From the NCBI GenBank assembly GCA_965230295.1, contig OZ246001.1, forward strand, positions 1,888,001-1,952,000: a DNA stretch of 64,000 nucleotides, in the 5' to 3' direction. Positions 1 to 64,000 of this stretch are shown here, one piece after another. A model generated the notes under the pieces. The model saw only the letters and a program-made list of their open reading frames with translations. It was not told where the DNA came from and did not search any database. A program made the position numbers and the translations under genes. Position 1 is the first letter of the stretch, and every line of letters begins with the position of its first letter. The stretch is from Marinicella sp. Lineage in GTDB: Bacteria; Pseudomonadota; Gammaproteobacteria; Xanthomonadales; Marinicellaceae.

Positions 1-2
1 TC

Positions 3-836
3 ACACATTTGCAAATTGAAGACCCTTTGTTGGGCTTGGTGGCCTTTCACAGCTTTTTTAATTTGATGGGATTGTTGTTGTTCTTGCCTTTTATTCATGC
101 CTTCAGCCGTGGTTTAGAAAAATTGGTCAAAACCAAAAAACTGGATCACGGGGTGGCATACATCAATGCGGTACCGGCCACAGTGACTGAAGCTGCAATG
201 GAAGCCTTGTCATTAGAAACCAAACGGTTGATTGCTTTGGTCTTGTATTTCAACATGCGACAACTGGCGATTGATCATGAATCCATTACTGCCGCTGATC
301 TGCCAGAAGTGTTCAGCAAGAAAAATGACATGGAATTTTATACCAGCCTCAAAGGCCTTGAAGGAGAAATCATCGCCTATGCCATGTTGGTGCAAAAGCT
401 CAGCCAACCACAGCAAGATAACAGGGATTTCTCACATCAATTGGGCGGCAAAATAGACCACTATATGCAAGCCATAAGAGCGGCCATATATGCGGCCAAA
501 TCAATCAAAGACATCCATGACAACATCCATGATTTCCAATCCACCACTGAACAAAATTCAAGAGGGTATTTCAAAGAAATCATGGCTTTCACAGAAACCC
601 ATTATCAAACTTTGGCGGCCATGATGGCGATGGATTGTGAAATATTGAATGAAGAGTTGAACACATTAAAAGAACAAGCCAACACCAGTCGTCGCGAATT
701 CAGGTCGAAAATCCATCAACACATGAGCAGCCAGGCATTGAATTCAGCTGATTTATCGACCTTATTGAATGTCAACAAAGAGGTATACAATTCCAAAAGT
801 GCTTTGATCAAAGCGCTGAATGAGATCAGTTTATAA
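3..836 (+). CDS. Na/Pi cotransporter family protein, C-terminal part (truncated by the window edge)
   Basis: Frame is open from the window start. Hydrophobic AFHSFFNLMGLLLFLPF segment followed by a helical PhoU-like soluble region, as in NptA/YjbB-type proteins. Confidence 0.7.
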   Translation, partial: THLQIEDPLLGLVAFHSFFNLMGLLLFLPFIHAFSRGLEKLVKTKKLDHGVAYINAVPATVTEAAMEALSLETKRLIALVLYFNMRQLAIDHESITAADLPEVFSKKNDMEFYTSLKGLEGEIIAYAMLVQKLSQPQQDNRDFSHQLGGKIDHYMQAIRAAIYAAKSIKDIHDNIHDFQSTTEQNSRGYFKEIMAFTETHYQTLAAMMAMDCEILNEELNTLKEQANTSRREFRSKIHQHMSSQALNSADLSTLLNVNKEVYNSKSALIKALNEISL

Positions 837-880
837 AGGCGGAAAGAAGGTTCAGCCAACTCAATTGGTATTAACTGGCC

Positions 881-2032
881 CTAATAATTCCCTATCAAAC
901 ACTGAATCAGCACGTCAATGTCTTCTTTTTCTAGGTTGGCATTCAGGGTGATGCGCAATCGGCACTGGTTCTTGGGTACAGTGGGTGGTCTGATGGCGGT
1001 GGTTACGATGCCGCATTCCTTCAAGTAAGCTGATTTTTCCAATGCCGCCGCTTCTGTCTTTAACATGATGGGTTGAATCGGCGATTCTGTGAATTTGGCT
1101 TGATCGGCCAAGTCATATTGTTTACAGCCCTGTTGAAATTGATAGATCAACTCCAGAATTTTCTCGCGCCGCCAGGGTTCTGTGCGGATGATTTCCAAGG
1201 CTTTCAAAGTGGCCGCCACCACCGGCACGGGTAGGGCGGTGTTGTATTTATAGGTGCGGGCTTTTTGAATGATGGTCTCCACCAGTGTATCTGATGCGGC
1301 CACATAAGCACCCGCTGTGCCAAAGGCTTTACCAAAAGTACCTGATAAGATGGGCACTTCGGTTTCACTGAGGATCATGGTGTCTAATACCCCACGGCCC
1401 TGATCTCCCATCACACCCACGCCATGACAATCATCAACCCAAAGCAAAGCGTTGTAAGTGTGGGCACTGAGGGCAGCAGAAAACAAATCATGGCTGTCGC
1501 CATCCATGGAAAACACACCCTCGGTGGCCCACAATTTAAAGCGGTTGACATCTTCGGCCAAAATGGCTTCAGCCTTGGCGTTGTTCAAATGGGGGTAGCG
1601 TTTCAGTTCGGCACCAGACAATTGTGCCGCGTCGATCAAGGAGGCATGGTTCAGGCGGTCCTGAATGAACCAGTCTTTGCGTTTAAGCAGGGCTTGGGCT
1701 ACACCCAAATTGGCCAAATAACCCGCAGAAAATAACACCACACGAGGATACTTGAGGAAATCAGCCATGGCATATTCCAGTTCCTGGTGGATCGAGGTGT
1801 AGCCAGACATCAGGGGTGAACCGGTGGATCCAAAACCAAATTTACTGGCCGCATCCTGGGCCGCCATCAGTACTTCAGGGTGGTTGGCCAGGCCCAGATA
1901 ATCGTTGCTGTTGAAATTCAGCATTTGCCGACCTTCCATGGAGACATAACGCCCCACCATGGAAGTGCGGGTCATGCGTTCACGAAACAACTGTTGTTCT
2001 TTGAGTTTTTCCAGCTGCTGATCAAATTTCAT
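881..2032 (-). CDS. bioF: 8-amino-7-oxononanoate synthase
   Basis: Motifs NFNSNDYLGL, GYLANLG, DRLNHASLID, EGVFSMDGD, GTFGKAFG (PLP Lys) and AIRPPTVP. Lies downstream of bioB. Confidence 0.95.
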   Translation of the reverse strand: MKFDQQLEKLKEQQLFRERMTRTSMVGRYVSMEGRQMLNFNSNDYLGLANHPEVLMAAQDAASKFGFGSTGSPLMSGYTSIHQELEYAMADFLKYPRVVLFSAGYLANLGVAQALLKRKDWFIQDRLNHASLIDAAQLSGAELKRYPHLNNAKAEAILAEDVNRFKLWATEGVFSMDGDSHDLFSAALSAHTYNALLWVDDCHGVGVMGDQGRGVLDTMILSETEVPILSGTFGKAFGTAGAYVAASDTLVETIIQKARTYKYNTALPVPVVAATLKALEIIRTEPWRREKILELIYQFQQGCKQYDLADQAKFTESPIQPIMLKTEAAALEKSAYLKECGIVTTAIRPPTVPKNQCRLRITLNANLEKEDIDVLIQCLIGNY

Positions 2033-2179
2033 ACCAATGGGCCCCGTTCACCATATTGGTGATTCATTATAGCGATTTATTTAAACCAATGTGGGTCAGA
2101 AAATTCTCTCGGGCCATGATAAATCACAATTGTTTCGATTCCGTACGTTTATATCAAGCTTGATTGAACATTCTATACC

Positions 2180-2293
2180 CGTCATTGCGAGGAGCTTTGC
2201 GACACCCAATCGAGTTGAGTGCAGGCTTAAGCAATCTCATGAATTTGAAATTAATTCAGGAGATTGCCACGGCACTTTGTGCCTCGCAATGAC
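2180..2293. repeat. CGTC/GTCAT-type REP-like palindromic element
   Basis: Terminal inverted repeats GTCATTGCGAGG (2181) and CCTCGCAATGAC (to 2293), with internal GCAATCTC/GAGATTGC arms. Confidence 0.85.
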
Positions 2294-2311
2294 AGAATCA
2301 TTTAATCATCA

Positions 2312-2592
2312 CTGCGAAGGAGTTACGGTTTTATGCATAGCAAAAAGAAGAGGCCTCGCAGCAAACCAGACCCATGTTGTCCCTTGGCAAGTACAGCGCG
2401 CCTAACAGGGCAACTCATCAATTTCTGCGGAGAGGTTATGGTTTGCATCGAAGATGCAAGAAGTGGCCTTGCAACAAACCAGACCGATGTTGTTCCTTGG
2501 CGAGCTAGCGAGTCAATTAGGACAACTCATTAAAGTCTGCGCAGAGGTTACGGTTTTTTGCATAGCAAAAAGAAGTGGCCTCGCAGCAAACT
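2312..2592. repeat. About 2.5 tandem copies of a ~112-bp two-hairpin unit
   Basis: Units start at about 2312, 2425 and 2537 (CTGCG..AG.TTAYGGTT..hairpin..AGAAG.GGCCTYGCA.CAAAC). The first two continue with ATGTTGTYCCTTGGC..CAACTCAT. Confidence 0.9.
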
Positions 2593-2594
2593 AA

Positions 2595-3560
2595 TTAATG
2601 ACGATGTGGCATGGGCTCTATACCCAACTTTTTGAACAGGGCCATGTCTTTGTTTTCTTCCGGGTTGGCTGTGGTGAGCAGCTTTTCACCGTAGAATATC
2701 GAATTGGCACCGGCAAAGAAACACATGGCTTGGACCGCTTCAGACATGTCATTGCGACCGGCCGACAAACGCACCATGGATTTGGGCATCATGAGGCGGG
2801 CCACTGCTATGGTGCGGACAAAATCCAATTCATCAATTTTATCGATGCCGTGTAAAGGTGTGCCTTTGACTTGCACCAAAGCATTGATCGGCACACTGCC
2901 CGGGTGTTGTTCCAGATTGGCCAGGGCCATCAGCATGCCGCCACGGTCACGTTGTGATTCACCCATTCCGACAATGCCACCTGAGCACACATTGATGCCT
3001 GAATCCTGAACATTTTTCAGGGTGTCCATGCGCATTTCAAATTTACGTGTGGTGATGATCTTGTCGTAGTATTCTTCAGAGGTGTCGATGTTGTGGTTGT
3101 AATAATCCAAACCGGCATCAGACAACTTCTTAGATTGGTCAGGGGACAACATACCCAAAGTCAGGCAGGTTTCCATGCCCAGGGCTTTGACACCTTTGAC
3201 CATATCAATCACCTGATCTAAATCACGGTCTTTGGGGCTGCGCCAGGCTGCGCCCATACAAAAACGGGTGGCGCCTTGTTCTTTGGCCAAGCCTGCTTGT
3301 TCAACCACAGTATCAACCGCCATCAAAGGTTCAGCTTCGACCTCGGTTTCGTAACGAACTGATTGGGGGCAGTAGTTACAATCTTCTGGACAAGCACCGG
3401 TTTTGATGCTCAGTAAAGTGCTGATTTGTACGTGATTGGGATTGAAATATTCACGGTGCATCCGGTGTGCTTGAAACAACAAATCATTGAAAGGTAAGGC
3501 AAATAATTGTTCGACTTCTTCGATGGTCCAATCGTGGCGAATGTGCTGATTTTCAGGCAT
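2595..3560 (-). CDS. bioB: Biotin synthase
   Basis: Radical SAM motif CPEDCNYC, plus [27 protein letters not shown] and [13 protein letters not shown]. Start placed at the ATG of [11 protein letters not shown]. Confidence 0.97.
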
Positions 3561-3589
3561 GTTGATCCAGTGAAATTTCAAAAATATGA

Positions 3590-3618
3590 AGTATGCGATG
3601 TGCAGGCTAAATAGTCAA
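3590..3618 (-). promoter_or_regulatory. Sigma70-type promoter of bioB
   Basis: Minus strand reads TTGACT-17 bp-CATACT, ending about 30 bp upstream of the bioB ATG. Confidence 0.55.
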
Positions 3619-3659
3619 TGTTTGTCGCAGTCAAATTATTTTCCAATGCTCACCAGGCT

Positions 3660-3691
3660 AAAAAAAGCAGCAAGGGTTGACGAATTGCTGC
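3660..3691 (-). terminator. Rho-independent terminator of the sugar dehydrogenase-like gene
   Basis: Minus strand GCAGCAA-loop-TTGCTGC followed by a T run. Confidence 0.65.
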
Positions 3692-3714
3692 CCCAGGTCA
3701 AATCAGGTTTTTAG

Positions 3715-4908
3715 CTATTCAAAATCATCCGCAAAAATCATGTCATCGGCTAAAGTTGGCCCAGTGATTTTCAGCAACCCAGACCAGGCCACTGCATACA
3801 ATTCGCCATCCTCGCTTTCGCCCATGCTGGTGACTGCAAAACCGCCAATCAACACACCCATATCAAAAAATTCCCAGCCATTGGTGGTTTCACGTGCCGC
3901 AAAATACCTGCCATCACACCAATCTGTAAACAAATACCAACCGTACAGTCCTGCATAATCTGAACCGCGGTAGCGATAGCCACCCACGGCGGTACAGAAA
4001 TTGCTACCAGGTTGGTCATGTTGTAGTGCTGCTATGGGTAAATCATTGGGGCCATTGCTGTCACAACCTCCTAGCCCTGAAAAGTCAGCCCCCTCAAAAC
4101 AAGGCCAGCCATAGTTTTGACCACCACTGCCAGCCGGTGTGTGATTGAATTCTTCCCAAGTGTCTTCGCCCACATCGCCAATGAACAGGTCTCCATTGAT
4201 TCGGTCATGGGATATCCGCCAAGGGTTGCGTAAACCACTGACCCACACTTCATCGGCACCTGTTGTATTGGCATATGGGTTGTCAGCTGGAATGGCATAG
4301 TTTCTGTCACCATCACCCGGGAAGTCATCGCCATCCACATCTATGCGCAAAATCTTCCCTAACAGGCTGTCTAAATCTTGTGATGCCATGGGGTCACCAC
4401 TGCCATCTCCAGAACTGATGTATAAAAAACCATCAGTTGGGCCAAAGCTTAAATCGCCGCCGTTATGAGCGCCAAAGGGCTGCACAAAGGTTAACACCAT
4501 TTGAGCGGAAGCGGGGTTGGCCACATTGATGTCACCTGCTGATACACTGTACCGCTCAATCACCGAATCACCGCTTAAGTCGGTGTAATAAACATAGAAA
4601 AAGCCGTTATTGGCGTAATTGGGATGAAAGGCCAGGCCGAGCAATCCACGCTCTCCTCCGGATGTGATGATGGCACTGATGTCTAAAAATGGCGTGGCCA
4701 AATGAATGCCATTCTCAACCACTTTGATTTGTCCACCTTGTTGAGTGACAAACAAGCGATCACTGCCATCACCCGCGTTGGTCACACTGACTGGATTGGT
4801 GAATCCGTTGGCCACATCTTCGGTACCTAAAAAGGCCGGCTGAGCGACGGCAACTCCGGTGAACAACATGGATATTACCCATGCGACAATCATTGATTTA
4901 TTTTTCAT
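3715..4908 (-). CDS. Secreted PQQ-dependent sugar dehydrogenase (GSDH family beta-propeller) with C-terminal DxIFxxxFE tail
   Basis: Signal peptide (AVA-Q). Motifs GERGLLGLAFHP, HNGG, GKILRID, GLRNPWR, DVG and NYGWP. Ends DDMIFADDFE. Confidence 0.85.
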   Translation of the reverse strand: MKNKSMIVAWVISMLFTGVAVAQPAFLGTEDVANGFTNPVSVTNAGDGSDRLFVTQQGGQIKVVENGIHLATPFLDISAIITSGGERGLLGLAFHPNYANNGFFYVYYTDLSGDSVIERYSVSAGDINVANPASAQMVLTFVQPFGAHNGGDLSFGPTDGFLYISSGDGSGDPMASQDLDSLLGKILRIDVDGDDFPGDGDRNYAIPADNPYANTTGADEVWVSGLRNPWRISHDRINGDLFIGDVGEDTWEEFNHTPAGSGGQNYGWPCFEGADFSGLGGCDSNGPNDLPIAALQHDQPGSNFCTAVGGYRYRGSDYAGLYGWYLFTDWCDGRYFAARETTNGWEFFDMGVLIGGFAVTSMGESEDGELYAVAWSGLLKITGPTLADDMIFADDFE

Positions 4909-4937
4909 ACCCCACCTTTTTTAAGGTTAATTATTTA

Positions 4938-5225
4938 GGGATGCCCTTGGGTCTTCATTCATTTTTGTTACCGATAAAAATGAAAGCGACCTCGGCGAGC
5001 ATATCTCTCTACTTCGGACGAGCTACGGTATTCAAGTAAGGCTTCTTGGCTTAACGCCAAACCGCCATACTTTCATTGCCTGCTCTTGCCCCCTCTGACT
5101 GGCCTATATGGATGTAGGTCTGTCGCGCTAGCAGGATGCGGAAGCGACCAGTTTCACTTCACGGCTGATCGGCCATTACGTAATTACTTCTTTGCTCTGC
5201 AAAACCGCAATTACTTCATAGCCTG
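4938..5225. repeat. Mosaic of palindromic modules
   Basis: The 4938-5017 module is shared with 9725-9890. Minus-strand CGGTT..AGAAG hairpins at 5042-5064 and 5187-5207. GGA-loop hairpins CCTATATGGATGTAGG and GCAGGATGC. Confidence 0.75.
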
Positions 5226-5363
5226 CCTAACCGAGTGCGCCGGTCGAACTGATGGCCCGTTCTCCATTGTTATGTACAGCTGAACTGCACTTGTTTTCCA
5301 GGCTGATCAGTCTAATTACAGTGTCATTGGTCGTCTAGGGGTAAAGGTATGAACGGTAAAAAA

Positions 5364-5780
5364 TTAAGGCTTAACGGTATTTGGTTTGGGATTCAATATG
5401 ACGAAAATATAGACGCCAACAAGCACGTCGAATGACACACAAGCCCACGCATACCAAATGGGTACCACCTCTTGAATGGGGCCGTAAAGGTGTAAAAACA
5501 CATCCCAAACAGGGTGTAACAACCAGCCGATTGCCAGCCAGTTGATGTGGTGTTTAAATGACAGCAGGTAGAACAGACCGTACACAACAATTCCACTGAG
5601 TTCAGTCAATAAGTGCTCATGTTGATTTTGTATGAGGGCCATCAATGGATAAATCAAGGCAGCTATGATCAAAGCCCTGCCCAACAGTTTGTGACTGGCT
5701 CGATTGGGTAGTTGTTTGGCATACCACAACAAAAAAATGGCCCCGATCAAACCCAGGAACAGGTACAACAATATCAGCAT
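5364..5780 (-). CDS. Small integral membrane protein (DUF6010-like)
   Basis: 4-5 hydrophobic helices. GWLLHPVWD and PIWYAWACVSFD motifs. Confidence 0.6.
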   Translation of the reverse strand: MLILLYLFLGLIGAIFLLWYAKQLPNRASHKLLGRALIIAALIYPLMALIQNQHEHLLTELSGIVVYGLFYLLSFKHHINWLAIGWLLHPVWDVFLHLYGPIQEVVPIWYAWACVSFDVLVGVYIFVILNPKPNTVKP

Positions 5781-5878
5781 GTGTTTGGATGGAGCTGCAT
5801 GGATTCACTTTAACATAAACGCTTCGCAAGCCAGATGATTCTGTTAAAATCATCAGCTGTTCATACATTTTACCGCTC

Positions 5879-6505
5879 ATGGCAGTTCACGAAATCACCC
5901 ACCCTTTGGTGCAACATAAAATAGGTTTGCTGCGACACAAAGACATTGCAGTCCAGGACTTCCGCACCATCGTTTCTGAAATTGGCGTGTTGTTGACCTA
6001 CGAAGCAACGCGACATTTATCCATTAAAAAACGAACCATTCAGACTTGGGCTGGAGAAACAGAAGTTGAAAAAATAAGCAACAGTCAAATTTCAGTGGTA
6101 CCCATCCTCAGGGCCGGCTTGGGCATGTTGGATGGTGTATTGAAAATGCTACCTGGAGCCGGGGTGTCGGTGGTGGGCTTTGCCCGCAATGAAGAAACTT
6201 TAGAAGCCGAAGCCTATTATGAAAAATTGGTCACAAACATCCAGGATCGTGAAGTGATTGTGGTAGATCCCATGTTAGCCACAGGTGGTACTTTGGATGC
6301 CACATTGGATTTATTAAAACAAGCGGGATGTAAAAAGATCACCGGCATATTCTTGGTGGCTGCACCGGAAGGCTTGGCCCGGATTGAAGACAAGCACCCG
6401 GATGTAGATATCTATGTGGCGGCCATTGATGATCACCTCAATGACCAAGGGTATATCTTACCCGGGCTGGGCGATGCAGGTGATAAGATTTTTGGTACTT
6501 TGTAG
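5879..6505 (+). CDS. upp: Uracil phosphoribosyltransferase
   Basis: Motifs [27 protein letters not shown] and [17 protein letters not shown]. Confidence 0.97.
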
Positions 6506-6525
6506 CCTATTTAAGCCGACAATTC

Positions 6526-7239
6526 ATGTTGTTCACATCACTCAGGTTTTTACTTTTAAAAATTCTACTTGGGCCGGTTATGCTGATTCAAGGGTGGTGG
6601 GTGCGCAGAAACACACCTGTATTACCTGAACCTGTCATTCACAAAAAAGGTCAGGTTGGTACAGGACCACCATTTAGACTGTTGCTGGTAGGTGACTCTT
6701 CTGCAGCAGGTGTTGGAGCGCCCTGTGCAGAGCAATCTTTGTTGGGTGAGCTGCTGGCGTTGTTGAGAAAAGACCATCAAGTCACTTATCACATGCTGGC
6801 AGAAACAGGCAAAACAACAGCAGAAATATTAATGGATTTGGTGGATGAACCTGCTGAACATCATGATTTGGTTGTCACTGCTTTGGGTGTCAATGATGTG
6901 ACCTCACAAGTCCCACTGAACAAATGGTCAGAACAACAAAAAGCATTGATAAACACCATCAACAGTAAATTTTCACCCAATCAGTTGATCATGTCAGGGC
7001 TGCCACCTGTGCGGGAATTTCCTGCCTTGCCATGGCCATTGAATGCTTATATGGGCGCTTATGCCGATCAATTGAATAAGATGTTGGTACAAATAACAAC
7101 GGCACATGAAGGTGTTGAATTCTTGAGTTTACGTGGTTATCCAGATGAGGCAAAAGCGGCGACAGATGGATTTCATCCCGGGCCAACGGTGTACCGCCTG
7201 TGGGCACAAAACATCGTTGCTGCCATCGATATCAAATAA
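6526..7239 (+). CDS. SGNH/GDSL family hydrolase
   Basis: Catalytic blocks GDSSAAGVG, LGVND and DGFHP. Confidence 0.9.
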   Translation: MLFTSLRFLLLKILLGPVMLIQGWWVRRNTPVLPEPVIHKKGQVGTGPPFRLLLVGDSSAAGVGAPCAEQSLLGELLALLRKDHQVTYHMLAETGKTTAEILMDLVDEPAEHHDLVVTALGVNDVTSQVPLNKWSEQQKALINTINSKFSPNQLIMSGLPPVREFPALPWPLNAYMGAYADQLNKMLVQITTAHEGVEFLSLRGYPDEAKAATDGFHPGPTVYRLWAQNIVAAIDIK

Positions 7240-7261
7240 GCAGAATGTTATAATTTCTATC

Positions 7262-8317
7262 ATGTTGAACCAACTTCTCAGTCAAAAGACCCAACAACGT
7301 CTGGCAGAAATTTCTACAGCTTTTGCCACAGCTGAACCTTTCAAGCATGTGGTAATAGATGATTTTTTCGAGTCTGATTTTTGCCAACAATTGGTTGATC
7401 AGTTTCCTGAATTTAAAGCACGTGATGCGGTGGATGAAAACCAAACTTTGGGTAAAAAGGCAGTGGTACAAACGGTCAGCCAGTTGGGCAGTGCTTACCA
7501 AAAATTGGATCAGCTGGTGCAAAGTGAGGCGTTTTTATCTGCCATTGAGAACATAACGGGCATCCAACACCTGGTATACGATCCACATTATATTGGTGGT
7601 GGGACTCATAACAACATGGATACGCAAGAGCTGGATCCGCATGTAGATTTCACTCACCATCCGATAACCAGTCACCACCGCAGGCTGAACTTGATTGTGT
7701 ATTTAAACCACGAATGGGAAACCGAATGGGGGGGTAACATTGAATTTCACCGCAATCCGAGATTGCCGGTTGCTGAAGACCAGATCACCAGTGTAAGGCC
7801 GTTGTTTAACCGGGCTGTTATTTTCGAAACCCACAACCATTCCTGGCATGGTTTTCCACCCATTAAGTTACCCGCCGACAGAAAGGACATCAGCAGAAAA
7901 TCATTTGCCCTTTATTATTACACCAAGCAAAGAACCAAGGGTATTGAGCCGCATTCGACCATATATGTTGAAAGACACTTGGCAGAAAAATTCAAACCAG
8001 GCCGATCATTGAATGAAGCAGATGTCAGTGAGCTGCAAACTTTATTGAATCGAAGGGATCAACATTTGGAACGACTGTATAAGAACATCACCGCCCAAAC
8101 CAAACAAATCAGCCAGTTACAAGCTGAGGTTTCAACATTGAAATTTTTGGCAGGTGATTCCTCTCAACAAGAACAAGACATCATGCGAAAGATGAAACTG
8201 TTGAGTTTTGATGAAACCCGTTTATTGAACCGGGTCCAGGAATTGGAAAATTCCACTTCCTGGAAGATCACAGCACCGTTGCGCAAAATCAAAAGTTGGA
8301 TCAGCCGGAACCGGTGA
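7262..8317 (+). CDS. 2OG-Fe(II) oxygenase with C-terminal coiled coil and SWKITAPLR motif
   Basis: PFKHVVIDDF, HxD (PHVDF), RRLNLIVYLN, SWHG and RKS. Heptad-rich tail ends STSWKITAPLRKI. Start placed at ATG 7262. Confidence 0.85.
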   Translation: MLNQLLSQKTQQRLAEISTAFATAEPFKHVVIDDFFESDFCQQLVDQFPEFKARDAVDENQTLGKKAVVQTVSQLGSAYQKLDQLVQSEAFLSAIENITGIQHLVYDPHYIGGGTHNNMDTQELDPHVDFTHHPITSHHRRLNLIVYLNHEWETEWGGNIEFHRNPRLPVAEDQITSVRPLFNRAVIFETHNHSWHGFPPIKLPADRKDISRKSFALYYYTKQRTKGIEPHSTIYVERHLAEKFKPGRSLNEADVSELQTLLNRRDQHLERLYKNITAQTKQISQLQAEVSTLKFLAGDSSQQEQDIMRKMKLLSFDETRLLNRVQELENSTSWKITAPLRKIKSWISRNR

Positions 8318-8318
8318 A

Positions 8319-9647
8319 TCAATCCTCAATTGTTTTTTCATAGACTTGTGGTTGGCCCCAGCCCCTTAATTCCAGACTTTCAATGTGGCTTTGTTCATTG
8401 AGTTTGAACTGTATTTTGACTTTGGCCAGGTTCAGTTTGAAAGTGTCATCGCCGATGTAGGTCATGGCATATTTGGGTTGTTTGGGTGCAATGAAAAACA
8501 GGCGATCGTTGCGTCGTTCGATGGCTATGGTTTTGTCAGTTTCAGACTGTTTAAAACGTCCTGTGTACAAAGTCAGTTGATCCACATCGATTGAGACGGG
8601 AAAGTCGTGTTGTTTCATGGCTTGGTTGGGGTCCATCATGTGAATGACAATGTCATCAACGTTGGTGTTGTGGTTGGTCATGGCGGCCACCACTTTCTGT
8701 TGTTTTGGATCAATCATCAACATGGATCGGAATCCGCCCGTACCACCATTGTGCCAAAGGACACCATTGGGATTGAAGTGCCAACCTAATCCCACGCGCA
8801 AACGACCCTGTTCATAGTGTGAGCTGGTGGCTAGGTCCATGGCCTCACGCATGGCACCAGCAGGTTGGTTCAAATGAGCCACCCCATATTTGACTAAATC
8901 GTGAATTGAACTGCGGATGGAGCCTGCACCAGCCAAAGCTTTGAATTGCCAAGCATTGCTGGGCTTGTTACCCATATACCCTTGGGCCAAAATTGCTTCA
9001 GGCACTTCTTCCAGCAACATGTAAGTTTGCTTTAAATCCAACGGCTCAAGGATGTTGGTTTTGACCAATTCATTGAACGGTCTTTGGTCAATGACTGCCA
9101 TGGTTTCCCCCAATAAACCGGTCGCAAAATTGGAATAGGCATAGGTTTCTCCTGCATTGACCGGTTTGGCTTTGTTGATGCCTTCCAGCAAAGTTTCTCG
9201 ATCGTAGTCGGCATAGGGGTCGTTTGAAAAAGACGACAAGTTACTCGGTATTCTGGGCAGACCAGAGGTGTGGGTGGATAATTGTTTGAAGGTGATGGCT
9301 TGATGGTTGTTGTCTTCCAGCTTGAAAGGTTGGGGCCAGAAGTCCTGAACAGCATCATCTAAAGTCAACGCCTTGGCTTGGACTTTCTGTGCCAGTAACA
9401 GCGCAGTAAAAGTTTTACTGATGGAGCCAATTTCATAAACTGAGTTTTCGCTGGCGTGTAGATTCAACGCTTTGTTCTGCAACCCTTTTGTATAGAAATG
9501 CATGACTCCTTGGTCATAGACACCGACCACAATGGAAGGGTTTATTCCGTGTTCGATCCGTTGATCAATTTCTTTGATGACATCAGCAGGAATTTGAGCT
9601 GAGGCCATGCCACAGGTGAACAACATCAGTAAGATAATTTTCTGCAT
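8319..9647 (-). CDS. Secreted serine hydrolase (beta-lactamase class C/peptidase S12 family) with C-terminal DUF3471-like domain
   Basis: Signal peptide. SxxK (GSISK), YxN (YSN) and HNGGTGGF. Confidence 0.9.
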   Translation of the reverse strand: MQKIILLMLFTCGMASAQIPADVIKEIDQRIEHGINPSIVVGVYDQGVMHFYTKGLQNKALNLHASENSVYEIGSISKTFTALLLAQKVQAKALTLDDAVQDFWPQPFKLEDNNHQAITFKQLSTHTSGLPRIPSNLSSFSNDPYADYDRETLLEGINKAKPVNAGETYAYSNFATGLLGETMAVIDQRPFNELVKTNILEPLDLKQTYMLLEEVPEAILAQGYMGNKPSNAWQFKALAGAGSIRSSIHDLVKYGVAHLNQPAGAMREAMDLATSSHYEQGRLRVGLGWHFNPNGVLWHNGGTGGFRSMLMIDPKQQKVVAAMTNHNTNVDDIVIHMMDPNQAMKQHDFPVSIDVDQLTLYTGRFKQSETDKTIAIERRNDRLFFIAPKQPKYAMTYIGDDTFKLNLAKVKIQFKLNEQSHIESLELRGWGQPQVYEKTIED

Positions 9648-9724
9648 GTCTGTCAGGTTTGAGTGAATGAGTCAGTAATTTTAAACCAACATCGACCAGA
9701 AGGCATGGTGCTGAAGTCATATAT

Positions 9725-9940
9725 GGAATGTTCTTGGGGCTTCATTCTGGTTTATGGTCTGACAGGTCTTCATATTTGCTGCGCAAATAAACCGACCTTT
9801 ACAGGCTATTGTCTGAGCAGTTGCTTCGCACTGCATGTCTGTTCAAGACAAAAGTGAAAGCGACCTCATCAAACATATCTTGCTACCTCGTGCGCTTCGC
9901 CTCTGATTCGCTTCGCTCACCAACCGGCTCGGCGGGTCAA
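9725..9940. repeat. Palindromic repeat mosaic related to 4938-5017
   Basis: GGAATGTTCTTGGGGCTTCATTC ... TGAAAGCGACCTC..CATATCT matches the 4938 module. Contains a nested minus-strand CGGTT..TGAAG hairpin (9768-9794) and several GCTTCGC (GCGAAGC on the minus strand) mini-hairpins. Confidence 0.75.
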
Positions 9941-10062
9941 GCAGTTAAACAGCTCTCCTTTGGTAGGCCCAGCAAATAACAAACGTGACCAACAGCACTA
10001 TATTTTCACTCCCCAGTGTTTAAAATGTTTGTTTTTTTAGATTTGAAATCGGAGCGTAAATT

Positions 10063-10821
10063 ATGAAGAGCAAATTATTAGCAGCAGTGGCCTTGGTCAG
10101 TACATCATGGATGTCACAGGCTGAGTTAACCCTGGACGGCGTGCTGGAAGCTTACATTGAAGCCAGGGGTGGTATGGAAGTGATTGAAAGCATGGACACC
10201 ATGAAAACAACCGGCAAAATGACCATGGGTGCGATGGAAGCACCTTTTGCATTTACTTACAAATCTCCAGACAAAATTTACACCACTTTCGAGATTCAAG
10301 GCATGAAAGGCATCCAGGCATACGATGGTGAAAAAGGCTGGCAAATCATGCCATTTATGGGCAAAACTGAAGCGGTTGAAATGTCTGAAGATGAGTTAAA
10401 GCAAGTCAAAGACCAGGCTGACATTGAAGGTCCTTTGGTGAACCACAAAGCCAAAGGCATCACCTTGGAGTTGGTTGGCAAAACTGAAATTGAAGGCACG
10501 CCAGTGATTGAAATCAAAGCCACCAAAAAGAATGGAGATGTGGTGGATGTGTATCTGGATGAAGAGTACATGATTGAAGTGATGACCCGCACCAAAATGA
10601 AAATGATGGGCCAGGAAGTTGAAGCTGAAACATACTTCAGTGACTACAAAGAAGTGGGTGATGCAGCGGTACCTGTGGCTCACTCTATGGCAATTAAAAT
10701 GAACGGTGCTGTGGTTCAAAACCTGACCTTGGAAAACATTGAAATTAACTTGAATGTGGATGACTCATTATTCGCTATGCCCGCAGCTGCAGAAAAAGAA
10801 GCTGCTGAAACCACTGAATAA
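10063..10821 (+). CDS. Exported protein, LolA-like/outer-membrane lipoprotein-sorting-like fold
   Basis: Signal peptide. YIEARGG, YDGEKGW, FSDYKEV and C-terminal VDDSLFAMP are typical of this family. Confidence 0.6.
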   Translation: MKSKLLAAVALVSTSWMSQAELTLDGVLEAYIEARGGMEVIESMDTMKTTGKMTMGAMEAPFAFTYKSPDKIYTTFEIQGMKGIQAYDGEKGWQIMPFMGKTEAVEMSEDELKQVKDQADIEGPLVNHKAKGITLELVGKTEIEGTPVIEIKATKKNGDVVDVYLDEEYMIEVMTRTKMKMMGQEVEAETYFSDYKEVGDAAVPVAHSMAIKMNGAVVQNLTLENIEINLNVDDSLFAMPAAAEKEAAETTE

Positions 10822-10836
10822 TACGGAGTCATAACC

Positions 10837-13800
10837 ATGAAGATAACGACGTTATGCATGGTGGCAGGTGCTTTGTTGCCTGCCACTACCTGGGCCAAAT
10901 CTCCCAAAGTCGATTCATACACTTTTGGTGGTCTACAGGCACGCGCCATAGGGCCGGCAGTGATGAGCGGACGCATTTCGGCTTTGGATGCCACTGCCAG
11001 CGACACCCCGGTGATTTATGTCGGCACAGCCAGTGGCGGGATGTGGAAATCCAAAGACGGTGGGGTTGGTTTTGAAGCCATCTTTGATGACCACAACCAG
11101 TCCATAGGTGCAGTCAAAGTAGATCCCAACAATGAATCCAATGTTTGGGTCGGTACGGGAGAATCCTGGGTCAGAAATACGGTTTCTGTAGGTGATGGAG
11201 TGTACCTGTCAACCGATGCGGGTGAAAAGTGGCAGCATTTGGGTTTGGAAAAAACTGAGCGCATAGCCGCCATCGAAGTCAGTAGCCAATCCAGTGATAC
11301 GGTTTTTGTTTGTGCCACCGGTGCTTTGTGGAGTGATGCCAAAGAAAGGGGTGTCTACCGCACCACCGATTCGGGTAAAACTTGGGACAAAGTGTTGTAT
11401 GTAGATCAAACCACCGGTTGTTCTGATTTGGTGATTGATCCCAACAACCCCAACATCATTTATGCAGGAATGTGGGAATTCCGTCGTTATCCTGATTATT
11501 TCACTTCCGGCGGTGAAGGCAGTGGCTTGTACCGCTCAATCGATGGTGGAGACAGTTGGCAGGAGTTAACCAACGGTTTACCGGAAGGAGACAAAGGACG
11601 CATCGCTTTGGCGATAGCCAATTCTCAAAGCACCACCATTTATGCCACTGTCGAAGCCAAAGAAACGGCTTTGTACCGCAGTGATGACATGGGTAAAAGC
11701 TGGCAGAAGAAATCTGATGCTGGTATGGTGCAGATGCGACCCTTTTATTTTGGTGAGTTAAAAGTAGACCCCACTGACCCGGAACGGGTCTATAAACCCA
11801 GTTTCATCACAGTCACCAGTGTCGACGGTGGTGAGACATTTACATCCATGTTTGGTGGTGGTTTTAACATACCCATTCACCCAGATCACCATGCATTGTG
11901 GATCAATGACAACAACCCCAACCAATTGGTTTTGGGCACCGATGGTGGTGTTTACATCAGTTACAACAAAGGTGGTAACTGGCGCATGGTAGGCACTTTA
12001 CCTGTCAGTCAGTTTTATCACGTTTCACACGATGACCAGTGGCCTTATCACGTTTATGGTGGTTTGCAAGACAATGGTTCCTGGGAAGGGCCCTCAAGAG
12101 CGCCAGGTGGCATTAAACCAGGTGATTGGAATTCTATTGGAATGGGTGATGGATTTTGGGCATTTGTTGATAAACAAGATCACAACACCATTTATTCTGA
12201 ATACCAAGGTGGTAAATTGCTGCGCTTAAATCGCAACATTGGTGAATTGAAAAACATCCCGCCTGTCGCAGGTGAAGGTGAAGAGAAATTACGCTTCAAT
12301 TGGAACACCCCGTTGTTGGTCAGTGAAGCCAATATAGGCACCATATACTATGGCTCACAATATCTGCACAAATCAACCGACAAGGGTGAATCTTGGCAAA
12401 CCATATCTCCAGATTTAACCACCGATGATCCCAAGCGCCAAAGACAAGCGAGTACCGGTGGCATCACCATTGATAACTCAACGGCAGAAAACAACGCCAC
12501 CATCTACACCATAGCGGAATCTAAACTAGATCAGCAATTGTTGTGGGTGGGATCAGATGATGGCTTGATACATGTCTCTAAAAATGCCGGTGACAGTTGG
12601 CAAAATGTGGGTAAAAACATCAAAGGCGTCCCTAAAGGTACTTGGGTTTCTCGAATCACCGCCAGCCACCATGATGCCGGTACGGCTTTTGTGACTTTTG
12701 ACGGGCACCGCACGGGTGACATGAAAACCTATACTTTCCGTACCGATGACTATGGCCAAACATGGCAAGCCTTGGCTGCCAATGATTTGGGTTATGCCTG
12801 GGTCCTGAAGCAAGATCCTGTGAACCCTGACTTGTTGTTCTTGGGGACTGAGTTTGGCTTGTACATCAGTTTGGATGGTGGTGCCAATTGGGCCAGATTC
12901 AAAGAGAATTTGCCCAAAGTGGCGATTCATGATTTGGTTATTCATCCCACAGAACACGATGTGATTTTGGGTACCCATGGGCGGGGTGTTTACATCATTG
13001 ATGACATTTCTCCATTGCGTGAACTGACCCAAGAGAAGTTGACAGAGAATGTGGTGATGTTGCCTTCAAGGGCAGCAGTGATGGTTGAAGGTGGTGCGTT
13101 ACAGAGCTTTTCTGGTGGCGATGATTTCATTGGTGCCAATCCTTCAGAAGTGGCTGTGATCACCTACTATTTGAAAAAGCGCCACATGTTTGGTGACATG
13201 AAAATCAATATATTAGATGAAAACGATCAAATCATCACCACCTTGGTGGCTGGTAAAAGACGCGGGATTAATCGCGTGGATTGGCCAATGCGATTGAAAG
13301 CACCTAAATTCCCACCATCAACTTCATTGGTCCCTGGCTTTTTAGGCCCTCGGGTTGCAGAAGGAACTTACAAAGTAGAACTCGTCAAAGGTAAGAAGAA
13401 GTATTATTCTACGGTTGATTTGGTTCCTGACCCACGTTCTGAGCACACCGCAGCAGATCGTCAAGCACAACAACAATTATCGATGCAATTGTACGATGCG
13501 ATCAATGATTTGACCTTCCAATTGAGTCAGTTGAAAGACGTGGTGACTCAGTTGAACGAAAAGGAAAACTTGCAGTCTTCGGTACAAAAGAAAGCCGATC
13601 GATTTGAGTCAGCCTATAAAGACCTGAATGCCAAATTCACCGCCACCAAAAAAGGCCTGATTACCGGTGAATCAAAACTGCGAGAGCAATTGGGTACCTT
13701 GTTTGGCAATGTGGTTGGCTACAACGGTAAACCCAGCCAAACACAGTATCAAATGGCAGATAACCTGGTTGATGAAGTCGCTGTGGCCCTCAAAGAAGGT

Positions 13801-13968
13801 CAGGCCTTGCTTGATAAGCAATTACCTGGCTTGAACAAAGCGCTGGGTGATGAACATGGCATCAAGTTGTTAGACCGTGCCACCTGGAATGAGAAAAATG
13901 GCATGGGTTTGGCTTCACCACCAGTCAATAAAGCCTGGTTGGTCAATGGCATGCACATTCACCATTGA
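10837..13968 (+). CDS. Secreted BNR/Asp-box repeat (VPS10/sortilin-like) beta-propeller protein
   Basis: Signal peptide. RAIGPAVMSGRI, many SxDxGxxW Asp-boxes, GGLQDNGSW, RFNWNTP and THGRG. Confidence 0.88.
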   Translation: MKITTLCMVAGALLPATTWAKSPKVDSYTFGGLQARAIGPAVMSGRISALDATASDTPVIYVGTASGGMWKSKDGGVGFEAIFDDHNQSIGAVKVDPNNESNVWVGTGESWVRNTVSVGDGVYLSTDAGEKWQHLGLEKTERIAAIEVSSQSSDTVFVCATGALWSDAKERGVYRTTDSGKTWDKVLYVDQTTGCSDLVIDPNNPNIIYAGMWEFRRYPDYFTSGGEGSGLYRSIDGGDSWQELTNGLPEGDKGRIALAIANSQSTTIYATVEAKETALYRSDDMGKSWQKKSDAGMVQMRPFYFGELKVDPTDPERVYKPSFITVTSVDGGETFTSMFGGGFNIPIHPDHHALWINDNNPNQLVLGTDGGVYISYNKGGNWRMVGTLPVSQFYHVSHDDQWPYHVYGGLQDNGSWEGPSRAPGGIKPGDWNSIGMGDGFWAFVDKQDHNTIYSEYQGGKLLRLNRNIGELKNIPPVAGEGEEKLRFNWNTPLLVSEANIGTIYYGSQYLHKSTDKGESWQTISPDLTTDDPKRQRQASTGGITIDNSTAENNATIYTIAESKLDQQLLWVGSDDGLIHVSKNAGDSWQNVGKNIKGVPKGTWVSRITASHHDAGTAFVTFDGHRTGDMKTYTFRTDDYGQTWQALAANDLGYAWVLKQDPVNPDLLFLGTEFGLYISLDGGANWARFKENLPKVAIHDLVIHPTEHDVILGTHGRGVYIIDDISPLRELTQEKLTENVVMLPSRAAVMVEGGALQSFSGGDDFIGANPSEVAVITYYLKKRHMFGDMKINILDENDQIITTLVAGKRRGINRVDWPMRLKAPKFPPSTSLVPGFLGPRVAEGTYKVELVKGKKKYYSTVDLVPDPRSEHTAADRQAQQQLSMQLYDAINDLTFQLSQLKDVVTQLNEKENLQSSVQKKADRFESAYKDLNAKFTATKKGLITGESKLREQLGTLFGNVVGYNGKPSQTQYQMADNLVDEVAVALKEGQALLDKQLPGLNKALGDEHGIKLLDRATWNEKNGMGLASPPVNKAWLVNGMHIHH

Positions 13969-13995
13969 TTCAAGCCAATAATTGTCAATAGCATG

Positions 13996-14019
13996 AGGGG
14001 CTGAACCAGCCCCTTTCTT
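13996..14019 (+). terminator. Terminator-like hairpin after the BNR protein gene
   Basis: AGGGGCTG-AAC-CAGCCCCT followed by TTCTT. Confidence 0.55.
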
Positions 14020-14478
14020 ATGAATATTCGTATTGTCCAAGCCAAGCAAGAACAAGCTCAGTTACTGAGTGAATTGGCCCTTCGGTCCAAAGCCTACTGG
14101 AATTATTCGGGTTCATTCATGCAAGCTGTGACTGCTGAACTCACCTACACGGCAGAAGACCTCAAGATTCACCCCACGTTTGTGGCAGAGGAGGGTGAAC
14201 GTGTTGTTGGTTTTTATCAATTGGTGGCACTTGATTCAAAGGAAGTTGAATTGGAGGCGATGTTTGTGGATCCGGATTACCTGAGAAATGGGGTTGGCGT
14301 TCAGTTGTTCACCCATGCCACGCAAGTGGCCAAAGGACATGGGTTTAAAATCATGAAAGTTCAATCAGACCCCAATGCAACAGATTTTTATCTGCGGCAA
14401 GGCTGTGATCAATTGGGTGAGTCGGCATCCCTCAGTATCCCTGGTCGTTATTTGCCTTTATTAGAATATAAGCTCTGA
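14020..14478 (+). CDS. GNAT family N-acetyltransferase
   Basis: RSKAYWNY, MFVDPDYLRNGVG (motif A) and SDPNATDFY. Confidence 0.9.
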   Translation: MNIRIVQAKQEQAQLLSELALRSKAYWNYSGSFMQAVTAELTYTAEDLKIHPTFVAEEGERVVGFYQLVALDSKEVELEAMFVDPDYLRNGVGVQLFTHATQVAKGHGFKIMKVQSDPNATDFYLRQGCDQLGESASLSIPGRYLPLLEYKL

Positions 14479-14486
14479 ACGGAAGG

Positions 14487-15077
14487 TCAGTATTCCAGAG
14501 CATCAAATTCCTGGATGTTTTTCAGCAGCAACAGGGTACTTTTTTCAATTTGTACACGGTCTCCTGAGTCAGCCAACTGTCGCATGGAGTCGGTGATGGC
14601 AATCCACCAACGCATGTGACCGGCGCTCAGTTGAGCTGCCACTGGCACCAGATCACGCACCAGCGCCAAGGAATGGATACAGGTTTTTTTCAAGAACACC
14701 ATGCTTTCCAAGTCCAATTCATTGTTTTCGACTTGTTCTATGAAACGGGTGATGATGGTTGGGTCTTTTTCCAGTGCAACCGAGGGCATGGGTTCGGCAT
14801 GTTGATCCAGAAAACCTATGTCTAAATAAGACAAAAAGCTCCTTAAAGAGCCACGCAGGGACAACCACAACTCATTTTTACGTTGCATTTCCCGAGATTT
14901 CTGGAAGTAGCTTAACAGTCCAATCCAGAAAAAGCCTTCTAAACAAAAGCCAATGAGTTCAGGAACCAGGTTGTCTCTGAAGGCATGCTCGGTGTTTTGT
15001 GCCATGAAATACTGAAACAACAAAAAGGCAGCCAGACCAAACACCGCCATGGGGGCGTACATCAGGTATTTACTCAT
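14487..15077 (-). CDS. Hypothetical membrane protein (two N-terminal TM helices)
   Basis: 196-aa ORF whose start overlaps the end of the upstream gene by 8 bp. Two hydrophobic stretches, then a helical soluble part. Confidence 0.7.
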   Translation of the reverse strand: MSKYLMYAPMAVFGLAAFLLFQYFMAQNTEHAFRDNLVPELIGFCLEGFFWIGLLSYFQKSREMQRKNELWLSLRGSLRSFLSYLDIGFLDQHAEPMPSVALEKDPTIITRFIEQVENNELDLESMVFLKKTCIHSLALVRDLVPVAAQLSAGHMRWWIAITDSMRQLADSGDRVQIEKSTLLLLKNIQEFDALEY

Positions 15078-15633
15078 TTCGTTCTCCGTCTACCTGGCCT
15101 TCCTGAACATAGGCTTTGACCACATCAACGATCTTTTTGGCTTCAACGGCAGTCAGGTTCAGGGGCAACCCCTGTAAATAAACAATCAAACCATCACGCA
15201 ATGGAATGGGGATGATGTCATCCTGCGTGCCTGCATGATGAAGGGCAATGGATTCCAGGGCTTTTTGTTCTTCTTGATCTCTTTTTTGCACCTGCTTAGC
15301 TGGAGCCAGGTTGCTACCGGTTGAAGTGAATGTTTCCGGATCCCTGAGCCAGCAAAAATAATCATCCAGAGCCGCTTTGAGCCGGGAGTTATAAAGATTC
15401 ATGGCTTCTTCTCGAATCGATGAATCTTCCAATTTATGAATTCTGGAACACAGCTCGTCGATATCCAACTGCCGCAGGTTGATGCGTTCCTCGGCATTGA
15501 GGTGATCCAGCAGCTTTTCTGCTGCGGTTTTTCTGCTGCGGGCTACACCAGGATTCATGATGCCAGTGACGGCAGCTTCCTTGAGAAAGTTCAGTAAGCC
15601 ATTTTTGCTGTAATCCAGGTCGCCCATCTTCAC
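15070..15633 (-). CDS. Hypothetical protein (helical N-domain, C-terminal IPIPLR...LPxxLTxxEAxKI domain)
   Basis: 187-aa ORF in an operon with the downstream membrane-protein gene. No catalytic motif recognised. Confidence 0.7.
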   Translation of the reverse strand: MKMGDLDYSKNGLLNFLKEAAVTGIMNPGVARSRKTAAEKLLDHLNAEERINLRQLDIDELCSRIHKLEDSSIREEAMNLYNSRLKAALDDYFCWLRDPETFTSTGSNLAPAKQVQKRDQEEQKALESIALHHAGTQDDIIPIPLRDGLIVYLQGLPLNLTAVEAKKIVDVVKAYVQEGQVDGERNE

Positions 15634-15692
15634 ACTCGTATCGAAAAATTAGATTATAATCCTAACGATCATGCAACACAAAAGTTATCAAT

Positions 15693-17387
15693 ATGTCGAA
15701 AATTACCTTAATCTCATTGTTCTTATTCTTATCCGCGAGGCCTGTTTTGGCTGCTGACCGAGTCACTGGTTATGACTTTGCAACCCGGTCCCCGGTGTTG
15801 GCCAGTCAAGCAATGGCCGCCACATCACAACCTTTGGCCACCCAAGTGGCTCTTGATGTCATGAAACAAGGAGGCAATGCCATTGATGCGGCCATAGCTG
15901 CCAATGCCATGCTGGGCTTGGTCGAACCGACTGGTAATGGTATCGGTGGAGATTTATTTGCCATTGTGTGGGATGCAAAAAGTAAAAAACTGTATGGTTT
16001 GAATGGGTCTGGACGGTCTCCTAAATCCCTCAGCCGGCAATGGTTTATTGACAACGGGTATGAAAAAATTCCTTCTCATGGCCCCCTGCCTGTCTCTGTG
16101 CCAGGCACTGTGGATGGCTGGTTTATGCTGCATGATAGGTTTGGAAAATTGCCCATCAAACAAGTGTTACAACCCACCATTGAATATGCTGAACAAGGGT
16201 TTCCTGTCACACAATTAATTGCCTATTACTGGAACCGATCGGTACCCATTCTAAGCAAGTACCCTGGATTTACTGAGCAGTACACCCTATCAGGCCGAGC
16301 ACCCAAAGAAGGTGAAATTTGGCGCAACCAGAATTTGGCCAACACCTTGAAAGCAGTGGTTAAAGGAGGCAGGGATGCTTTTTACAAAGGTGAAATAGCC
16401 CAAATCATCAGTGCCTATATGCAGGCCAATGGCGGGTTCCTCAGTTATGAAGACCTGGCCAGCCACCAAGGTGAGTGGGTGGATCCGTTGAGCACCAATT
16501 ACCGAGGTTATGATGTTTGGGAGTTGCCCCCCAATGGACAAGGTATTGCGGCACTACAAATCCTCAACATCATTGAACAGCATGACTTGAGTGGCATGCG
16601 ACAAGATTCAGCAGAGTATGTTCACTTGTTTACTGAAGCCAAAAAAGTGGTGTTTGAAGATCGGGCTAAATATTACGCAGATCCAGCTTTCAATGACATC
16701 CCAGTGGCGGCGTTGATTTCTAAGGCATATGCCAAACAACGTGGTGCCCTGATAGACCTGAATAAAGCCGGTAAACATTTTCCTGCCGGCAATCCGGCTT
16801 TGGATCACGGTGACACCATTTATTTAACCACAGCAGACAGTGAAGGCAACATGGTCTCATTGATTCAAAGTAATTACCGAGGCATGGGTTCAGGCATGAC
16901 ACCAACGGGGCTTGGATTTATTTTGCAAGACCGGGGTGAAATGTTTTCATTGGAAGCGGGGCATTTCAATGAATTTGAAGGTGGTAAAAGACCGTTTCAT
17001 ACAATCATCCCGGCCTTCATCACCAAAGACAACCAACCCTGGGTCAGTTTTGGCTTGATGGGTGGCGCCATGCAACCGCAAGGTCACGCCCAAATTGTGA
17101 TCAATATGGTTGATTTTGGTATGGATGTACAGGCCGCTGGTGATGCACCACGCATTCACCACACCGGTTCATCTGAGCCCACAGGTGAAGTGATGAACAA
17201 TGGCGGTATTTTGAACCTGGAAACCGGCTTTCCCTATGCGACCATCAGGGCCTTGATGAGAAAAGGGCATAAAATCCAGTATGCCAATGGCCCATACGGT
17301 GGCTATCAAGCGATCATGAGGGCGCCCAATGGGGTTTACTGGGGGGCATCTGAGTCCAGAAAAGATGGGCAGGCAGCGGGTTATTAG
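15693..17387 (+). CDS. ggt: Gamma-glutamyltransferase (exported)
   Basis: Signal peptide. GGNAIDAAIA, GIGGDLF, ELPPNGQG, nucleophile DT (HGDTIY), KRPFHTIIP and MGGAMQPQG. Confidence 0.95.
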   Translation: MSKITLISLFLFLSARPVLAADRVTGYDFATRSPVLASQAMAATSQPLATQVALDVMKQGGNAIDAAIAANAMLGLVEPTGNGIGGDLFAIVWDAKSKKLYGLNGSGRSPKSLSRQWFIDNGYEKIPSHGPLPVSVPGTVDGWFMLHDRFGKLPIKQVLQPTIEYAEQGFPVTQLIAYYWNRSVPILSKYPGFTEQYTLSGRAPKEGEIWRNQNLANTLKAVVKGGRDAFYKGEIAQIISAYMQANGGFLSYEDLASHQGEWVDPLSTNYRGYDVWELPPNGQGIAALQILNIIEQHDLSGMRQDSAEYVHLFTEAKKVVFEDRAKYYADPAFNDIPVAALISKAYAKQRGALIDLNKAGKHFPAGNPALDHGDTIYLTTADSEGNMVSLIQSNYRGMGSGMTPTGLGFILQDRGEMFSLEAGHFNEFEGGKRPFHTIIPAFITKDNQPWVSFGLMGGAMQPQGHAQIVINMVDFGMDVQAAGDAPRIHHTGSSEPTGEVMNNGGILNLETGFPYATIRALMRKGHKIQYANGPYGGYQAIMRAPNGVYWGASESRKDGQAAGY

Positions 17388-17576
17388 AAAAAAATAAAAC
17401 TCAGTCAGGAAACCAATGGATGAACAAACTGTTTGATTCATGAATTTATTATTGTCTTTTACGTACATTTTCAGTAGTATGGTTAAAAAGAAATACTAAA
17501 ACGAATTAACAAGGATGTTCAATTTTGATTTTCAATTTGGCTCACCTTAATAATTCCTTTATCAGCCAATCAAACC

Positions 17577-18221
17577 ATGAAAAAAATAATCACAACAGTC
17601 AGTGCCATGACGCTGACCATTCCTTCTGGATCCTCCACAGCTGCAGATTCAAGTTATGAGCCCATCACAACAGAAGACATCGAGTTGATCTATGCCGAAG
17701 GTGAAAACTTCAAAGGCAGTGGCTTCATTGACTTAGACGTACAAAAGACGGTGTTGTTGTCCTATGATGCGGATGGCAGCGGTGATGTGACGTTAGGCGA
17801 TGAGTTGAAATATTCAGTACTGGTGACCAATCTTGATAGCGTTGAAGCATCTGATGTGGTATTGCTGGATTTTCTCGAAAGTAAAATTGAGTTGAACTTA
17901 GGTACTGTGGCCATCACCCAAGGATTCGTCGTTTCTGGTAATGGCATGTCTGATGACAGCAGCTTGGTACATGTTGACTTTGGCAACATAGCGCCCAATT
18001 GGTTTGCTTTGGTCGACTTTGATGTAACGGTTACTGATTTGCGACCTGGGTATAATTTGATCGAAAATTCTGCTGAAGTTTATGGCCCATCAGGATCCTT
18101 CTTCGTTTCTGATGATCCAACAACACCCTTATTTGACCCCACCCAAATAGATGCTTATGGCGCTTATCCGGATTTGATTTTCGAAGGCGGTTTCGAATTC
18201 AATGGCAGTGGTGGCTTTTAA
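17577..18221 (+). CDS. Secreted DUF11-like Ig-fold protein with DLIFEGGFE tail
   Basis: Signal-like N-terminus. DLDVQKTV, GDELKYSVLVTN and DVVLLD resemble DUF11. Ends PDLIFEGGFEFNGSGGF. Confidence 0.7.
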   Translation: MKKIITTVSAMTLTIPSGSSTAADSSYEPITTEDIELIYAEGENFKGSGFIDLDVQKTVLLSYDADGSGDVTLGDELKYSVLVTNLDSVEASDVVLLDFLESKIELNLGTVAITQGFVVSGNGMSDDSSLVHVDFGNIAPNWFALVDFDVTVTDLRPGYNLIENSAEVYGPSGSFFVSDDPTTPLFDPTQIDAYGAYPDLIFEGGFEFNGSGGF

Positions 18222-18256
18222 GTAATGTAAATATGGGTCGTTACCATTAACAGCTG

Positions 18257-19126
18257 ATGGAAAGGTATGATGCAGAAAACAGATTTCATGCTTGGTATGA
18301 GCATTGGCATCGTTACCATTGGTTAGCCCCCCTGATCAAAGATCAAGTTGTGGCCGATTTGGCTTGTGGAGAAGGTTATGGCAGTGCCTTATTGGCACAA
18401 CATGCCAAAGAGATTTTTGCCATTGACATTGACCAGACAACCATCGATGCGGCCAGCAGGAACTATCCAGTAAGCCACTTGAAGTTTCTGCAAGCAGACG
18501 TTCTGGAAACGCCCCTTGAACAAAACAGCCTGGATGTGGTGGTTTCATTTGAAACCTTGGAGCACCTGGTTGAACAGCAACAACTTTTGGACGAATTCAA
18601 CCGCATATTAAAACCCCAAGGTGTCCTGGTTTTGTCCACTCCGGATAAAAATGTCTACTCCGGTGAGCACCACCACAATGAATTTCATGAGAAGGAATTG
18701 AGTGCCGATGAATTCACCGCATTGGTTGAGAAAAACTTTACCCATGTGCATTACTTTGGTCAGGAATTACAGACCGTATCTTTGTTGTCACCGATGAACA
18801 CAAACTCAGGGTTGCAACAAACAAAGCCAGTATATGTTGACCAAGACAATGCCTTCAAGCCTCATGCCAAATTAAGCAAACCCACTTATATGATTGCTGT
18901 GGCCAGTCACAATGAGTCGGCCTTGTTGCCATTTCAGCAATTAGGTGCCAGCTATTTCAACGATGTGAATAACAGTTTGTTTCAACATTATGAAAAGCAG
19001 GTTGCGGATTTTTTGTCAACCGATCAACAACTTATTGAAGCGAAACAACAATTGGTTTCATTGAAAAATCAAGTCAAGCAACAAAGTATGGTGATCAGTC
19101 AGCTTCAAGCCAGGTTGGGCCTTTGA
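18257..19126 (+). CDS. Class I SAM-dependent methyltransferase with C-terminal coiled coil
   Basis: EHWHRY, DLACGEGYG, SFETLEH, LSTP and NEFH motifs. Heptad-rich tail. Confidence 0.88.
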   Translation: MERYDAENRFHAWYEHWHRYHWLAPLIKDQVVADLACGEGYGSALLAQHAKEIFAIDIDQTTIDAASRNYPVSHLKFLQADVLETPLEQNSLDVVVSFETLEHLVEQQQLLDEFNRILKPQGVLVLSTPDKNVYSGEHHHNEFHEKELSADEFTALVEKNFTHVHYFGQELQTVSLLSPMNTNSGLQQTKPVYVDQDNAFKPHAKLSKPTYMIAVASHNESALLPFQQLGASYFNDVNNSLFQHYEKQVADFLSTDQQLIEAKQQLVSLKNQVKQQSMVISQLQARLGL

Positions 19127-19128
19127 GG

Positions 19129-22100
19129 TCATTCATCGATTTGTAACAGCTCTAGCCATTGTGCTGTGTGATCTTCAAGCCAATGATGGTCTGACACCCA
19201 GGCCCTCATGGTCTGACCATTGTCATACAACAATTGTCGGTCATTGTCATAAGCCTCCAATTGGTCCTTCCACAGTTTGGGCTGGTTGGGCAAAAGATCA
19301 GCAGGACTGTTTTGATAACAAGGCAAATCAGAAGCCAAAACAGGAATGCCCAGCGCGCCATACTCCAATAGTTTCAAGGCGCTCTTGGCTGCATTAAAGG
19401 CATTGTCCACCAGCGGCGCGATGGCTAGGTTCAAACCAAGTTGTTGTAGTTTTGCTGGATAATGAAGCAAGTTTACTGGCGAATGAAACTCAATCATATT
19501 GAGGTCAATGCCCTCAGGATGATCACCAAAAAACACCCAATCAAATTGATGATGGGTCTGTTCAACCAGTGGTTTGATCCAAAGTAAATCTGCTTGGTGT
19601 TGCCCTGCACCAGCCCAGCCTATCCGTAATTTCTTTTCTGTAGGAATGGCGTTTTGGACTTGAGGCCACAGGGTTTTGGATAGCCGGTTGGGTATCACTT
19701 TGATGTTTCTGTGCCAATTTTTACATTGTGTTGCAAGTACATCAGAACTGACCAATAAAGTGTCTGCCAGAGAACAGGCCAGTTTGATGCGGGTACCCAC
19801 ATCATCGGGGACTTTATTGGTCATTGGGCTGTAATCAGGAATTTGGGTCAACAAATCATCAAGACTGATGATGGTGTGGATGTTGAGTTGTTTGTGGTAC
19901 TGGTGTAAAGCCTTCAGTTGTTTATCGGCATAAAACCCGTGTAACAACAATGCATCAGGTTGTAACCTTGCCAGCTCATGCGGAGAGGGCACCCAATGTC
20001 GGTGTTTCGTGGACATGAATTGCACACTGATTTTGTTTTCTGCAGCCAACACATTCAGTGGTGATTTAACCCGGTAAAAACCGCTGGCCCAGTCATCTTG
20101 GGCATATGCGACCACTCTGGGAAGGGTTTTGGGTGTTTTAAAAACGACATGAACCAAATCCAGGTTGCAAGGGTATGTACAGCTCAGTGCTGGTGAATAA
20201 TTACTGTGAGTGGGCTGATGTAAACTGGCATCAATGATGTCCATTCTTTCGCTGGCCAGGGTGGTCTTGCTTTGAGTAAACTGCAAATAAGGGATGCCAT
20301 GTTTATGCCAGCCTGGATCATTGCTGATACCGATTTTAAATCCTGCTTGCTGTAAAGCCTGGGAGCACCTCAGTGCTTGATAAAACCCGTTTGGCGTTAA
20401 AATTTCTGAACGAACCGTTTGCCACGCTGCTTGCGAAAATAGCATCATGTCATCATCGAGCAGTTCGTGTTCTGTGGCCGATCCCGGCCAATCAAATCGA
20501 ATGTCCCTGATGCGGCCTATGCCATGAAAGTGAAGGTCGCTGCCATACTTTTTTGCCAACAAGTGGTTCCGGTTGCCCTCTGTGGCAGCAGGCATACTGA
20601 TGGCATCCAGTTCTGAGTCTTGTAAGGAGGTGATGAGTTTTTCTATGCAGTCATCATTGGACATGCGCACATTGTCATGCAATAACATGAAGTGGGTATA
20701 AGCTTTTTCATCAATCGTTGGGGTTTCATCTTGTTGGTTTTCCACATCAAGGTGTATCACATCGGTCAGGCCGTTGATGACGGTGTTTTGCTGACTGATC
20801 AGTTTAACGACCCCCTTGATTTGTGACTTTGGTAATTGACTTGCTAACAAAATCAGCAGTTTATATGGTTTACTTTTAACCTGTTTTTTTTGTGGGGCTG
20901 ATTTCCATTTCTTGACCCAAAGTTGATCCAGAATGGTGTGGCTGAAGTGAGGAAAGTAACTGACCTGATTGGTTTGGTGGGCTTTTCTGACCAGCTGTCT
21001 TAATGGCTGTGGTTGTTGTAGGGTTTGTTGTAACAAATCTGCCTTCCAAGCTGATTTTTTCAGCAATAAACAGCCAACTATTTGATGTCCGGCATCAAAG
21101 TTTGTCCAGGAAAAGCCAGCTTGAAACTGAGGTGCGTAGATTTGCTGTGTTTGGTTATGTAAGGCAAAATCAGCCAATCCCAGTTTGGCATTTGTGGCGG
21201 TGAATGAGGACATCCAGTTGCCGATGTTTTCATTGATGTGAGCCCCGGCCTCAATGATCAAAACGGTGTCAGCGTCTGTGTGTGCCAAGTCTTTAGCATC
21301 AATAAATTTTGGTGATTGTAGGTGTGTTTTGATGTTGTTTTGCGACTTTAAAAAAAGTTCATCAATCGTTCCCAACAGCAAAACAGGACAACCGCTGGGA
21401 GGTGTCAGCCAATCAGCACCTGCTTCCAGAGTTTGTGGAGCTTCAATCCACATTTGCATGGATTGATAGGCATTGGATCTTGGTGGAGGAAGTAAACTCA
21501 ATTCAAGACCACCGGGTTTTACCCATGTGCGGCTTTGTTTTGTGGTTATTGATTGGTGGTATTGACGTTCCAATACTGCGGTTAAATTTTCATTGTCTTG
21601 CACGAATTCGATTGATCTGATGGCATCATTTTGTTGTTGTTTCTTAATGAAATTTTCAATGGCATTAACCAAACTTGCTAAGTTGTTGTTTTGATATAAA
21701 AATCCGTTAACGCCCTCAGTGATGCGTTGACCATAGGCGCCCAAATCAGGCGCCACCACAGGGACACCATGTATCCAAGCTTCTGTCAGTGTGATGGAAT
21801 AGGTTTCTGGAATTTGGGCAGTGAAAACCACCAAGTCAACATCTTTCAGCAGTTTGCCCAGGTTGTCTTTATCATAACTGCCAGTGATGGTTATGTTGGT
21901 GTGATCCAATTGATCTTTGTATTTTGGATCAACCCCCCCGATGATTTGCCATCCAATGGCAGGGTTGTTTAAACGATGGTAAAGATCAATGAACAATTGT
22001 GCCCCTTTGAGGACGCCGAATTGACCCAGGAATGCCAACCGCAATTTACCCGGGTTAAGGGGTTTGAGTCGAGCGACTTGACTGGGGTAGTAGCAAGGAG

Positions 22101-23616
22101 AAAACACTTGGGAATGCTCACTGATTTCTGGAAAGATTTTTAAGTAGGCATTGCGTAAATAATGGCTGGCGAACTGTATTTTTTCTGCACCAGTGAGTGT
22201 TTTGTGCCATATTTTTTTTCTGATTTGCAAAAATGATTGGGTGGTTAATCGTGTTTTTTGCGTTTTTTTGCTGAGGCATTTGAGGCATTGTTCACTGGTT
22301 TCGTCACTTTGATTGTTGCCACAAAAAACTTCTTGTTTATTGTTGGTGGTACTCAAGCTGAAAATCTGGCAAAGGCCACTGTGGTCATGAACAAAGAAAA
22401 AATACGGGATGTCCAATTGTTGACAAATCAAGGGCCAAATCTGACTGCCAACGCCAACCAGAGAGTGAAAGTGAACCATTTGGAAATTTCCTAACAACAG
22501 TAACTGATGGAAAAATTGATCCATGCTTGTTTGGTAGAGGTCCGCTGGTAAATTAAAAATGATGTGTTCAGGTTGGTTTAAGCCAACTGGTATCTCAATT
22601 ATTTTCAACTGTTCATCGACTGGAGATTCATTAAGAAACTTCTTGTTTCTGGGGGGCATGATGATTGTATGTTGTAATTCGTTGCTGAATTGCGCGATCA
22701 ACTCATGGGTGAACAATTCAACCCCACCTTTGTTATCAATTCCGTGCACCACATGTAAAACTTTCGATTGTCTGGTGTTTTTGGCTGCCAGCCAATGTTG
22801 AATGAGGTGGGTGGGGTTTTTGGTATGGAACGCTTCCACTTCACCACTGTACAGAGGCCACCGCAAATCCAGTAACTTTTGGTGTTGGGTTTGTAAATCT
22901 GTGGCTGTCGCTCTGAAGCTTTGTGATCCTTGGTGTTTGACATAGGCTGCCGGTGCACAAGCGACTTGCCATCCAGCTTGGCGGATCAGCATCGAATAAT
23001 CACATTCCTCTCCATAACCTGGGTCATAGAACGGATCAAACCCGCCCAGTTGTTGTAACACAGCTTGTTTGATCAATAAACAAAAGCCCACTGCAGTTGG
23101 TATGGGGTACCACATTCCTTTTAACGCTGTTAAATGTTCGATCTGGGTTGGGTCTTGGGTGGGTAGTGTCAGTATGGTTGCGTTGTTGGAAAGAGGGCAA
23201 ACCGCACCGACTTTTTCATCGCGGGCAACACACAGCATTGCGGCCAACCAACCATCAGTGACTTGGGTGTCAGCATTCAACAACAACACATGGTGGTCGA
23301 CTGTAGTCAGGTATTGGTTGACATTCTGTAGATACCCTAAGTTTTGTTTGCGATTGATTACAGTGACCTGGTCATGAACGGCCAAGGTGGACAAATATTC
23401 ATTAACCCGATGATCGGTGCTGGCGTCATTTAATAAGGTGATGAATTGGTACTGATCGGTGTACCTCAATAACGCATCGAGGCATTTAACCAATGCATCA
23501 AAACCATTGTAAACGGGTACAATGATTTCGACTTCAATCACCTCATCAGACTCATGGGCAGTATTCAGTATCTGATGCTTGGATAAGTTATTGAGGTATT
23601 GGTCGATGCGGGTCAT
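19129..23616 (-). CDS. Multidomain glycosyltransferase (GT2 + GT4-like + degenerate middle + C-terminal GT-B-like)
   Basis: N-terminal IIVPVYN, NDASTD, LLNAD and PGYGEECD. Central PETYSITLTEAW. C-terminal ASGFYRV, DDLL, RIGWAG and FNAAKSALKLLEYG. Confidence 0.88.
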   Translation of the reverse strand: MTRIDQYLNNLSKHQILNTAHESDEVIEVEIIVPVYNGFDALVKCLDALLRYTDQYQFITLLNDASTDHRVNEYLSTLAVHDQVTVINRKQNLGYLQNVNQYLTTVDHHVLLLNADTQVTDGWLAAMLCVARDEKVGAVCPLSNNATILTLPTQDPTQIEHLTALKGMWYPIPTAVGFCLLIKQAVLQQLGGFDPFYDPGYGEECDYSMLIRQAGWQVACAPAAYVKHQGSQSFRATATDLQTQHQKLLDLRWPLYSGEVEAFHTKNPTHLIQHWLAAKNTRQSKVLHVVHGIDNKGGVELFTHELIAQFSNELQHTIIMPPRNKKFLNESPVDEQLKIIEIPVGLNQPEHIIFNLPADLYQTSMDQFFHQLLLLGNFQMVHFHSLVGVGSQIWPLICQQLDIPYFFFVHDHSGLCQIFSLSTTNNKQEVFCGNNQSDETSEQCLKCLSKKTQKTRLTTQSFLQIRKKIWHKTLTGAEKIQFASHYLRNAYLKIFPEISEHSQVFSPCYYPSQVARLKPLNPGKLRLAFLGQFGVLKGAQLFIDLYHRLNNPAIGWQIIGGVDPKYKDQLDHTNITITGSYDKDNLGKLLKDVDLVVFTAQIPETYSITLTEAWIHGVPVVAPDLGAYGQRITEGVNGFLYQNNNLASLVNAIENFIKKQQQNDAIRSIEFVQDNENLTAVLERQYHQSITTKQSRTWVKPGGLELSLLPPPRSNAYQSMQMWIEAPQTLEAGADWLTPPSGCPVLLLGTIDELFLKSQNNIKTHLQSPKFIDAKDLAHTDADTVLIIEAGAHINENIGNWMSSFTATNAKLGLADFALHNQTQQIYAPQFQAGFSWTNFDAGHQIVGCLLLKKSAWKADLLQQTLQQPQPLRQLVRKAHQTNQVSYFPHFSHTILDQLWVKKWKSAPQKKQVKSKPYKLLILLASQLPKSQIKGVVKLISQQNTVINGLTDVIHLDVENQQDETPTIDEKAYTHFMLLHDNVRMSNDDCIEKLITSLQDSELDAISMPAATEGNRNHLLAKKYGSDLHFHGIGRIRDIRFDWPGSATEHELLDDDMMLFSQAAWQTVRSEILTPNGFYQALRCSQALQQAGFKIGISNDPGWHKHGIPYLQFTQSKTTLASERMDIIDASLHQPTHSNYSPALSCTYPCNLDLVHVVFKTPKTLPRVVAYAQDDWASGFYRVKSPLNVLAAENKISVQFMSTKHRHWVPSPHELARLQPDALLLHGFYADKQLKALHQYHKQLNIHTIISLDDLLTQIPDYSPMTNKVPDDVGTRIKLACSLADTLLVSSDVLATQCKNWHRNIKVIPNRLSKTLWPQVQNAIPTEKKLRIGWAGAGQHQADLLWIKPLVEQTHHQFDWVFFGDHPEGIDLNMIEFHSPVNLLHYPAKLQQLGLNLAIAPLVDNAFNAAKSALKLLEYGALGIPVLASDLPCYQNSPADLLPNQPKLWKDQLEAYDNDRQLLYDNGQTMRAWVSDHHWLEDHTAQWLELLQIDE

Positions 23617-23745
23617 CTGCTGGTTTTGTTGCTTGATGGGTGTTTAGATTTGACGTCGGTGATGATTTGCAACGTGGAAAGTGTGGTAAAAGACCTTAAA
23701 ATAGCTGTTTATCAGCAAATTTGAAATATTTATTATATCCATATA

Positions 23746-23831
23746 TATCAATAACTTAAATTGTTTTGTTAAAAAAACATTCAAATAATTTTACTTAAAA
23801 CTTGCATTAAAAGTATTCTGTATGTTATTGT
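23746..23831 (+). promoter_or_regulatory. IHF-consensus site and sigma70-like promoter of a candidate sRNA
   Basis: TATCAATAACTTA (23746-23758) fits WATCAANNNNTTR. TTGCAT (23802) is separated by 18 bp from TATTGT (23826), with an extended -10 TG. Confidence 0.45.
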
Positions 23832-23836
23832 TTTAC

Positions 23837-23921
23837 TTAGCAAATGTGCCCTATAACCGATTTCTCAAACATTCGGTTTATACCTCTTAATCCCAAACCG
23901 CATTGGATTGGGATTTTTTTT
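23837..23921 (+). ncRNA. Candidate small regulatory RNA (~85 nt)
   Basis: Promoter upstream. Internal hairpin TATAACCGA/TCGGTTTATA. Terminator AATCCCAA/TTGGGATT plus T run on the + strand, although both flanking genes are on the - strand. Confidence 0.5.
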
Positions 23922-24051
23922 GCCTATTTTATCAGTGATTTTATATGAATCATCGAATGCTTTCAGGTTTTTCACAAAGTGCTGTTCAACAATACAAGTT
24001 CCTGGTTTCACTGCCATAAAAAGCTTGGTAGCTGACTTTTGCTGATGGCGT

Positions 24052-26571
24052 TCATGGTGCTGTTTTTTTGATCAGATTTGAGAGGAAAATGGCATTGATA
24101 ATCCAGCGTTGGGTGCCATACCAGAAAGCCCTGAAGTTTGGGTTGAATCCAAATTTTATGTAGGTCCCTTGCCCTGACTTTTGTGCCACAACCAAAGGAG
24201 CCTGTTGTAATTTTTCATGCCAATAGTCAGAGACATAACCGGCGGCTCGAACTTCTTTGGTGATTTGTAACGGGGTGTGGTAATAGTCATTTGTATCTGG
24301 TTTGACTCCTTGTAACACGGCTTTACCTTTGAGCAATACATGCTGGGTTGATAAATGGGTGCCAAAAGCCAGCGGATGGGTCAGGTCGGCATTGGCGCCA
24401 ACGATAGCGCCACCCAGTACTTTCTCGGCGGCATTTTTTTCATGGTCGCCATAAGCCTTGCGTTCTGCTTTTTCCGGTTCTTTGTTGTCTTTTTTGGCTT
24501 GTGAATCGGTTTCTTTTTCCGGGTTTTGTAAGTGATTTTCTACCCAATTGGCTGCTTTTTGCATGGCGATCAGATGGCCTCCCTTGTTAACCCACTGGTT
24601 GAGTTTTTGGGCCATTTTTTCATCCAGCTTATTTTCGTAGTCCCCGTTGGGCATGATGATGTGGGTGTAATCATTGAGGTTTACCCTTCTGACATGTGAT
24701 AGCCTGATTTTACTTACGGGCAAATAAACCTGGGTGTCAAATAAATGCCATAAACTACCGGCTTGATAGGCATCAACACCTTGTCCAACCAACATCATGA
24801 CTCGTGGCTGATTCAGTTTTTTGATCGCAGGTGAGCCCAAGTCCACCCCTTGGTCAGCCAATGACGTGTTCAAAGGATACCATTGAACACCAAAGGCATC
24901 GGTGATGGTGCTGAGTATAGAGAACAATTGGTCTTCATTGCTTTGTTGGTTGACGGGTAACACAAAACTACCTGCTGGCACTTGGTGGCCGTTGATGCTT
25001 AAGGGTTTTCCGGAAATCAGTACATCGTCATGCTGTTGGCTTAAGTAATGCAACGCAGCAGGTGCGTTACCACTGTGCCAATCAAAAACATAGGCAATGG
25101 CATTTTTGTTGTAACTGTTGTTTGGACCAAAGGCAGGTGCATTGCTGTGGGAGTCCAAGCTGGATTTGACCGCTGACCAATGGAAACCCCATGCCATGCC
25201 CAGGTTCCACGCGGAAACGTCATAAAAGGTGTTGTCCTGGAATGAAGTGTCGGTATTGAACAAAGACTGGATCAAGGTTGTTTGCATCTGATCCAGTGGA
25301 ATGTATACAGCTTGATCTTTGAGGTATTTATGACCGTCAATGGTTTTGTCGGTGGCCAAAAAAGTATAGGTGATTCTGTGTTGCTGCAAAAAACCCAGCA
25401 GTCTGTTGGCATCATGATCTCGACCAGCTATATCCAGTAGATAGCCTTTGGTGGCGAGTTTGGCTGCTGTTTGTCTGGCGAGTTTGAAGAAATTCTTTTT
25501 GTATTTGATCAGCTCTGCTCGGATTTGTTGGGATCCTGTAAAGGTGGAGCGTGCTGTGAGGAATTGGTTTCTGATACCGTCGGCCAATGAACGTTGACCA
25601 TTGTTGGTATCGATCACCCCGCCCATGGCCCTGGCTTGTTCGAACAAGATCCCAATGCTGCCTTGTAAGTCAGGGTAGGTAGAACCCTTGCCAGGATAGA
25701 AATCATCAAAACTTTCTTCATTGTAATAATATTGTCCGACTTGATCCAATGCCTGGGCGTGGAAGTTGGCCAGTTGGTTGGTCAACTCGACGTTTTTGTC
25801 ACTGATCAGCGGGTTTTTTCTGCTGGGTACCCCGGGTTGAAAGAAGAAAGTGGCCGCTGAACCCATTTCATGGTGGTCTGTGAGGACATGTGGTTGCCAG
25901 TCATGGAATTGTTTCAGTCTGGCTTTGGATTCGGTTTGGGTCAACAGCAACCAGTCACGATTCAGGTCAAACCAATAATGGTTGGTGCGACCACTGGGCC
26001 AGGCTTCAACATGTGACATGTCATTGGCATCGGTCACCGTGGTTAAAGAGCGGTTGTTGTTCACATAGGTGGTGAATCTGGACAGACCATCCGGATTCAT
26101 ACTGGGGTCAATCAACACAACGGTGTTGGCAAAACTGTCTTTGATGGCCGCATTGTTGGTGGCCAACAAGTACCAGGCAAATAACACCGAGGCATTGGAG
26201 CCACTGGATTCATTACCATGTATACTGAAACCATTCCAAATTTTAAGTACATCAGCATCGTTTTTTATCTGTTCCAGGTTGGCAATGTTTTCTGCCGAAC
26301 TGATGGCCAATAACACCAAGCGGCGACCTTCGTTGGTTTGTCCATAGTCAATCAACCTGGCTTCTGGTCTGGAGGCAGCCAATACGCTTAAATAGCTGAT
26401 CAGTTGATCATGACGCAAATGGCGGTCTCCTAACTCCTGCCCCAAAACAGCGGTGGGTGAAGGGATGCTGGCATCATACATTTCACCCTGTGGCAAATAG
26501 AATTCGAGGGGTTTTGCGATCAACAAAACGGGAGCCCATAACAAGGCCAAAACGGCAGTGGATTTTTTCAT
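24052..26571 (-). CDS. Secreted M14 family zinc carboxypeptidase
   Basis: Signal peptide. HGNE, NPDG, GRTNHYWFDLNRDW, DHHEMG, GILFEQ and PNFRAFW. Confidence 0.92.
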   Translation of the reverse strand: MKKSTAVLALLWAPVLLIAKPLEFYLPQGEMYDASIPSPTAVLGQELGDRHLRHDQLISYLSVLAASRPEARLIDYGQTNEGRRLVLLAISSAENIANLEQIKNDADVLKIWNGFSIHGNESSGSNASVLFAWYLLATNNAAIKDSFANTVVLIDPSMNPDGLSRFTTYVNNNRSLTTVTDANDMSHVEAWPSGRTNHYWFDLNRDWLLLTQTESKARLKQFHDWQPHVLTDHHEMGSAATFFFQPGVPSRKNPLISDKNVELTNQLANFHAQALDQVGQYYYNEESFDDFYPGKGSTYPDLQGSIGILFEQARAMGGVIDTNNGQRSLADGIRNQFLTARSTFTGSQQIRAELIKYKKNFFKLARQTAAKLATKGYLLDIAGRDHDANRLLGFLQQHRITYTFLATDKTIDGHKYLKDQAVYIPLDQMQTTLIQSLFNTDTSFQDNTFYDVSAWNLGMAWGFHWSAVKSSLDSHSNAPAFGPNNSYNKNAIAYVFDWHSGNAPAALHYLSQQHDDVLISGKPLSINGHQVPAGSFVLPVNQQSNEDQLFSILSTITDAFGVQWYPLNTSLADQGVDLGSPAIKKLNQPRVMMLVGQGVDAYQAGSLWHLFDTQVYLPVSKIRLSHVRRVNLNDYTHIIMPNGDYENKLDEKMAQKLNQWVNKGGHLIAMQKAANWVENHLQNPEKETDSQAKKDNKEPEKAERKAYGDHEKNAAEKVLGGAIVGANADLTHPLAFGTHLSTQHVLLKGKAVLQGVKPDTNDYYHTPLQITKEVRAAGYVSDYWHEKLQQAPLVVAQKSGQGTYIKFGFNPNFRAFWYGTQRWIINAIFLSNLIKKTAP

Positions 26572-26579
26572 TTTTTAAT

Positions 26580-27821
26580 TTAAGTCAAATTTCGTTTAAC
26601 AGATTTTATGGCAGCCACGCGCAATTGTCTAATTTGATTACCCAGCTCAACACCTTCATAACCTTGGTCGAACAGTGGTTGCTTGTCCACATGCCTTGCG
26701 GCCTGGAAGAATTGTCTGATGTAATCGGCTTGTGGATAGGTCTTGAATTCATCTCCCCAGCGGCCAGTGGCGTCAGCTTCACAGGCCAGTATAAACTTTT
26801 CCAACTGCTTGGGTTGTCGATAGGCATTCAAACGACTGAACAGCTTTTCTATGGTAACAGGTCGCAACTCCATGATGGTGTGGGCGTGCAGGTGCCATTG
26901 GCAAACCAACACCGCCAGTTTTTTGTAGTGATTAGGTACTTTCAGGCGATTGCTCACCGCTTTAACCAGTGGGACGCCAGCCAATTCATGGCCACGATGA
27001 CTGGGCAAGACGTCTTTAGGGGTGATGCCCTTACCCAAGTCGTGGACCATAACTGCATAGGCCACATCATTGTCCAAGTCTTTGGCTTGATCAATGGCCA
27101 ACATGGCGTGGAGTCCAGTATCAATTTCAGGATGCCACATTTCCGTTTGTGGGATACCAAACAAACAATCGATTTCAGGCAGTAAAATTTTTAATGCACC
27201 ACAGTCGCGTAAGGTCATGAAGAAAGCCGATGGTGTGGTCTGATTAAGGCTGTTTTTAATTTCCTGCCACACCCGTTCGGTTACCAAGGCTTCAATTTCA
27301 CCGGCATTGACCAACCCTTGCATCAAGGCCAATGTATCAGGGTGAACCTGGAAGCCCAAGTGAGCCAAACGGCTCATAAAGCGCGCGACTCGTAAGACCC
27401 TGACGGGATCTTCAGCAAATGCTGGTGAAACATGTCGCAGTATTTTATTGGCCAGATCTTGTTGACCGCCATAGGGGTCGATGATGTGGCCTTCATCATC
27501 CATGGCCATGGCGTTGATGGTGAGGTCTCGACGCATCAAGTCATCTTCCAGTGACACCTCAGGACCGGTATTAAAACTGAAGCCATGATAACCTCTGGCG
27601 GTTTTTCTTTCGGTTCGCGCCAAGGCATACTCATCATTGCTGTCGGGGTGTAAAAAAACCGGAAAATCTTTACCCACCGGTTTAAACCCTTGGGCCACCA
27701 TTTGCTCTGGATTGCTGCCTACCACCACATAATCTTGGTCTTTGATGGGCAATCTCAACAAGTGGTCTCGCACCGCCCCACCAACCTTAAAAGTACCTGA
27801 GTGGGTGGTTGATGTGCTCAT
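26580..27821 (-). CDS. cca: Multifunctional CCA tRNA nucleotidyltransferase (with HD domain)
   Basis: VGGAVRD, DQDYVV, EYALARTERK, RRDLTINA, EDPVRVLR and HDLGKG. Start placed at the ATG overlapping the slt stop; the longer ORF-track N-terminus is probably spurious. Confidence 0.96.
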   Translation of the reverse strand: MSTSTTHSGTFKVGGAVRDHLLRLPIKDQDYVVVGSNPEQMVAQGFKPVGKDFPVFLHPDSNDEYALARTERKTARGYHGFSFNTGPEVSLEDDLMRRDLTINAMAMDDEGHIIDPYGGQQDLANKILRHVSPAFAEDPVRVLRVARFMSRLAHLGFQVHPDTLALMQGLVNAGEIEALVTERVWQEIKNSLNQTTPSAFFMTLRDCGALKILLPEIDCLFGIPQTEMWHPEIDTGLHAMLAIDQAKDLDNDVAYAVMVHDLGKGITPKDVLPSHRGHELAGVPLVKAVSNRLKVPNHYKKLAVLVCQWHLHAHTIMELRPVTIEKLFSRLNAYRQPKQLEKFILACEADATGRWGDEFKTYPQADYIRQFFQAARHVDKQPLFDQGYEGVELGNQIRQLRVAAIKSVKRNLT

Positions 27822-29803
27822 GGATGACAGACCGCTTGGGTGGTTTGGTGGTGGGTGGTTTTGTTTGGCCAGGCTTTGATTGGGCTTTGGTTGATTGGGA
27901 TGGTGGGCATCCAGGTTGAGATGCGCCGTGGTGTTTGGTTGATCAACCAATCGTAAATGGTGACATTGGACAAAATGCGGGTTACATAATCACGGGTTTC
28001 ACGGTATGGAATGGTTTCCAGCCAAATGTCTGGTGAGCGTGGAAAGTCTTGGCTCCAATCCATGGACTTTCTTTCGCCAGCGTTGTAAGCCGCCGCCACC
28101 AAAATGGGGTGGTCAAATTGTTTGAACAGGTTTTTTTGATACTGGACACCGAGTTGGATATTTAATGATGCTTGGTGTAAATCTCTGGGTTGGTTGATTG
28201 ATACGCCCAGTTGGCTGGCCACTGCATTGGCCGTGGATGGCAGCAATTGCATCAGTCCGTGGGCGTTGGCATGTGAAACGGCATCTTTGGTCCAGGCGCT
28301 TTCTTGCTTGATGATGGCCATCACCCATTGGGGCATGGGATCGTTGCTGTTGGCCTGGGCTCGAATCACTTGTTCATGTGCGACAGGATAGCGCCAAATG
28401 TAATTGTCCCATAATCCCAGATCAGCCATAATGGCAATCGATTTGGCATACCAGTGTTCTTGTAAAACCCGTTCGGCCAAAGCTATTTTTTCATCACGAT
28501 TCAGTGATCTGTATGCTGTGTTCCATTCACGACGTGCCATCACCAACATACCCGCATGGTGTAACTCAATGGCCCTTTCAATGGCCGCAGGTGGGTTGAA
28601 TTGTGTCAGGGTTGTGTTGGCCGGCTTTTGACACAAGTGGTAGGGCTGTCGTAAGTGATCAGCCGCCAAAAAACCGTAGTAATTGGTTTTTTTTCGCAGC
28701 CCTTCAAAAATGGTTTTGGCATCATTCTTCTTGCCAACTTTGGCCATTGCCCTGGCCGTCCAATATTGCCATCGATCTTGTCCCAGTTGGCGTAAACTCA
28801 TCTTCTTTAAGGCATCCAACACATTGTGCCACTGCTCATGGTACAAGTAGTATCGAACGATCCAGGCATGGATTTGATCGTCTTTCATGCTGGCAGGCAG
28901 TTTTTTCATGGCATCGATTGAGAAGGCCTCATAATCAGTGGCAGCAAATAGAGCCATTTGTCGTTCAACCTGATCGATGTGTGATTGTTTTAACGGGTGA
29001 GCCGATTTGACCTTGGGCCAAATTTTATGCAATGTGGCTGGCATGCTTTTGGCCATGCGCATACCCGTTTTATAGATCAACCAGGGCAATTCAGGGTTGA
29101 TGGTCCAATTCACTGATTGTTCAATGGCCGTTTCGGGGTCTTGCATCAGGTCAATCGCCTGATCGACCCAAACCGGTTTGGTTTGTAATTGTTTTTTGAG
29201 GTGGTTGGCCAATGAAGAGTTGTTGCTTTCAAAGGTTAACTTGATGCGACTCAATAACAATGGGTCAGTCAGGTGGCCTTGTTTTTTCCACCATTTGAAC
29301 GCCACATTACAGGCATCAGGTGCTGATAAGCCTGACAGCCACATGGCTTCTATCAATGGCGGGAGTCCCTGGGTTTTTTGTTGGTCAATCCTCGCATTCA
29401 AATACCAGCATTGGCGTTTACCTTGATCAAAACCATTGTGATGGTTGAGGTATTTGGCCCATTGTTTTTGCCACCCCAATTGATCCAGTAAATGTCGGGT
29501 CAGCTGTTTGTTCAACGGGCTGCCTGGGTGTTTTTGCTGGAAATCGGCAATGGCTTGTTCGGGCAAATTGGCCATGTCACTGCGGATCAGTGCATAATCT
29601 AAATAATGAGTGATCGGGTAGTTGTCCAATGGCTGACGACGTTGGGCCACTTGCGTGGACTGGCCTTGTAATGCCAAGGCATACAAAGTGCGAAAGAGTT
29701 TACGTTCTTTTTTGGACTGTGCTGCAACAACCACATGGCTCAATAACAAACACAGTGTGATCAGAATGCGTGTATGAATGGTGTGGTTGTTTGCCGATTT
29801 CAT
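27818..29803 (-). CDS. slt: Soluble lytic murein transglycosylase
   Basis: Signal peptide and helical N-region. Catalytic KQES, GLMQL, AAYNAG and ETIPYRETRDYV. Confidence 0.93.
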   Translation of the reverse strand: MKSANNHTIHTRILITLCLLLSHVVVAAQSKKERKLFRTLYALALQGQSTQVAQRRQPLDNYPITHYLDYALIRSDMANLPEQAIADFQQKHPGSPLNKQLTRHLLDQLGWQKQWAKYLNHHNGFDQGKRQCWYLNARIDQQKTQGLPPLIEAMWLSGLSAPDACNVAFKWWKKQGHLTDPLLLSRIKLTFESNNSSLANHLKKQLQTKPVWVDQAIDLMQDPETAIEQSVNWTINPELPWLIYKTGMRMAKSMPATLHKIWPKVKSAHPLKQSHIDQVERQMALFAATDYEAFSIDAMKKLPASMKDDQIHAWIVRYYLYHEQWHNVLDALKKMSLRQLGQDRWQYWTARAMAKVGKKNDAKTIFEGLRKKTNYYGFLAADHLRQPYHLCQKPANTTLTQFNPPAAIERAIELHHAGMLVMARREWNTAYRSLNRDEKIALAERVLQEHWYAKSIAIMADLGLWDNYIWRYPVAHEQVIRAQANSNDPMPQWVMAIIKQESAWTKDAVSHANAHGLMQLLPSTANAVASQLGVSINQPRDLHQASLNIQLGVQYQKNLFKQFDHPILVAAAYNAGERKSMDWSQDFPRSPDIWLETIPYRETRDYVTRILSNVTIYDWLINQTPRRISTWMPTIPINQSPIKAWPNKTTHHQTTQAVCHP

Positions 29804-29806
29804 GGG

Positions 29807-30460
29807 TTAAGAAACTTCCTGTTCCAGTTGGTGTAAAAATTGTTGCATAAATTGGTGTCTTTGTAATGCTTCCTGTTGGGCAGCTTGGGTTTGGAACGAA
29901 TCTTTCAGTTTCAGCAGTTTGGTGTAAAAGTGGTCGATGATGGCCGCCTTGTCATCTGGGGTTCTATCATAACAAAAGGGGTCTTCATGAAATGTTAAGG
30001 GGTTGCCAAAGCTGGCACCAACCAACAGGGTTCTGGCAATACCAATGGCGCCCAAAGCATCCATGCGATCGGCGTCTTGCACCACTTGAGCTTCCAGTGT
30101 TTCACACGGTACGTTGGCACTGAAGCTGTGCGCCACGATGGCATGATGGATGTCAGCATGGTGAGACTCAGGGTATTGCCATTGTTGTAACAGTTGGACC
30201 GCATGATCAGCTGCCAGTTTTGATGCTTGTGCCCGCAGCGGAGAATCCTTGGCCACTTGCACACAATCATGTAGCCAGGCAGCAGGCAGTACCACCCACA
30301 TGTTGGCAGCTTCAGCATGACAAAACTGCTTGGCTGATTTAACCACCCGTTTGATGTGATTCAGGTCATGTCCTTGATCTGCGGCTTCTATCCCAGCCAC
30401 ATGTCGAGTAAAGATCGATTCCCAGTGATTGGTGTCATTTTTTGTCATCGGTGCGATCAC
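29807..30460 (-). CDS. HD-domain phosphohydrolase (YedJ-like)
   Basis: HDLNHIKRV, WLHDC, AHSFS, QDADRMDALGAIG and DHFYTKLL. Confidence 0.88.
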   Translation of the reverse strand: MIAPMTKNDTNHWESIFTRHVAGIEAADQGHDLNHIKRVVKSAKQFCHAEAANMWVVLPAAWLHDCVQVAKDSPLRAQASKLAADHAVQLLQQWQYPESHHADIHHAIVAHSFSANVPCETLEAQVVQDADRMDALGAIGIARTLLVGASFGNPLTFHEDPFCYDRTPDDKAAIIDHFYTKLLKLKDSFQTQAAQQEALQRHQFMQQFLHQLEQEVS

Positions 30461-30463
30461 GTG

Positions 30464-31363
30464 TCAGTTTCCAGAAAAAATTTCAAACAATGATTTTAAT
30501 AAAGCACGCAATTCTAAACTGAATAAAGTGAAACGGCTGTCAAGCAATTGCCATTCTGATTCGATCGATTCATCGTCCAGTTGATCCAGAACCACGTCAG
30601 TGAATTTCACCTTCTTGATGCCCATGTCATGGCCCAGCACCAGTTCGACCCGATCGTTGAATAACAAACCCAATTGGGTCACCAGGTAACCGTTGTCAAT
30701 GTGCTGTTTCATCTGGTCATCCAGATGAGCAATGTTGCGCCCCCTGACCACGCCTTTGCTGTCGTCCAGAGTTTCCAAAACGATTTCATTGTCTAATTGG
30801 AAGCCGCCATCACCTGTGGCGTGCAATACCCATTGTGTCAACACTTGAGCCATCGATGAAGAAGGCCCAAAAGCAGATGCTTTAAATGAACCCAGGGTTT
30901 GACGTAATTGAGAGACCAAATCTTCCGCTGCATTTTGGCTGGCACAATCAACCACCAATAAACCCAGTTTCAAATCGATGTAAGCACTGATGGCCTTGGG
31001 TTTGACAAAGGCCTGCGGTAGCATTTCCAGCATCAACTGTTGTTTCATGTCGGTTTGTTGTTTGCGTCCGGGCTTTTGTCCTGACTCTGCTTTGATGGAA
31101 TCGAGTTGTTGGCTTAATTGGTGGTTGACCACGGCTGCCGGCAATACTTTTTCTTCAATACCCAAAGTGAACAACATGGCATCGCCACTTTGTAAGACAA
31201 ACAACTCACTGTCAGAGCCAAAGGGAGAAACCCAGCCTTTAGAGACAGCTTCCATCGGTGCGCAAGCTTTCAGGGCGTCGCCTTTCAAGGCCTCTGAAAG
31301 TTGCTCCGCATTCATGCTGAAAGCTTCGTTGAGCTGGAACAAGCGGGCATTTTTAAACCACAT
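30464..31363 (-). CDS. rdgC: Recombination-associated protein RdgC
   Basis: MWFKN start, GWVSP, EEKVLPAAV, LPQAF and LRQTLGS. 299 aa. Confidence 0.93.
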   Translation of the reverse strand: MWFKNARLFQLNEAFSMNAEQLSEALKGDALKACAPMEAVSKGWVSPFGSDSELFVLQSGDAMLFTLGIEEKVLPAAVVNHQLSQQLDSIKAESGQKPGRKQQTDMKQQLMLEMLPQAFVKPKAISAYIDLKLGLLVVDCASQNAAEDLVSQLRQTLGSFKASAFGPSSSMAQVLTQWVLHATGDGGFQLDNEIVLETLDDSKGVVRGRNIAHLDDQMKQHIDNGYLVTQLGLLFNDRVELVLGHDMGIKKVKFTDVVLDQLDDESIESEWQLLDSRFTLFSLELRALLKSLFEIFSGN

Positions 31364-31592
31364 AAATCATCCTGAAATAAAAATCCATATTTTAATAAAT
31401 TCTGCAGATAATAACTGAATTAATATGGGATATTTAATGACTGTATTCAGCCTGCTTGATGTGGCTGGATCAGATCGGTTGCTGTGGGTAAATTATTATT
31501 TTTTTACTGCAGAAAAAATTGAATTGTGGTATTTTTATCTTTGTATATAGATTAAAGCACAAATTAGTAACACAGTTTATTAGGTGGTAGGC

Positions 31593-31775
31593 ATGTTTGG
31601 TTTTTTTAAGAAAAAGAAAAAAGAAATTAAAAGGGTGGATAAGCGGAAAAAACAACGCAGAAGCAATGACAGCCCGAGGCGCAGTGTGGTTCGCTGGGAG
31701 CCTGATAAAGATGATCGCAGAAGCGGAGAGGACAGAAGAAAAGAAAACAATACATGGGATGGAACCAAGAAGTAA
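31593..31775 (+). CDS. Small basic protein with [DE]RR-type repeats
   Basis: AGGTGG RBS-like sequence before the ATG. Sequence MFGFFKKKKKEIKRVDKRKKQRRSNDSPRRSVVRWEPDKDDRRSGEDRRKENNTWDGTKK. Confidence 0.6.
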   Translation: MFGFFKKKKKEIKRVDKRKKQRRSNDSPRRSVVRWEPDKDDRRSGEDRRKENNTWDGTKK

Positions 31776-31913
31776 AAAACACTTTGTAAGGACAGATCAG
31801 CCCAAAACCACCTGAATTTGCTGAAATTTCTCTGCCGATATGCTATTTTTATGATGTGTGGGAAGACTAAGACATGACATCAAGTCATATATAATGAAGA
31901 CAAAGGGCTAAAT

Positions 31914-32093
31914 ATGTTTGAGAACAGTACAGTCTATGGTTCTGATACCGGCAGAAAAGTCAGGTATGAACCCATTGAAAGACGACGCAACAACCGCCGC
32001 AATGCAGTGGCTGACCGACGTTCAGAAAATCGGGCAGAAGATGACAACAAATCTGATCGCCGTCAACAAGCTGATCGCCGAAAAAAGAAGTAA
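31914..32093 (+). CDS. Small 59-aa [DE]RR-repeat protein (absent from the ORF track)
   Basis: AAGGG upstream, ATG at 31914, TAA at 32091. Translates to MFENSTVYGSDTGRKVRYEPIERRRNNRRNAVADRRSENRAEDDNKSDRRQQADRRKKK. Confidence 0.6.
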   Translation: MFENSTVYGSDTGRKVRYEPIERRRNNRRNAVADRRSENRAEDDNKSDRRQQADRRKKK

Positions 32094-32100
32094 TTATCTG

Positions 32101-33216
32101 TTATAAAACAGTGGTTTGAATTTTTTCTGGGTTGAGTGCTGACAGGTACTCATCCAAGGTGATGATATCGACACAGGGTTGTACACCGCAGCCGATCTTT
32201 TGCGACAAAATTTTTTCTGAGATGATCACGGCTGGAATGGCAGGGATTTGAGGCCCGTGATTGTCAAATGCTTCAATATACCAAGTTTTGTTGGCCTGTC
32301 TCCGGGCAGAAGTCGAACCAGTTATTGTTACATGCATACCGCCGTCTGTACTTCCTAATGGATCGAACCATCGACTGATTTTCAGTAATACAGCAGCATG
32401 ATTGGCTAATTTGACAGGCAACCCCAACCTGACCAACCAAGAAGCCAACCAGATCGATACATGCAGTAATTTGCTTTCCATTCCAGCTGAAAAGGTCAAT
32501 GTCTTGATGTCATAAAAATCAGAGAACAGGTCTAAGTCAGGTGCTTCACAGTTGCCCATCATCCTTGATTTAATATTGGGGTATTTTTGTAAATAGGTGT
32601 TTTGCCAGCCAAAGCGTTTGCTGCGGCTCCCTGACCACGGCTGCAATGCTTTGCCGACATAAGACAACACCGCTTGGGTGGTGGCCAACCCGCGATCGGT
32701 TCTCTGGCCTGGCGAAATGCCAATGTTGACTTGCTCAAAGCCATCGATATCAAATTGACCCTTTAAATGAGTCAGTACAGCTGAGGACAAAGCAGGGACT
32801 GTGCTGGCAGCTGTGATGGCGGTGACGTTATGGTGTTCGGCCAATTGACCCAATTTGAGCATCTGTTGTACATAATCTCGACCATCTGCCAAATCAATGT
32901 AATGGCAGCCTGCGCTGATGATGATTTTGGCGATGTTGGTATCTTGCCCCTGGAAAGGGCCGCAGGTGTGGATCACAATTTTGGGTGCAAGTTGCTTGAG
33001 TTGAGCTTTCAGTTCTGATTTAACATCAAAACAAGCCACCGAAACTTGCGCGTTGGTTTGTTGGCTTAGGATGGTGTTTTTTAGAGCGTTTGCTTTGTTT
33101 AAGTTCCGGCCGTTGATGATGACATGGATGTTTTTGGCACACAGGCGCTCAGCCATCCGACTGCCAAATGTGCCGTAGCCACCTAAGATCAAAACCCGGT
33201 CAGTTAAGTCGCTCAT
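32101..33216 (-). CDS. Saccharopine dehydrogenase-like NAD(P)-binding oxidoreductase
   Basis: VLILGGYGTFG, HTCGPF, HYIDLAD, STVPALS and GPQIP. Start placed at MSDLTDRV. Confidence 0.88.
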   Translation of the reverse strand: MSDLTDRVLILGGYGTFGSRMAERLCAKNIHVIINGRNLNKANALKNTILSQQTNAQVSVACFDVKSELKAQLKQLAPKIVIHTCGPFQGQDTNIAKIIISAGCHYIDLADGRDYVQQMLKLGQLAEHHNVTAITAASTVPALSSAVLTHLKGQFDIDGFEQVNIGISPGQRTDRGLATTQAVLSYVGKALQPWSGSRSKRFGWQNTYLQKYPNIKSRMMGNCEAPDLDLFSDFYDIKTLTFSAGMESKLLHVSIWLASWLVRLGLPVKLANHAAVLLKISRWFDPLGSTDGGMHVTITGSTSARRQANKTWYIEAFDNHGPQIPAIPAVIISEKILSQKIGCGVQPCVDIITLDEYLSALNPEKIQTTVL

Positions 33217-33805
33217 GAAAAATGCCGGTTTGATAAAATGTTTGTTGTAACCATGAATGGTCCATCGAGATGGTGAACCGGAATTCCCCACCGCCTAAAT
33301 CCTGGTGGATCACATGGGTTTCGCCTGGGCTGAGCCAATGAGGTAAAGGTAAGTACCATTTGATGAATTTCCAAAAATAGCGGGTACTTTTAAAATGTAG
33401 TTCGCCGTTTTCTGCAAACACATCCAAAAACATACCAAAACCGCCGCCCACCATCTCCATCATCTGACCCTGATCGTCTTTTTTTACAGAGGTCACACTG
33501 AATGGTTTTTTTCCTGGAAAAAAATAGGTTCTGCGCCAATACACGCCGGGTTGGTTTTTACGTGTGGTGAGTTCCACTTTCATTTCAATATTTTTACCTT
33601 GGTATGGGCTTAAGGGGTTACCGATGACCTTGGTTAACAAAGCGAACAACCAGCCCGCTTTGGAACAGCGAACCACCTCCATGATGCCTTCATAAACAAT
33701 GGGCTGATCTTCAGTAGGCAAGCGATTAAAGCGCCGCTGAACATTCGGATGCAGTTGGTGCCAATGTGCACCTAATTGCCATTTGATGGTGTTGTGGTCT
33801 TGCAT
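33200..33805 (-). CDS. DUF4166-like protein
   Basis: WHQLHPNVQRRF and WRRTYFF. This family commonly lies next to or fused with saccharopine dehydrogenase-like proteins. Confidence 0.75.
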   Translation of the reverse strand: MQDHNTIKWQLGAHWHQLHPNVQRRFNRLPTEDQPIVYEGIMEVVRCSKAGWLFALLTKVIGNPLSPYQGKNIEMKVELTTRKNQPGVYWRRTYFFPGKKPFSVTSVKKDDQGQMMEMVGGGFGMFLDVFAENGELHFKSTRYFWKFIKWYLPLPHWLSPGETHVIHQDLGGGEFRFTISMDHSWLQQTFYQTGIFHERLN

Positions 33806-33871
33806 TATTGATGTCCTTTTCCCTGAGCTGACATTATACTATGGAAGCGCCATTAACCCCATCTTATTCGC

Positions 33872-34474
33872 ATGATTGAAGCCTACATCAACTTGATTTT
33901 GTTTGCCTTTTTGATGCTCGGTACACCAGGGCCTGCGACACTTGCGGTGGCAGCTATTGGTGCTGTTTTTGGGATCAGACAAGGCATGTTGTTTGTGGCT
34001 GGTTTGTTGTTGGGTTTTGCTTTTGTGCTGATCATTGAAAGCTGGGGTTTATCAAAGCTGTTTACACAATATCCTCAAGCCAAACAATACTTACAGTGGT
34101 TCGGTTTGGCCTATGTGATTTATTTGGCCTTTAAAATCAGTACTGCTGATTCCGGATTAAAACAGGGGAAAATGAGTCAAGCCCCTGGTTGGCTAGATGG
34201 ATTTATTTTGAATGTCACCAACCCCAAGGCTTATGTAGCGGTTTTGGTGATTTACACCCAGTTTTTATTGCCACATGACAACACCATCACAGCCTATATG
34301 ATCACTGGCGTGGTTTGTTTTGTGTTGGTGTTGTTGATTGATTCGGTTTGGTTGTTTTTGGGACAGTTGCTGCGGCCATTGTTCAATCGACCCAAAACCG
34401 CCAAAATCATTCGATGGGTGTTTGCTGTTTCAATGGTATTGGCAGTGGTGTTGATTGTGTTGTTCAGTGAATAG
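33872..34474 (+). CDS. LysE/RhtB family translocator
   Basis: TPGP and NPKA motifs, about 6 TM helices. Confidence 0.9.
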   Translation: MIEAYINLILFAFLMLGTPGPATLAVAAIGAVFGIRQGMLFVAGLLLGFAFVLIIESWGLSKLFTQYPQAKQYLQWFGLAYVIYLAFKISTADSGLKQGKMSQAPGWLDGFILNVTNPKAYVAVLVIYTQFLLPHDNTITAYMITGVVCFVLVLLIDSVWLFLGQLLRPLFNRPKTAKIIRWVFAVSMVLAVVLIVLFSE

Positions 34475-34524
34475 GGTAACGATCAGGTTTGACTGAGAAT
34501 CAGATTTAATGTGACAATGAACAC

Positions 34525-35211
34525 ATGTACAAGGAACTTAAGGTTGAAAAAATATCAGGGACCGTCCTGAAACTCAAAACCCGCATCAATGACCGTTTTC
34601 CGAACTCCGGAATTAAAGGCGTGTGTGAAGAGTTGCTACAGTGTGGCAAAGGGATTGAAGCCAAAATTGACTATATTTCAAAGCCCAACCGTTGGATTCA
34701 AGCAGCAGTTTTGTTGGTGGTGCTGACGTTTGTGGCCACTTTGGTCTACACAATCAGTGTCATTGAATGGGAGTTCAGTAAGCCATCATTGTCTGAGGTC
34801 ATTCAAATCACTGAAGCCCTGATCAACGACATTATTTTGGTGGGAGCTGCGTTGTTTTTTATCTTCACCATTGAAAATCGCATCAAACGAGACAAAGCCA
34901 TGAAAGAACTGCATAAATTGCGGTCATTGGCCCATATCATAGACATGCACCAATTGACCAAAGATCCGTCAATCGTACACTCAGACTATACCAAAACAAA
35001 GCATTCTCCAGACCGCACAATGAGTGCATTTGAATTACAAAGGTATTTGGATTACTGTGCAGAAATGTTTTCTTTGATTGGCAAACTGGCCGCTTTGTTT
35101 CCAGAGAAATTACCTGAACCTGCCATCATCTCTGCAGCCAACAACATCGAGTCACTGTGTACGGGCTTGAGTCAAAAAGTCTGGCAAAAAATGGATTTTT
35201 TGCGTCGATGA
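34525..35211 (+). CDS. Hypothetical two-TM membrane protein
   Basis: Two hydrophobic helices. LHKLRSLAHIIDMHQLTKDP and RYLDYC segments look conserved. Confidence 0.7.
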   Translation: MYKELKVEKISGTVLKLKTRINDRFPNSGIKGVCEELLQCGKGIEAKIDYISKPNRWIQAAVLLVVLTFVATLVYTISVIEWEFSKPSLSEVIQITEALINDIILVGAALFFIFTIENRIKRDKAMKELHKLRSLAHIIDMHQLTKDPSIVHSDYTKTKHSPDRTMSAFELQRYLDYCAEMFSLIGKLAALFPEKLPEPAIISAANNIESLCTGLSQKVWQKMDFLRR

Positions 35212-35244
35212 AAATATTTCTGAAAAAAATTGATAAAAATTTAT

Positions 35245-35269
35245 AACCAAACCCAATTCAGCTGCGTTT
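35245..35269 (+). promoter_or_regulatory. Putative ECF-type autoregulatory promoter
   Basis: AAC (35245), 17 bp, CGTTT (35265) just upstream of the sigma ATG. No Shine-Dalgarno sequence, so the mRNA may be nearly leaderless. Confidence 0.4.
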
Positions 35270-35277
35270 AAGCTGAC

Positions 35278-35829
35278 ATGATGAATGAAATCGATGACAA
35301 AACGGTTGCCAGAGCAACCCAAGGTGACAAAAATGCCTTTCGCCTGATTGTGCTGCATTATGCACAAGCGGTGAACCGCATGGCTTATCGATACACGGCA
35401 GATGCCAGTTATGCAGAGGACATTGCTCAGGAAACATTCATCAAGGCTTTTCAAGCCATCAGTAGGTACCAGGCACAGGCCAAGTTTTCCACTTGGTTGC
35501 TGCGCATCACCACCAACACATCGATTGACTATTTACGGAAAACGAACCGGCAAATGGCCCATTCATTGGATGACGAGGACAATCAATTGGACATACCTGA
35601 TGATGGCATGGAAGCGGTGGATCAACTCGATCTGAATCAACGGTTGATGCAGGCGATGTCAGATTTAAGTGATGTTGAAAGGCTGGCCATTACCATGAAA
35701 CATCACCAGGGCTATTCTATCGATGAGACTGCCAAGGTCCTGAAACTCAAAAACAACGCCTGCAAACAAACCATATTCAGAGCGGTGCAAAAGCTCCGCA
35801 AACAACTGACCTTAGAGGTGAGCGCATGA
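35278..35829 (+). CDS. ECF RNA polymerase sigma factor
   Basis: GDKNAF, AEDIAQETFIKAF, FSTWLLRI, region 4 GYSIDETA...FRAVQKLR. Confidence 0.93.
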   Translation: MMNEIDDKTVARATQGDKNAFRLIVLHYAQAVNRMAYRYTADASYAEDIAQETFIKAFQAISRYQAQAKFSTWLLRITTNTSIDYLRKTNRQMAHSLDDEDNQLDIPDDGMEAVDQLDLNQRLMQAMSDLSDVERLAITMKHHQGYSIDETAKVLKLKNNACKQTIFRAVQKLRKQLTLEVSA

Positions 35830-36569
35830 AACGCACAGATGATGAAAAATTATTGATGATTTATTTCAATGAAGCCGATCAAAAAACAGTCGATGACTGT
35901 CTCAAGTCGGCGGAAACATGTGAACAACTGAACCAACTGGAGGCAGACATGAATGCCATTAACAGCGCCCCTGAACAACATGAACTACCGGCTGATTATG
36001 GCCAACAGTTGTGGAACCAAATAGCCGATCAACTGGAATCTCCAGAGCCAAACACGGTAAGTCATACATCCTGGTGGCAGAAACTCATCAACAGTTTGAT
36101 GATGCCGCAATATTCTTTGGCCAGTTTCGCCCTGGTCATGGGTTTGGTTATGGTGGCTTTTTACGCCGGCCAGCGACAAACTGGAGTCACGATAGATAAC
36201 CAGCTGCAAGAACAGCTGCTGGCCCAAAACATTCAGTTACACCTGACTCAAAGTGAAATCTTTTTGACCCAGGTTAGTAACGGCAATGGCGCTTTTAATT
36301 CACAGGCCACAGCCCAACGCTTGCTGTCATCGAACCGAATTTTTAAACAAGCATTGGCCAATCACGACGGCCAATTCACCAGCCAGCTACTGCAGGATCT
36401 GGAACCGATTTTATTGGAACATGCCAATGGTGAACACACTGGCAGTCCAAACCAAACCCATGGCCAACAACCCCAACCCAACTGGGTCAATGATTCCAAG
36501 TCAAATGACCTGATGTTTCAAATCAAAACCATGAAGCAGCAGTTGGCGCAGAAAAACGACATTATTTAG
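35826..36569 (+). CDS. Putative single-pass anti-sigma factor
   Basis: ATGA overlap with the sigma stop. N-terminal Cys pair (CLKSAETC), central TM helix, periplasmic helical C-domain. Confidence 0.7.
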   Translation: MKRTDDEKLLMIYFNEADQKTVDDCLKSAETCEQLNQLEADMNAINSAPEQHELPADYGQQLWNQIADQLESPEPNTVSHTSWWQKLINSLMMPQYSLASFALVMGLVMVAFYAGQRQTGVTIDNQLQEQLLAQNIQLHLTQSEIFLTQVSNGNGAFNSQATAQRLLSSNRIFKQALANHDGQFTSQLLQDLEPILLEHANGEHTGSPNQTHGQQPQPNWVNDSKSNDLMFQIKTMKQQLAQKNDII

Positions 36570-36579
36570 GAGCACTCAA

Positions 36580-38130
36580 ATGCTGAATAAAATTAAAAAC
36601 ACATTATTGATAGGACTGATGGTATGCCAATTCAGTGCCTTTGCTGATGACAAAAGATCAGGCAACAACCGAGATCAGGATGCCAAAGAAGCTTATGATT
36701 TTGGTAAATCATCCATGCAAAGCAAGGACTGGCGTGATGCCATAGAAGCGTTTCGCAAAGCCGCCAGAAACAAACGCTTGAAAGCGGCATCTAATTATTG
36801 GGAAGCGTATTCATTGTATCAAATCAAGCAAAGGGCCCAGGCCAAGCGTTTGTTGGAAAGACTGATCAGAAATCATCCGGAAAGCGAATGGGTAGATGAT
36901 GCCCAAGTGTTGTTGTTTGAACATGGCGACGGCGGAGAAAATGCCAGCCACCAAGCAGCCTTGGATGAAGAACTGAAGTTGTTTACCCTCCAACAAATCA
37001 TGTTCAACAATCCAGAAAAGGCTTTGCCTAAAGTGTATGAAATGTTGGAGCAAAGCAATTCTGAACGTGTCAAAATGAACGCCATTCAATTGCTCGGCAT
37101 CAGTGACAGCGAAGCTGTGGTTGATTATCTGTTCCGATTCATCGAGCAGGAAGAAAATGAAGGCTTACAACACCAGGCCATTCAGATGTTGAGTTTGCGT
37201 GGTGGTCAAGCCAGCCGCCAAAAACTTAAGCAACTGTACAGCAACAGCCAAAGCCGAGATGTTAAGGCAGCCATCATTCAAGGGTTTATCCACCATGATG
37301 ACAGCAATGAACTGATCGCTCTGTTGAAGCAGGAAAAAGACCCTGATTTGAACATCAATATGATCCGCATGCTGGGAATCAAAGGTGAATCTGCGGCATT
37401 GAAAGACTTGTATAAAAACTCACAAGGCAAGGCCAAAAGAGCCATCTTAGAAGCACTGGCTTTATCTGGTGATGCCGAATATTTGTATTACGTCATCGAT
37501 AATGAAAGCAACCAAGACATCAGGAACCAGGCGATCCACTCATTGATCATGGTGGATGACGACAACATGGGTGATTATCTGGCCAGACTGTATGAGAAAG
37601 CCAGCGATTCATCAGAAAAAGACGCAATCGCCAGTGTTTTTATTGCCACCGATGTGGATGACGATGTGATTGTTAAAATTTATAAAAGTGAAAACGACCG
37701 GGAACGTAAACACAGCTTGTTGAACACACTGATGGCGATGGATTCAGTGGCTGGGTTACAAGAGTTATACGCGATTGAAACAGATCAAGACACCAAGTCT
37801 GACATCATCCGTCTATTCGGTGTGATGGATGCCACTGATGTGTTGATGGGCTTGTATGAGTCGGATCCGGATTTGGCCAACAACCGCACCTTCTTTGAAG
37901 CCTTTGGCATGTCTTCATCTGAATTGAATGTAGATTTCTTAAAGGATCGCTTCAAGGCCGGTGATGAGGATGTCAAAGCAGGTGTATTACAGGCCCTGAT
38001 GATGCAAGATAATTCCACAGCCATGGTTGAATTACTTAAATCAGAAAAAGACCATGAAGTGAAAAAAATGATCATAAAAATGATTGGTATCACCAATCCT
38101 GATGCGCTGATTGAAGCCATCGAAGACTGA
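36580..38130 (+). CDS. Exported TPR + HEAT-repeat protein
   Basis: Signal peptide (AFA-D). BamD-like TPR segment (YWEAYSLY...HPESEWVDDA), then HEAT-like repeats. Confidence 0.8.
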   Translation: MLNKIKNTLLIGLMVCQFSAFADDKRSGNNRDQDAKEAYDFGKSSMQSKDWRDAIEAFRKAARNKRLKAASNYWEAYSLYQIKQRAQAKRLLERLIRNHPESEWVDDAQVLLFEHGDGGENASHQAALDEELKLFTLQQIMFNNPEKALPKVYEMLEQSNSERVKMNAIQLLGISDSEAVVDYLFRFIEQEENEGLQHQAIQMLSLRGGQASRQKLKQLYSNSQSRDVKAAIIQGFIHHDDSNELIALLKQEKDPDLNINMIRMLGIKGESAALKDLYKNSQGKAKRAILEALALSGDAEYLYYVIDNESNQDIRNQAIHSLIMVDDDNMGDYLARLYEKASDSSEKDAIASVFIATDVDDDVIVKIYKSENDRERKHSLLNTLMAMDSVAGLQELYAIETDQDTKSDIIRLFGVMDATDVLMGLYESDPDLANNRTFFEAFGMSSSELNVDFLKDRFKAGDEDVKAGVLQALMMQDNSTAMVELLKSEKDHEVKKMIIKMIGITNPDALIEAIED

Positions 38131-38203
38131 CCACCCACTCAATTAATTAATAATCCATTTAACCAGCGCTGGGTCCTGTGACTCAGCGTAACAGGAGATT
38201 CTT

Positions 38204-39415
38204 ATGTCTAAAATAAAGCAAAAATTTACAACAATGATCAGGTCTACAGCCTTGATCTCTGTTGCTTGGAGTGCCACAGGTTTGGCACAGTTTCAACAAC
38301 TTGATGTCAATACAATTGATACCAGCTTAGACCAATACACCGATTCAATCAATCATGACGGTTGGTTTGCTTACAGCGTTCCGGCTGCCAAAGGCACTGC
38401 CTCCATGTGTTGTTATAACAAAGGCAAACAATCGGTTTGTGATTTGAACAAAACTCAACACGGCTATGGCTCATCGAATCACAGCCCAGATACCGATAAC
38501 ATCCATGTGTTTGTTCATGTAGATGATGGGCAGGTTGATCGCATGATGCCCGTGGGAGATCATTGTGAAGTCAAAGCAGAAGGGGTCACTGTCGATTGGT
38601 TAACCGGTGTCAGCAGTCGAGACAGCATCGAATGGCTGCAAGGTCAAATTGTTAACAACAACGAAGGTGACCACAATGGTGGCTTGTATGTGTTAAGTCT
38701 GCATGCAGGTAATCAAGCGGCAAAAGCCATTTATGATTTGGTCAAAGAGCAGGCCGGTGAATATTCGGAACAAGCGGTGTTTTGGCTTGGTCAAAGGCAG
38801 CAAGATGGTTTTGCTTACTTACAAGACTTATACCAGGAGCTACCAGTAGGTGATGTCAGGCGCAAACTCAATTTTGCCTTAAGCCAGAATCGCACCGCCG
38901 AGGCGGTGGCTTTGCTCAAGAAAATTGCCCAACATGATCAAGATGACGGACAACAAGCAGACGCCATTTTTTGGCTCAGTCAAACCGATGATGTGGCTGA
39001 CTTACCCAAGTTTTTGATTGATTTGATGAGTACGTCAAACAACGATGAAGTGAAAGACAAGGCCGTTTTCTCACTGTCGCAAATCGACAATGAAGAGGCC
39101 AATCAGGCAATGGCCAAATTGGTCAAAGACCACAAAGATGCTGAGGTTCGCGAAAAAGCCTTGTTTTGGTTGGCCCAGAACAGTCCGCAACAGGCACAAA
39201 AAGCAGCCATGGACTTATTACAATCAGGCCATGACGAAGGTGAACAAGAAAATGCTGTCTTTGTCTTGTCCCAGTTGCCCAGTGAACAGTCAGCAGCAGC
39301 TCTGTTGAAAATTGTCAAAGGCAACTATGCCCGTGGGGTTAAAAAGAAAGCCCTGTTCTGGTTGAGTCAGTCTGACGATGAACAAACCTTAAAACAATTG
39401 GAAGACCTGCTTTAA
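38204..39415 (+). CDS. Exported HEAT-repeat protein
   Basis: Signal peptide. Cys-containing N-domain. Seven AxFWLSQ-like repeats. Confidence 0.8.
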   Translation: MSKIKQKFTTMIRSTALISVAWSATGLAQFQQLDVNTIDTSLDQYTDSINHDGWFAYSVPAAKGTASMCCYNKGKQSVCDLNKTQHGYGSSNHSPDTDNIHVFVHVDDGQVDRMMPVGDHCEVKAEGVTVDWLTGVSSRDSIEWLQGQIVNNNEGDHNGGLYVLSLHAGNQAAKAIYDLVKEQAGEYSEQAVFWLGQRQQDGFAYLQDLYQELPVGDVRRKLNFALSQNRTAEAVALLKKIAQHDQDDGQQADAIFWLSQTDDVADLPKFLIDLMSTSNNDEVKDKAVFSLSQIDNEEANQAMAKLVKDHKDAEVREKALFWLAQNSPQQAQKAAMDLLQSGHDEGEQENAVFVLSQLPSEQSAAALLKIVKGNYARGVKKKALFWLSQSDDEQTLKQLEDLL

Positions 39416-39431
39416 TTGTTAGATTCATCAG

Positions 39432-39474
39432 TTGCAAAAGCCACAATATATTGCCAGCATTGTGGTTTTTGCAA
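39432..39474 (+). terminator. Long hairpin closing the ECF/HEAT operon
   Basis: TTGCAAAAGCCACAAT / ATTGTGGTTTTTGCAA, a 16-bp stem with one G-T pair. Confidence 0.55.
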
Positions 39475-39565
39475 TAAAAAGCACCAATAATATGTGAACT
39501 AATTCACGCTTTTTTGATGATTTCTGTGTTAGGGTAAAGGTGATTGAGACAATTTCAGATCTGTA

Positions 39566-39892
39566 ATGAGCCACACTTTTGCCATACAAGTTACCTTAAA
39601 AGCCGTGAAAGGCAAAGGTGATTACTTGGCACAAATCATGTTAGAGGCTGCAGACATCATCGAAAACCTTCCAGGTTGTCAAACTTATATTGTGATTCGT
39701 GCCATGTCTGATCCGGACCAGGTGATGATCACTGAAATATGGGACAGCCAACAATTGCATCAAGCATCCATGGCCAATAAAGAAGTACTCAATTTAATCA
39801 ACTCAACCCGATCTCTGATCACCCACATGGAACACCACGCTGGTCGCCCCATCAACCGAGAGACCAGCATTCTCAGACCAATTTGTGCTTGA
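39566..39892 (+). CDS. Antibiotic biosynthesis monooxygenase (ABM) family protein
   Basis: GKGDYLA, PGCQTY and ITEIWDSQQLHQAS pattern. Confidence 0.85.
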   Translation: MSHTFAIQVTLKAVKGKGDYLAQIMLEAADIIENLPGCQTYIVIRAMSDPDQVMITEIWDSQQLHQASMANKEVLNLINSTRSLITHMEHHAGRPINRETSILRPICA

Positions 39893-39999
39893 TTTTCGAA
39901 TTAAATAATCAAACAAAACCATCTGTATTCGACGTAATCCCAGTAGAAGATCCACATAACTCTGTTATAAAATAATGACTTTCAACTCAGCAATAACGA

Positions 40000-40351
40000 A
40001 TGTCGATTATGCCCGTTTGTGGTGTGATAATGACTCCGAAAGTCCCCAAATGTCTGGCTGTATTTTTTGGGACCACACAGGGTTTGAAAGTTGAAAAAGA
40101 ATATCGTGGTGATTAGCAGCTGCATTATGGGGTAGACATGGGTGGGGTTCATTTTGGAATCCATCCTCCAGAGAACATGAAAGTGTACAGCGTTGGTTGT
40201 GCAAATACCCGGTTGATGTTTAAAACAACCACAAGCGAGACAATTAACCGCCACGCATGATGAAGGTTTTGGTTTATTGACCAACTATGAACACCCGGAA
40301 GGCAATACATGTAATATTGTCAAATTAGAATATGAATTTAGCAATCATTGA
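40000..40351 (+). pseudogene. VOC/glyoxalase family pseudogene
   Basis: Frame from 40000 reads GVIMTPK..GLKVEKEYRGD*QLHYGVDMGGVHFGIHPP with an in-frame TAG at 40114. The tail HDEGFGLLTNYEHPEGNTCNIV (DPDGN-like) lies in another frame. Confidence 0.6.
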
Positions 40352-40929
40352 TGATGAAAAAATCAACCAAAGCCAATGAGCTCATTGATAAAGCTTGGTC
40401 TTTAAGGTGCCAAGCCATGGTGTCATCCACAGGGTTGACGGAACGACAAAACTTGATGGAATCGGCCCACTTAAAATTGCTTGAAGCGGTGGTCATTTGT
40501 CGAGCCATTGGTGCTCAATTTGAATTGGTGGATGCCATGCGAAAATTGGGTCATATTGAACAAGACTTGGGCCAAATTGAAGAATCAAAAAAGTGGTACG
40601 AAGATGCCGTAGAAGAGGCTCGAGAATTGAACGACAACATGTTGGTGGCACACTCGGTCAGGCATTTGGGTGATATTCACTTGAGTCTAGGTAGCACAAA
40701 AGTTGCTGACATGTGTTATGCCGAGGCATTGATGCTGTATAGAAATCATGAACCCGTCCCCACACTTGATTTGGCCAATGCCATCAGACCTATGGCCATA
40801 CTGAAAGAAGAAGCGGGGTTAACTGAGGAAGCCAAAAACCTGTGGCATGAAGCGCGAGATCTATATGCCAACGCTGGGATACAAGCGGGTGTGATCGAAT
40901 GTTCAAATCATTTGAACCAGTTAAGCTGA
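40351..40929 (+). CDS. Tetratricopeptide repeat protein
   Basis: Repeated LGHIEQDLG / LGDIHLSLG / YAEAL TPR patterns. Confidence 0.8.
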   Translation: MMKKSTKANELIDKAWSLRCQAMVSSTGLTERQNLMESAHLKLLEAVVICRAIGAQFELVDAMRKLGHIEQDLGQIEESKKWYEDAVEEARELNDNMLVAHSVRHLGDIHLSLGSTKVADMCYAEALMLYRNHEPVPTLDLANAIRPMAILKEEAGLTEEAKNLWHEARDLYANAGIQAGVIECSNHLNQLS

Positions 40930-40973
40930 TTATGAAATGTACAGGCTGATCCTATAGCGAATGCCAAATCCGT

Positions 40974-42194
40974 ATGAAGGTGAACAGAACAATAAAACAA
41001 CGTGATTTGAAACATCTACGGCGTATGGCTTTAGATGGCCAAGGGTTGATCAAGGCACAGCCATTTGGCAAAGGTATCCATGCTGCACATCGGGTGATCC
41101 GGCATTTAGGTTACGTGCAACTGGACACTGTTTCGGTGGTAGAGCGGGCACACAACCATGTGTTGTATTCAAGGGTACCAGACTTTAAACCTGAGATGAC
41201 CAACCAGTTGTTACAGAAGAGAGACATCTTCGAATACTGGTCACATGCGGCCGCCTTTTTACCGATTGAAGATTTTCGTTTCAGCTTGCCTTATAAACAG
41301 GCCATCAAAAGTGGTCAAACCCATTGGTTTAAAAACCCCGATAAAAAATTGATGGCTGAATTGATGATGCGGATTCAGGCAGAAGGTCCGCTTTGTTCAC
41401 GAGATGTAGAAGCCAAGAGGGAACGAAAATCCAACGGTTGGTGGGACTGGAAACCAGCCAGGAAAGCTTTGGAACAATTGTTCATGCAAGGTGATTTGAT
41501 GGTCTGTGATCGCAGCGGATTTCAAAAAACCTATGACCTCACTGAACGGGTGTTACCTTCACACATCAACACCGAGGTTCCTGGTATCAATGAGATGGCA
41601 GCGCATTTACTGCAACAGCAATTGCACTGTCATGGTGTGGTGTCACTCAAAGGACTGACCTACTTACGCCGCAACGCCCCATTGCGCCAAGCCATGAAAA
41701 ACAGGGTCAATGAACTGTTGGCAGAAAACACTTTAGAAACGGTGGTCTTGAATAGTGGAGAACGCTTTTTTATACCAGCAGGGGCTTTGGATCTACCCAT
41801 GACACGAACCGGTAACAGGGTCAAAATCATGTCTCCATTTGACAACGCAGTGATTCAGCGTGAGCGCCTGAAATCCGTGTTTGATTTTGACTATCAAATT
41901 GAATGCTATGTACCTGCTGATAAAAGAAAGTACGGTTATTTTTGTTTGCCCATACTCTACCGAGATCAATTCATTGGTCGCATGGACTGTAAAGCCCACC
42001 GCAGAGAAAAACATTTGGAAATTAAACATTTGTATTTGGAGCAGACCATAAACGACCAAGACGCCTTTTTAATTGCTTTCGAGAGAGCCATCAAGGATTT
42101 TTGTTTATTTCAGCAATGTTTAAGTGTGTCATTCAGAAAAGTAAAACCAGAGCATATACACCATCAGCTCAATACCCTATTCAACGGAGCATGA
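40974..42194 (+). CDS. YcaQ/AlkZ-like winged-helix DNA glycosylase (HTH_42)
   Basis: QxD motif VQLDTVSVVERAH, FEYWSH, WWDWK, SPFDN, ECYVP and RKYGY. Confidence 0.88.
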   Translation: MKVNRTIKQRDLKHLRRMALDGQGLIKAQPFGKGIHAAHRVIRHLGYVQLDTVSVVERAHNHVLYSRVPDFKPEMTNQLLQKRDIFEYWSHAAAFLPIEDFRFSLPYKQAIKSGQTHWFKNPDKKLMAELMMRIQAEGPLCSRDVEAKRERKSNGWWDWKPARKALEQLFMQGDLMVCDRSGFQKTYDLTERVLPSHINTEVPGINEMAAHLLQQQLHCHGVVSLKGLTYLRRNAPLRQAMKNRVNELLAENTLETVVLNSGERFFIPAGALDLPMTRTGNRVKIMSPFDNAVIQRERLKSVFDFDYQIECYVPADKRKYGYFCLPILYRDQFIGRMDCKAHRREKHLEIKHLYLEQTINDQDAFLIAFERAIKDFCLFQQCLSVSFRKVKPEHIHHQLNTLFNGA

Positions 42195-42227
42195 TAAAAT
42201 ATAGATTCAACAAAACCATAAAGATTG

Positions 42228-42581
42228 ATGAATCAATTGTTTCGCTGGCAACCAGGACCACAATTGTCGGGTTACGACAAAATGCTGTTGTTGGGCAGCC
42301 GTTGGTTGATCAAGTTTGATGTCTATTTATTGCGATTCAATCCGGGCAGTGAAATCAAACCACACACCGATCAGGTCAAAATTGGCAGACATTACCGTTT
42401 AAATTGGGTTCTGAAAAAAGCCAAACAAGGCGGTGAATTTGTATGCGCAGATCCCATCTATGCCAGTAAACGCATCAAACTCTTTCGTCCTGACATCAGT
42501 GAACACAGTGTCACAAAAGTAATCGAGGGCAAGCGGTATTTATTGAGTATCGGCTGGGTAAGAAGACCAAAACAGGAATAA
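42228..42581 (+). CDS. Small 2OG-Fe(II) oxygenase-like protein
   Basis: PHTD, GGEF, FRPD..EHSV and RYLLSIGW. Confidence 0.75.
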   Translation: MNQLFRWQPGPQLSGYDKMLLLGSRWLIKFDVYLLRFNPGSEIKPHTDQVKIGRHYRLNWVLKKAKQGGEFVCADPIYASKRIKLFRPDISEHSVTKVIEGKRYLLSIGWVRRPKQE

Positions 42582-42583
42582 TT

Positions 42584-42985
42584 ATGGCTAAATTAATAAC
42601 ATGGGGATGCGGTTTGTTTTTTATTGCGTATGGCATCGGGTTCGTGTTTTTTCCTGAGCTCCTGTCACAATGGATCACTGAAAGTGTTCCTGAAACAAGT
42701 TCAGGGGTCACTGACATGCGAGCCACTTACGGGGGGATGTCTGTTGCCATGGGTCTGACCATCCTGTTGTTGGCAATGCATGAGGGTCAGTTAACCCTGG
42801 CATTGCTGGTCACAGGGCTGGTGTTGTGGTCGATGGCCATTGGACGAATCATTGGCATGGTCATAGATGGAGAACCCAATTGGGTGATGACTATTTACCT
42901 GGTGACTGAATGCCTGTTTGGAGGCCTGGCTTTGTGGTTGTTTGGAGTCGAAAAGAAGAAGGCACCAGGAGGGGACCAAACATGA
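42584..42985 (+). CDS. DUF4345-like membrane protein
   Basis: DMRATYGG and GRIIGMVIDG, 4 TM helices. Confidence 0.75.
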   Translation: MAKLITWGCGLFFIAYGIGFVFFPELLSQWITESVPETSSGVTDMRATYGGMSVAMGLTILLLAMHEGQLTLALLVTGLVLWSMAIGRIIGMVIDGEPNWVMTIYLVTECLFGGLALWLFGVEKKKAPGGDQT

Positions 42986-43389
42986 AAAAAGTCTTTTTTT
43001 ATGGCCTGTTTATGGATCCTGACTTCCTTGAGGAAAAGGGCCATAACCCCAAAAATGTTCAGCTGGTTTATTCAAATGGTTATCAATTGATCATTGGTGA
43101 AAAAGCATCACTCCTACCAAAAGCAGGCGCCAAAGCCTATGGCACAATTATGGATTTGCAGACTGATGAATTAAACCTGTTGTATGCCGCTGAGGGTGTG
43201 CAAGATTACGTCCCTCAAGCGTTGCACGTTCACACCATGTCAGGTAAAAGATTGGAAGTTCTTTGTTACATTTTACCCAAGGATAAAATGGCAGGCAGTA
43301 ACAGTGAATATGCCAGGCAACTTGCAAAAGTGGCTGAACAATTAGGCTTGCCAGAAAGTTACATTGAAGAAATCAAAACATGGGTATAA
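42982..43389 (+). CDS. Gamma-glutamylcyclotransferase family protein
   Basis: VFFYGLFMD N-terminal motif and LGLPESYI tail. ATGA overlap with the previous gene. Confidence 0.8.
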   Translation: MKKVFFYGLFMDPDFLEEKGHNPKNVQLVYSNGYQLIIGEKASLLPKAGAKAYGTIMDLQTDELNLLYAAEGVQDYVPQALHVHTMSGKRLEVLCYILPKDKMAGSNSEYARQLAKVAEQLGLPESYIEEIKTWV

Positions 43390-43429
43390 GTGGGTCACTG
43401 AGGTATGAAATTAATTGGAGGGTAATCGC

Positions 43430-43855
43430 ATGATCAATGAAACCAATCAAGGGGGTTGTCTTTGTGGGGCTGTTCGTTACGAAGTCAAAGGGCCCTTGCG
43501 TGATGTGGTGAATTGTCATTGCTCCATGTGTCAAAGGTTGCATGGTAATTTTGGTCCTCACAGCAAAGCGCGCAAAGAGCACATAACAGTCACCAACGAC
43601 GAAGGGTTGGCTTGGTACAAAACATCCGATACAGCCAGACGCGGCTTTTGTCGCAAATGTGGTTCAAGTTTGTTTTGGGAACCTTTCGAGCTGGATGCCA
43701 CGGGCATCATTGCCGGAACTTTGGATGTGCCAACAGGATTGAAAACCATGGGACATATTTTTGTCAGTGAAAAACCGGATTTCTATGACATCGCTGACGA
43801 CCTGCCACAGTTCGAACAATCCTCTGAAGGTCAGTTAAAGGATGATTACAAATAG
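43430..43855 (+). CDS. GFA (CENP-V) family Zn protein
   Basis: GGCLCGAVRY, CHCSMCQR and RGFCRKCGS. GGAGGG RBS. Confidence 0.92.
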   Translation: MINETNQGGCLCGAVRYEVKGPLRDVVNCHCSMCQRLHGNFGPHSKARKEHITVTNDEGLAWYKTSDTARRGFCRKCGSSLFWEPFELDATGIIAGTLDVPTGLKTMGHIFVSEKPDFYDIADDLPQFEQSSEGQLKDDYK

Positions 43856-43925
43856 TTACAGGATGCAAACAAAAAAATAACTTTGTGGTTGTTACCATTG
43901 AGGTCCATCAGAAAAGGAACATTCA

Positions 43926-45605
43926 ATGTACATCAAAGCGTTTATTTTATTGGTGGTGGCAGCCACCCAGACCCATGGACTTTCACTCAGTCATGTATTT
44001 CAAGACCCCGAAACATTCGACCCCAAAGCTTTTGATATGGGGAACTCCCAAACTGTTTTGTTGAATGATCGCATCCTGTTTGCTGGACGGTCTGACCAAG
44101 GTTCTGCCTTGTGGGCACTGGACATCAACACCCTGGAAAAAACCGTGTTGCAAACCGGTTATGCCACCAACGGTCGCATTGAATTCATTCGATTAGGTGA
44201 TGAAGTGTTTTTTAAATTCAACACTGATGTCAACTCAGGCGCCCAGCTTTGGCATTCAGACGGCACTGTGGCAGGAACACAATTGTTCGCAGAAGGCATG
44301 ATGAGCGATTTTGTGCCATTAAAAAAATCAGGTGATGTTTTGATAGGGGTAAGACAAGAGTTTGGTGGCCAAGCCCAGTTGGTGGTGACTGATGGCATTG
44401 ATCTTGTGGTGCATGCTGCAGAACCCACTTATTCTGAGCAAATATGTGCATACAGCCCTGACTTGATCTTGATGCATGACAGCACTGGTGATTTTCCGGT
44501 GTATCGTCGATCGACTTCAACCACATCTGAAGTGTTGGACATACCAGTGCCTGATGATTTTATCAGCTATCAGACCGACCTGGTTTCGCACCATGGAGCT
44601 TGTTATGTGATTGCCTACGATGGCAGCTCCAATCGTGGTGGTGAGTTGTGGGAAATCGAGGCATCAGGCCAGATCAACAACATCAGTGAACGTTTGGATT
44701 TGGACGATCCAATCAAAAATGTGGTCTCCCATGACGGTGGCTTGTACATCAAAACCACAGGCATCAACGCCAAAATCCATTTGTTGAATAACCACCTGAA
44801 CAAAATTTTGGCATCACGAGATTTTTATTTCAGTACTTTTTTGTTTTCTCGTGGGCCTTATCTGGTCAGTATGGCCTTTCCAACCACTTCACCACCGACC
44901 ATCACTTTGGATTTTTTGCGCAGTGATTTATCTGAGTCAGTAGAAACATTTAGCGGGTATCGAGGTCCATCGCCACGTAACCCACCAGATTTTTTTGACA
45001 GCAATGGTCAATGGGTGATGGCCAAGACCACCAGAACAGGTCAGCTTGAACCAATCGAGTCAGTGGTATTTAACCCTTTCGAGACAACCGAAAAAACATT
45101 GAATTTACCGCAAATGACCCGGCATCAAGTGATCTCAGCTACAGATCAGGATCGGCTGTTCGTGTTGTCTTTGGATCAGGAATACAGGGGTACTTTGTTT
45201 GAAGTAGAGGACACACCGAGTATAGGGCCTTCCATTGATGGTAGTTGGATAGACCCAAATCTCAAAAACCAGGGTTTGATGCTCAGAACGGGAGAGCGAC
45301 AAGATGGTTCGGAATACTTGATAGCTACGGTATATACTTTCCAAAACGGACACCCATTCTGGTTGGCTGGTGTGGCCAACATTGAACCCTTGATGAAAAC
45401 CATTTCGGTAGAAATGTTCTCTTTTGACGGTATTGATTTTTTTGAACCTGAAATTCAGCCGGAACAATCGGCATTTGGTCGATTGACTTTGGAGATGACT
45501 GCCTGTCATACATTGGACATGGTGTTAATAGGTGAAAACACCTCAGAAGTACATACCCTTTTGCGGGTGGATGATGTCAAAGCCACGAAGTATTGTACAG
45601 ACTAG
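43926..45605 (+). CDS. Secreted beta-propeller-like protein with an ELWxxDGT-type repeat and a C-terminal GSWxDP domain
   Basis: Signal peptide. QLWHSDGTVAGT and GELW. C-terminal SIDGSWIDP..QG..YTF..GHPFWLAG. Confidence 0.65.
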   Translation: MYIKAFILLVVAATQTHGLSLSHVFQDPETFDPKAFDMGNSQTVLLNDRILFAGRSDQGSALWALDINTLEKTVLQTGYATNGRIEFIRLGDEVFFKFNTDVNSGAQLWHSDGTVAGTQLFAEGMMSDFVPLKKSGDVLIGVRQEFGGQAQLVVTDGIDLVVHAAEPTYSEQICAYSPDLILMHDSTGDFPVYRRSTSTTSEVLDIPVPDDFISYQTDLVSHHGACYVIAYDGSSNRGGELWEIEASGQINNISERLDLDDPIKNVVSHDGGLYIKTTGINAKIHLLNNHLNKILASRDFYFSTFLFSRGPYLVSMAFPTTSPPTITLDFLRSDLSESVETFSGYRGPSPRNPPDFFDSNGQWVMAKTTRTGQLEPIESVVFNPFETTEKTLNLPQMTRHQVISATDQDRLFVLSLDQEYRGTLFEVEDTPSIGPSIDGSWIDPNLKNQGLMLRTGERQDGSEYLIATVYTFQNGHPFWLAGVANIEPLMKTISVEMFSFDGIDFFEPEIQPEQSAFGRLTLEMTACHTLDMVLIGENTSEVHTLLRVDDVKATKYCTD

Positions 45606-45608
45606 GGT

Positions 45609-46265
45609 CTAGTTAACAGGCTTGTCTTTGTTCTGACAGCTGCACTTAGGCCCCATAAACAACCGTTCAACAATAATCTCAGCCGCTTTCTGGCTACCGG
45701 CTCTGGAAGGGTGAAAACGGTCTGAAGAATAATATGAATAATCGCCGGTGTTATCGATGTGTTGTTTCCAGTGGTAGCCAACAGGTATCAAGATCGCATT
45801 GTTGGCGTGGGCACCGGCGGTGTAATTGCTGATGACTCCGGGGAAACTGAAATACCTGGGAATTGAAGGCCACACCATAAAATAGGCCAGCTGCGCATTG
45901 TTCTCGGCACACAATCGGGCGTAATCAGCACCGCCATTGACCAACATCTCATAGCCATCAATTTGCGAAGAGGGGCCTTGTTGAATCACCACAAAATCAA
46001 ACGAATTGTTGCGCACCAGGTTTTGTACCCGGCCATCAGCCCAGTGATCGACAATTGCATAGCCATTCTTGACCACCTTCTGGGTATTCACCGTGATCCC
46101 CAAAGTTGCGGCATGCTGCCGCACCAATTTAGGCAAATCATTCGAACCGGTTAAACTGTTGCCCACAAACAGCACATGGTATTCAGGTTGTGTCGATTTT
46201 TTCAAAGCCACATCGGCATATCCCAAATTCCAGATAACCACCAAAGCCCAAAACCAAATTTTCAT
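45609..46265 (-). CDS. Secreted SGNH/GDSL-like hydrolase
   Basis: VLFVGNSLT, VVIQQ, PVG and DRFHPS. Confidence 0.8.
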   Translation of the reverse strand: MKIWFWALVVIWNLGYADVALKKSTQPEYHVLFVGNSLTGSNDLPKLVRQHAATLGITVNTQKVVKNGYAIVDHWADGRVQNLVRNNSFDFVVIQQGPSSQIDGYEMLVNGGADYARLCAENNAQLAYFMVWPSIPRYFSFPGVISNYTAGAHANNAILIPVGYHWKQHIDNTGDYSYYSSDRFHPSRAGSQKAAEIIVERLFMGPKCSCQNKDKPVN

Positions 46266-46346
46266 ATCTCAATCCACAATAAAAGTATGACAACCAAGAT
46301 ACCGATCAGGAACAAAAAATACCTTCGGGAAAGTTCCTTTTTGATG

Positions 46347-46450
46347 GATTGCTTCGCAAATGCTTCTTTCCCCTTCGGGAAAAACCGCAATTGCTGTGCA
46401 GAATAAGATGAGCTTTCTGCTGACAAGCTTGCTTGCGAACTGAAAACATG
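46347..46450 (-). repeat. Diverged inverted copy of the two-hairpin unit
   Basis: Minus strand ATGTT..CTCAT-C..TCTGC..CGGTT-TTTCCC-GAA-GGGGAA-AGAAG..GCAATCC, collinear with the 2374-2480 unit junction. Confidence 0.7.
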
Positions 46451-46496
46451 GTGTTCATGTTCGACCTTCTTGCTAATGCCTTTTGGTTTGCTCTTT

Positions 46497-46524
46497 CGTC
46501 ATACCGGCGAAGGCCGGTATCCAG
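46497..46524 (+). repeat. CGTC-tagged REP
   Basis: CGTCATACCGGC-GAA-GGCCGGTATCCAG palindrome. Confidence 0.8.
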
Positions 46525-47109
46525 TATCTTTCAGAATGAACACAGAATCATAAAGTCATTCCAATATAGCGATAACCTAACAGACATTGGCAGCAGTTGT
46601 TCCCTACAATTTACTGCATTTCTCATATCCATGTGGGCTGATTGCGGTCTGTGCCGCAACGACGATATTAGTGTACTTTTGAATCATTCAGAAATATTGA
46701 GAAGTATAAGCATGATCAAAATGCACATTAATACCCTTATTATTGAGATAAAAAGCATTGGTGCACATCTAATAAATTGTTCTGCGTAAGATAGAGAGTG
46801 ACTGATTTACCTGAAAATTTACTTTTAAATATTGCAGATTCTGAAATTGAAGTTCTTTATGTTCCACATGAGTCATGGGTACTAAATTTGGCAACGTTGC
46901 CGAATCAATTGAATATAGGAAAAATGCATAACAAGTAAAGGCCACGGATAAACTGCTGTTTTAGGCTTCGTTAGGGCCTTAAAACCATATGAAAGAGCAT
47001 GATCGAAACTGCCCAAAATATGAGGGCAGAGTCGTTGAGCAAAAACGAAGATACATGGGGTTTTTCAACTATACAGGGACATATCTAGCAGGTGGAATAT
47101 CCACGTGAT

Positions 47110-48714
47110 TCACTTTTGTGGTTGATCCTCATAGCCATTCCTAAACACAGTATCATTACCAAACACTATATAGCTGGCTCCCGAATTGGAGTTACCGTTT
47201 ACGTCTGCACGAAAAGCGCCAATAATCACATCATCGATGCCATCACCATTGACATCACCAGCTGCGCTGACAGAAGCACCACTTTCATCACCTGCTGCTG
47301 CACCATTCAGTGCAAAACCATCCCTTCCATCAAGAGCAGACAAATCTACAGGGCCTGAAAGATCACTGGCCCCAAATACCACATAGCTAGTACCAGCATT
47401 GGAATCATTATTTGGATCTGCCAAAGGAGCACCAATAATCACATCATCGATGCCATCACCATTGACATCACCAGCTGCGCTGGCAGAAGTACCACTTTCA
47501 TTATCTGATGGACCGCCGTTGAGTACGAACCCATCAGTTGCATTAAGGTTAGAAAGGTCTATAGAAGCCGAAAAACTACTGGCCCCAAACACCACATAGG
47601 CTTCACCGGCCTCAATCATGCCATTTGGGTTTGCCAAAGGAGCACCGATAATCACATCATCGATGCCATCACCATTGACATCACCAGCTGCGCTGACAGA
47701 AACACCACTGTAATCACCGGCTGCGACGCCATTGATGGCAAAACCATTGCTTCCATCAAGAGTGGTTAGGTCTATTGAAGCAGAAAATCCACCGGACTTT
47801 CCAAACACCACGTAGCTGCTGCCAGCATTGGAATTATTGTTGGGGTCTGCCAAAAGAGCACCAATAATCACATCATCGAAACCATCACCATTGACATCGC
47901 CTGCTGTGTCTACAGAAGCACCACTTTCATCGTAACTACCGGCACCATTGATGACAAAACCATTGCTTCCATCAAGGGTGGTTAGATCTATTGAAGCAGA
48001 AAATCCACCGGACTTTCCAAACACCACGTAGCTACTGCCAGTATAGTAATTATTATTTGGGTTTGTGTAAGGCGCGCCAATAATCAAGTCATCAAAACCA
48101 TCACCATTAACATCACCAGCAGCGCTGACAGAATAACCGCTTTCATCATAAGCTTCCTCACCATTGAGGACAAATCCATTACTCCCATCTAGGCTGGACA
48201 GATCCATAGAAGCAGGAAAATCAGTTCGGCCTAACACCACATAGCTGCTCCCCGAACGGCTACCATTCGGATCTGCCAAAGGAGCACCAATAATCAGGTC
48301 ATCAAAACCATCACCATTAACATTACCAGCAGCGCTGACAGAATAACCGCTTTCATCATTAGCTGCCGCACCATTCAGGACAAAACCATTGACCCCATCA
48401 AGGGTGGAAAGATCCGTGGAAAAAGAAAATCCACCCGTTGTTCCAAACACCACATAGCTTCTCCCCGAACGGCCACCATTCGGAGCTGCGCTAGGCGCTC
48501 CAATAATCAGATCACCAATCCCATCACCATTAACATCACCAGCAGCGCTGACAGAATAACCGCTTTCATCATTAGCTGCCTCACCATTCAGGACAAAACC
48601 GTTGGACCCATCAAGATCAGATGGGTCCAGTTCAGGCAGAAACTGTGCACAGACCGATTGGTGAACCAAGGCCAAAGCGACTGATGCCACCAGCTTTTTA
48701 CGTTTTACTTTCAT
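47110..48714 (-). CDS. Secreted FG-GAP (integrin alpha-like) seven-repeat beta-propeller protein with DTVFRNGYE tail
   Basis: Signal peptide. Seven G[DN]VNGDG[IF]xD[LV]IIGA repeats. GGAGG RBS. Confidence 0.92.
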   Translation of the reverse strand: MKVKRKKLVASVALALVHQSVCAQFLPELDPSDLDGSNGFVLNGEAANDESGYSVSAAGDVNGDGIGDLIIGAPSAAPNGGRSGRSYVVFGTTGGFSFSTDLSTLDGVNGFVLNGAAANDESGYSVSAAGNVNGDGFDDLIIGAPLADPNGSRSGSSYVVLGRTDFPASMDLSSLDGSNGFVLNGEEAYDESGYSVSAAGDVNGDGFDDLIIGAPYTNPNNNYYTGSSYVVFGKSGGFSASIDLTTLDGSNGFVINGAGSYDESGASVDTAGDVNGDGFDDVIIGALLADPNNNSNAGSSYVVFGKSGGFSASIDLTTLDGSNGFAINGVAAGDYSGVSVSAAGDVNGDGIDDVIIGAPLANPNGMIEAGEAYVVFGASSFSASIDLSNLNATDGFVLNGGPSDNESGTSASAAGDVNGDGIDDVIIGAPLADPNNDSNAGTSYVVFGASDLSGPVDLSALDGRDGFALNGAAAGDESGASVSAAGDVNGDGIDDVIIGAFRADVNGNSNSGASYIVFGNDTVFRNGYEDQPQK

Positions 48715-48939
48715 AGTTAACCTCCAAATGACATCCTGAAAAGGTTTGAATGTTCACTCTGCATCTATTGCAGATGGTATGAATTTTCAGCACAAAATTT
48801 TCAGTATCAGAATCAGATTCACCCTAATTATGTAAGTTGCAAATAAAAAACACCTGATGAAGGTCTATGCTTTTCCTGATTTCATTGTTGTGTGATCAAA
48901 ATTGAATGTCCACTGGTCTATGGAATGTATGACTTGGTA

Positions 48940-49110
48940 TTGGGGCCGTATTCCAAACAATGGAAAAAAGTGAAGTTCCTGGTGGATCATGGCTTTAATT
49001 TTCAAAAAGTGTATCGTAAAGGAGGGGCTGTTTGGTCGCGCGAACGGTACCCACAAAACCTAGAACAGGCCAAAGAATTTGTTATTAAATTCAAGGGTCA
49101 GGCTTTTGAT
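48940..49110 (+). pseudogene. Probable C-terminal fragment of a small hypothetical protein
   Basis: KQWKKVKFLVDHGF..RYPQNLEQAKEFVIKFKGQA looks protein-like, but there is no convincing start and the ORF runs into a REP. The similarity is recalled, not searched. Confidence 0.35.
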
Positions 49111-49174
49111 TTTGGTTGGTGGGTCTTGTTGAAAAGAGTTCTGGTTAATCCAAATCCTGATGCCAGAAAAACGT

Positions 49175-49275
49175 GTCATCCTGAGTGCAGCCAAAGGATC
49201 TCCTGAGTCTGGAGCGTTGTTTAAAAGAAATGCTGGAACGTGTTTGGGAGATTCCTTCACTCGTTCGGAATGACG
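49175..49275. repeat. GTCATCCTGAG-type REP doublet (same family as the GIY-YIG flanks)
   Basis: GTCATCCTGAGTGCAGCCAAAGGATCTCCTG ... GGGAGATTCCTTCACTCGTTCGGAATGACG. Confidence 0.88.
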
Positions 49276-49339
49276 GCATTCATATAGGTGTGTCTATCAA
49301 ATTAGTTTGATTCTTTTGCAAGCTGTTACATCACGCACC

Positions 49340-49368
49340 TGGATCCCGGATCGGGGTCCGGGATGACG
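49340..49368 (-). repeat. CGTC-tagged REP
   Basis: Minus strand CGTCATCCCGGACCCCGATCCGGGATCCA. Confidence 0.8.
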
Positions 49369-49487
49369 ATGTTTGGGTTTGTAATAATTGCGGTTTCCCT
49401 GGATGGAAAAGAATTATTAATATTGAGTATTGATCATATGGCAGCTGCCAAATGGAGCTTGTCAGCTGTAGACTCAATTTAAGCTTG

Positions 49488-49640
49488 GGGAGAGGTTACG
49501 GTTTTAAATTGAATTTGCGTCATAAGCATAAAAAATACCCTTATGACGCTGGTTGGCGAGCTTGCGAGCCAGATAAGCGGCTCATCAATGTCTAAGTAGG
49601 GAGTGCGGTTTTCAGCTTTGCTGAAAGAAGCGCTCCCGAA
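49488..49640 (+). repeat. Diverged copy of the two-hairpin unit downstream of slyD
   Basis: Partial GAGAGGTTACGGTT, then TTGGCGAGCTTGCGAGCCA..CTCATCAATGTCT, then GGGAGTG-CGGTT-TTCAGC-TTT-GCTGAA-AGAAG-CGCTCCC. Confidence 0.75.
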
Positions 49641-49649
49641 TTAAACATC

Positions 49650-50111
49650 TCAATGGGCGTGCTTATGCTCCATCTCTTCAGCCGTCGCTTCGCGAACTTC
49701 TTCGACTGATACCTTGAAGTGCAGGCGTTGACCGGCCAATGCGTGGTTGCCATCGACAGTGACGACATCATCAACCACTTCGGTGATGGTGACTGGTACA
49801 GGACCTTGTTCAGTTTCGGCTTGGAATTGCATGCCGACTTTGATGTCATCGACGCCTTGGAAAGCAGAACGGGGCACTTTTTGGATCATTTGTTCGTGTC
49901 TTACACCGTAGGCTTCTTCAGGTTCAATCGATACTTCGAATGAATCGCCAACGGCTTTTCCTTCCATGGCTTTTTCTAAGCCGATGATGATGTTGTGTGC
50001 GCCTTGCAAAAATTTCAGTGGGTCGCGGCCTTCAGATGAATCAAGGACTTCGCCCTGGTCGTTGGTTAAGGTGTAGTGCATGGCAACCACACAATCGTTT
50101 TTAATTTGCAT
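49650..50111 (-). CDS. slyD: FKBP-type peptidyl-prolyl isomerase SlyD (short His tail)
   Basis: MQIKNDCVVAMHYTL, LDSS, GLEKA, PEEAYG, VDGNHALAG and VREATAEE. Confidence 0.93.
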   Translation of the reverse strand: MQIKNDCVVAMHYTLTNDQGEVLDSSEGRDPLKFLQGAHNIIIGLEKAMEGKAVGDSFEVSIEPEEAYGVRHEQMIQKVPRSAFQGVDDIKVGMQFQAETEQGPVPVTITEVVDDVVTVDGNHALAGQRLHFKVSVEEVREATAEEMEHKHAH

Positions 50112-50255
50112 GTTATGTCCTGTTTGTATAGTAATCGTGCTGGCCGAATGGCTGAGCCATTCATTCAACGATGAACCCATCATATAGGGGCAACTGCTGA
50201 TTTTTAAAGGACAGTCCGGTTTTCAGGGTCAATTAATCATAAATAATATGGTTTT

Positions 50256-53200
50256 TTATAGGGCCATGGCATTTTCCTTCAACACTGTCCTCAGTCTAAG
50301 CAACAGTTCATCGGCATGTTGTTGGTTGAAAGTGATGGGAGGCTTGATCTTGATGACGTTGTGATCGGGGCCATCGGTGCTGATCAGGATACCCAATTCT
50401 CGCATGCGGTTGGCCAGGTAGTCAGCTTGCCTGGGCAATGGGTTGAGCTCATCATCACACATTTCAAAACCCAGAAACAAACCTTGGCCACGCACGTCTT
50501 TAATGATTGGAAACTCAGTCATCAGTTGGTCCAGTTCTTGTTTGAGGTAATGACCGGTTTGTTGGGCGTTGTGTTGTAGGTTTTGATCTTTGATTTCCTG
50601 TAATACGGCATGACCAATGGTGGCTGAAACGGGGTTGCCGCCAAAAGTGTTGAAATACTCCATGCCATTGGCAAAGCGATCGGCCACTTCACGGGTGCAG
50701 ACCACCACGGCCAATGGGTGACCATTACCGATCGGTTTACCGATGCACAAGATATCGGGCACCACACCATGGGGTTCAAAAGCCCAAAAGTGACTGCCAA
50801 TGCGACCACAACCAACTTGAACTTCATCGGCAATACAGACGCCTCCAGCTGCACGCACAGCCTGGTAGGCCAGGCTTAAATAGCCTTCCGGCAATTCAAT
50901 CTGGCCACCACAAGAAACAATGCTTTCAGCAATCAATGCCGAAACTTGTTGGCCATTGGCTTTGAGTTGGTTGATTTGTTGGCTGACGTATTCAGCATAG
51001 GCAGGTCCCGCATTTGCGCCGCGATGGCGTCCGCGGAAGGCATCGGGCAGGGGTACGATGTGGGTGTTGGTTGGGGCACCTTGACCGCCTTGGCCATCGA
51101 ACTTATAGGAGCTGATGTCAATGCAGGCGTTGCTGTTACCATGGTAGCCGGATTCCAGGGCGATCACGTGATCACCTCCAGAATAGGCTTTGGCCATGCG
51201 CAAGGCCAATTCATTGGCTTCAGAACCTGAGTTCACCAAATGCACCACCGACAGTTCTTCAGGTAGGGTAGCCAACAAGGCTTGGGTGAACTGATTGATC
51301 GCTGGGTGCAGGTATCGACTGTTGGTGTTCAGTACAGCCATTTGTGCCTGACCGGCAGCCACCACACGTGGGTTTTCATGCCCCACATGGGCGACGTTGT
51401 TACAGGTGTCGAGGTATTTCTGGCCCCATTGATCGATCAGATAAACATCATCACCACGCAACATTTGGATGGGTTCTGAATAGGACAGACTCAGTGATTT
51501 TCCCAGGTGTTGGTGACGATAATCAATCAATTCCTGATTGTTGGCCGGTTGTGTGGTGTTGATTCTGGCATCAAACAACAGCATCGGATTTGGGCACAAG
51601 TCGGCGTACACTGTTGCTTCTTTCGGGGTACAAGCACCAGGGAAATCATGTTCATGGCCTAACATGTCATGCATGATCTGAAAATGCAGGTGCGGACTCC
51701 AGCCACCGTTTTCATGCGGTTCACCCACCCAGGCCAACAGTTGCCCTGAAGACACCAAGTCGCCCAAAGTTAAATGGTCAAGGGTCTGTCTGCTGAGGTG
51801 TCCATACAAAGTAAAAAAGGTCCCACCAGGATATTCATGTTGCAAGATGACTGTGGGGCCATAGTTGCGTTGAGAATCGTTGTCTTTCAGCCCAACCACT
51901 GTACCTGTTAGTGGTGCATGGATGGCGGTCTTGGCAGGTAGCCACACATCCAAACCCAAATGTATGGTGCGGTATTCTTTGCCATTATTGCCCTCACTGC
52001 TGAAGGCGTCAGCGGCATAAAACGAACGGGCTTCTAAATAGCCGCCGGCCAGGAATTTTTCAGGTTGTTGACGTTGTGCGCGCTCAAGTTTAAAAGCTTG
52101 TTCAGCATGGCTTTCATAATCGGCTGCAGCGCCTAACAAGGTACTGGCCACGCTGAGGTCAACCGCAAAGACGTCATGCTTATCAGGGTGTTCTGGTAAC
52201 AGGGTGGACAGGCGGATACGTTGTGCAGACAGGTGATCTTGTAGGGCTTGGGTGTTGGGATGCGCGCTGAAGCCGCAGGCTGCCCTGAATGAATAATGTG
52301 CCATTTGTGCTGGGATGTTTTGCCACAAGGCCAGTAAATCCCAGGCGGGTTGTTCGCTGACAGATTTGTAAGCGTTGTCCGGATCAGTGTCTCTGGCCAA
52401 TGCTGAATGGGTGACACTGACCACCAAACGCATGCCAATCAAATGATACAAGTGCAGTAATTCTTGTTCTTGCAACGGCAGAATCTGATGGTACCCTCTG
52501 ATGATTTCAACCGCTGCATACAGTGGATCCGGTTTTTTCATCATGGCGTATGCACAGGTGATGGCCAGTTCGTTGATCAATTGGGTGCTGATGGCGTCGC
52601 CAAAGTCAATGAAACCAGTCACGACATCCTGTGCCACCAACACATTGTTGTCGTTCAAGTCATTGTGGATGACCTGTTTTCTTAAGTTTTGGTAGCCTTT
52701 AAGCAGTGATTCAAACAAAGCAATGAAATGAGACAGGGTGTTTTGTTGTGCAGTTGAGAATCGCTGCAGGTGATCTTTGGTCCACAAACATTGCGCCAAA
52801 TCCCAACTGAATTTACGGTTGGCTTCCGGGTGATGGAAAGTGCTCAATGACAAGTCCATGGCCGCGGTCTGTTGGCCCAAGTGCAGCATCATGCGTTGGC
52901 TGTGTGGCAGAAAGCCCGAGATCAATGAACCATCCACCCAGGTCAAGATCCGCATCACAATCAGTTGCTTTTCTGCCGGAATTTCGCAAACAGTCAGCCA
53001 TTCACCCTCTTGGTTTAACACGGGTTCAGGCAAGGCCAACCCGGGTTGAGGGTGTTGTTTGACATGTTGCATCAAGGCCGCTTCAAAAGCAAAATGATCG
53101 AGGGTGTCGACCTGACTGATTTTAACCGTGTATTGTGCTGTCTGTGTGGCCAATCTGAAGTTGACATCGACATCACCAACCAAGCGGGTGAGTTCACCAC

Positions 53201-53267
53201 TGAGATGGTGGTGTTTTTCTAGCCAGTCAACCACTTGCGTGGCTGTGATTGAAGCTGCTTTTTTCAT
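50256..53267 (-). CDS. Phosphotransferase-M23-class III aminotransferase fusion
   Basis: Kinase HNDLNDNN and IDFGD. M23 HLGLD and HLHFQ. Aminotransferase NNVAHVGH, NSGSEANE, DEVQVG and GKPIGNG. Confidence 0.9.
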   Translation of the reverse strand: MKKAASITATQVVDWLEKHHHLSGELTRLVGDVDVNFRLATQTAQYTVKISQVDTLDHFAFEAALMQHVKQHPQPGLALPEPVLNQEGEWLTVCEIPAEKQLIVMRILTWVDGSLISGFLPHSQRMMLHLGQQTAAMDLSLSTFHHPEANRKFSWDLAQCLWTKDHLQRFSTAQQNTLSHFIALFESLLKGYQNLRKQVIHNDLNDNNVLVAQDVVTGFIDFGDAISTQLINELAITCAYAMMKKPDPLYAAVEIIRGYHQILPLQEQELLHLYHLIGMRLVVSVTHSALARDTDPDNAYKSVSEQPAWDLLALWQNIPAQMAHYSFRAACGFSAHPNTQALQDHLSAQRIRLSTLLPEHPDKHDVFAVDLSVASTLLGAAADYESHAEQAFKLERAQRQQPEKFLAGGYLEARSFYAADAFSSEGNNGKEYRTIHLGLDVWLPAKTAIHAPLTGTVVGLKDNDSQRNYGPTVILQHEYPGGTFFTLYGHLSRQTLDHLTLGDLVSSGQLLAWVGEPHENGGWSPHLHFQIMHDMLGHEHDFPGACTPKEATVYADLCPNPMLLFDARINTTQPANNQELIDYRHQHLGKSLSLSYSEPIQMLRGDDVYLIDQWGQKYLDTCNNVAHVGHENPRVVAAGQAQMAVLNTNSRYLHPAINQFTQALLATLPEELSVVHLVNSGSEANELALRMAKAYSGGDHVIALESGYHGNSNACIDISSYKFDGQGGQGAPTNTHIVPLPDAFRGRHRGANAGPAYAEYVSQQINQLKANGQQVSALIAESIVSCGGQIELPEGYLSLAYQAVRAAGGVCIADEVQVGCGRIGSHFWAFEPHGVVPDILCIGKPIGNGHPLAVVVCTREVADRFANGMEYFNTFGGNPVSATIGHAVLQEIKDQNLQHNAQQTGHYLKQELDQLMTEFPIIKDVRGQGLFLGFEMCDDELNPLPRQADYLANRMRELGILISTDGPDHNVIKIKPPITFNQQHADELLLRLRTVLKENAMAL

Positions 53268-53337
53268 GCAATCATTCCAACAATGAGACGGATTTTTTGG
53301 TATTGTAGTGCATGCCAATTATCTAGCGGGAGCTTAT

Positions 53338-54345
53338 ATGAAAAAGTTATTTTTAATGATGTGTTTATTCGGAGGCTTGGCCATGGCAGCAGAACAAAAT
53401 ATTTCAATCGTGATTCATGGTGGTGCCGGTACCATCAAGCGTGATCAACTATCCAGTCAACAAGAACAAAGCATTCGTCATGATCTGCAAGCGGCTTTGG
53501 ATGCAGGCTATGCAATCTTAGAACAAGGTGGTGATTCTACCCAAGCCATCATCGCAGCGATCAAAGTGATGGAAGATTCACCCCACTTTAATGCCGGCAA
53601 AGGTGCCGTTTACACCAAACCGGGTCAACACGAACTGGATGCGTCCATCATGCGCGGCAGTGATTTAGAAGCCGGGGCGGTGGCTGGCGTGTCATTCACC
53701 AAAAACCCAATCTTGGCAGCAGAACAGGTGATGCTCAACTCACCGCATGTGATGTTGGCTGGTAGCGGTGCCGATACTTTTTCAAAGCACAAAGGGCTCG
53801 AACAAGTTAAAAATGATTACTTTGACACCGAAGCTCGACACAAAGCCTGGCAAGAAGTGGATGCCAAAACGAAAGCCAAAAAACAGGAACAGGCATCAGA
53901 ACAGGATGTGCTGGATGCAGAATTCAAATTTGGCACAGTGGGTGCTGTGGCAGTGGATAAAAAAGGTGATTTGGCCGCAGGTACTTCAACAGGAGGCATG
54001 ACCTACAAGGCTTGGGGGCGCATCGGCGATTCTCCTGTGATCGGTGCAGGTACGTATGCCGATAACCGCAGTTGTGGAATTTCAGCCACCGGTCATGGTG
54101 AATTTTTCATCCGCTATGCAGTGGCCCATGACATCTGTGCACGGGTTCGTTATCAGAACAAATCTCTGCAACAAGCAGCCGATGAAGTGATCATGGGTGA
54201 GCTCAAAGCAGTGGGTGGCTCAGGAGGGATCATTGGTATGGACCCCGAAGGCAATCCAGTGATGGTGTTCAACACCCCTGGTATGTATCGTGGTTATAAA
54301 ACCGCTGAAACCTCCCAGGTGGGTATTTATGGGGATGAAGACTAG
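53338..54345 (+). CDS. iaaA: Isoaspartyl peptidase/L-asparaginase (Ntn hydrolase) with signal peptide
   Basis: IHGGAG, FNAGKG, ELDASIM, GTVGAVA (nucleophile Thr), TSTGG, GRIGDSP and TGHGE. Confidence 0.9.
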   Translation: MKKLFLMMCLFGGLAMAAEQNISIVIHGGAGTIKRDQLSSQQEQSIRHDLQAALDAGYAILEQGGDSTQAIIAAIKVMEDSPHFNAGKGAVYTKPGQHELDASIMRGSDLEAGAVAGVSFTKNPILAAEQVMLNSPHVMLAGSGADTFSKHKGLEQVKNDYFDTEARHKAWQEVDAKTKAKKQEQASEQDVLDAEFKFGTVGAVAVDKKGDLAAGTSTGGMTYKAWGRIGDSPVIGAGTYADNRSCGISATGHGEFFIRYAVAHDICARVRYQNKSLQQAADEVIMGELKAVGGSGGIIGMDPEGNPVMVFNTPGMYRGYKTAETSQVGIYGDED

Positions 54346-54381
54346 GGCCTGTTAACAAGGCCCTAAGCTGATTTTAGAGGC

Positions 54382-54420
54382 AAAAAACAAGGCTGTGGAT
54401 GGTGCATCAACACAGCCTTT
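54382..54420 (-). terminator. Terminator between convergent genes
   Basis: AAGGCTGTG/CACAGCCTT stem with an A6 run on its left (U-tract on the minus strand). Confidence 0.55.
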
Positions 54421-54438
54421 AACGAGGTAAAAATGAAA

Positions 54439-54840
54439 TTATTTGACTTTGTAAACCACCGTTTGCCAATCATCTGATTGGTTGCTGGAGGCATCAAAAG
54501 CCACGTAATAGGATTTGTCTGCTTCCACAGTGATCTTCATGGTGGTTTTTAAATCTTTCAAGCCACGACGTTCTTTCAGTCCCATGACTTGTTTGGTGTA
54601 GTCGCTGTTGATTTGGGTGCTGAATTTCAATTCATACTCACCAGGTGCCAACCAAACAGCGCCATCGCGAACGATGACATTTTCGCCATTAACCATTTGC
54701 AGCTTCACCGGGAACAACTGTTTGGCATTGTTGGCATGACTCATCACGATCTTGGCAGATGGATCACTGGGCGATGCAAAATTAAATGCAAAAGCCGCAC
54801 TAGAGAGGATTAAGGTAAAAAATAATGTGATTGTTTTCAT
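54439..54840 (-). CDS. Small secreted hypothetical protein
   Basis: Signal peptide (AFA-F), beta-rich body with LAPGEYEL. GGAG RBS. Confidence 0.75.
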   Translation of the reverse strand: MKTITLFFTLILSSAAFAFNFASPSDPSAKIVMSHANNAKQLFPVKLQMVNGENVIVRDGAVWLAPGEYELKFSTQINSDYTKQVMGLKERRGLKDLKTTMKITVEADKSYYVAFDASSNQSDDWQTVVYKVK

Positions 54841-55038
54841 GGTCTGCTCCTGAATTTTTATGTCTATAAGTTTCGTTCATACACTTTGGGTTATTAAATG
54901 TTACACCTACGAAACTGAATGTAGTCTGAATTTTTGCACGTCATACCCAAGTATTCAAGAAAATTTGAACTCAATCACTGGCTTGTTAATCGAGGGAATT
55001 TGAATTATGATTCGAGTTCACTATTGATAAAAGGAATT

Positions 55039-55779
55039 ATGATGTCAAAACCAATCAACATTGGTGAAATTTTTGAGCGCACCAACACCACGTTTCAAAC
55101 ACACTTTTCATACCTGGCAGCCTTGGCCGGTATTTTCATTGCACTGGGCTATTTGATATCGACAGTTGGTGAATCCTTGATCATGAAATTTGAGATGTCA
55201 GCCCTCATCATAGTGATGCTGATTTCAATCACTGTTTATGCCAAATTAGCCATCATGGTTCATCGGTTGGTGATACTGAATGAAAAGGGGTTTGGTTATA
55301 TTTTTCAATGGCGAAGTGTTGAATTGAAATTCATTGGCTGGATTTTGGCCATCATCGGTGTTCTGGCGGTGTTGATGTTTTTCACCATCAGAATCAGCTT
55401 GTCTGGTTCGCCTTCCCACACCGGAGGCGGTTTTGGATCTGGCCTACTGGTGGTATTGGCACTTATGGTTGTTTTAGGGGTCATATTCTCACGCTTTGCT
55501 TTGATTTTCCCAGCCACTGCGGCGAACAAAAAACTGACTTTGGGTGATTCTTGGCAATTGACTTCGCAGCATAAATTCTTCATGTTTTTTCTGGCCATTC
55601 TGGTGCCCTATGTCACCAACCGAATCTTTCAAAAAATATCAACAGAACAATGGCTTTTGGTGTTGTTGGTTGAAGTGTTGGCAGTTTTGGTCATCATCTA
55701 TGAGGTGGGTTTGATTTCACATGCTTATGAGGCATTGGGCAATGTCAAAGAAGACAATCACAGTGATCAGTCATCCTGA
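55039..55779 (+). CDS. Hypothetical multi-pass membrane protein
   Basis: AAGGA RBS, about 6 TM helices, SWQLT motif. The stop codon lies inside the adjacent REP. Confidence 0.75.
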   Translation: MMSKPINIGEIFERTNTTFQTHFSYLAALAGIFIALGYLISTVGESLIMKFEMSALIIVMLISITVYAKLAIMVHRLVILNEKGFGYIFQWRSVELKFIGWILAIIGVLAVLMFFTIRISLSGSPSHTGGGFGSGLLVVLALMVVLGVIFSRFALIFPATAANKKLTLGDSWQLTSQHKFFMFFLAILVPYVTNRIFQKISTEQWLLVLLVEVLAVLVIIYEVGLISHAYEALGNVKEDNHSDQSS

Positions 55780-55915
55780 GTGCAGTCGAAGGATCTCCTG
55801 AATACAGCAGGCTTCTGGTATTACAGTAATTGGCAGTCGTTGGGAGATTCCTCCGCTCGCTTCACTCGGTCGGAATGACACGGGATTGTCACCCTAAGTG
55901 CAGTCGAAGGATCTC
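55770..55915. repeat. GTCATCCTGAG REP doublet plus an extra left arm, 3' of the GIY-YIG gene
   Basis: 55770-55879 reads GTCATCCTGAGTGCAGTCGAAGGATCTCCTG...GGGAGATTCCTCCGCTCGCTTCACTCGGTCGGAATGAC. 55888-55915 reads GTCACCCTAAGTGCAGTCGAAGGATCTC. Confidence 0.9.
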
Positions 55916-55931
55916 ATTAATTATGGAGTTG

Positions 55932-56219
55932 CTAGTATAAATCGGTGCCTAAATCTTTCCAGTCAGGATTGTGTGTGTTGATAAGATTGTCTTTTTTTCT
56001 TCGAGTCCACTTCTTTAGCTGCTTTTCTCTCGTTATGGCATTTTCGGGGTCATCGAATGTCTCATAATAAACCAGAAGATGTACGTTGTATTTACTGGTG
56101 AACCCTTTGGTTTGCTGCTGTTTGTGTTGATAAATCCGTTTGACTAAATTGCCAGTAATGCCGATATATAAAACGTTTTTATGCTTATTAGTAAGGAAAT
56201 AAACCCAATAATTTTTCAT
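55932..56219 (-). CDS. Stand-alone GIY-YIG nuclease (YhbQ/UPF0213-like)
   Basis: YWVYFL, LYIGIT, KRIYQH, FTSKY, LVYYE, AITREKQLK and NPDWKDL. Confidence 0.93.
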   Translation of the reverse strand: MKNYWVYFLTNKHKNVLYIGITGNLVKRIYQHKQQQTKGFTSKYNVHLLVYYETFDDPENAITREKQLKKWTRRKKDNLINTHNPDWKDLGTDLY

Positions 56220-56287
56220 GGATTGAGCTTATCTAAAATTTATGTGGTTATTAATCCTATAAATTCTGAAAGTGGTGTAAAAAAAGT

Positions 56288-56397
56288 CGTCATCCTGAGC
56301 GCAATCGAAGGACCTCCTGACTTTGGTGATTACTTTGGGTGCTGAATTGGTTAGTCGTTGGGAGATTCCTCCACTCGCTTCACTCGGTCGGAATGAC
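56288..56397. repeat. GTCATCCTGAG REP doublet, 5' of the GIY-YIG gene
   Basis: CGTCATCCTGAGCGCAATCGAAGGACCTCCTG...GTCGTTGGGAGATTCCTCCACTCGCTTCACTCGGTCGGAATGAC. The right arm is nearly identical to the 55770 copy. Confidence 0.9.
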
Positions 56398-56404
56398 ACT
56401 TGGC

Positions 56405-57544
56405 CTACTTAAACCATGGAACGGGATTGGTGGGGTCGGCGGCTTTGCGGATTTCAAAATAAACCCCGGGTGGATCGATGTTACCTGAGTTGCCAGCGGT
56501 GGCGATGACTTGATCGGCTTGAACCCAGTCGCCCACTTCAGCCAACAGGCTCTCGTTGTGTCCATATAGAGTCATGTACTCATCACCGTGGTCAATAACA
56601 ATCAGCAACCCATAACCACGCAACCAATCGGCAAAGGCCACCCGGCCATAAGCGGTGGCCAACACGTTCTCGCCAGCTTCGTCACCAATGACCACACCAT
56701 CCCAACGGCTGTAGCCTGCCCGCAATGAACGGTAAGAACGGATGATGTCACCAGAAAGGGGTTTGGTCAATTGGCCTTTTAGGCGAGCAAATGAAATGTT
56801 CTCACCCAGGTTTTCAGGGAGGTCATCCAGGTATTGGGTGATTTGTAACAACAGTTGATTCAGTCGAATGCTGTCTTGTTCCAGGGTTTCATTTTCTGAT
56901 TGATAGGCTTTGATGGTGTCACGTAAATTGGAGAGCACCACAGCCCGTTGTCGTTTTTTTTCCAACATGGCATCCTGTTCTGTTTTGAGCTGTGATTGTT
57001 CGCGTTCCAAATCGGCCTTTTGTTCGGTGATTTGAGCTTGATATTGCTCCAGTTGATTGATCTGCACAGCAATGCTTTCGATCAAATCATACAATTTATA
57101 TTGTAAATATTTGATCTGGTGCTGGGTGATTTCAGCATTGCGGGTGTTGGGGTTGAGCAGCATCATTTTCAGGATGCGGTCATGGTTGATAAAAATGTGT
57201 AACCGCAACAGTTCAGCCATTTGGTTTTTTTGTTCACTGATGCTGTCATTTTTCTGTTGGATTTCTAGCCCCAACACATTGATTTGTTGTTCAGCGGTGG
57301 CCACTTTGCTTTTGATGTCCCGAATTTTACGGCCTTGTAAGTTGATGCTCTGGTCTTGTGCTTCCAACTCCTTGATCAATTTGGCTTCTTCACCGGTGGC
57401 TTGATTCAGTTGATCTTTCAGGGCAATCAGTCGCTCCCGGATGTCAGCCAGTTGATTGTTGATGGCTGCTTCATCGACATCTTCCTGGGCTTCAACCGGA
57501 GTTGATACAGACCAGAAAATGAACAGAACAATCAATAAGCGCAT
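56405..57544 (-). CDS. envC: Murein hydrolase activator EnvC
   Basis: Signal peptide, long coiled coil, degenerate M23 (WDGVVI, ADWLRGYG, YGHN, YFEIR). Divergent from rhodanese-secB-gpsA. Confidence 0.88.
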   Translation of the reverse strand: MRLLIVLFIFWSVSTPVEAQEDVDEAAINNQLADIRERLIALKDQLNQATGEEAKLIKELEAQDQSINLQGRKIRDIKSKVATAEQQINVLGLEIQQKNDSISEQKNQMAELLRLHIFINHDRILKMMLLNPNTRNAEITQHQIKYLQYKLYDLIESIAVQINQLEQYQAQITEQKADLEREQSQLKTEQDAMLEKKRQRAVVLSNLRDTIKAYQSENETLEQDSIRLNQLLLQITQYLDDLPENLGENISFARLKGQLTKPLSGDIIRSYRSLRAGYSRWDGVVIGDEAGENVLATAYGRVAFADWLRGYGLLIVIDHGDEYMTLYGHNESLLAEVGDWVQADQVIATAGNSGNIDPPGVYFEIRKAADPTNPVPWFK

Positions 57545-57731
57545 GGGGTAATGGGGCACAACTTCAACTGACAACAGCGGCTCATGTTATCAAACTCATT
57601 GAACAGAAAAAACTGTTTTACTGATGATTCTGTTTCAAAGTCAGGTATATCCTCAGTTTTTCAGGGTTTAGACTTGATTTTTTGTGCTGATACCTTATAT
57701 TGTCCCTTTTTAATTTTTAGGCAGGAAAGCA

Positions 57732-58157
57732 ATGTCACAATTGGTCGAGTTTGTTGGTAACCACCCATTTATGGTGACGTTGTTCTTGGTGGTTTTATTC
57801 TTGTACTTAACGACTTTGTACAAGGAAAAGAGCAGGGCCTTTAACAATGTGACAGTTGACCAGTTAACCAGATTGGTCAATCAGGAAAATGCCCAAGTGA
57901 TCGATGTCAGACCCAAAGACGCTTTCGTGCAGGGTCATATTGTTAATGCCATCAACATGCCTTTAGAAGACCTCAAAGCAGGCAAAGTTAAAACTGATAA
58001 GCTGAAGAAAAAACCGGTGGTGGTTTACTGCCAAATGGGCAGAAGCTCAGTCACCGCGAGCCAACACCTCACTGAAGCCGGTTTTGAACAAGTGTTCAAC
58101 CTTCAAGGTGGTATCAATGCCTGGATCAGTGACAAACTGCCTTTGAGCAAAGCATAA
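57732..58157 (+). CDS. Membrane-anchored rhodanese-like protein (YibN-like)
   Basis: N-terminal TM helix. IDVR, GHIVNA, VYCQMGRSS and LQGGINAW. Confidence 0.9.
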   Translation: MSQLVEFVGNHPFMVTLFLVVLFLYLTTLYKEKSRAFNNVTVDQLTRLVNQENAQVIDVRPKDAFVQGHIVNAINMPLEDLKAGKVKTDKLKKKPVVVYCQMGRSSVTASQHLTEAGFEQVFNLQGGINAWISDKLPLSKA

Positions 58158-58216
58158 CTAACAACCATTTATTTGATAAAGGATCAATTGGTCCATTTTT
58201 TTATTAGGAAGCAATC

Positions 58217-58702
58217 ATGACAGAAGAAAATCAAGCAGCAGCCAATGCTGAAAACCAAGGACCAACCATGTCTTTGCAAAAAATTTATACCAAAGACGTT
58301 TCATTTGAGGCACCCAAAGCGCCACATATTTTCAATGAAAAAGGTCAACCTGAAATCAAATTAAACATGAACCAAAAAGTCAACAAGTTGGACGATGCGA
58401 CTTTTGAAGTGGCTTTAACGGCGACAGTCACTTGTACTGTCAATGAAAAAACCGCTTATCTGGTAGAAGTGTGTGTGGCCGGTGTCTTCTCGATGCAAGG
58501 ATTTGATGACCAAGCATTACACCAAACTTTGGGCGTTTACTGCCCTAACGTATTGTTCCCTTACGTTCGCCAACAAGTCAGCGACATGGTCATGGCTGGT
58601 GGTTTCCAACCTTTGATGTTGCAACCGGTAAACTTTGAGCAAATGTACGCCCAACAAATGCAACAGGCACAAGAACAAGCTGCTTCAAGTACCAAGCAAT
58701 AA
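58217..58702 (+). CDS. secB: Protein-export chaperone SecB
   Basis: QKIYTKDVSFEAP, YCPNVLFPYVR, GGFQPL and PVNFE. Confidence 0.97.
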   Translation: MTEENQAAANAENQGPTMSLQKIYTKDVSFEAPKAPHIFNEKGQPEIKLNMNQKVNKLDDATFEVALTATVTCTVNEKTAYLVEVCVAGVFSMQGFDDQALHQTLGVYCPNVLFPYVRQQVSDMVMAGGFQPLMLQPVNFEQMYAQQMQQAQEQAASSTKQ

Positions 58703-59694
58703 TGAAATTTTCTGTACTAGGTGCAGGTTCCTGGGGAACGGCATTGGCGATGCAACTGTCGCGCAATCATGAAACCGTTCTCTGGGGACGAAACAAAGCT
58801 GGCATGGAAGCCATGCAACAAAGCAGAAGCAACGAACAATACCTTCCAGGTATCAAATTCCCCGAAAAACTGATCATCGAAACTGACTTGAACGCTGCCA
58901 TAGAGCAGTGTGAAGCGGTGTTGGTGGTTTGTCCCTCTCATGCATTTGGCGACATTCTGGAACAAATTAAACCGATGTTGGCACACCGGCCATTGGCTTG
59001 GGCCAGTAAAGGGTTTGAACCTGGAACCGGTCGGTTTTTGCATGAAGTGGCTGAAGACATCATAGGAAATTCTGTACCCATGGCCCTGGTTACAGGTCCT
59101 TCATTTGCCAAAGATGTGGCCATGAATAAACCAACGCTGGTGGCTGTGGCTTCTAACCATGAAGATTTTGCCATGCAAGTCAGTAAAGCACTGCACACCG
59201 ATAATTTTCGTGCCTACATTTCAACCGATGTGATTGGCGCAGAGTTGGGCGGTGCGGTGAAGAATGTCTTGGCATTGGCCACTGGAATCGCTGATGGTAT
59301 GCAACTGGGTGACAACACCCGTGCTGCATTGATGACTCGTGGCATGGCAGAAATGATGCGCTTGGGAGAGGCTTTAGGCTGTCGTCCTGAAACTTTGATG
59401 GGCTTATCCGGTTTGGGTGATTTGGTATTGACCTCAACCGGTGACTTGTCCAGAAACCGCCGCATGGGTTTGGCTTTGGGTCGTGGTGAAACCATCGAAC
59501 AAGCCAAACAAACGATTGGCCAGGTGGTTGAAGGCATAGGTACCACCGATGAAGTGATGCGGTTGGCCAGGAAACATGATGTGGACATGCCGATTACAGA
59601 GCATGTGTGGAAAGTGGTTCACGGTGAAATGACCACCATTGAAGCTTTGTCCGCTTTGATGGATCGAGACATCAGGCCAGAATTCACCAACTGA
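58702..59694 (+). CDS. gpsA: NAD(P)H-dependent glycerol-3-phosphate dehydrogenase
   Basis: GAGSWGTALA, SKGFE, GPSFA, GGAVKNV, GLGDLVLT and SRNR. Confidence 0.97.
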   Translation: MKFSVLGAGSWGTALAMQLSRNHETVLWGRNKAGMEAMQQSRSNEQYLPGIKFPEKLIIETDLNAAIEQCEAVLVVCPSHAFGDILEQIKPMLAHRPLAWASKGFEPGTGRFLHEVAEDIIGNSVPMALVTGPSFAKDVAMNKPTLVAVASNHEDFAMQVSKALHTDNFRAYISTDVIGAELGGAVKNVLALATGIADGMQLGDNTRAALMTRGMAEMMRLGEALGCRPETLMGLSGLGDLVLTSTGDLSRNRRMGLALGRGETIEQAKQTIGQVVEGIGTTDEVMRLARKHDVDMPITEHVWKVVHGEMTTIEALSALMDRDIRPEFTN

Positions 59695-59720
59695 TAATGG
59701 CCTATAGTTAAGTCAGACTC

Positions 59721-59748
59721 AAGGAAGACCTCCGTGTCTTCCTTTTTT
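59721..59748 (+). terminator. Rho-independent terminator after gpsA
   Basis: AAGGAAGAC-CTCCGT-GTCTTCCTT followed by TTTT. Confidence 0.75.
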
Positions 59749-59759
59749 GTGTCTGGTAA

Positions 59760-60773
59760 TTATTTTATTGGCTGATATATGTAGGTCATGATTTCAGCTT
59801 CAGACACAGTGGTCGGGTCGTTGGCATAGATTTCCCAGATGTTGCCATTGGTTTCCAGTTCATGCTCTTCGATATAGGCCCTGATCAGTTCATGAGAAGC
59901 ATCGCCCTGGTCATACGGGCCCATTTGGATGTACTTGACCGCCTTGCCGGCATAAGTCTGCCCCAGTTGAATCTCGCCGGTTTCACCTTCAACGCTGTCA
60001 ATCAGTACAGGTATGGCGGCATCAAACGCCCAAGACTCATTATCAAAACTGCGTGTTAATGTCATTGGCATGCCGGCAAAATCGATGCCGTTGGTTTGCA
60101 TGAAGGCGGTGATTTGGCCATAGGCTTGGCCCATGATGGCGCTGACATCTTCATCCATTTTGGCTTCCGTGGCCACATAGAGGATGTTTTGCGCGGCGAC
60201 TTCTTCTATACTGAAACCGGAAAAATCGTAAACTTTTTGTGCTTCAACCAAGGCTTTTAAATTACCCAATCCAGCTTCATATTGAGGACCTAACATGCGG
60301 TCCATCATTAAGCCGAAATACCGGCCCAAGACATTGCCATTGAAATCGGCATTAAAAATCCATGACACATCAGATGAGTCGCCCTTGTCAACAATTTTTA
60401 TGGTGGCCCATGAAGGGTCGTCACCTTGGCCATCAAAATACAATTCAGTTTTGATGCTTTCATATGGGTTGGATTCTATGATTTCTTGTTTACCACTGCC
60501 GACTTCTTCATTGCCTGACCATGACATTTTAGAGCCGACGCCTTTGGCCGGACCACTGAATTCATAGGTCGCATTCGGGTCCACTTTGACCCAGGGTGAC
60601 CATTGGTTGAAAGTGTGCATGGAATTAACGGTTTTGAAAACCATTTTGGCTGGTCGATCAATGGTGATAGAGCGACTGACTTGAACTTTGTCTTCGAGGA
60701 AGAAAAAACCATACGCAAAGAATGCAATCACTAAAAACAGCAATGCAAAGAATAGATACTTAAAAACTCTCAT
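59760..60773 (-). CDS. SRPBCC + GyrI-like domain protein with N-terminal membrane anchor
   Basis: VSRSITI, WSPW, GVGSKMSW, YEAGLGNLK, then GPY and WEIYANDP. Start placed at MRVFKY. Confidence 0.85.
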   Translation of the reverse strand: MRVFKYLFFALLFLVIAFFAYGFFFLEDKVQVSRSITIDRPAKMVFKTVNSMHTFNQWSPWVKVDPNATYEFSGPAKGVGSKMSWSGNEEVGSGKQEIIESNPYESIKTELYFDGQGDDPSWATIKIVDKGDSSDVSWIFNADFNGNVLGRYFGLMMDRMLGPQYEAGLGNLKALVEAQKVYDFSGFSIEEVAAQNILYVATEAKMDEDVSAIMGQAYGQITAFMQTNGIDFAGMPMTLTRSFDNESWAFDAAIPVLIDSVEGETGEIQLGQTYAGKAVKYIQMGPYDQGDASHELIRAYIEEHELETNGNIWEIYANDPTTVSEAEIMTYIYQPIK

Positions 60774-60917
60774 ATTGAATTCCCTAGGTTTTATTTGGCT
60801 TAAATGATAGCATATTACTGAAGAAATAAATGAAGTCACATTCAGTATTTTTGGAATGTAAATCAAACCATAAAAACAGCAGCCAAGTGGCTGTTGAAAC
60901 AAACATGACAGGGGGTT

Positions 60918-62354
60918 ATGGATACCATGAACACCATCTTGACTTATGCTGAAAATTACTTGCTCGAAAGTTTGATTCTGAGCCTGTTTCTGGGCATCCT
61001 GATCACAGTTCTTGCGGCTTGGTATTGGTGGCGACGCAACAAACAGGCAGTCATTGATGCGGCTGCAGAAAAACACCTGGGCGTAGAACAACTACAGGCT
61101 CAACAAATGGAACAGCTCCAAGCCACAAATGATGAAATGGTGGGCGAAATTGAGGCCAACGAAGAAGAGCTGTTGAGGTTGAATAAGTTGGCAGTGAAGT
61201 TGGGCGAACAATACAAATACAGCCAACAAAAAGCAGGTCATGCCGAACAACTGCAAGAAGAATTGAGTAAAGCGGAAATCAAGTTGACCCAGATGCGTTC
61301 AGAAGTTGAGCACCAACAACAAAGGTTTGAGCAACAAAATGAATTTCTGGAACGTTCTAAAACCTTGTTAGCAGATCACTTCACCACGTTGAGCCAAAAA
61401 ATTCTGGAAGAAAAGACGGCCAAGTTCTCAAATAAAAACAAAGAACAAATGGACCAGGTGGTTAATCCGCTGAGCAAACAATTGAAAGAGTTTCAGGAGT
61501 TGGTACAAAACACCAGCACCCAAGGCTTGGCGCAGCAGAAGTCATTAAAGATGGAGATCGAGCGGATTTACCAGCTCAACCAGGAGCTCAGTCAAAAGGC
61601 TGAGAACCTGACCAATGCCCTGACTTCGGAAAGCAAAACCCAGGGTAACTGGGGTGAATTGATCTTACATCGCTTGCTGGAAGTGGCTGGTTTGGAACAA
61701 GGTCGTGAGTACGAAACTGAAATGAGCTTCACCAATGAGGATCAAAAACGTTTTCGTCCGGATGTGTTGATTCATTTGCCACAAGAAAAATCGTTGATCG
61801 TGGATGCCAAAGTTTCACTGACTGCTTTCGAACGGTATGTGAATGCCGAGTCGGATCAAGAACGGCAGGAGCAGTTGAAACAACATGTTCAGTCCATGCA
61901 AACCCACATCAAAAATCTGTCAGAAAAAGCCTACCAAAACATCGAACAATTGGATTCATTGGATTTTGTCTTGATGTTTGTGCCGGTTGAATCGGCCTTT
62001 CTAGAAGCGGTCAATTCACAACCCAGTTTACTGGAAGATGCCTACAAGAAAAATGTGTTGATCTTGTCGGCAAGTAATTTACTGGCCACCTTAAGAACTG
62101 TGATGGTGTTGTGGCAGAACGAGAACCAAAATAAAAATGCCCAAGTGATTGCTGACAAGGCCGGTAAAATGTATGACAAGTTGGTCGGCTTTGTCGATGA
62201 TTTGAACCAAATCAAACAGCGCATCGGCCAGGCCGATGATGCCTGGCATGCCGCGGAAAACAAACTGAAAAGTGGCCGAGGTAACCTGATCCGTCAAGCA
62301 GAAAACCTCAAACAACTGGGCGCCAGAAATTCTAAAAATTTACCTGCAGATTGA
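60918..62354 (+). CDS. rmuC: DNA recombination protein RmuC
   Basis: TM helix and coiled coil. KTQGNWGE, RPDV, IVDAKVSL, DFVLMFVPVE and GRGNL. Confidence 0.95.
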   Translation: MDTMNTILTYAENYLLESLILSLFLGILITVLAAWYWWRRNKQAVIDAAAEKHLGVEQLQAQQMEQLQATNDEMVGEIEANEEELLRLNKLAVKLGEQYKYSQQKAGHAEQLQEELSKAEIKLTQMRSEVEHQQQRFEQQNEFLERSKTLLADHFTTLSQKILEEKTAKFSNKNKEQMDQVVNPLSKQLKEFQELVQNTSTQGLAQQKSLKMEIERIYQLNQELSQKAENLTNALTSESKTQGNWGELILHRLLEVAGLEQGREYETEMSFTNEDQKRFRPDVLIHLPQEKSLIVDAKVSLTAFERYVNAESDQERQEQLKQHVQSMQTHIKNLSEKAYQNIEQLDSLDFVLMFVPVESAFLEAVNSQPSLLEDAYKKNVLILSASNLLATLRTVMVLWQNENQNKNAQVIADKAGKMYDKLVGFVDDLNQIKQRIGQADDAWHAAENKLKSGRGNLIRQAENLKQLGARNSKNLPAD

Positions 62355-62366
62355 TTCAGTGGTGGC

Positions 62367-63998
62367 TTAGACCACCACTGATCCATCTTTGTCTTCTTGC
62401 GGAACTGGCGCCGTGGTTCCGCCTTGTCTTTGGTAGCCATAGATTCTGATGAACCTGTATTTCATGTTTTCTAACAAAGCGTACAAAGCAGGAATCAGTA
62501 TCAAGGTGATGACGGTGGCGAACAAAATGCCAAAAGCCAATGACACGGCCATCGGGATGATGACTTTGGCCTGTAATGATTGTTCGAACATGATGGGTAA
62601 CAAACCAAAGAAGGTGGTCAGGGAGGTCAATAAGATGGCACGGAATCTTTTGCTGCCTGCATGCTTCACCGCTTCGATGATGTTGACCCCGTGGGCACGT
62701 TCTTTGTTGATGTAATCCACCATCACCAATGAATCATTGACCACCACACCAGTCAGGGCAATCACCCCGAAAATCGACATCATGCTGAAGGTCATGCCCA
62801 ACAACAAATGGCCCACAATGGCACCGGTGATGCCAAAAGGGATCACCGTCATGATGATCAGTGGTTGGGCATAGGACTTTAATGGTATGGCCAACAACAC
62901 AAAGATCAACAGCATGGCAAAGCCCATGCCCACTTGTAAGTTGTTCAGCAAATTGGTCATTTCTTTACTGGTACCGTCCAAATCAAAAGTGATGTCCGGG
63001 TATTCAGGCACGATGGGTTGGCCTGGTTGTGGCATCAACTGACCAATGATGGCTTGCGGATCGCCAATGGCTTTGTCCACCATGGCGGTGATGCGGGCGG
63101 CCCGTTTGCGGTTGACCCGCTCAATGGAGTTGGCGGCCTTGCCTAAATTGACTTCGGCCACGGTGTGCAGTGGTAATTCATCGCCGGCACTGGTGCGAAT
63201 GCGCAATTCATCCAAAGATTTCAAAGATTCTCTGGTGGCACGGTCATAGCGCAACATCACTTTCACTTCATCATTGCCGCGTTGTAGGCGTTGTACTTCT
63301 TCACCGTAATAAGACTGTCTGATTTGACGGGCCAAATCTGATTGGCTCAAGCCCAAATTGCGACCAACTGGTTTGATCGATAATTCAATTTCGTCCTTAC
63401 CGGCTTCGATCGAGTTTCTGACATCAGAAACACCTTTGAATCCTTTCAATTTTTCGGCCAATGTCTCAGCGGCCAAACGCAATTCTTCGGTGTCACTGCC
63501 CACCAGCTTCAGGCTGACATCCGGACCCTGTCCTGGGCCCGTGAGTGACATGGTACCAATGTGGGTGGCGCCTGGAATTTCGCCGATGTATTCCGTCCAA
63601 CGCTTGAGCATTTCCTTGCCATCGATGACGGTGTTTTCTTCCTTCACCAGTTCGACAATGACTTTACCGGAAATTTGGGAATCCAGAAATGACAGCCGGT
63701 GGGTGAACACCGCACCACTTTCTTTACCCACTTCACGGCTGACATCGGCATCCAATCGAATCAAAGCTTGTTCAACCCGCTGTAACACCTCTTCGCTGCG
63801 TTCCTGTGGTGTGCCCTGTGCCATGGCAAAGTCTGCCTGCACAAAATCAGCGACAAAATCTGGCATCATTACAAACCTGACAATGCCATTGGCCATCAAG
63901 CCAATACTGAGCACCAAAATGCCAAAAAATGCCGTGAATGTCACCCCGGGTCGCCTGATGGCTTTTTCCATGATCGGTTTGTAATGGTGTTTGATGAT
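62367..63998 (-). CDS. RND efflux transporter permease, C-terminal half (truncated by the window edge)
   Basis: GEEVQR, SYAQPLIIM, GVVVNDSLV, RFRAILLTSLTT and PMAVSLAFG. Confidence 0.92.
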   Translation of the reverse strand: MIKHHYKPIMEKAIRRPGVTFTAFFGILVLSIGLMANGIVRFVMMPDFVADFVQADFAMAQGTPQERSEEVLQRVEQALIRLDADVSREVGKESGAVFTHRLSFLDSQISGKVIVELVKEENTVIDGKEMLKRWTEYIGEIPGATHIGTMSLTGPGQGPDVSLKLVGSDTEELRLAAETLAEKLKGFKGVSDVRNSIEAGKDEIELSIKPVGRNLGLSQSDLARQIRQSYYGEEVQRLQRGNDEVKVMLRYDRATRESLKSLDELRIRTSAGDELPLHTVAEVNLGKAANSIERVNRKRAARITAMVDKAIGDPQAIIGQLMPQPGQPIVPEYPDITFDLDGTSKEMTNLLNNLQVGMGFAMLLIFVLLAIPLKSYAQPLIIMTVIPFGITGAIVGHLLLGMTFSMMSIFGVIALTGVVVNDSLVMVDYINKERAHGVNIIEAVKHAGSKRFRAILLTSLTTFFGLLPIMFEQSLQAKVIIPMAVSLAFGILFATVITLILIPALYALLENMKYRFIRIYGYQRQGGTTAPVPQEDKDGSVVV

Positions 63999-64000
63999 GT

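Follow-up and report, generated by a model that had tools for sequence, protein, structure and literature searches.

Hairpin copies in the window and their surroundings

The window, a 64,000-nt stretch of a Marinicella genome, holds eight copies of a short imperfect palindrome, here called the GG/AA hairpin, that fit a covariance model built for it (R1). Seven of these were in the R1 training set, so that their matches are by construction; the eighth (2318-2358, + strand) was absent from that set and was still matched (25.0 bits, E = 1.4e-5), even with an A.A mismatch in its inner stem that makes it a degenerate copy. It is the first hairpin of a tandem array (2322-2591, + strand; 2.4 copies of a 112-nt unit according to Tandem Repeats Finder, period 112, 74% matches) that lies between minus-strand aminotransferase (884-2032) and biotin synthase-like (2598-3581) genes, as assigned by Pfam, and is antisense to both. 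Two further plus-strand hairpins follow at 2431-2471 (38.7 bits; loop GAA), where the word TGGTT has T in place of C before GGTT, and at 2543-2583 (46.1 bits; loop ATA).

Two minus-strand copies at 5034-5072 (45.4 bits; four-base loop GTTA) and 5179-5215 (42.7 bits; loop AGA) share with a GTAG-type palindrome a diverged carrier of the L/R type described below (approximately 4940-5262, - strand), a second copy of which is found near genome position 3,614,340-3,614,663. The minus-strand copy at 9760-9802 (29.8 bits) belongs to a TGAAG sub-family and has T.T replacing T-A beside the core; around it is another carrier, belonging to the 236-bp type, whose left end has diverged (9724-9958, - strand; right end at genome position 1,897,723-1,897,742), in the divergent promoter region between the genes at 8322-9647 (-) and 10063-10818 (+). 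The last two copies are at 46355-46395 (- strand; 45.6 bits; loop GAA), preceded by a stretch resembling the hairpin A described below, and at 49598-49638 (+ strand; 44.1 bits; loop TTT), 12 nt past the stop codon of an FKBP-type isomerase gene (49653-50183, - strand) to which it is antisense. The rest of a unit stands before this last hairpin (49484-49597, + strand), comprising a truncated hairpin 5' half (~49484-49505), an inserted CGTC-type palindrome, hairpin A and a linker.

A preliminary description, made by reading the letters, had placed copies at 2326, 2439 (as TGGTT), 2551 and 49606 on the plus strand and at 5042-5064, 5187-5207, 9768-9794 and 46363-46387 on the minus strand; all exist and correspond to the eight R1 matches, and the inner stems, outer stems and three-base loops that it listed are confirmed by sequence reading. 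A degenerate copy that it put at 49391 (49385-49425, + strand) is recognisable by eye but gives no R1 match at E ≤ 1.

A fixed mismatch core within stems that turn over

On the folding strand, the 5' half consists of an outer stem (8-9 bp), C, GG, TTT, a variable inner stem (3-5 bp) and a three-base loop, and the 3' half of the complementary inner stem, AAG, AA, G and the complementary outer stem. The predicted fold sets two purine-purine mismatches (G.A, then G.A or A.A) beside an invariant T.G wobble. Among 29 distinct copies G10, T12-T14, A28 and G30-A32 are invariant and all stem positions turn over, with one outer stem seen with at least seven different inner stems across species. Covariation, for which a test had been suggested together with a covariance model and searches of the genome and its relatives, is strong in these 29 hairpins: 90.9% of cells are paired as against 61.2% in shuffles, 14 of 17 pairs have changed on both sides, and the covariation score was reached by none of 500 shuffles. 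The alignment was chosen by a filter on pairing in outer pairs 5-9 and at least three inner pairs, and the unfiltered outer pairs 2-4 still pair in 25, 25 and 28 of the 29.

The core is also far more frequent than its architecture would lead one to expect. When 5,224 distinct hairpins of the same architecture with any 4x4 interior block were compared, GGTT/AGAA was the commonest block by far: it is represented by 18 distinct sequences (45 copies), whereas the 4,746 block types have 1.1 on average; the runner-up (13) is GGTT/AGAA shifted by one base, and all remaining blocks have at most 7. This enrichment is visible only when the flanking TT/AG is counted in the block, for when the test is loosened to tandem 2x2 mismatches of all kinds in all hairpins, GG/AA ranks only fifth, with 42 distinct sequences. 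R1 gave a single weak match (30 bits) when run on 150 genomes from other families of the class. The GG/AA hairpin is thus confirmed as a real repeat family whose frequency lies above chance, and chance is excluded as its origin.

The two strands are not equivalent. Under a strand-neutral filter, the non-Watson-Crick stem positions of 53 distinct hairpins comprise 46 G.T, 5 A.C and 80 others (44 G.T and 5 A.C in the A1 alignment), and in 7/7 window copies the GGTT strand folds better than its complement; for the copy at 2543-2583 the DNA fold reaches -8.2 kcal/mol (z = -4.1) and that of the complement -5.9. Three-base loops are found in 42 of 50 distinct hairpins, a C-G closing pair in 43 and G-N-A in 27, and C-GNA-G loops are unusually stable in DNA. 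To judge from the loops, the G.T excess, the folding, and the antisense gene-end sites and replication orientation described below, single-stranded DNA is the better-supported form of the element. G.T wobbles and covariation are compatible with RNA as well as with DNA. The words at the stem foot, compared by eye, are not mutual reverse complements, as the inverse core sites of an integron attC site would be. What had been claimed as selection on structure plus a fixed mismatch core is borne out, by the block excess, the covariation and the G.T asymmetry, as a strand-specific, structure-constrained motif.

Tandem units at gene ends

The hairpin occurs in two settings. The first is a unit of 106-112 nt with two rods, one of them the GG/AA hairpin, which forms short tandem arrays at gene ends. 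Alignment of the units of the 2322-2591 array gives hairpin A as a rod, a TCATYAA linker, the GG/AA hairpin and a GCAGCAAAC tail; hairpin A holds a tandem G.A pair in CGAG/CGAG and is 74% paired, with modest covariation. Some sites are shared between species. The FKBP site has the same position and orientation in eight loci (L018, L024, L045, L046, L049, L050, L051 and L053), and of 19 Marinicella-type loci 6 are filled (E ≤ 0.01), 3 hold a degenerate hairpin and the others are empty. At five conserved sites, those of FKBP (9 genomes or loci), ychF, polA, gpsA and a NUDIX gene, the hairpin runs antisense to the gene before it; it is in sense orientation in the infC-rpmI spacer in two species (a site filled in genomes G001 and G002, not in G000) and after a rotamase gene. 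Overall, 122 of 149 hairpin copies lie outside crude ORFs, and are oriented almost at random with respect to the genes around them (38/35/29/20 over four classes), the upstream gene being co-oriented for 73 of the 122. All hairpins of a locus point one way in 76/76 loci, with none mixed.

These positions bear on the idea that the hairpin is a structured RNA module, folding in mRNA ends or in a small RNA, where it would bind an RNA-binding protein or protect transcripts. Its placement at gene ends, the sense orientation in the infC-rpmI spacer and after the rotamase gene, and the co-oriented upstream genes would suit such a role, as would the strand-specific wobble pairs and the covariation. 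Nevertheless, we consider it unlikely: at the five conserved sites the hairpin has a single neighbouring gene and lies antisense to it, the array at 2322-2591 is antisense to both of its neighbours, no T-run stands 3' of the hairpin in the window copies, and the orientation of carriers (see below) tracks replication rather than transcription. Three-base loops dominate, when selected RNA hairpins usually have four-base loops. The window, besides, has no Rfam match at the gathering threshold, six repeat-rich loci searched at E ≤ 1 gave only two chance-level matches to a vertebrate lncRNA model, and the rRNA operon contains no look-alike helix; the full match to a known Rfam family that would have removed the novelty of the element was accordingly not found in either search.

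A geneless carrier element

The second setting is a non-coding carrier (L/R) element of 149-633 bp, present in 60 complete copies, within which the hairpin is nested as a rod of 64-66 nt. The carrier is built of two constant ends and from none to about five internal rods, and has hairpins near both ends. The ends of the 60 carriers are sharp and unlike each other, without terminal inverted repeats and without target duplication, and no shared target word is found in their left flanks; even the largest, at 633 bp, contains no gene. The genome itself is without multi-copy insertion sequences and has one rve transposase. Carrier copies differ by whole rods that are cleanly present or absent. Replication slippage with precise loss of a hairpin would explain this presence and absence equally well. 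The preliminary description had spoken of a non-autonomous mobile family, and the elements are indeed non-coding repeats without a gene of their own, but mobility is supported only indirectly, by the 60 near-identical dispersed copies, and for the carrier rather than for the hairpin alone.

With the origin set by the GC-skew minimum (1,719,421) and dnaA (1,721,237), the folding strand is on the leading-strand template in 45 of the 60 complete carriers (binomial p = 1.3e-4); for comparison, the leading strand carries 1,958 of 3,239 crude ORFs. Outside carriers the bias is weaker and not significant (13/19 hairpin loci, p = 0.17), and it is absent for solo right ends (27/50). We read the excess as probable counter-selection, a stable hairpin on the lagging-strand template presumably being harmful. 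An insertion bias would produce the same pattern of carrier orientation.

Copy number and distribution

R1 finds at least 118 matches in the genome, and a further 40 identical copies, those of the TGAAG sub-family, were counted by pattern. Most copies fall in a few identical sub-families (40, 23 and 13 copies), and as many are identical by recent descent these counts overstate the number of independent events. The hairpin is restricted to Marinicella, a genus of marine bacteria in which 22 of 23 genomes have it, and to a few neighbouring families (three others), with counts of 125 in G021, 74 in G019, 39 in G023, 21 in G015, 7 in G024 and none in G003. The carrier is held by the high-count genomes G019, G021 and G023 and by G000, and not by G015 or G024. 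Many of the G021 matches are at contig ends. A practical consequence of the family is that GG/AA hairpin repeats break Marinicella assemblies.

Such a distribution might be produced by a passive palindromic repeat without a dedicated reader, whose hairpins hitch-hike in the carrier and in tandem duplications, whose core persists through common descent or because it is stable in itself, and whose stems are kept complementary by arm-to-arm template switching as the DNA replicates. The concentration of copies in a few identical sub-families is in keeping with this, as are the clean presence and absence of whole rods, the gain and loss of sites between species (the FKBP and infC-rpmI sites above) and the failure to find a partner protein (below). 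However, arm-to-arm correction would also repair the GG/AA mismatches and the T.G wobble, yet these are invariant in the 29 distinct copies in which all neighbouring pairs have changed, and this argues against a passive repeat. So does the retention of the motif across the genus and three other families, and the asymmetry of G.T over A.C requires selection on one strand. We regard a passive origin as a rather unlikely alternative. If there is indeed no reader, the family would offer a clean case for studying how mismatches are retained in palindromes.

The search for a partner protein

No partner protein was identified for the GG/AA hairpin: Y1 HUH, IS110, TnpB and reverse transcriptase genes are absent or unlinked. 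HUH, GIY-YIG and reverse transcriptase nucleases had been suggested as partners, and the genes examined offer none that is linked to the hairpin. Searches turned up neither a reverse transcriptase nor, in the genome, a TnpB zinc-ribbon domain; a search for IS91 Y2 gave no match, although its controls likewise matched nowhere. The earlier wording, a protein-recognised ssDNA (or RNA) motif, thus stands in part: ssDNA is the better-supported form, but with no suggested nuclease linked to the hairpin, recognition by a protein remains something that we infer.

One RAYT-like gene exists (187 aa; Y1_Tnp 40.5 bits), and the hairpin might be a REP or REPIN that a RAYT-type Y1 HUH transposase moves, or else an IS200/IS605 derivative. 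The carriers, which lack inverted ends and target duplication, possess subterminal hairpins and are oriented with a replication bias, are what might be expected of such an origin. Nevertheless, a different palindrome flanks the RAYT-like gene, and no hairpin copy is found near genome position 1,669,000. Moreover, Y1 matches are missing from five hairpin-bearing genomes, G021 (99% complete), G019, G015, G024 and G030, whereas the hairpin-free G003 has three; there is no TnpB, the 60 carriers have no shared target word, and the sign of their bias is opposite to that of IS200/IS605 elements. This origin seems to us very improbable. It is largely refuted by the phyletic mismatch of Y1 and hairpin.

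The genome also has four small single-domain GIY-YIG genes (called by Pfam GIY-YIG), so that the hairpin might belong to a class of Ssn-related motif not yet recognised and be the substrate of an Ssn-type ssDNA nuclease whose specificity has diverged. Members of the published family differ in specificity and act on ssDNA of one strand only, and their repeats are strand-oriented hairpins (PMC11893778). Canonical Ssn-related motifs adjoin hairpin copies in the window, at 46497-46524 (CGTC-type, ~100 nt from the copy at 46355-46395) and at 49339-49368; these are the neighbouring "CGTC REPs" of the preliminary description, which can now be named, as they fit the published Ssn-related pattern (PMC11893778). 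A 95-aa GIY-YIG gene of G019 and G004 has hairpin copies at a distance of ~300-560 nt. Nonetheless, this gene is followed by a CGTC-type motif of its own (locus L045), the best R1 match within 1.5 kb of the four genes reaches only 16 bits, and of the four, three have different palindromes of their own in their flanks, the fourth having none. Across 41 genomes two of the four GIY-YIG types do not track the hairpin, and one of these types occurs in G003, where hairpins are lacking, but not in the hairpin-bearing G024. Finally, none of the 149 copies overlaps any of 64 genome matches to the degenerate pattern as printed in the Methods (PMC11893778). An Ssn-type substrate is, in our judgement, distinctly improbable.

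Interpretation

The account that we favour, tentatively and at somewhat less than an even chance, is that the GG/AA hairpins are a genus-wide family of REP-like modules that most likely act as single-stranded DNA. The fixed mismatch core may be the docking or cutting site of a structure-specific protein that is chromosomally encoded and acts in trans. Copy number would rise through amplification of the carrier and through tandem duplication; individual copies would come and go with few consequences for the host, and some would persist at one gene end across species. Any reader protein would bind or cut ssDNA in a structure-specific manner, and its 40-nt target would be simple and portable.

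A bolder form of this idea, to which we give only a slight chance, is that the core is the site of an undescribed structure-specific ssDNA enzyme, neither Y1 HUH nor Ssn-type, which moves the 65-nt rods and the geneless carrier by a replication-coupled route, the moved strand ending as lagging-strand DNA much as an annealed oligonucleotide does. Were it true, it would represent a new way for geneless DNA to spread, in a genome nearly free of insertion sequences.

Comparison with known repeat systems

The NTS/Ssn-related motifs are alike in being strand-oriented DNA hairpin repeats with hundreds of copies (Chenal et al. 2025, PMC11893778), read as ssDNA by a small chromosomal nuclease and not by a transposase (PMC11893778), and both Ssn-type motifs and small GIY-YIG genes are present in the Marinicella genome and in the window. 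Compared with the motif as defined there (PMC11893778), the GG/AA hairpin has no GTC word 5' of its stem and holds a core of purine mismatches within it; it also flanks none of the four GIY-YIG genes, whereas Ssn-related motifs are expected to flank genes for small cd10448-type GIY-YIG proteins.

In its behaviour the family resembles the selfish hairpin repeats known from bacteria. The REP, BIME and REPIN elements of gamma-proteobacteria are likewise imperfect palindromes of ~40 nt, geneless and in tens to hundreds of copies, that are intergenic and mostly at gene ends, form mosaics with other modules, and vary in copy number among related species. Here, however, the conserved word forms a mismatch core within the stem instead of adjoining the foot of the hairpin; orientation is uniform within each locus and does not alternate as in the BIME mosaic; and the RAYT-like gene, flanked by another repeat, does not co-occur with the hairpin across genomes.

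The carrier shares with IS200/IS605-derived elements the lack of inverted ends and of target duplication, the subterminal hairpins and an orientation bias relative to replication. It differs in having no cognate TnpA or TnpB and no conserved target word, where such elements would insert 3' of a fixed word of 4-5 nt; it is present in G019 and G021, both without a Y1 match, and its bias is opposite in sign to that of IS200/IS605. The pneumococcal BOX elements match the carrier in their build, having constant modules at the ends and a varying number of modules between, but their sequence and host are unrelated, and in the carrier the inner modules are long hairpins, each complete in itself and with a fixed mismatch core. 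On two occasions bacterial hairpin repeats have opened the way to new enzymes, REPs to the RAYT transposases and NTS repeats to the Ssn single-strand nucleases; the GG/AA hairpin adds a third well-defined hairpin type, in a genome where both of these systems are already present.

A hairpin family with a fixed mismatch core

The preliminary description had drawn attention to dispersed hairpins whose stems vary around a constant CGGTT/WGAAG interior, and that observation is confirmed and extended here. The genome that holds the window, G000, is a single contig of 4,008,074 bp with 44% G+C (the window being G000:C1:1,888,001-1,952,000), and reading the cited stretches on the folding strand, the one that carries GGTT, bears out the proposed architecture: an outer stem of 8-9 pairs is followed by C, GG, TT(T), a variable inner stem, a loop usually of three bases, the returning inner arm, (A)AG, AA, G and the returning outer arm. 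When this GG/AA hairpin is folded, the C pairs with the final G, each of the two Gs lies opposite an A, and the first T forms a wobble with G, so that what had been called an internal loop consists of two purine-purine mismatches in tandem, adjoined by an invariant T.G. A frequent variant of the core in the pattern census has GA in place of GG. Six copies in the window are found by a simple pattern search and eight by R1, a covariance model of the hairpin, whose match at 2318-2358 lay outside the model-building set; the copy that had been proposed at 49391 has degenerated too far for R1 to match it.

Genome-wide, a strict form of the pattern has 108 matches, and in 82 of these the outer stem reaches five pairs or more. 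The internal control took in every hairpin with five outer pairs, a 4x4 interior block of any sequence that holds no more than two pairs, 4-7 pairs in the inner stem and a loop of 3-4 bases; it yielded 5,463 hairpins (5,224 distinct) in 4,746 interior block types, with a mean of 1.1 per type. The top type across the genome is GGTT/AGAA, with 18 distinct sequences in 45 copies, and the second (13 distinct) is the same motif shifted by one base; the reverse complement of the motif is represented by 7 distinct hairpins and the GATT variant by 4. A looser test, which admitted any tandem mismatch, ranked GG/AA fifth and did not single it out, and the excess therefore needs the flanking TT/AG. Another block in the genome-wide control set, TCAC/ACAA, is found in seven distinct hairpins (10 copies) of like architecture and may be another small family.

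The preliminary claim that the stems covary around a fixed core also holds. In an alignment of 29 distinct hairpins (A1), eight core positions are invariant, both-sided changes are seen in 14 of 17 pairs, and 90.9% of cells are paired compared with 61.2% after shuffling, falling to 39-54% when the partner column is slid by one to three positions; the covariation score of 0.736, against 0.189 in shuffles, was reached by none of 500 shuffles. These pairing and covariation figures are inflated, as members of A1 were preselected for pairing in part of both stems. Outer pairs 2-4, which lay outside that filter, are paired in 25, 25 and 28 of the 29 hairpins, and each of the three positions shows five or six pair types.

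Distribution within and beyond Marinicella

The covariance model and the searches of the genome, its relatives and Rfam that the preliminary description had recommended were carried out. R1 has at least 118 matches in G000 at E<=0.01, a figure that derives from scoring 150 of about 2,500 first-look candidates, with a 40-copy TGAAG sub-family not among the matches listed; a pattern-based census gives 149 copies, representing 50 distinct sequences at 76 loci. Matches to R1 occur in 22 of 23 genomes of the genus (3 to 125 each), in the sole sister-genus genome and in single genomes of three more families in the order; the other 13 genomes searched from the order had none, and 150 genomes, each from a different family elsewhere in the class, gave a single 30-bit match. 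In G021, one of the compared genomes, many matches lie no more than about 150 nt from a contig end; the repeats are thus a main cause of breaks when Marinicella genomes are assembled from short reads, and draft genomes give lower bounds on copy number.

Rfam had no match in the window at gathering thresholds and nothing meaningful at E<=1 across six repeat-rich loci. No description of the family was found in the openly accessible literature, and none of the Marinicella papers listed from it, judged by titles and abstract openings, deals with genomic repeats.

Which strand folds, and where

With DNA parameters, the GGTT strand folds more stably than its complement in seven of seven copies in the window, the margin running from 0.3 to 3.3 kcal/mol; selection therefore acts on one strand to fold. 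Among 53 distinct hairpins collected with a strand-neutral filter that counted Watson-Crick pairs only, the non-Watson-Crick stem positions comprise 46 G.T, 5 A.C and 80 others, some of them common by descent among related copies. C-NNN-G triloops had been proposed as the majority form, and the census agrees: three-base loops are found in 42 of 50 distinct hairpins, closure by C-G in 43 and G-N-A in 27. As DNA, loops of the C-GNA-G type are of exceptional stability, a distinction that they are not known to have in RNA.

A role as RNA is one rival to recognition of the hairpin as DNA, and it has to be weighed against the placement of the copies. In G000, hairpin orientation relative to neighboring genes is close to random, and at positions common to several species the hairpin is antisense to the preceding gene. 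At the site of an FKBP-type isomerase gene it lies 12-20 nt past the stop codon, antisense, in the window, in G021 and G004, and in loci L045, L046, L049, L050, L051 and L053; as L045 and L046 are contigs of G019 and G004 again, the site spans at most seven distinct genomes. Antisense hairpins also lie 3' of ychF in G000 and G015, and 3' of polA, gpsA and a NUDIX gene in other genomes. Copies in the sense direction lie between infC and rpmI in G001 and G002, and also downstream of a rotamase gene.

Passive persistence is another rival. The stems at the FKBP site differ between species and are fully compensated, a plain terminator takes the place of the element in species that lack it, and the infC-rpmI spacer of G000 has no copy; such sites are thus old in some lineages yet dispensable. 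Mimicry of rRNA was also considered and rejected, since the only helix with a like core in the rRNA operon was one implausible match on the wrong strand. A ribosomal-protein operator was dropped because of that unsupportive scan and the empty infC-rpmI spacer of G000.

Carrier elements and two-rod units

Most copies in G000 reside in a non-coding carrier with sharp, unlike ends, of which there are 70 left and 110 right, with 60 complete elements and about 50 solo right ends. Carriers (for example at L002, G000:248,650-249,450) measure 149 bp (15 copies), 197-236, 300, 356, 420, 453, 485 and up to 633 bp, and copies vary by the presence or absence of entire rods of 64-66 nt, each of which runs from a basal stem through a symmetric tandem G.A (TGA/GAA) and a 9-bp stem to the GG/AA core, inner stem and loop. 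On reading the sequence, a carrier of the 236-bp type occupies 9724-9958 of the window and a diverged one about 4940-5262. A palindrome that ends in a GTAG-type word (CCTACAT..ATGTAGG) at about 5100-5125 on the minus strand is another module, found alone and inside many carriers; REPs with GTAG in related orders are similar to it.

The flanks of the 60 complete carriers lack target duplications, and neither inverted ends nor a common target word is seen. No carrier contains a gene. An autonomous version was sought and did not emerge: no pair of left and right ends in G000 lies further apart than about 600 bp, and the sole gene bracketed by two elements encodes a 143-aa membrane protein without transposase features by eye. 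Setting aside rRNA, tuf and paralogous genes, self-BLAST of the genome gave no multi-copy element exceeding the 633-bp carrier in length, and G000 has no multi-copy insertion sequence. The carrier is present in the other high-copy genomes G019, G021 and G023 and absent from G015 and G024.

A second arrangement is a tandem unit of two rods. The array at 2322-2591 consists of 2.4 copies of a 112-nt unit, units of this type are read at 46355-46395 and 49484-49638, and the 105-112-nt unit recurs elsewhere in G000 and in other species, in the order tail word, hairpin A (a long rod), TCATYAA linker and GG/AA hairpin. Hairpin A contains a symmetric tandem G.A in CGAG/CGAG. It probably forms the second rod, a grade no firmer than that because RNAalifold on 14 full units recovers the GG/AA hairpin alone and because a structure drawn by hand on a MAFFT alignment has 74% of cells paired, with few compensations and modest covariation. 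The window holds one more tandem array, 6.6 copies of a 213-nt unit at 47215-48615 inside the gene for a 534-aa FG-GAP repeat protein (47113-48714, minus strand); this array repeats coding sequence and has no relation to the hairpins.

Orientation relative to replication

The minimum of cumulative GC skew in G000 (1,719,421) and dnaA (1,721,237) together fix the position of the origin. Defining lagging-strand polarity as the folding strand lying on the leading-strand template, we find it at 51 of all 76 hairpin loci and in 45 of 60 complete carriers (p 1.3e-4); the values are 13 of 19 for hairpin loci outside carriers (p 0.17) and 27 of 50 for solo right ends (p 0.67, not significant). On a crude map of ORFs the leading strand accounts for 60% of them, and carrier orientation shows no link to that of flanking genes. 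We read the bias of the carriers as arising at the level of DNA, either through selection against stable hairpins on the lagging-strand template or through biased insertion. The replication bias reported for IS200/IS605 elements has the opposite sign.

Search for a partner protein

The preliminary description had pointed to HUH, GIY-YIG or reverse transcriptase nucleases as possible neighbors of the hairpins, and none of the three emerged as a partner. G000 has one Y1 HUH gene, encoding a 187-aa protein like RAYT, the transposase of REPs (L001 1300-1863; G000:1,669,261-1,669,824), and it is bracketed by palindromes with GTCGAC/GTTGAC stems and TGAA/TTCA loops that are unlike the GG/AA hairpin and constitute a fourth hairpin family. 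Y1 does not track the hairpin across 41 genomes: it was not found in G021, with 125 hairpin copies, or in G019, G015, G024 and G030, and G003 has three Y1 matches and no hairpins. Searches of G000 for IS110, TnpB, reverse transcriptase and DDE_Tnp_1 gave no matches; those for IS91 Y2 gave none either, with control genomes equally silent. The single rve transposase locus has unrelated surroundings in the ORF listing and no mapped carrier end nearby.

The GIY-YIG candidates invite closer comparison with Ssn, a family of small GIY-YIG nucleases. As described in the article PMC11893778, NTS repeats are associated with ssnA, and the enzyme is active on ssDNA only and on one strand only. Besides uvrC, G000 has four small single-domain GIY-YIG genes, one in the window (55935-56219, minus strand; 95 aa, Pfam 68.5 bits) and the others at 1,617,932, 3,082,096 and 840,616. 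The window gene has GTCATTCC-type and CGTCATCC-type palindromes on both sides, the arrangement described for ssnA genes; three of the four genes have palindromes of their own (GTCAT, CGTC or another type) and one has none. R1 gave nothing of note within 1.5 kb of the four, and two of the GIY-YIG types, compared across 41 genomes, do not track the hairpin. In G019 and G004 a GIY-YIG gene of 95 aa does have hairpins nearby, but its own CGTC-type motif follows it.

The degenerate SRM pattern, taken from the same article, has 64 matches in G000, where about 11 would be expected on the basis of three one-megabase shuffles, and overlaps none of the 149 hairpin copies. Of three matches in the window, the two CGTC-type ones at 46497-46524 (plus strand) and 49339-49368 (minus strand) adjoin hairpin copies, in keeping with the earlier remark that CGTC REPs often sit beside the hairpins. 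A GTCAT-type palindrome at 2270-2297 resembles those flanking a GIY-YIG gene elsewhere. By the definition in that article, the CGTC REPs are Ssn-type motifs and the GG/AA hairpin is not.

Relation to known systems

The likeliest mechanism is that a putative chromosomal protein would recognize the fixed mismatch core of the GG/AA hairpin as single-stranded DNA. We favor it tentatively, as a leading candidate that stops a little short of being probable, since the search yielded no partner and both passive persistence and a role as RNA stand as rivals. Like the REP/REPIN and NTS/SRM families, the GG/AA hairpin is a strand-specific, high-copy DNA hairpin without a gene of its own; it differs from both in that it fails the membership tests applied for either family.

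Follow-up and report, generated by a model that had tools for sequence, protein, structure and literature searches.

The window, by which we mean the whole 64,000-nt stretch of Marinicella DNA that was analysed, contains an ssn-like gene on the minus strand (55932-56219). This ORF encodes a single-domain GIY-YIG nuclease of 95 aa. The Pfam model for GIY-YIG (PF01541) matched residues 3-76 of the 95 with an E-value of 4.8e-19, and the Pfam search returned no second domain or family beside it. The GC content of the gene is 35.4% compared to 44.0% for the genome, and the label AT-rich given to it in the initial annotation is therefore valid. In an alignment of 12 diverse homologs we observed invariant columns at Y7, Y18, G20, R28, H32, E65 and N84, which we take to be the catalytic positions of the GIY-YIG fold. 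The only NCBIfam match of the protein was to TIGR01453, with 17.4 bits against a cut-off of 56.05; none of the four small GIY-YIG proteins of the genome reached any family cut-off in NCBIfam, which has no model for the Ssn family. A sequence search of the PDB returned only UPF0213 proteins, with a weak match to BH0048 (1zg2, E 8e-4). The neighbouring genes are a 281-aa ORF (54934-55779) with no Pfam match, presumably a membrane protein as it was first labelled, and a gene for a 389-aa protein whose C-terminal part matches the M23 peptidase domain of Pfam and which was first named envC. Rfam at the gathering threshold gave no matches across the whole window.

The nuclease gene is bracketed by hairpin units. 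A repeat search at the locus detected a 34-nt unit three times, at 55770, 55888 and 56289 (88% identical to the reference copy), and a 47-nt unit twice, at 55835-55881 and 56353-56399 (98%). Each doublet of ~110 nt consists of two unlike units that converge: in unit e the GTCAT tag is on the plus strand (GTCATCCTGAGYGCARTCGAAGGAYCTCC), in unit f on the minus strand (GTCATTCCGACCGAGTGAAGCGAGYGGAGGAATCTCC). The left doublet (55770-55880) consists of e1 and f1. Unit e1 (55770-55800, plus strand) has the GTCAT tag, a 5-bp stem ATCCT/AGGAT, a 12-nt loop GAGTGCAGTCGA and the tail CTCC; it overlaps the last codons of the 281-aa ORF and provides its TGA stop. Unit f1 (55843-55880, minus strand) shows the same tag and tail with the stem ATTCC/GGAAT and a longer loop. 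An extra e-type unit with the degenerate tag GTCAC follows on the plus strand at 55888-55921. The stop codon of the nuclease gene is 10 nt away, and the unit faces inward, which is the usual orientation for the downstream unit of Ssn-type genes (see below). On the upstream side we found e2 (56289-56319, plus strand), 88% identical to e1 over 34 nt, and f2 (56361-56398, minus strand), 98% identical to f1 over 47 nt and in direct orientation to it at a distance of 518 nt. Only 7 nt separate f2 from the M23-peptidase stop codon. Unit f2 is also the upstream inward-facing unit, ~140 nt from the nuclease start codon with the oppositely oriented e unit in between. This upstream arrangement is less tidy than at most homologous loci. 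In the broad sense of a GTCAT tag, a paired stem and an ATC tail, SRM-like hairpins are present on both sides of the gene (for the published motif see below), and the spacers of the two doublets differ.

These results agree with the initial annotation, which had described a 95-aa AT-rich GIY-YIG gene with a ~110-nt doublet on each side and an extra arm at 55888. It had also described the doublets as palindromic, but strong palindromes they are not. The predicted single-stranded DNA folding of single e and f units reached -3 to -4.8 kcal/mol with z-scores of about 0, no better than shuffled sequences, and the doublets reached -9.6 to -15.9 kcal/mol with z-scores between -1.6 and +0.6. We then considered a loose pattern that sets no pairing requirement: 48 of its 52 matches have complementary stem triplets, compared to 3.25 by chance, and eight types of triplet occur. 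The stem is thus supported by covariation rather than by predicted folding energy.

Hairpin units elsewhere in the window and the genome

A doublet with no gene lies at 49175-49274 (first given as 49175-49275) and comprises an e unit on the plus strand (49175-49205) together with an f-like unit on the minus strand that is shortened and ends at 49274. The CGTC-tagged palindromes of the initial annotation are likewise all present. Two of them are classical hairpins, one of family a (CGTCATCCCGGACCCCGATCCGGGATCCAG; 49339-49368, minus strand) and one of family b (CGTCATACCGGCGAAGGCCGGTATCCAG; 46497-46524, plus strand), and both match the published SRM search motif. The third is a convergent doublet of GTCATTGCGAGG-type units at 2181-2293, in which a class g2 unit on the plus strand (2181-2242) is paired with a g-like unit on the minus strand ending at 2293.

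The genome-wide count that had been suggested as a check also agreed with a true repeat. We observed GTCATCCTGAG 15+5 times in the genome compared to 0.8 expected occurrences per strand. A simple search for GTC ahead of any perfect stem with 6 bp or more produced 1243 matches, of which on a rough estimate ~850 would arise by chance, and was therefore too noisy. A blastn-short closure from 12 seed units yielded 154 units. Classes a-i all begin with (C/T/A)GTC+AT, 142 of the 154 units are intergenic in a crude gene set, and 42 are paired, giving 21 convergent doublets whose members lie 17-87 nt apart. The units that are probably cognate to the nuclease described here (classes e and f) combine a stem of 5 bp with a GAGCG...CGA loop of 11-22 nt and a tail CTCC, and they often form convergent e/f pairs.

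Small GIY-YIG nucleases and such hairpins have already been connected in the literature. Chenal et al. (2025, Nat Commun 16:2388; PMC11893778) describe the Ssn proteins as single-domain GIY-YIG nucleases of ~94 aa (cd10448; SsnA has 94 aa) that bind CGTCAT-tagged hairpins (NTS/SRM) flanking their own genes. According to the same paper, SsnA binds and cuts only NTS-bearing single-stranded DNA, on one strand and upstream of the hairpin, and leaves double-stranded DNA and RNA intact; at least one SRM was reported nearby in 71% of the homologs and on both sides in 42%. The published degenerate SRM motif has no match across our locus (genome positions 1943770-1944400). Genome-wide it finds 46 of the 79 units of classes a-d and none of the 75 units of classes e, f, g, h, i, g2, j and j2. 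The motif overlooks a whole class of cognate units, and the reported 71% and 42% are therefore probably underestimates.

Association of the nucleases with their hairpins

Units within 250 nt on both sides were observed for 15 of the 3329 genes in the crude set. Three of these 15 are small GIY-YIG genes, out of only four in the genome. Units also bracket other types of gene in this genome, such as ars-like genes (SBF, LMWPc and ArsR-type HTH_5 domains) and one for an HNH endonuclease.

We extended the comparison to homologs that are 50-63% identical to the 95-aa protein, which occur at 80 loci in many phyla. At the 77 loci with at least 150 nt on both flanks, inward-facing GTC-tagged hairpins were detected upstream in 65, downstream in 54 and on both sides in 51 cases. 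The same test on shuffled flanks gave 7.7, 9.1 and 0.8, respectively. GTC ranks first among all 64 three-letter tags (94+93 hairpins compared to a median of 35), and the published NTS core TGTCATTCCCGCGAAAGCGGGAATCC is present in many hairpin units of the homologous loci. Six named species occur among the loci. Five of them, with homologs of 50-62% identity, are contained in Supplementary Data 4 of PMC11893778 and have both 'cd10448 YES' and 'ssnA homolog YES' in their entries, which indirectly supports placing our protein in the Ssn family; the sixth is absent from that file. For 18 YhbQ-like homologs we found no flanking hairpins of this type. Within the genus, all 16 genomes with more than six units have an Ssn2/3-type gene and the four genomes without such a gene show 2-6 pattern matches each, where the threshold of six was picked post hoc and the genomes are related and hence not independent.

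The class of the hairpin is also associated with the nuclease. We divided the loci into short-stem and long-stem classes and compared each protein with its nearest neighbour: the hairpin classes were the same in 53 of 68 loci, while permuting the labels gave a mean of 35.8 and none of 2000 permutations reached 53. Upstream and downstream classes agreed in 49 of 52 loci. Among the 12 best neighbours of the gene at 55932-56219, nine have short-stem hairpins, one has long-stem hairpins and for two none were found. The genome contains a paralog at genome positions 3082096-3082386 that is bracketed by inverted classical CGTC hairpins of the long-stem class, and here all 12 best neighbours are long-stem, one of them with a short-stem hairpin on one side as well. 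A third, UPF0213-like nuclease gene (genome positions 1617926-1618246) has a hairpin family of its own, CCGTTCAC-TGAGCGGAGTCGAA-GTGAAC, without the CGTCAT tag; it is present in 29 class-j copies and is missed by the published motif. Hairpin class goes with the relatedness of the nucleases, and this holds even for paralogs of the same genome; it predicts orthogonal specificities and possible tools for single-stranded DNA. The initial annotation had proposed to test whether such nucleases are associated with the repeats across genomes and whether repeat subtype tracks nuclease phylogeny, and the results above agree with both.

Comparison with known systems

The locus resembles the Ssn nucleases with their NTS/SRM hairpins in the size and domain content of the protein (95 aa here, ~94 aa there), in a gene bracketed by hairpins with a 5' (C/T)GTCAT tag and an ATC-containing tail, and in units that are scattered over the genome. 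The exact NTS core recurs at close homologs, and there are hundreds of relatives across phyla. It differs from them in the flanking units, which with their 5-bp stem, 11-22-nt loop and CTCC tail escape the published motif, and in the e/f heterodoublets that these units form. Further differences are the three nuclease paralogs with three unit sets in this one genome and the number of units, 154 compared to hundreds in Neisseria or Wolbachia.

The hairpins are also related to the CGTC-tagged REPs surveyed by Di Nocera et al. (2013, BMC Genomics 14:522; PMC3733652). The four families described there, CGTC-1 to CGTC-4, have a CGTC or TGTC tag, a stem of 8-9 bp starting with AT, a 4-5-nt loop, an unpaired CCA tail and frequent inverted dimers. 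Our unit classes share the CGTC/TGTC-type tag followed by a stem starting with AT, and families a-d share the 8-9-bp stem, the 4-5-nt loop and the CCA tail as well, whereas e and f, with their 5-bp stem, 12-21-nt loops and CTCC tail, fit none of the four families. The survey equates CGTC-1 with the Neisseria dRS3 element, and according to the 2025 paper close to 50% of the dRS3 copies contain the longer NTS motif. The survey left the CGTC-tagged REPs without a dedicated enzyme, and the 2025 paper provides a cognate nuclease. In the main text of the latter the terms 'Nocera' and 'CGTC-tagged' do not occur and the survey is not cited. The terms 'paralog' and 'UPF0213' do not occur there either, and the supplements may hold a paralog analysis or further unit classes. 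A search of the literature on Ssn from 2024 on returned nothing beyond PMC11893778, and a full-text search with six unit core sequences gave no related paper.

RAYT proteins (TnpA_REP, HUH Y1 transposases) with their GTAG REPs, BIMEs and REPINs likewise have an enzyme gene flanked by the hairpins that it recognises, repeats arranged as inverted doublets and recognition of single-stranded DNA, and the comparison is drawn in the Discussion of PMC11893778. The locus falls outside the RAYT/REP system, as the protein is a GIY-YIG and not an HUH enzyme and the tag is CGTC/GTCAT and not GTAG. The GIY-YIG catalytic core is shared with I-TevI-type homing endonucleases and with UPF0213/YhbQ. The protein has neither the DNA-binding extension nor the intron context of the former, and we rejected a group I intron-type homing endonuclease given the low TIGR01453 score and the length of only 95 aa. 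UPF0213/YhbQ proteins differ in that the 18 YhbQ-like homologs lack flanking hairpins of this type.

Interpretation and competing explanations

Taken together we regard it as highly likely that the locus is an Ssn-type system, in which the 95-aa GIY-YIG nuclease gene is bracketed by its own cognate hairpins (Ssn-related motifs or SRM, one branch of the CGTC-tagged REPs). The biochemistry of the homologs (PMC11893778) and the association tests above indicate that the CGTC/GTCAT hairpins very probably have their cognate enzyme in this protein. The locus is real yet no new kind of system, because the pairing of Ssn nuclease and repeat was already published in 2025. For the same reason the initial annotation was mistaken in stating that no mechanism had been demonstrated and in implying novelty, as the binding and cutting by Ssn proteins are described in that paper. 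The same nuclease/CGTC-repeat pairing is now seen in a free-living gammaproteobacterium, and a related, UPF0213-like nuclease clade with a hairpin family that lacks the CGTCAT tag is a possible addition. The basic picture is unchanged and the result is therefore a useful confirmation and not a discovery.

By analogy with the homologs, the tagged hairpin would form once the DNA is single-stranded, during replication, repair or in incoming DNA. The protein would bind only one of the strands, recognising both the stem and the CGTCAT tag on its 5' side, and would cut this strand within a few nucleotides on the 5' side of the tag, with double-stranded DNA and RNA not serving as substrates. Judging from the orientation of the units, f2 and f1 have their tags (56398 and 55880) as direct repeats on the gene strand, 518 nt apart, and cuts at both would free a single-stranded piece that comprises the gene with its upstream doublet and downstream unit. 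Likely options for the role of the system are the restriction or modulation of motif-bearing single-stranded DNA, as in Neisseria transformation, and the self-propagation of the gene-plus-repeat unit. If each of the three enzymes cuts only its own single-stranded hairpin, the Ssn principle would be wider than the published motif and perhaps than cd10448, the cassettes would be mobile with the doublets as non-autonomous satellites, and the CGTC-type REPs together with a new CCGTTC-type family would gain dedicated enzymes. We put this extension forward tentatively, as a possibility that falls somewhat short of being probable.

The comparison with congeners indicates how the gene came to this position. 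In three genomes of the same genus (G010, G012 and G006) only 50-180 nt with no GIY-YIG gene separate the membrane-protein and M23-peptidase genes, in line with the empty site anticipated initially, and in three more (G015, G004 and G007) the membrane-protein gene is absent from the equivalent site too. Each of 24 congener genomes has 0-5 Ssn2-type genes, and these lie on other contigs. The best identity to the 95-aa protein among congeners is 63%, which is no closer than the matches from other phyla (up to 65%, plus one metagenome protein with 88%). Unit copy number varies among congeners without synteny. The nuclease gene is a lineage-specific insertion and was not kept vertically.

These observations bear on the view that the locus is a REPtron-like autonomous element, in which the nuclease acts as a transposase and moves the doublets (as REPIN-like satellites) and its own gene via single-stranded DNA. 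Such an element was proposed in the initial annotation and, for the mobilisation of the repeats, as a hypothesis in the Discussion of PMC11893778. It is compatible with the nuclease activity and adds a strand-joining step. The congener sites without the gene, some of which also lack the membrane-protein gene, the variable number and position of Ssn2-type genes with their low identity, the gene GC of 35-37% compared to 44%, the 42 of 154 units in convergent doublets and the direct f repeats around the gene are all in agreement with it. However, we know of no GIY-YIG enzyme that joins strands. Contigs from sequencing runs X1-X4 mapped to 54400-57600, which runs X2-X4 cover in part, contained no excision joint; the single joint that touches the element, 55885->56361, comes from run X1, where one contig of 301 nt has just 39 nt on the shorter side of the joint, and the 98% identity of f1 and f2 accounts for it. 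A target-site duplication is undefinable because the neighbouring gene is just 66-77% identical in congeners, and the differing spacers imply that the doublets are no recent copies of one another. The phenotype reported in PMC11893778 is one of transformation and not transposition. We consider the element unlikely. Of the initial proposal, the part that made the protein the cognate enzyme is upheld by homolog biochemistry and association, whereas for mobilisation and an autonomous element with satellites the evidence is circumstantial (empty congener sites and non-syntenic copy number), with no excision joint.

GIY-YIG homing endonucleases exist, and the gene could instead be a homing-type selfish gene for which the repeats pre-exist for other reasons and serve as targets or landing sites, with the nuclease cutting them and the gene copied into broken clusters by repair. 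This would fit its position inside a cluster of complete doublets and not between simple terminal inverted repeats, and it would fit the HNH endonuclease and ars-like genes that are bracketed by units too. Against this the protein lacks a homing-style DNA-binding extension and scores far under the TIGR01453 cut-off, and the enzyme family acts on single-stranded DNA only (PMC11893778). The agreement between unit class and nuclease relatedness in many phyla is also better explained by joint inheritance of gene and units than by opportunistic landing. We regard the homing explanation as quite improbable. A chance juxtaposition of ordinary REP-like elements (terminators, RNA stabilisers) with a horizontally acquired nuclease gene is already disfavoured and hardly credible: the intergenic location of most units, the RNA-level roles proposed for REPs (PMC3733652) and the lack of Rfam matches in the window speak for it, but not only is the association found both within the genome and across 77 loci, with unit class tracking protein relatedness, direct binding and cleavage by homologs have also been published (PMC11893778).

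The nuclease gene, its flanks and the Ssn family

The gene studied is an intact ORF of 95 aa at 55932-56219 on the minus strand, and its product matches the Pfam GIY-YIG family over residues 3-76 (E 4.8e-19) with no second domain. It is surrounded by tagged hairpin repeats (units) that form convergent doublets of an e unit with its tag on the plus strand and an f unit with its tag on the minus strand. On the left we found e1 (55770-55800, plus strand) and f1 (55843-55880, minus strand), which differs from e1; both carry a GTCAT tag and are followed by an extra e-type unit with a degenerate tag (55888-55921, plus strand). On the right lie e2 (56289-56319) and f2 (56361-56398, minus strand). The two f units are 98% identical over 47 nt, in direct orientation and 518 nt apart. 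The e copies show 88% identity to e1, the reference copy, over 34 nt, and the spacers of the left and right doublets at 55770-56398 are not alike. ORF, Pfam match and repeat comparison confirm the initial annotation, which had described a small GIY-YIG gene bracketed by doublets with an extra arm, and every further tagged repeat that it named elsewhere in the window was present.

The neighbouring 281-aa ORF (54934-55779, no Pfam family; here the membrane-protein gene) terminates inside e1, where GTCATCCTGA supplies its TGA stop, and its C-terminus was therefore reshaped by insertion of the repeat relative to the congeners. On the other side 7 nt separate the end of the right doublet from the stop of the gene for a 389-aa protein that has an M23 peptidase domain at its C-terminus. 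Translated units also gave rise to spurious ORFs and C-terminal extensions, such as a 56-aa ORF with SFDCAQDDD (56229-56399, minus strand) and the tail ...TLTRDDR of protein P0039; database entries of this kind are probably artefacts of the repeats.

SsnA of Neisseria meningitidis is a 94-aa single-domain GIY-YIG protein of CDD family cd10448 (Chenal et al. 2025, PMC11893778). According to this paper SsnA binds the repeat CGTCATTCCCGCGMAVGCGGGAATCYRG (NTS) solely as single-stranded DNA and on one strand only, cleaves upstream of the NTS and does not touch double-stranded DNA or RNA. The Neisseria gene is arranged as NTS-ssnA-NTS, and at least one degenerate SRM motif was reported near 71% of the homologs, with SRMs on both sides in 42%. 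The Discussion likens this arrangement to insertion sequences and RAYT/REP/BIME and hypothesises that a mobile element was domesticated; the available text of the paper shows no transposition. CGTC-tagged REPs had been described earlier (Di Nocera et al. 2013, PMC3733652), with the conclusion that they 'apparently lack a dedicated transposase'. Their stems are 8-9 bp long and begin with AT, their loops have 4-5 nt and their tail is CCA; CGTC-1 of that survey is Neisseria dRS3. The available text of Chenal et al. does not cite the survey. The initial annotation had taken the nuclease for the cognate enzyme of CGTC repeats. As the Ssn system is already in print (PMC11893778), it was right on the cognate enzyme and wrong on the novelty.

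We tested Ssn-family membership of the 95-aa protein indirectly. Relatives were abundant (972 at E ≤ 1e-5 among 975 candidates); the closest is 88% identical, all others are at most 67% identical and those with names include Rickettsiales, Patescibacteria, Bacteroidota and Bacillota. Scanning species-representative genomes gave 599 relatives, and we analysed the 1.5-kb flanks of the best 80 of these loci (49-63% identity, many phyla). Of all 64 three-letter tags, GTC was the one that most often directly preceded perfect hairpins of 5 bp or more, with 94 such cases on the gene strand of the upstream flanks and 93 on the opposite strand of the downstream flanks, compared to a median of 35 per tag. 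For the 77 loci with at least 150 nt on both flanks we detected inward-facing units upstream in 65, downstream in 54 and on both sides in 51, whereas shuffled flanks of the same loci gave 7.7, 9.1 and 0.8, respectively. The nuclease-repeat association across genomes on which the initial annotation depended is borne out. Of the six named species of these loci, Supplementary Data 4 of PMC11893778 lists five, each with both an ssnA homolog and a cd10448 homolog recorded, and does not include the sixth. Many flanking units contain the exact NTS core, e.g. TGTCATTCCCGCGAAAGCGGGAATCC in loci L016, L037 and L077, and Y7, Y18, G20, R28, H32, E65 and N84 are kept in an alignment of 12 diverse relatives. 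The locus is a new member of the family published in 2025 (PMC11893778), and these indirect tests make it very probable that the 95-aa gene itself belongs to Ssn.

Units across the genome and the site in congeners

The Marinicella genome studied has 4.0 Mb and 44% GC. GTCATCCTGAG occurs 20 times over both strands, with 0.8 expected per strand. An iterated blastn-short search, seeded with 12 units and run to closure, yielded 154 units that fall into 12 classes (e 15, f 9, i 1, g 7, h 7, g2 5, j 29, j2 2, a 16, b 27, c 23, d 13); 142 of them fall outside a crude ORF-based gene set. There are five PF01541 matches, one within a 615-aa frame that is presumably UvrC and four in small genes. Three of the four small genes have units on both sides, and no flanking units were found for the fourth (genome 840634). 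Overall, 15 of the 3329 crude genes, including these three, have units within 250 nt on both sides. The feature at 55770-56398 is real and non-random.

Other bracketed genes were also seen (examined loci: L133, genome 2094400-2097200, and L132, genome 1315000-1317000). They include an HNH endonuclease (207 aa) and a row of genes for an SBF/ACR3-like transporter, an ArsC-like low-molecular-weight phosphatase and an ArsR-type regulator. These units around HNH and ars-like genes recall Neisseria, where NTS cluster around particular genes.

The M23-peptidase gene has 65-77% DNA identity in 18 same-genus genomes, and in none of the 18 does a GIY-YIG gene adjoin it. In G010, G012 and G006 the membrane-protein gene is followed after about 50-180 nt by the peptidase gene, so the empty site that the initial annotation had suggested looking for does exist; in G006 it contains a degenerate GTCATCATGAGCG unit. 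The membrane-protein gene is missing too in G015, G004 and G007, and in the closest congener (G003:C10, locus L082) the cassette site is occupied by a two-copy tandem repeat of about 270 nt that is unrelated. Of 24 genomes of the genus, 20 have Ssn2/3-type genes on other contigs (0-5 copies per genome), with at best 63% identity to the 95-aa gene. The three repeat-flanked GIY-YIG genes have a GC content of 35-37%. Absence in congeners, scattered copies and low GC therefore refute vertical conservation at the locus and fit horizontal gain of the gene, which does not imply any agent of movement. The four genus genomes lacking an Ssn2/3-type gene have 2-6 matches to two loose unit patterns, and all 16 genomes with more than six matches have such a gene, though the threshold was set post hoc and these are related genomes.

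Hairpin classes and their nucleases

The published degenerate SRM motif gave 64 sites in the genome, compared to 23 when the sequence was reversed. Of the 154 units 46 fit the motif, every one of them from classes a-d; the 75 units of classes e, f, g, h, i, g2, j and j2 include no match, and the units flanking the 95-aa gene are not matched. In the e and f units a 5-bp stem encloses a loop of 12-21 nt (GAGYGCARTCGA in e), and the tail is CTCC. As single strands they are predicted to fold with unremarkable stability (-3 to -4.8 kcal/mol, z about 0; z from -1.6 to +0.6 for the doublets), which disfavours a purely thermodynamic reading. A loose pattern, GTCATYNYGA...RNRATCYC, that does not demand pairing showed complementary triplets of eight types in 48 of 52 genome matches, with 3.25 expected by chance. 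The e/f stem is supported by covariation.

The short-stem class also flanks homologs in Bacteroidota and Clostridia (e.g. L002, L003, L004, L020, L066). In the Bacteroidota species of L004, L020, L059 and L066 short-stem GTCAT hairpins adjoin the gene and an ssnA homolog is marked, yet SRM counts of 0 to 15 do not exceed shuffled counts; Hymenobacter aerophilus has 15 observed versus 32 shuffled, no enrichment, and Yeosuana marina has 0 (PMC11893778, Supplementary Data 4). The published motif therefore misses the short-stem class, and the published association of SRMs with homologs is probably an underestimate.

Classing gene-proximal units as short-stem (≤6 bp) or long-stem, we found that upstream and downstream classes agree in 49 of 52 loci. 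In 53 of 68 loci the nearest protein neighbour has units of the same class (permuted mean 35.8; reached in 0 of 2000 permutations), a figure that host relatedness may inflate; repeat subtype does track nuclease relatedness, as the initial annotation had asked. The 95-aa gene has short-stem flanks, and its 12 best neighbours comprise nine short-stem, one long-stem and two with no units found. A paralog (genome 3082096-3082386, 47% identical) is bracketed by inverted class-c, i.e. classical CGTC, hairpins at 3081957 (plus strand) and 3082431 (minus strand), and additional units of classes i, h and g lie upstream. Long-stem units occur at every one of its 12 best neighbours, in one case together with a short-stem unit.

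The third flanked gene (genome 1617926-1618246; L091:1495-1815) encodes a protein 37% identical to the 95-aa protein that resembles UPF0213 proteins (1zg2, E 3e-17; 1ywl, E 1.3e-11). Its flanks carry class-j units CCGTTCAC-TGAGCGGAGTCGAA-GTGAAC without a GTCAT tag, a class with 29 units in the genome. Among 28 homologous loci from 300 genomes of the taxonomic class (L109 left out), hairpins of the form XYZ-TGAG...YCGAA-Z'Y'X' flank 10 and were found at none of the other 18; shuffles gave 0.003 per flank. Flanked and unflanked proteins separate by nearest neighbour in 29 of 29 cases (permuted mean 14.8; reached in 0 of 5000 permutations). The j core occurs in 7 of 24 genus genomes (28, 9, 8, 5, 5, 5 and 1 copies). 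Close homologs (at least 64% identity) are found in those with 9, 8 and 5 copies, and none in two genomes with 5 copies. Neither 'UPF0213' nor 'paralog' occurs in the available main text of PMC11893778.

Possible action at the locus

By analogy with the homologs, for which these steps were shown, the tagged hairpin would form in single-stranded DNA, the Ssn-like protein would bind tag and stem on one strand and would cut 5' of the tag. Given how the units are oriented, a single-stranded piece of about 520 nt would be delimited by cuts 5' of f2 and of f1 on the gene's strand, and it would include the doublet upstream, the gene itself and the unit downstream. Among other options, the system may serve to restrict single-stranded DNA that bears the motif, as in Neisseria transformation, may influence recombination close to bracketed genes, or may propagate itself. 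A bolder reading, possible but rather doubtful, is that three orthogonal nuclease/hairpin pairs, one without a CGTCAT tag, act as mobile cassettes.

The one contig joint found at the locus, from 55885 to 56361, is explained by the near-identical f units. The f-type unit (55845-55880, 56363-56398) was also seen with unrelated flanking letters on other short contigs of the public sequencing runs X1, X2 and X4, and is therefore present in other contexts or organisms of these samples.
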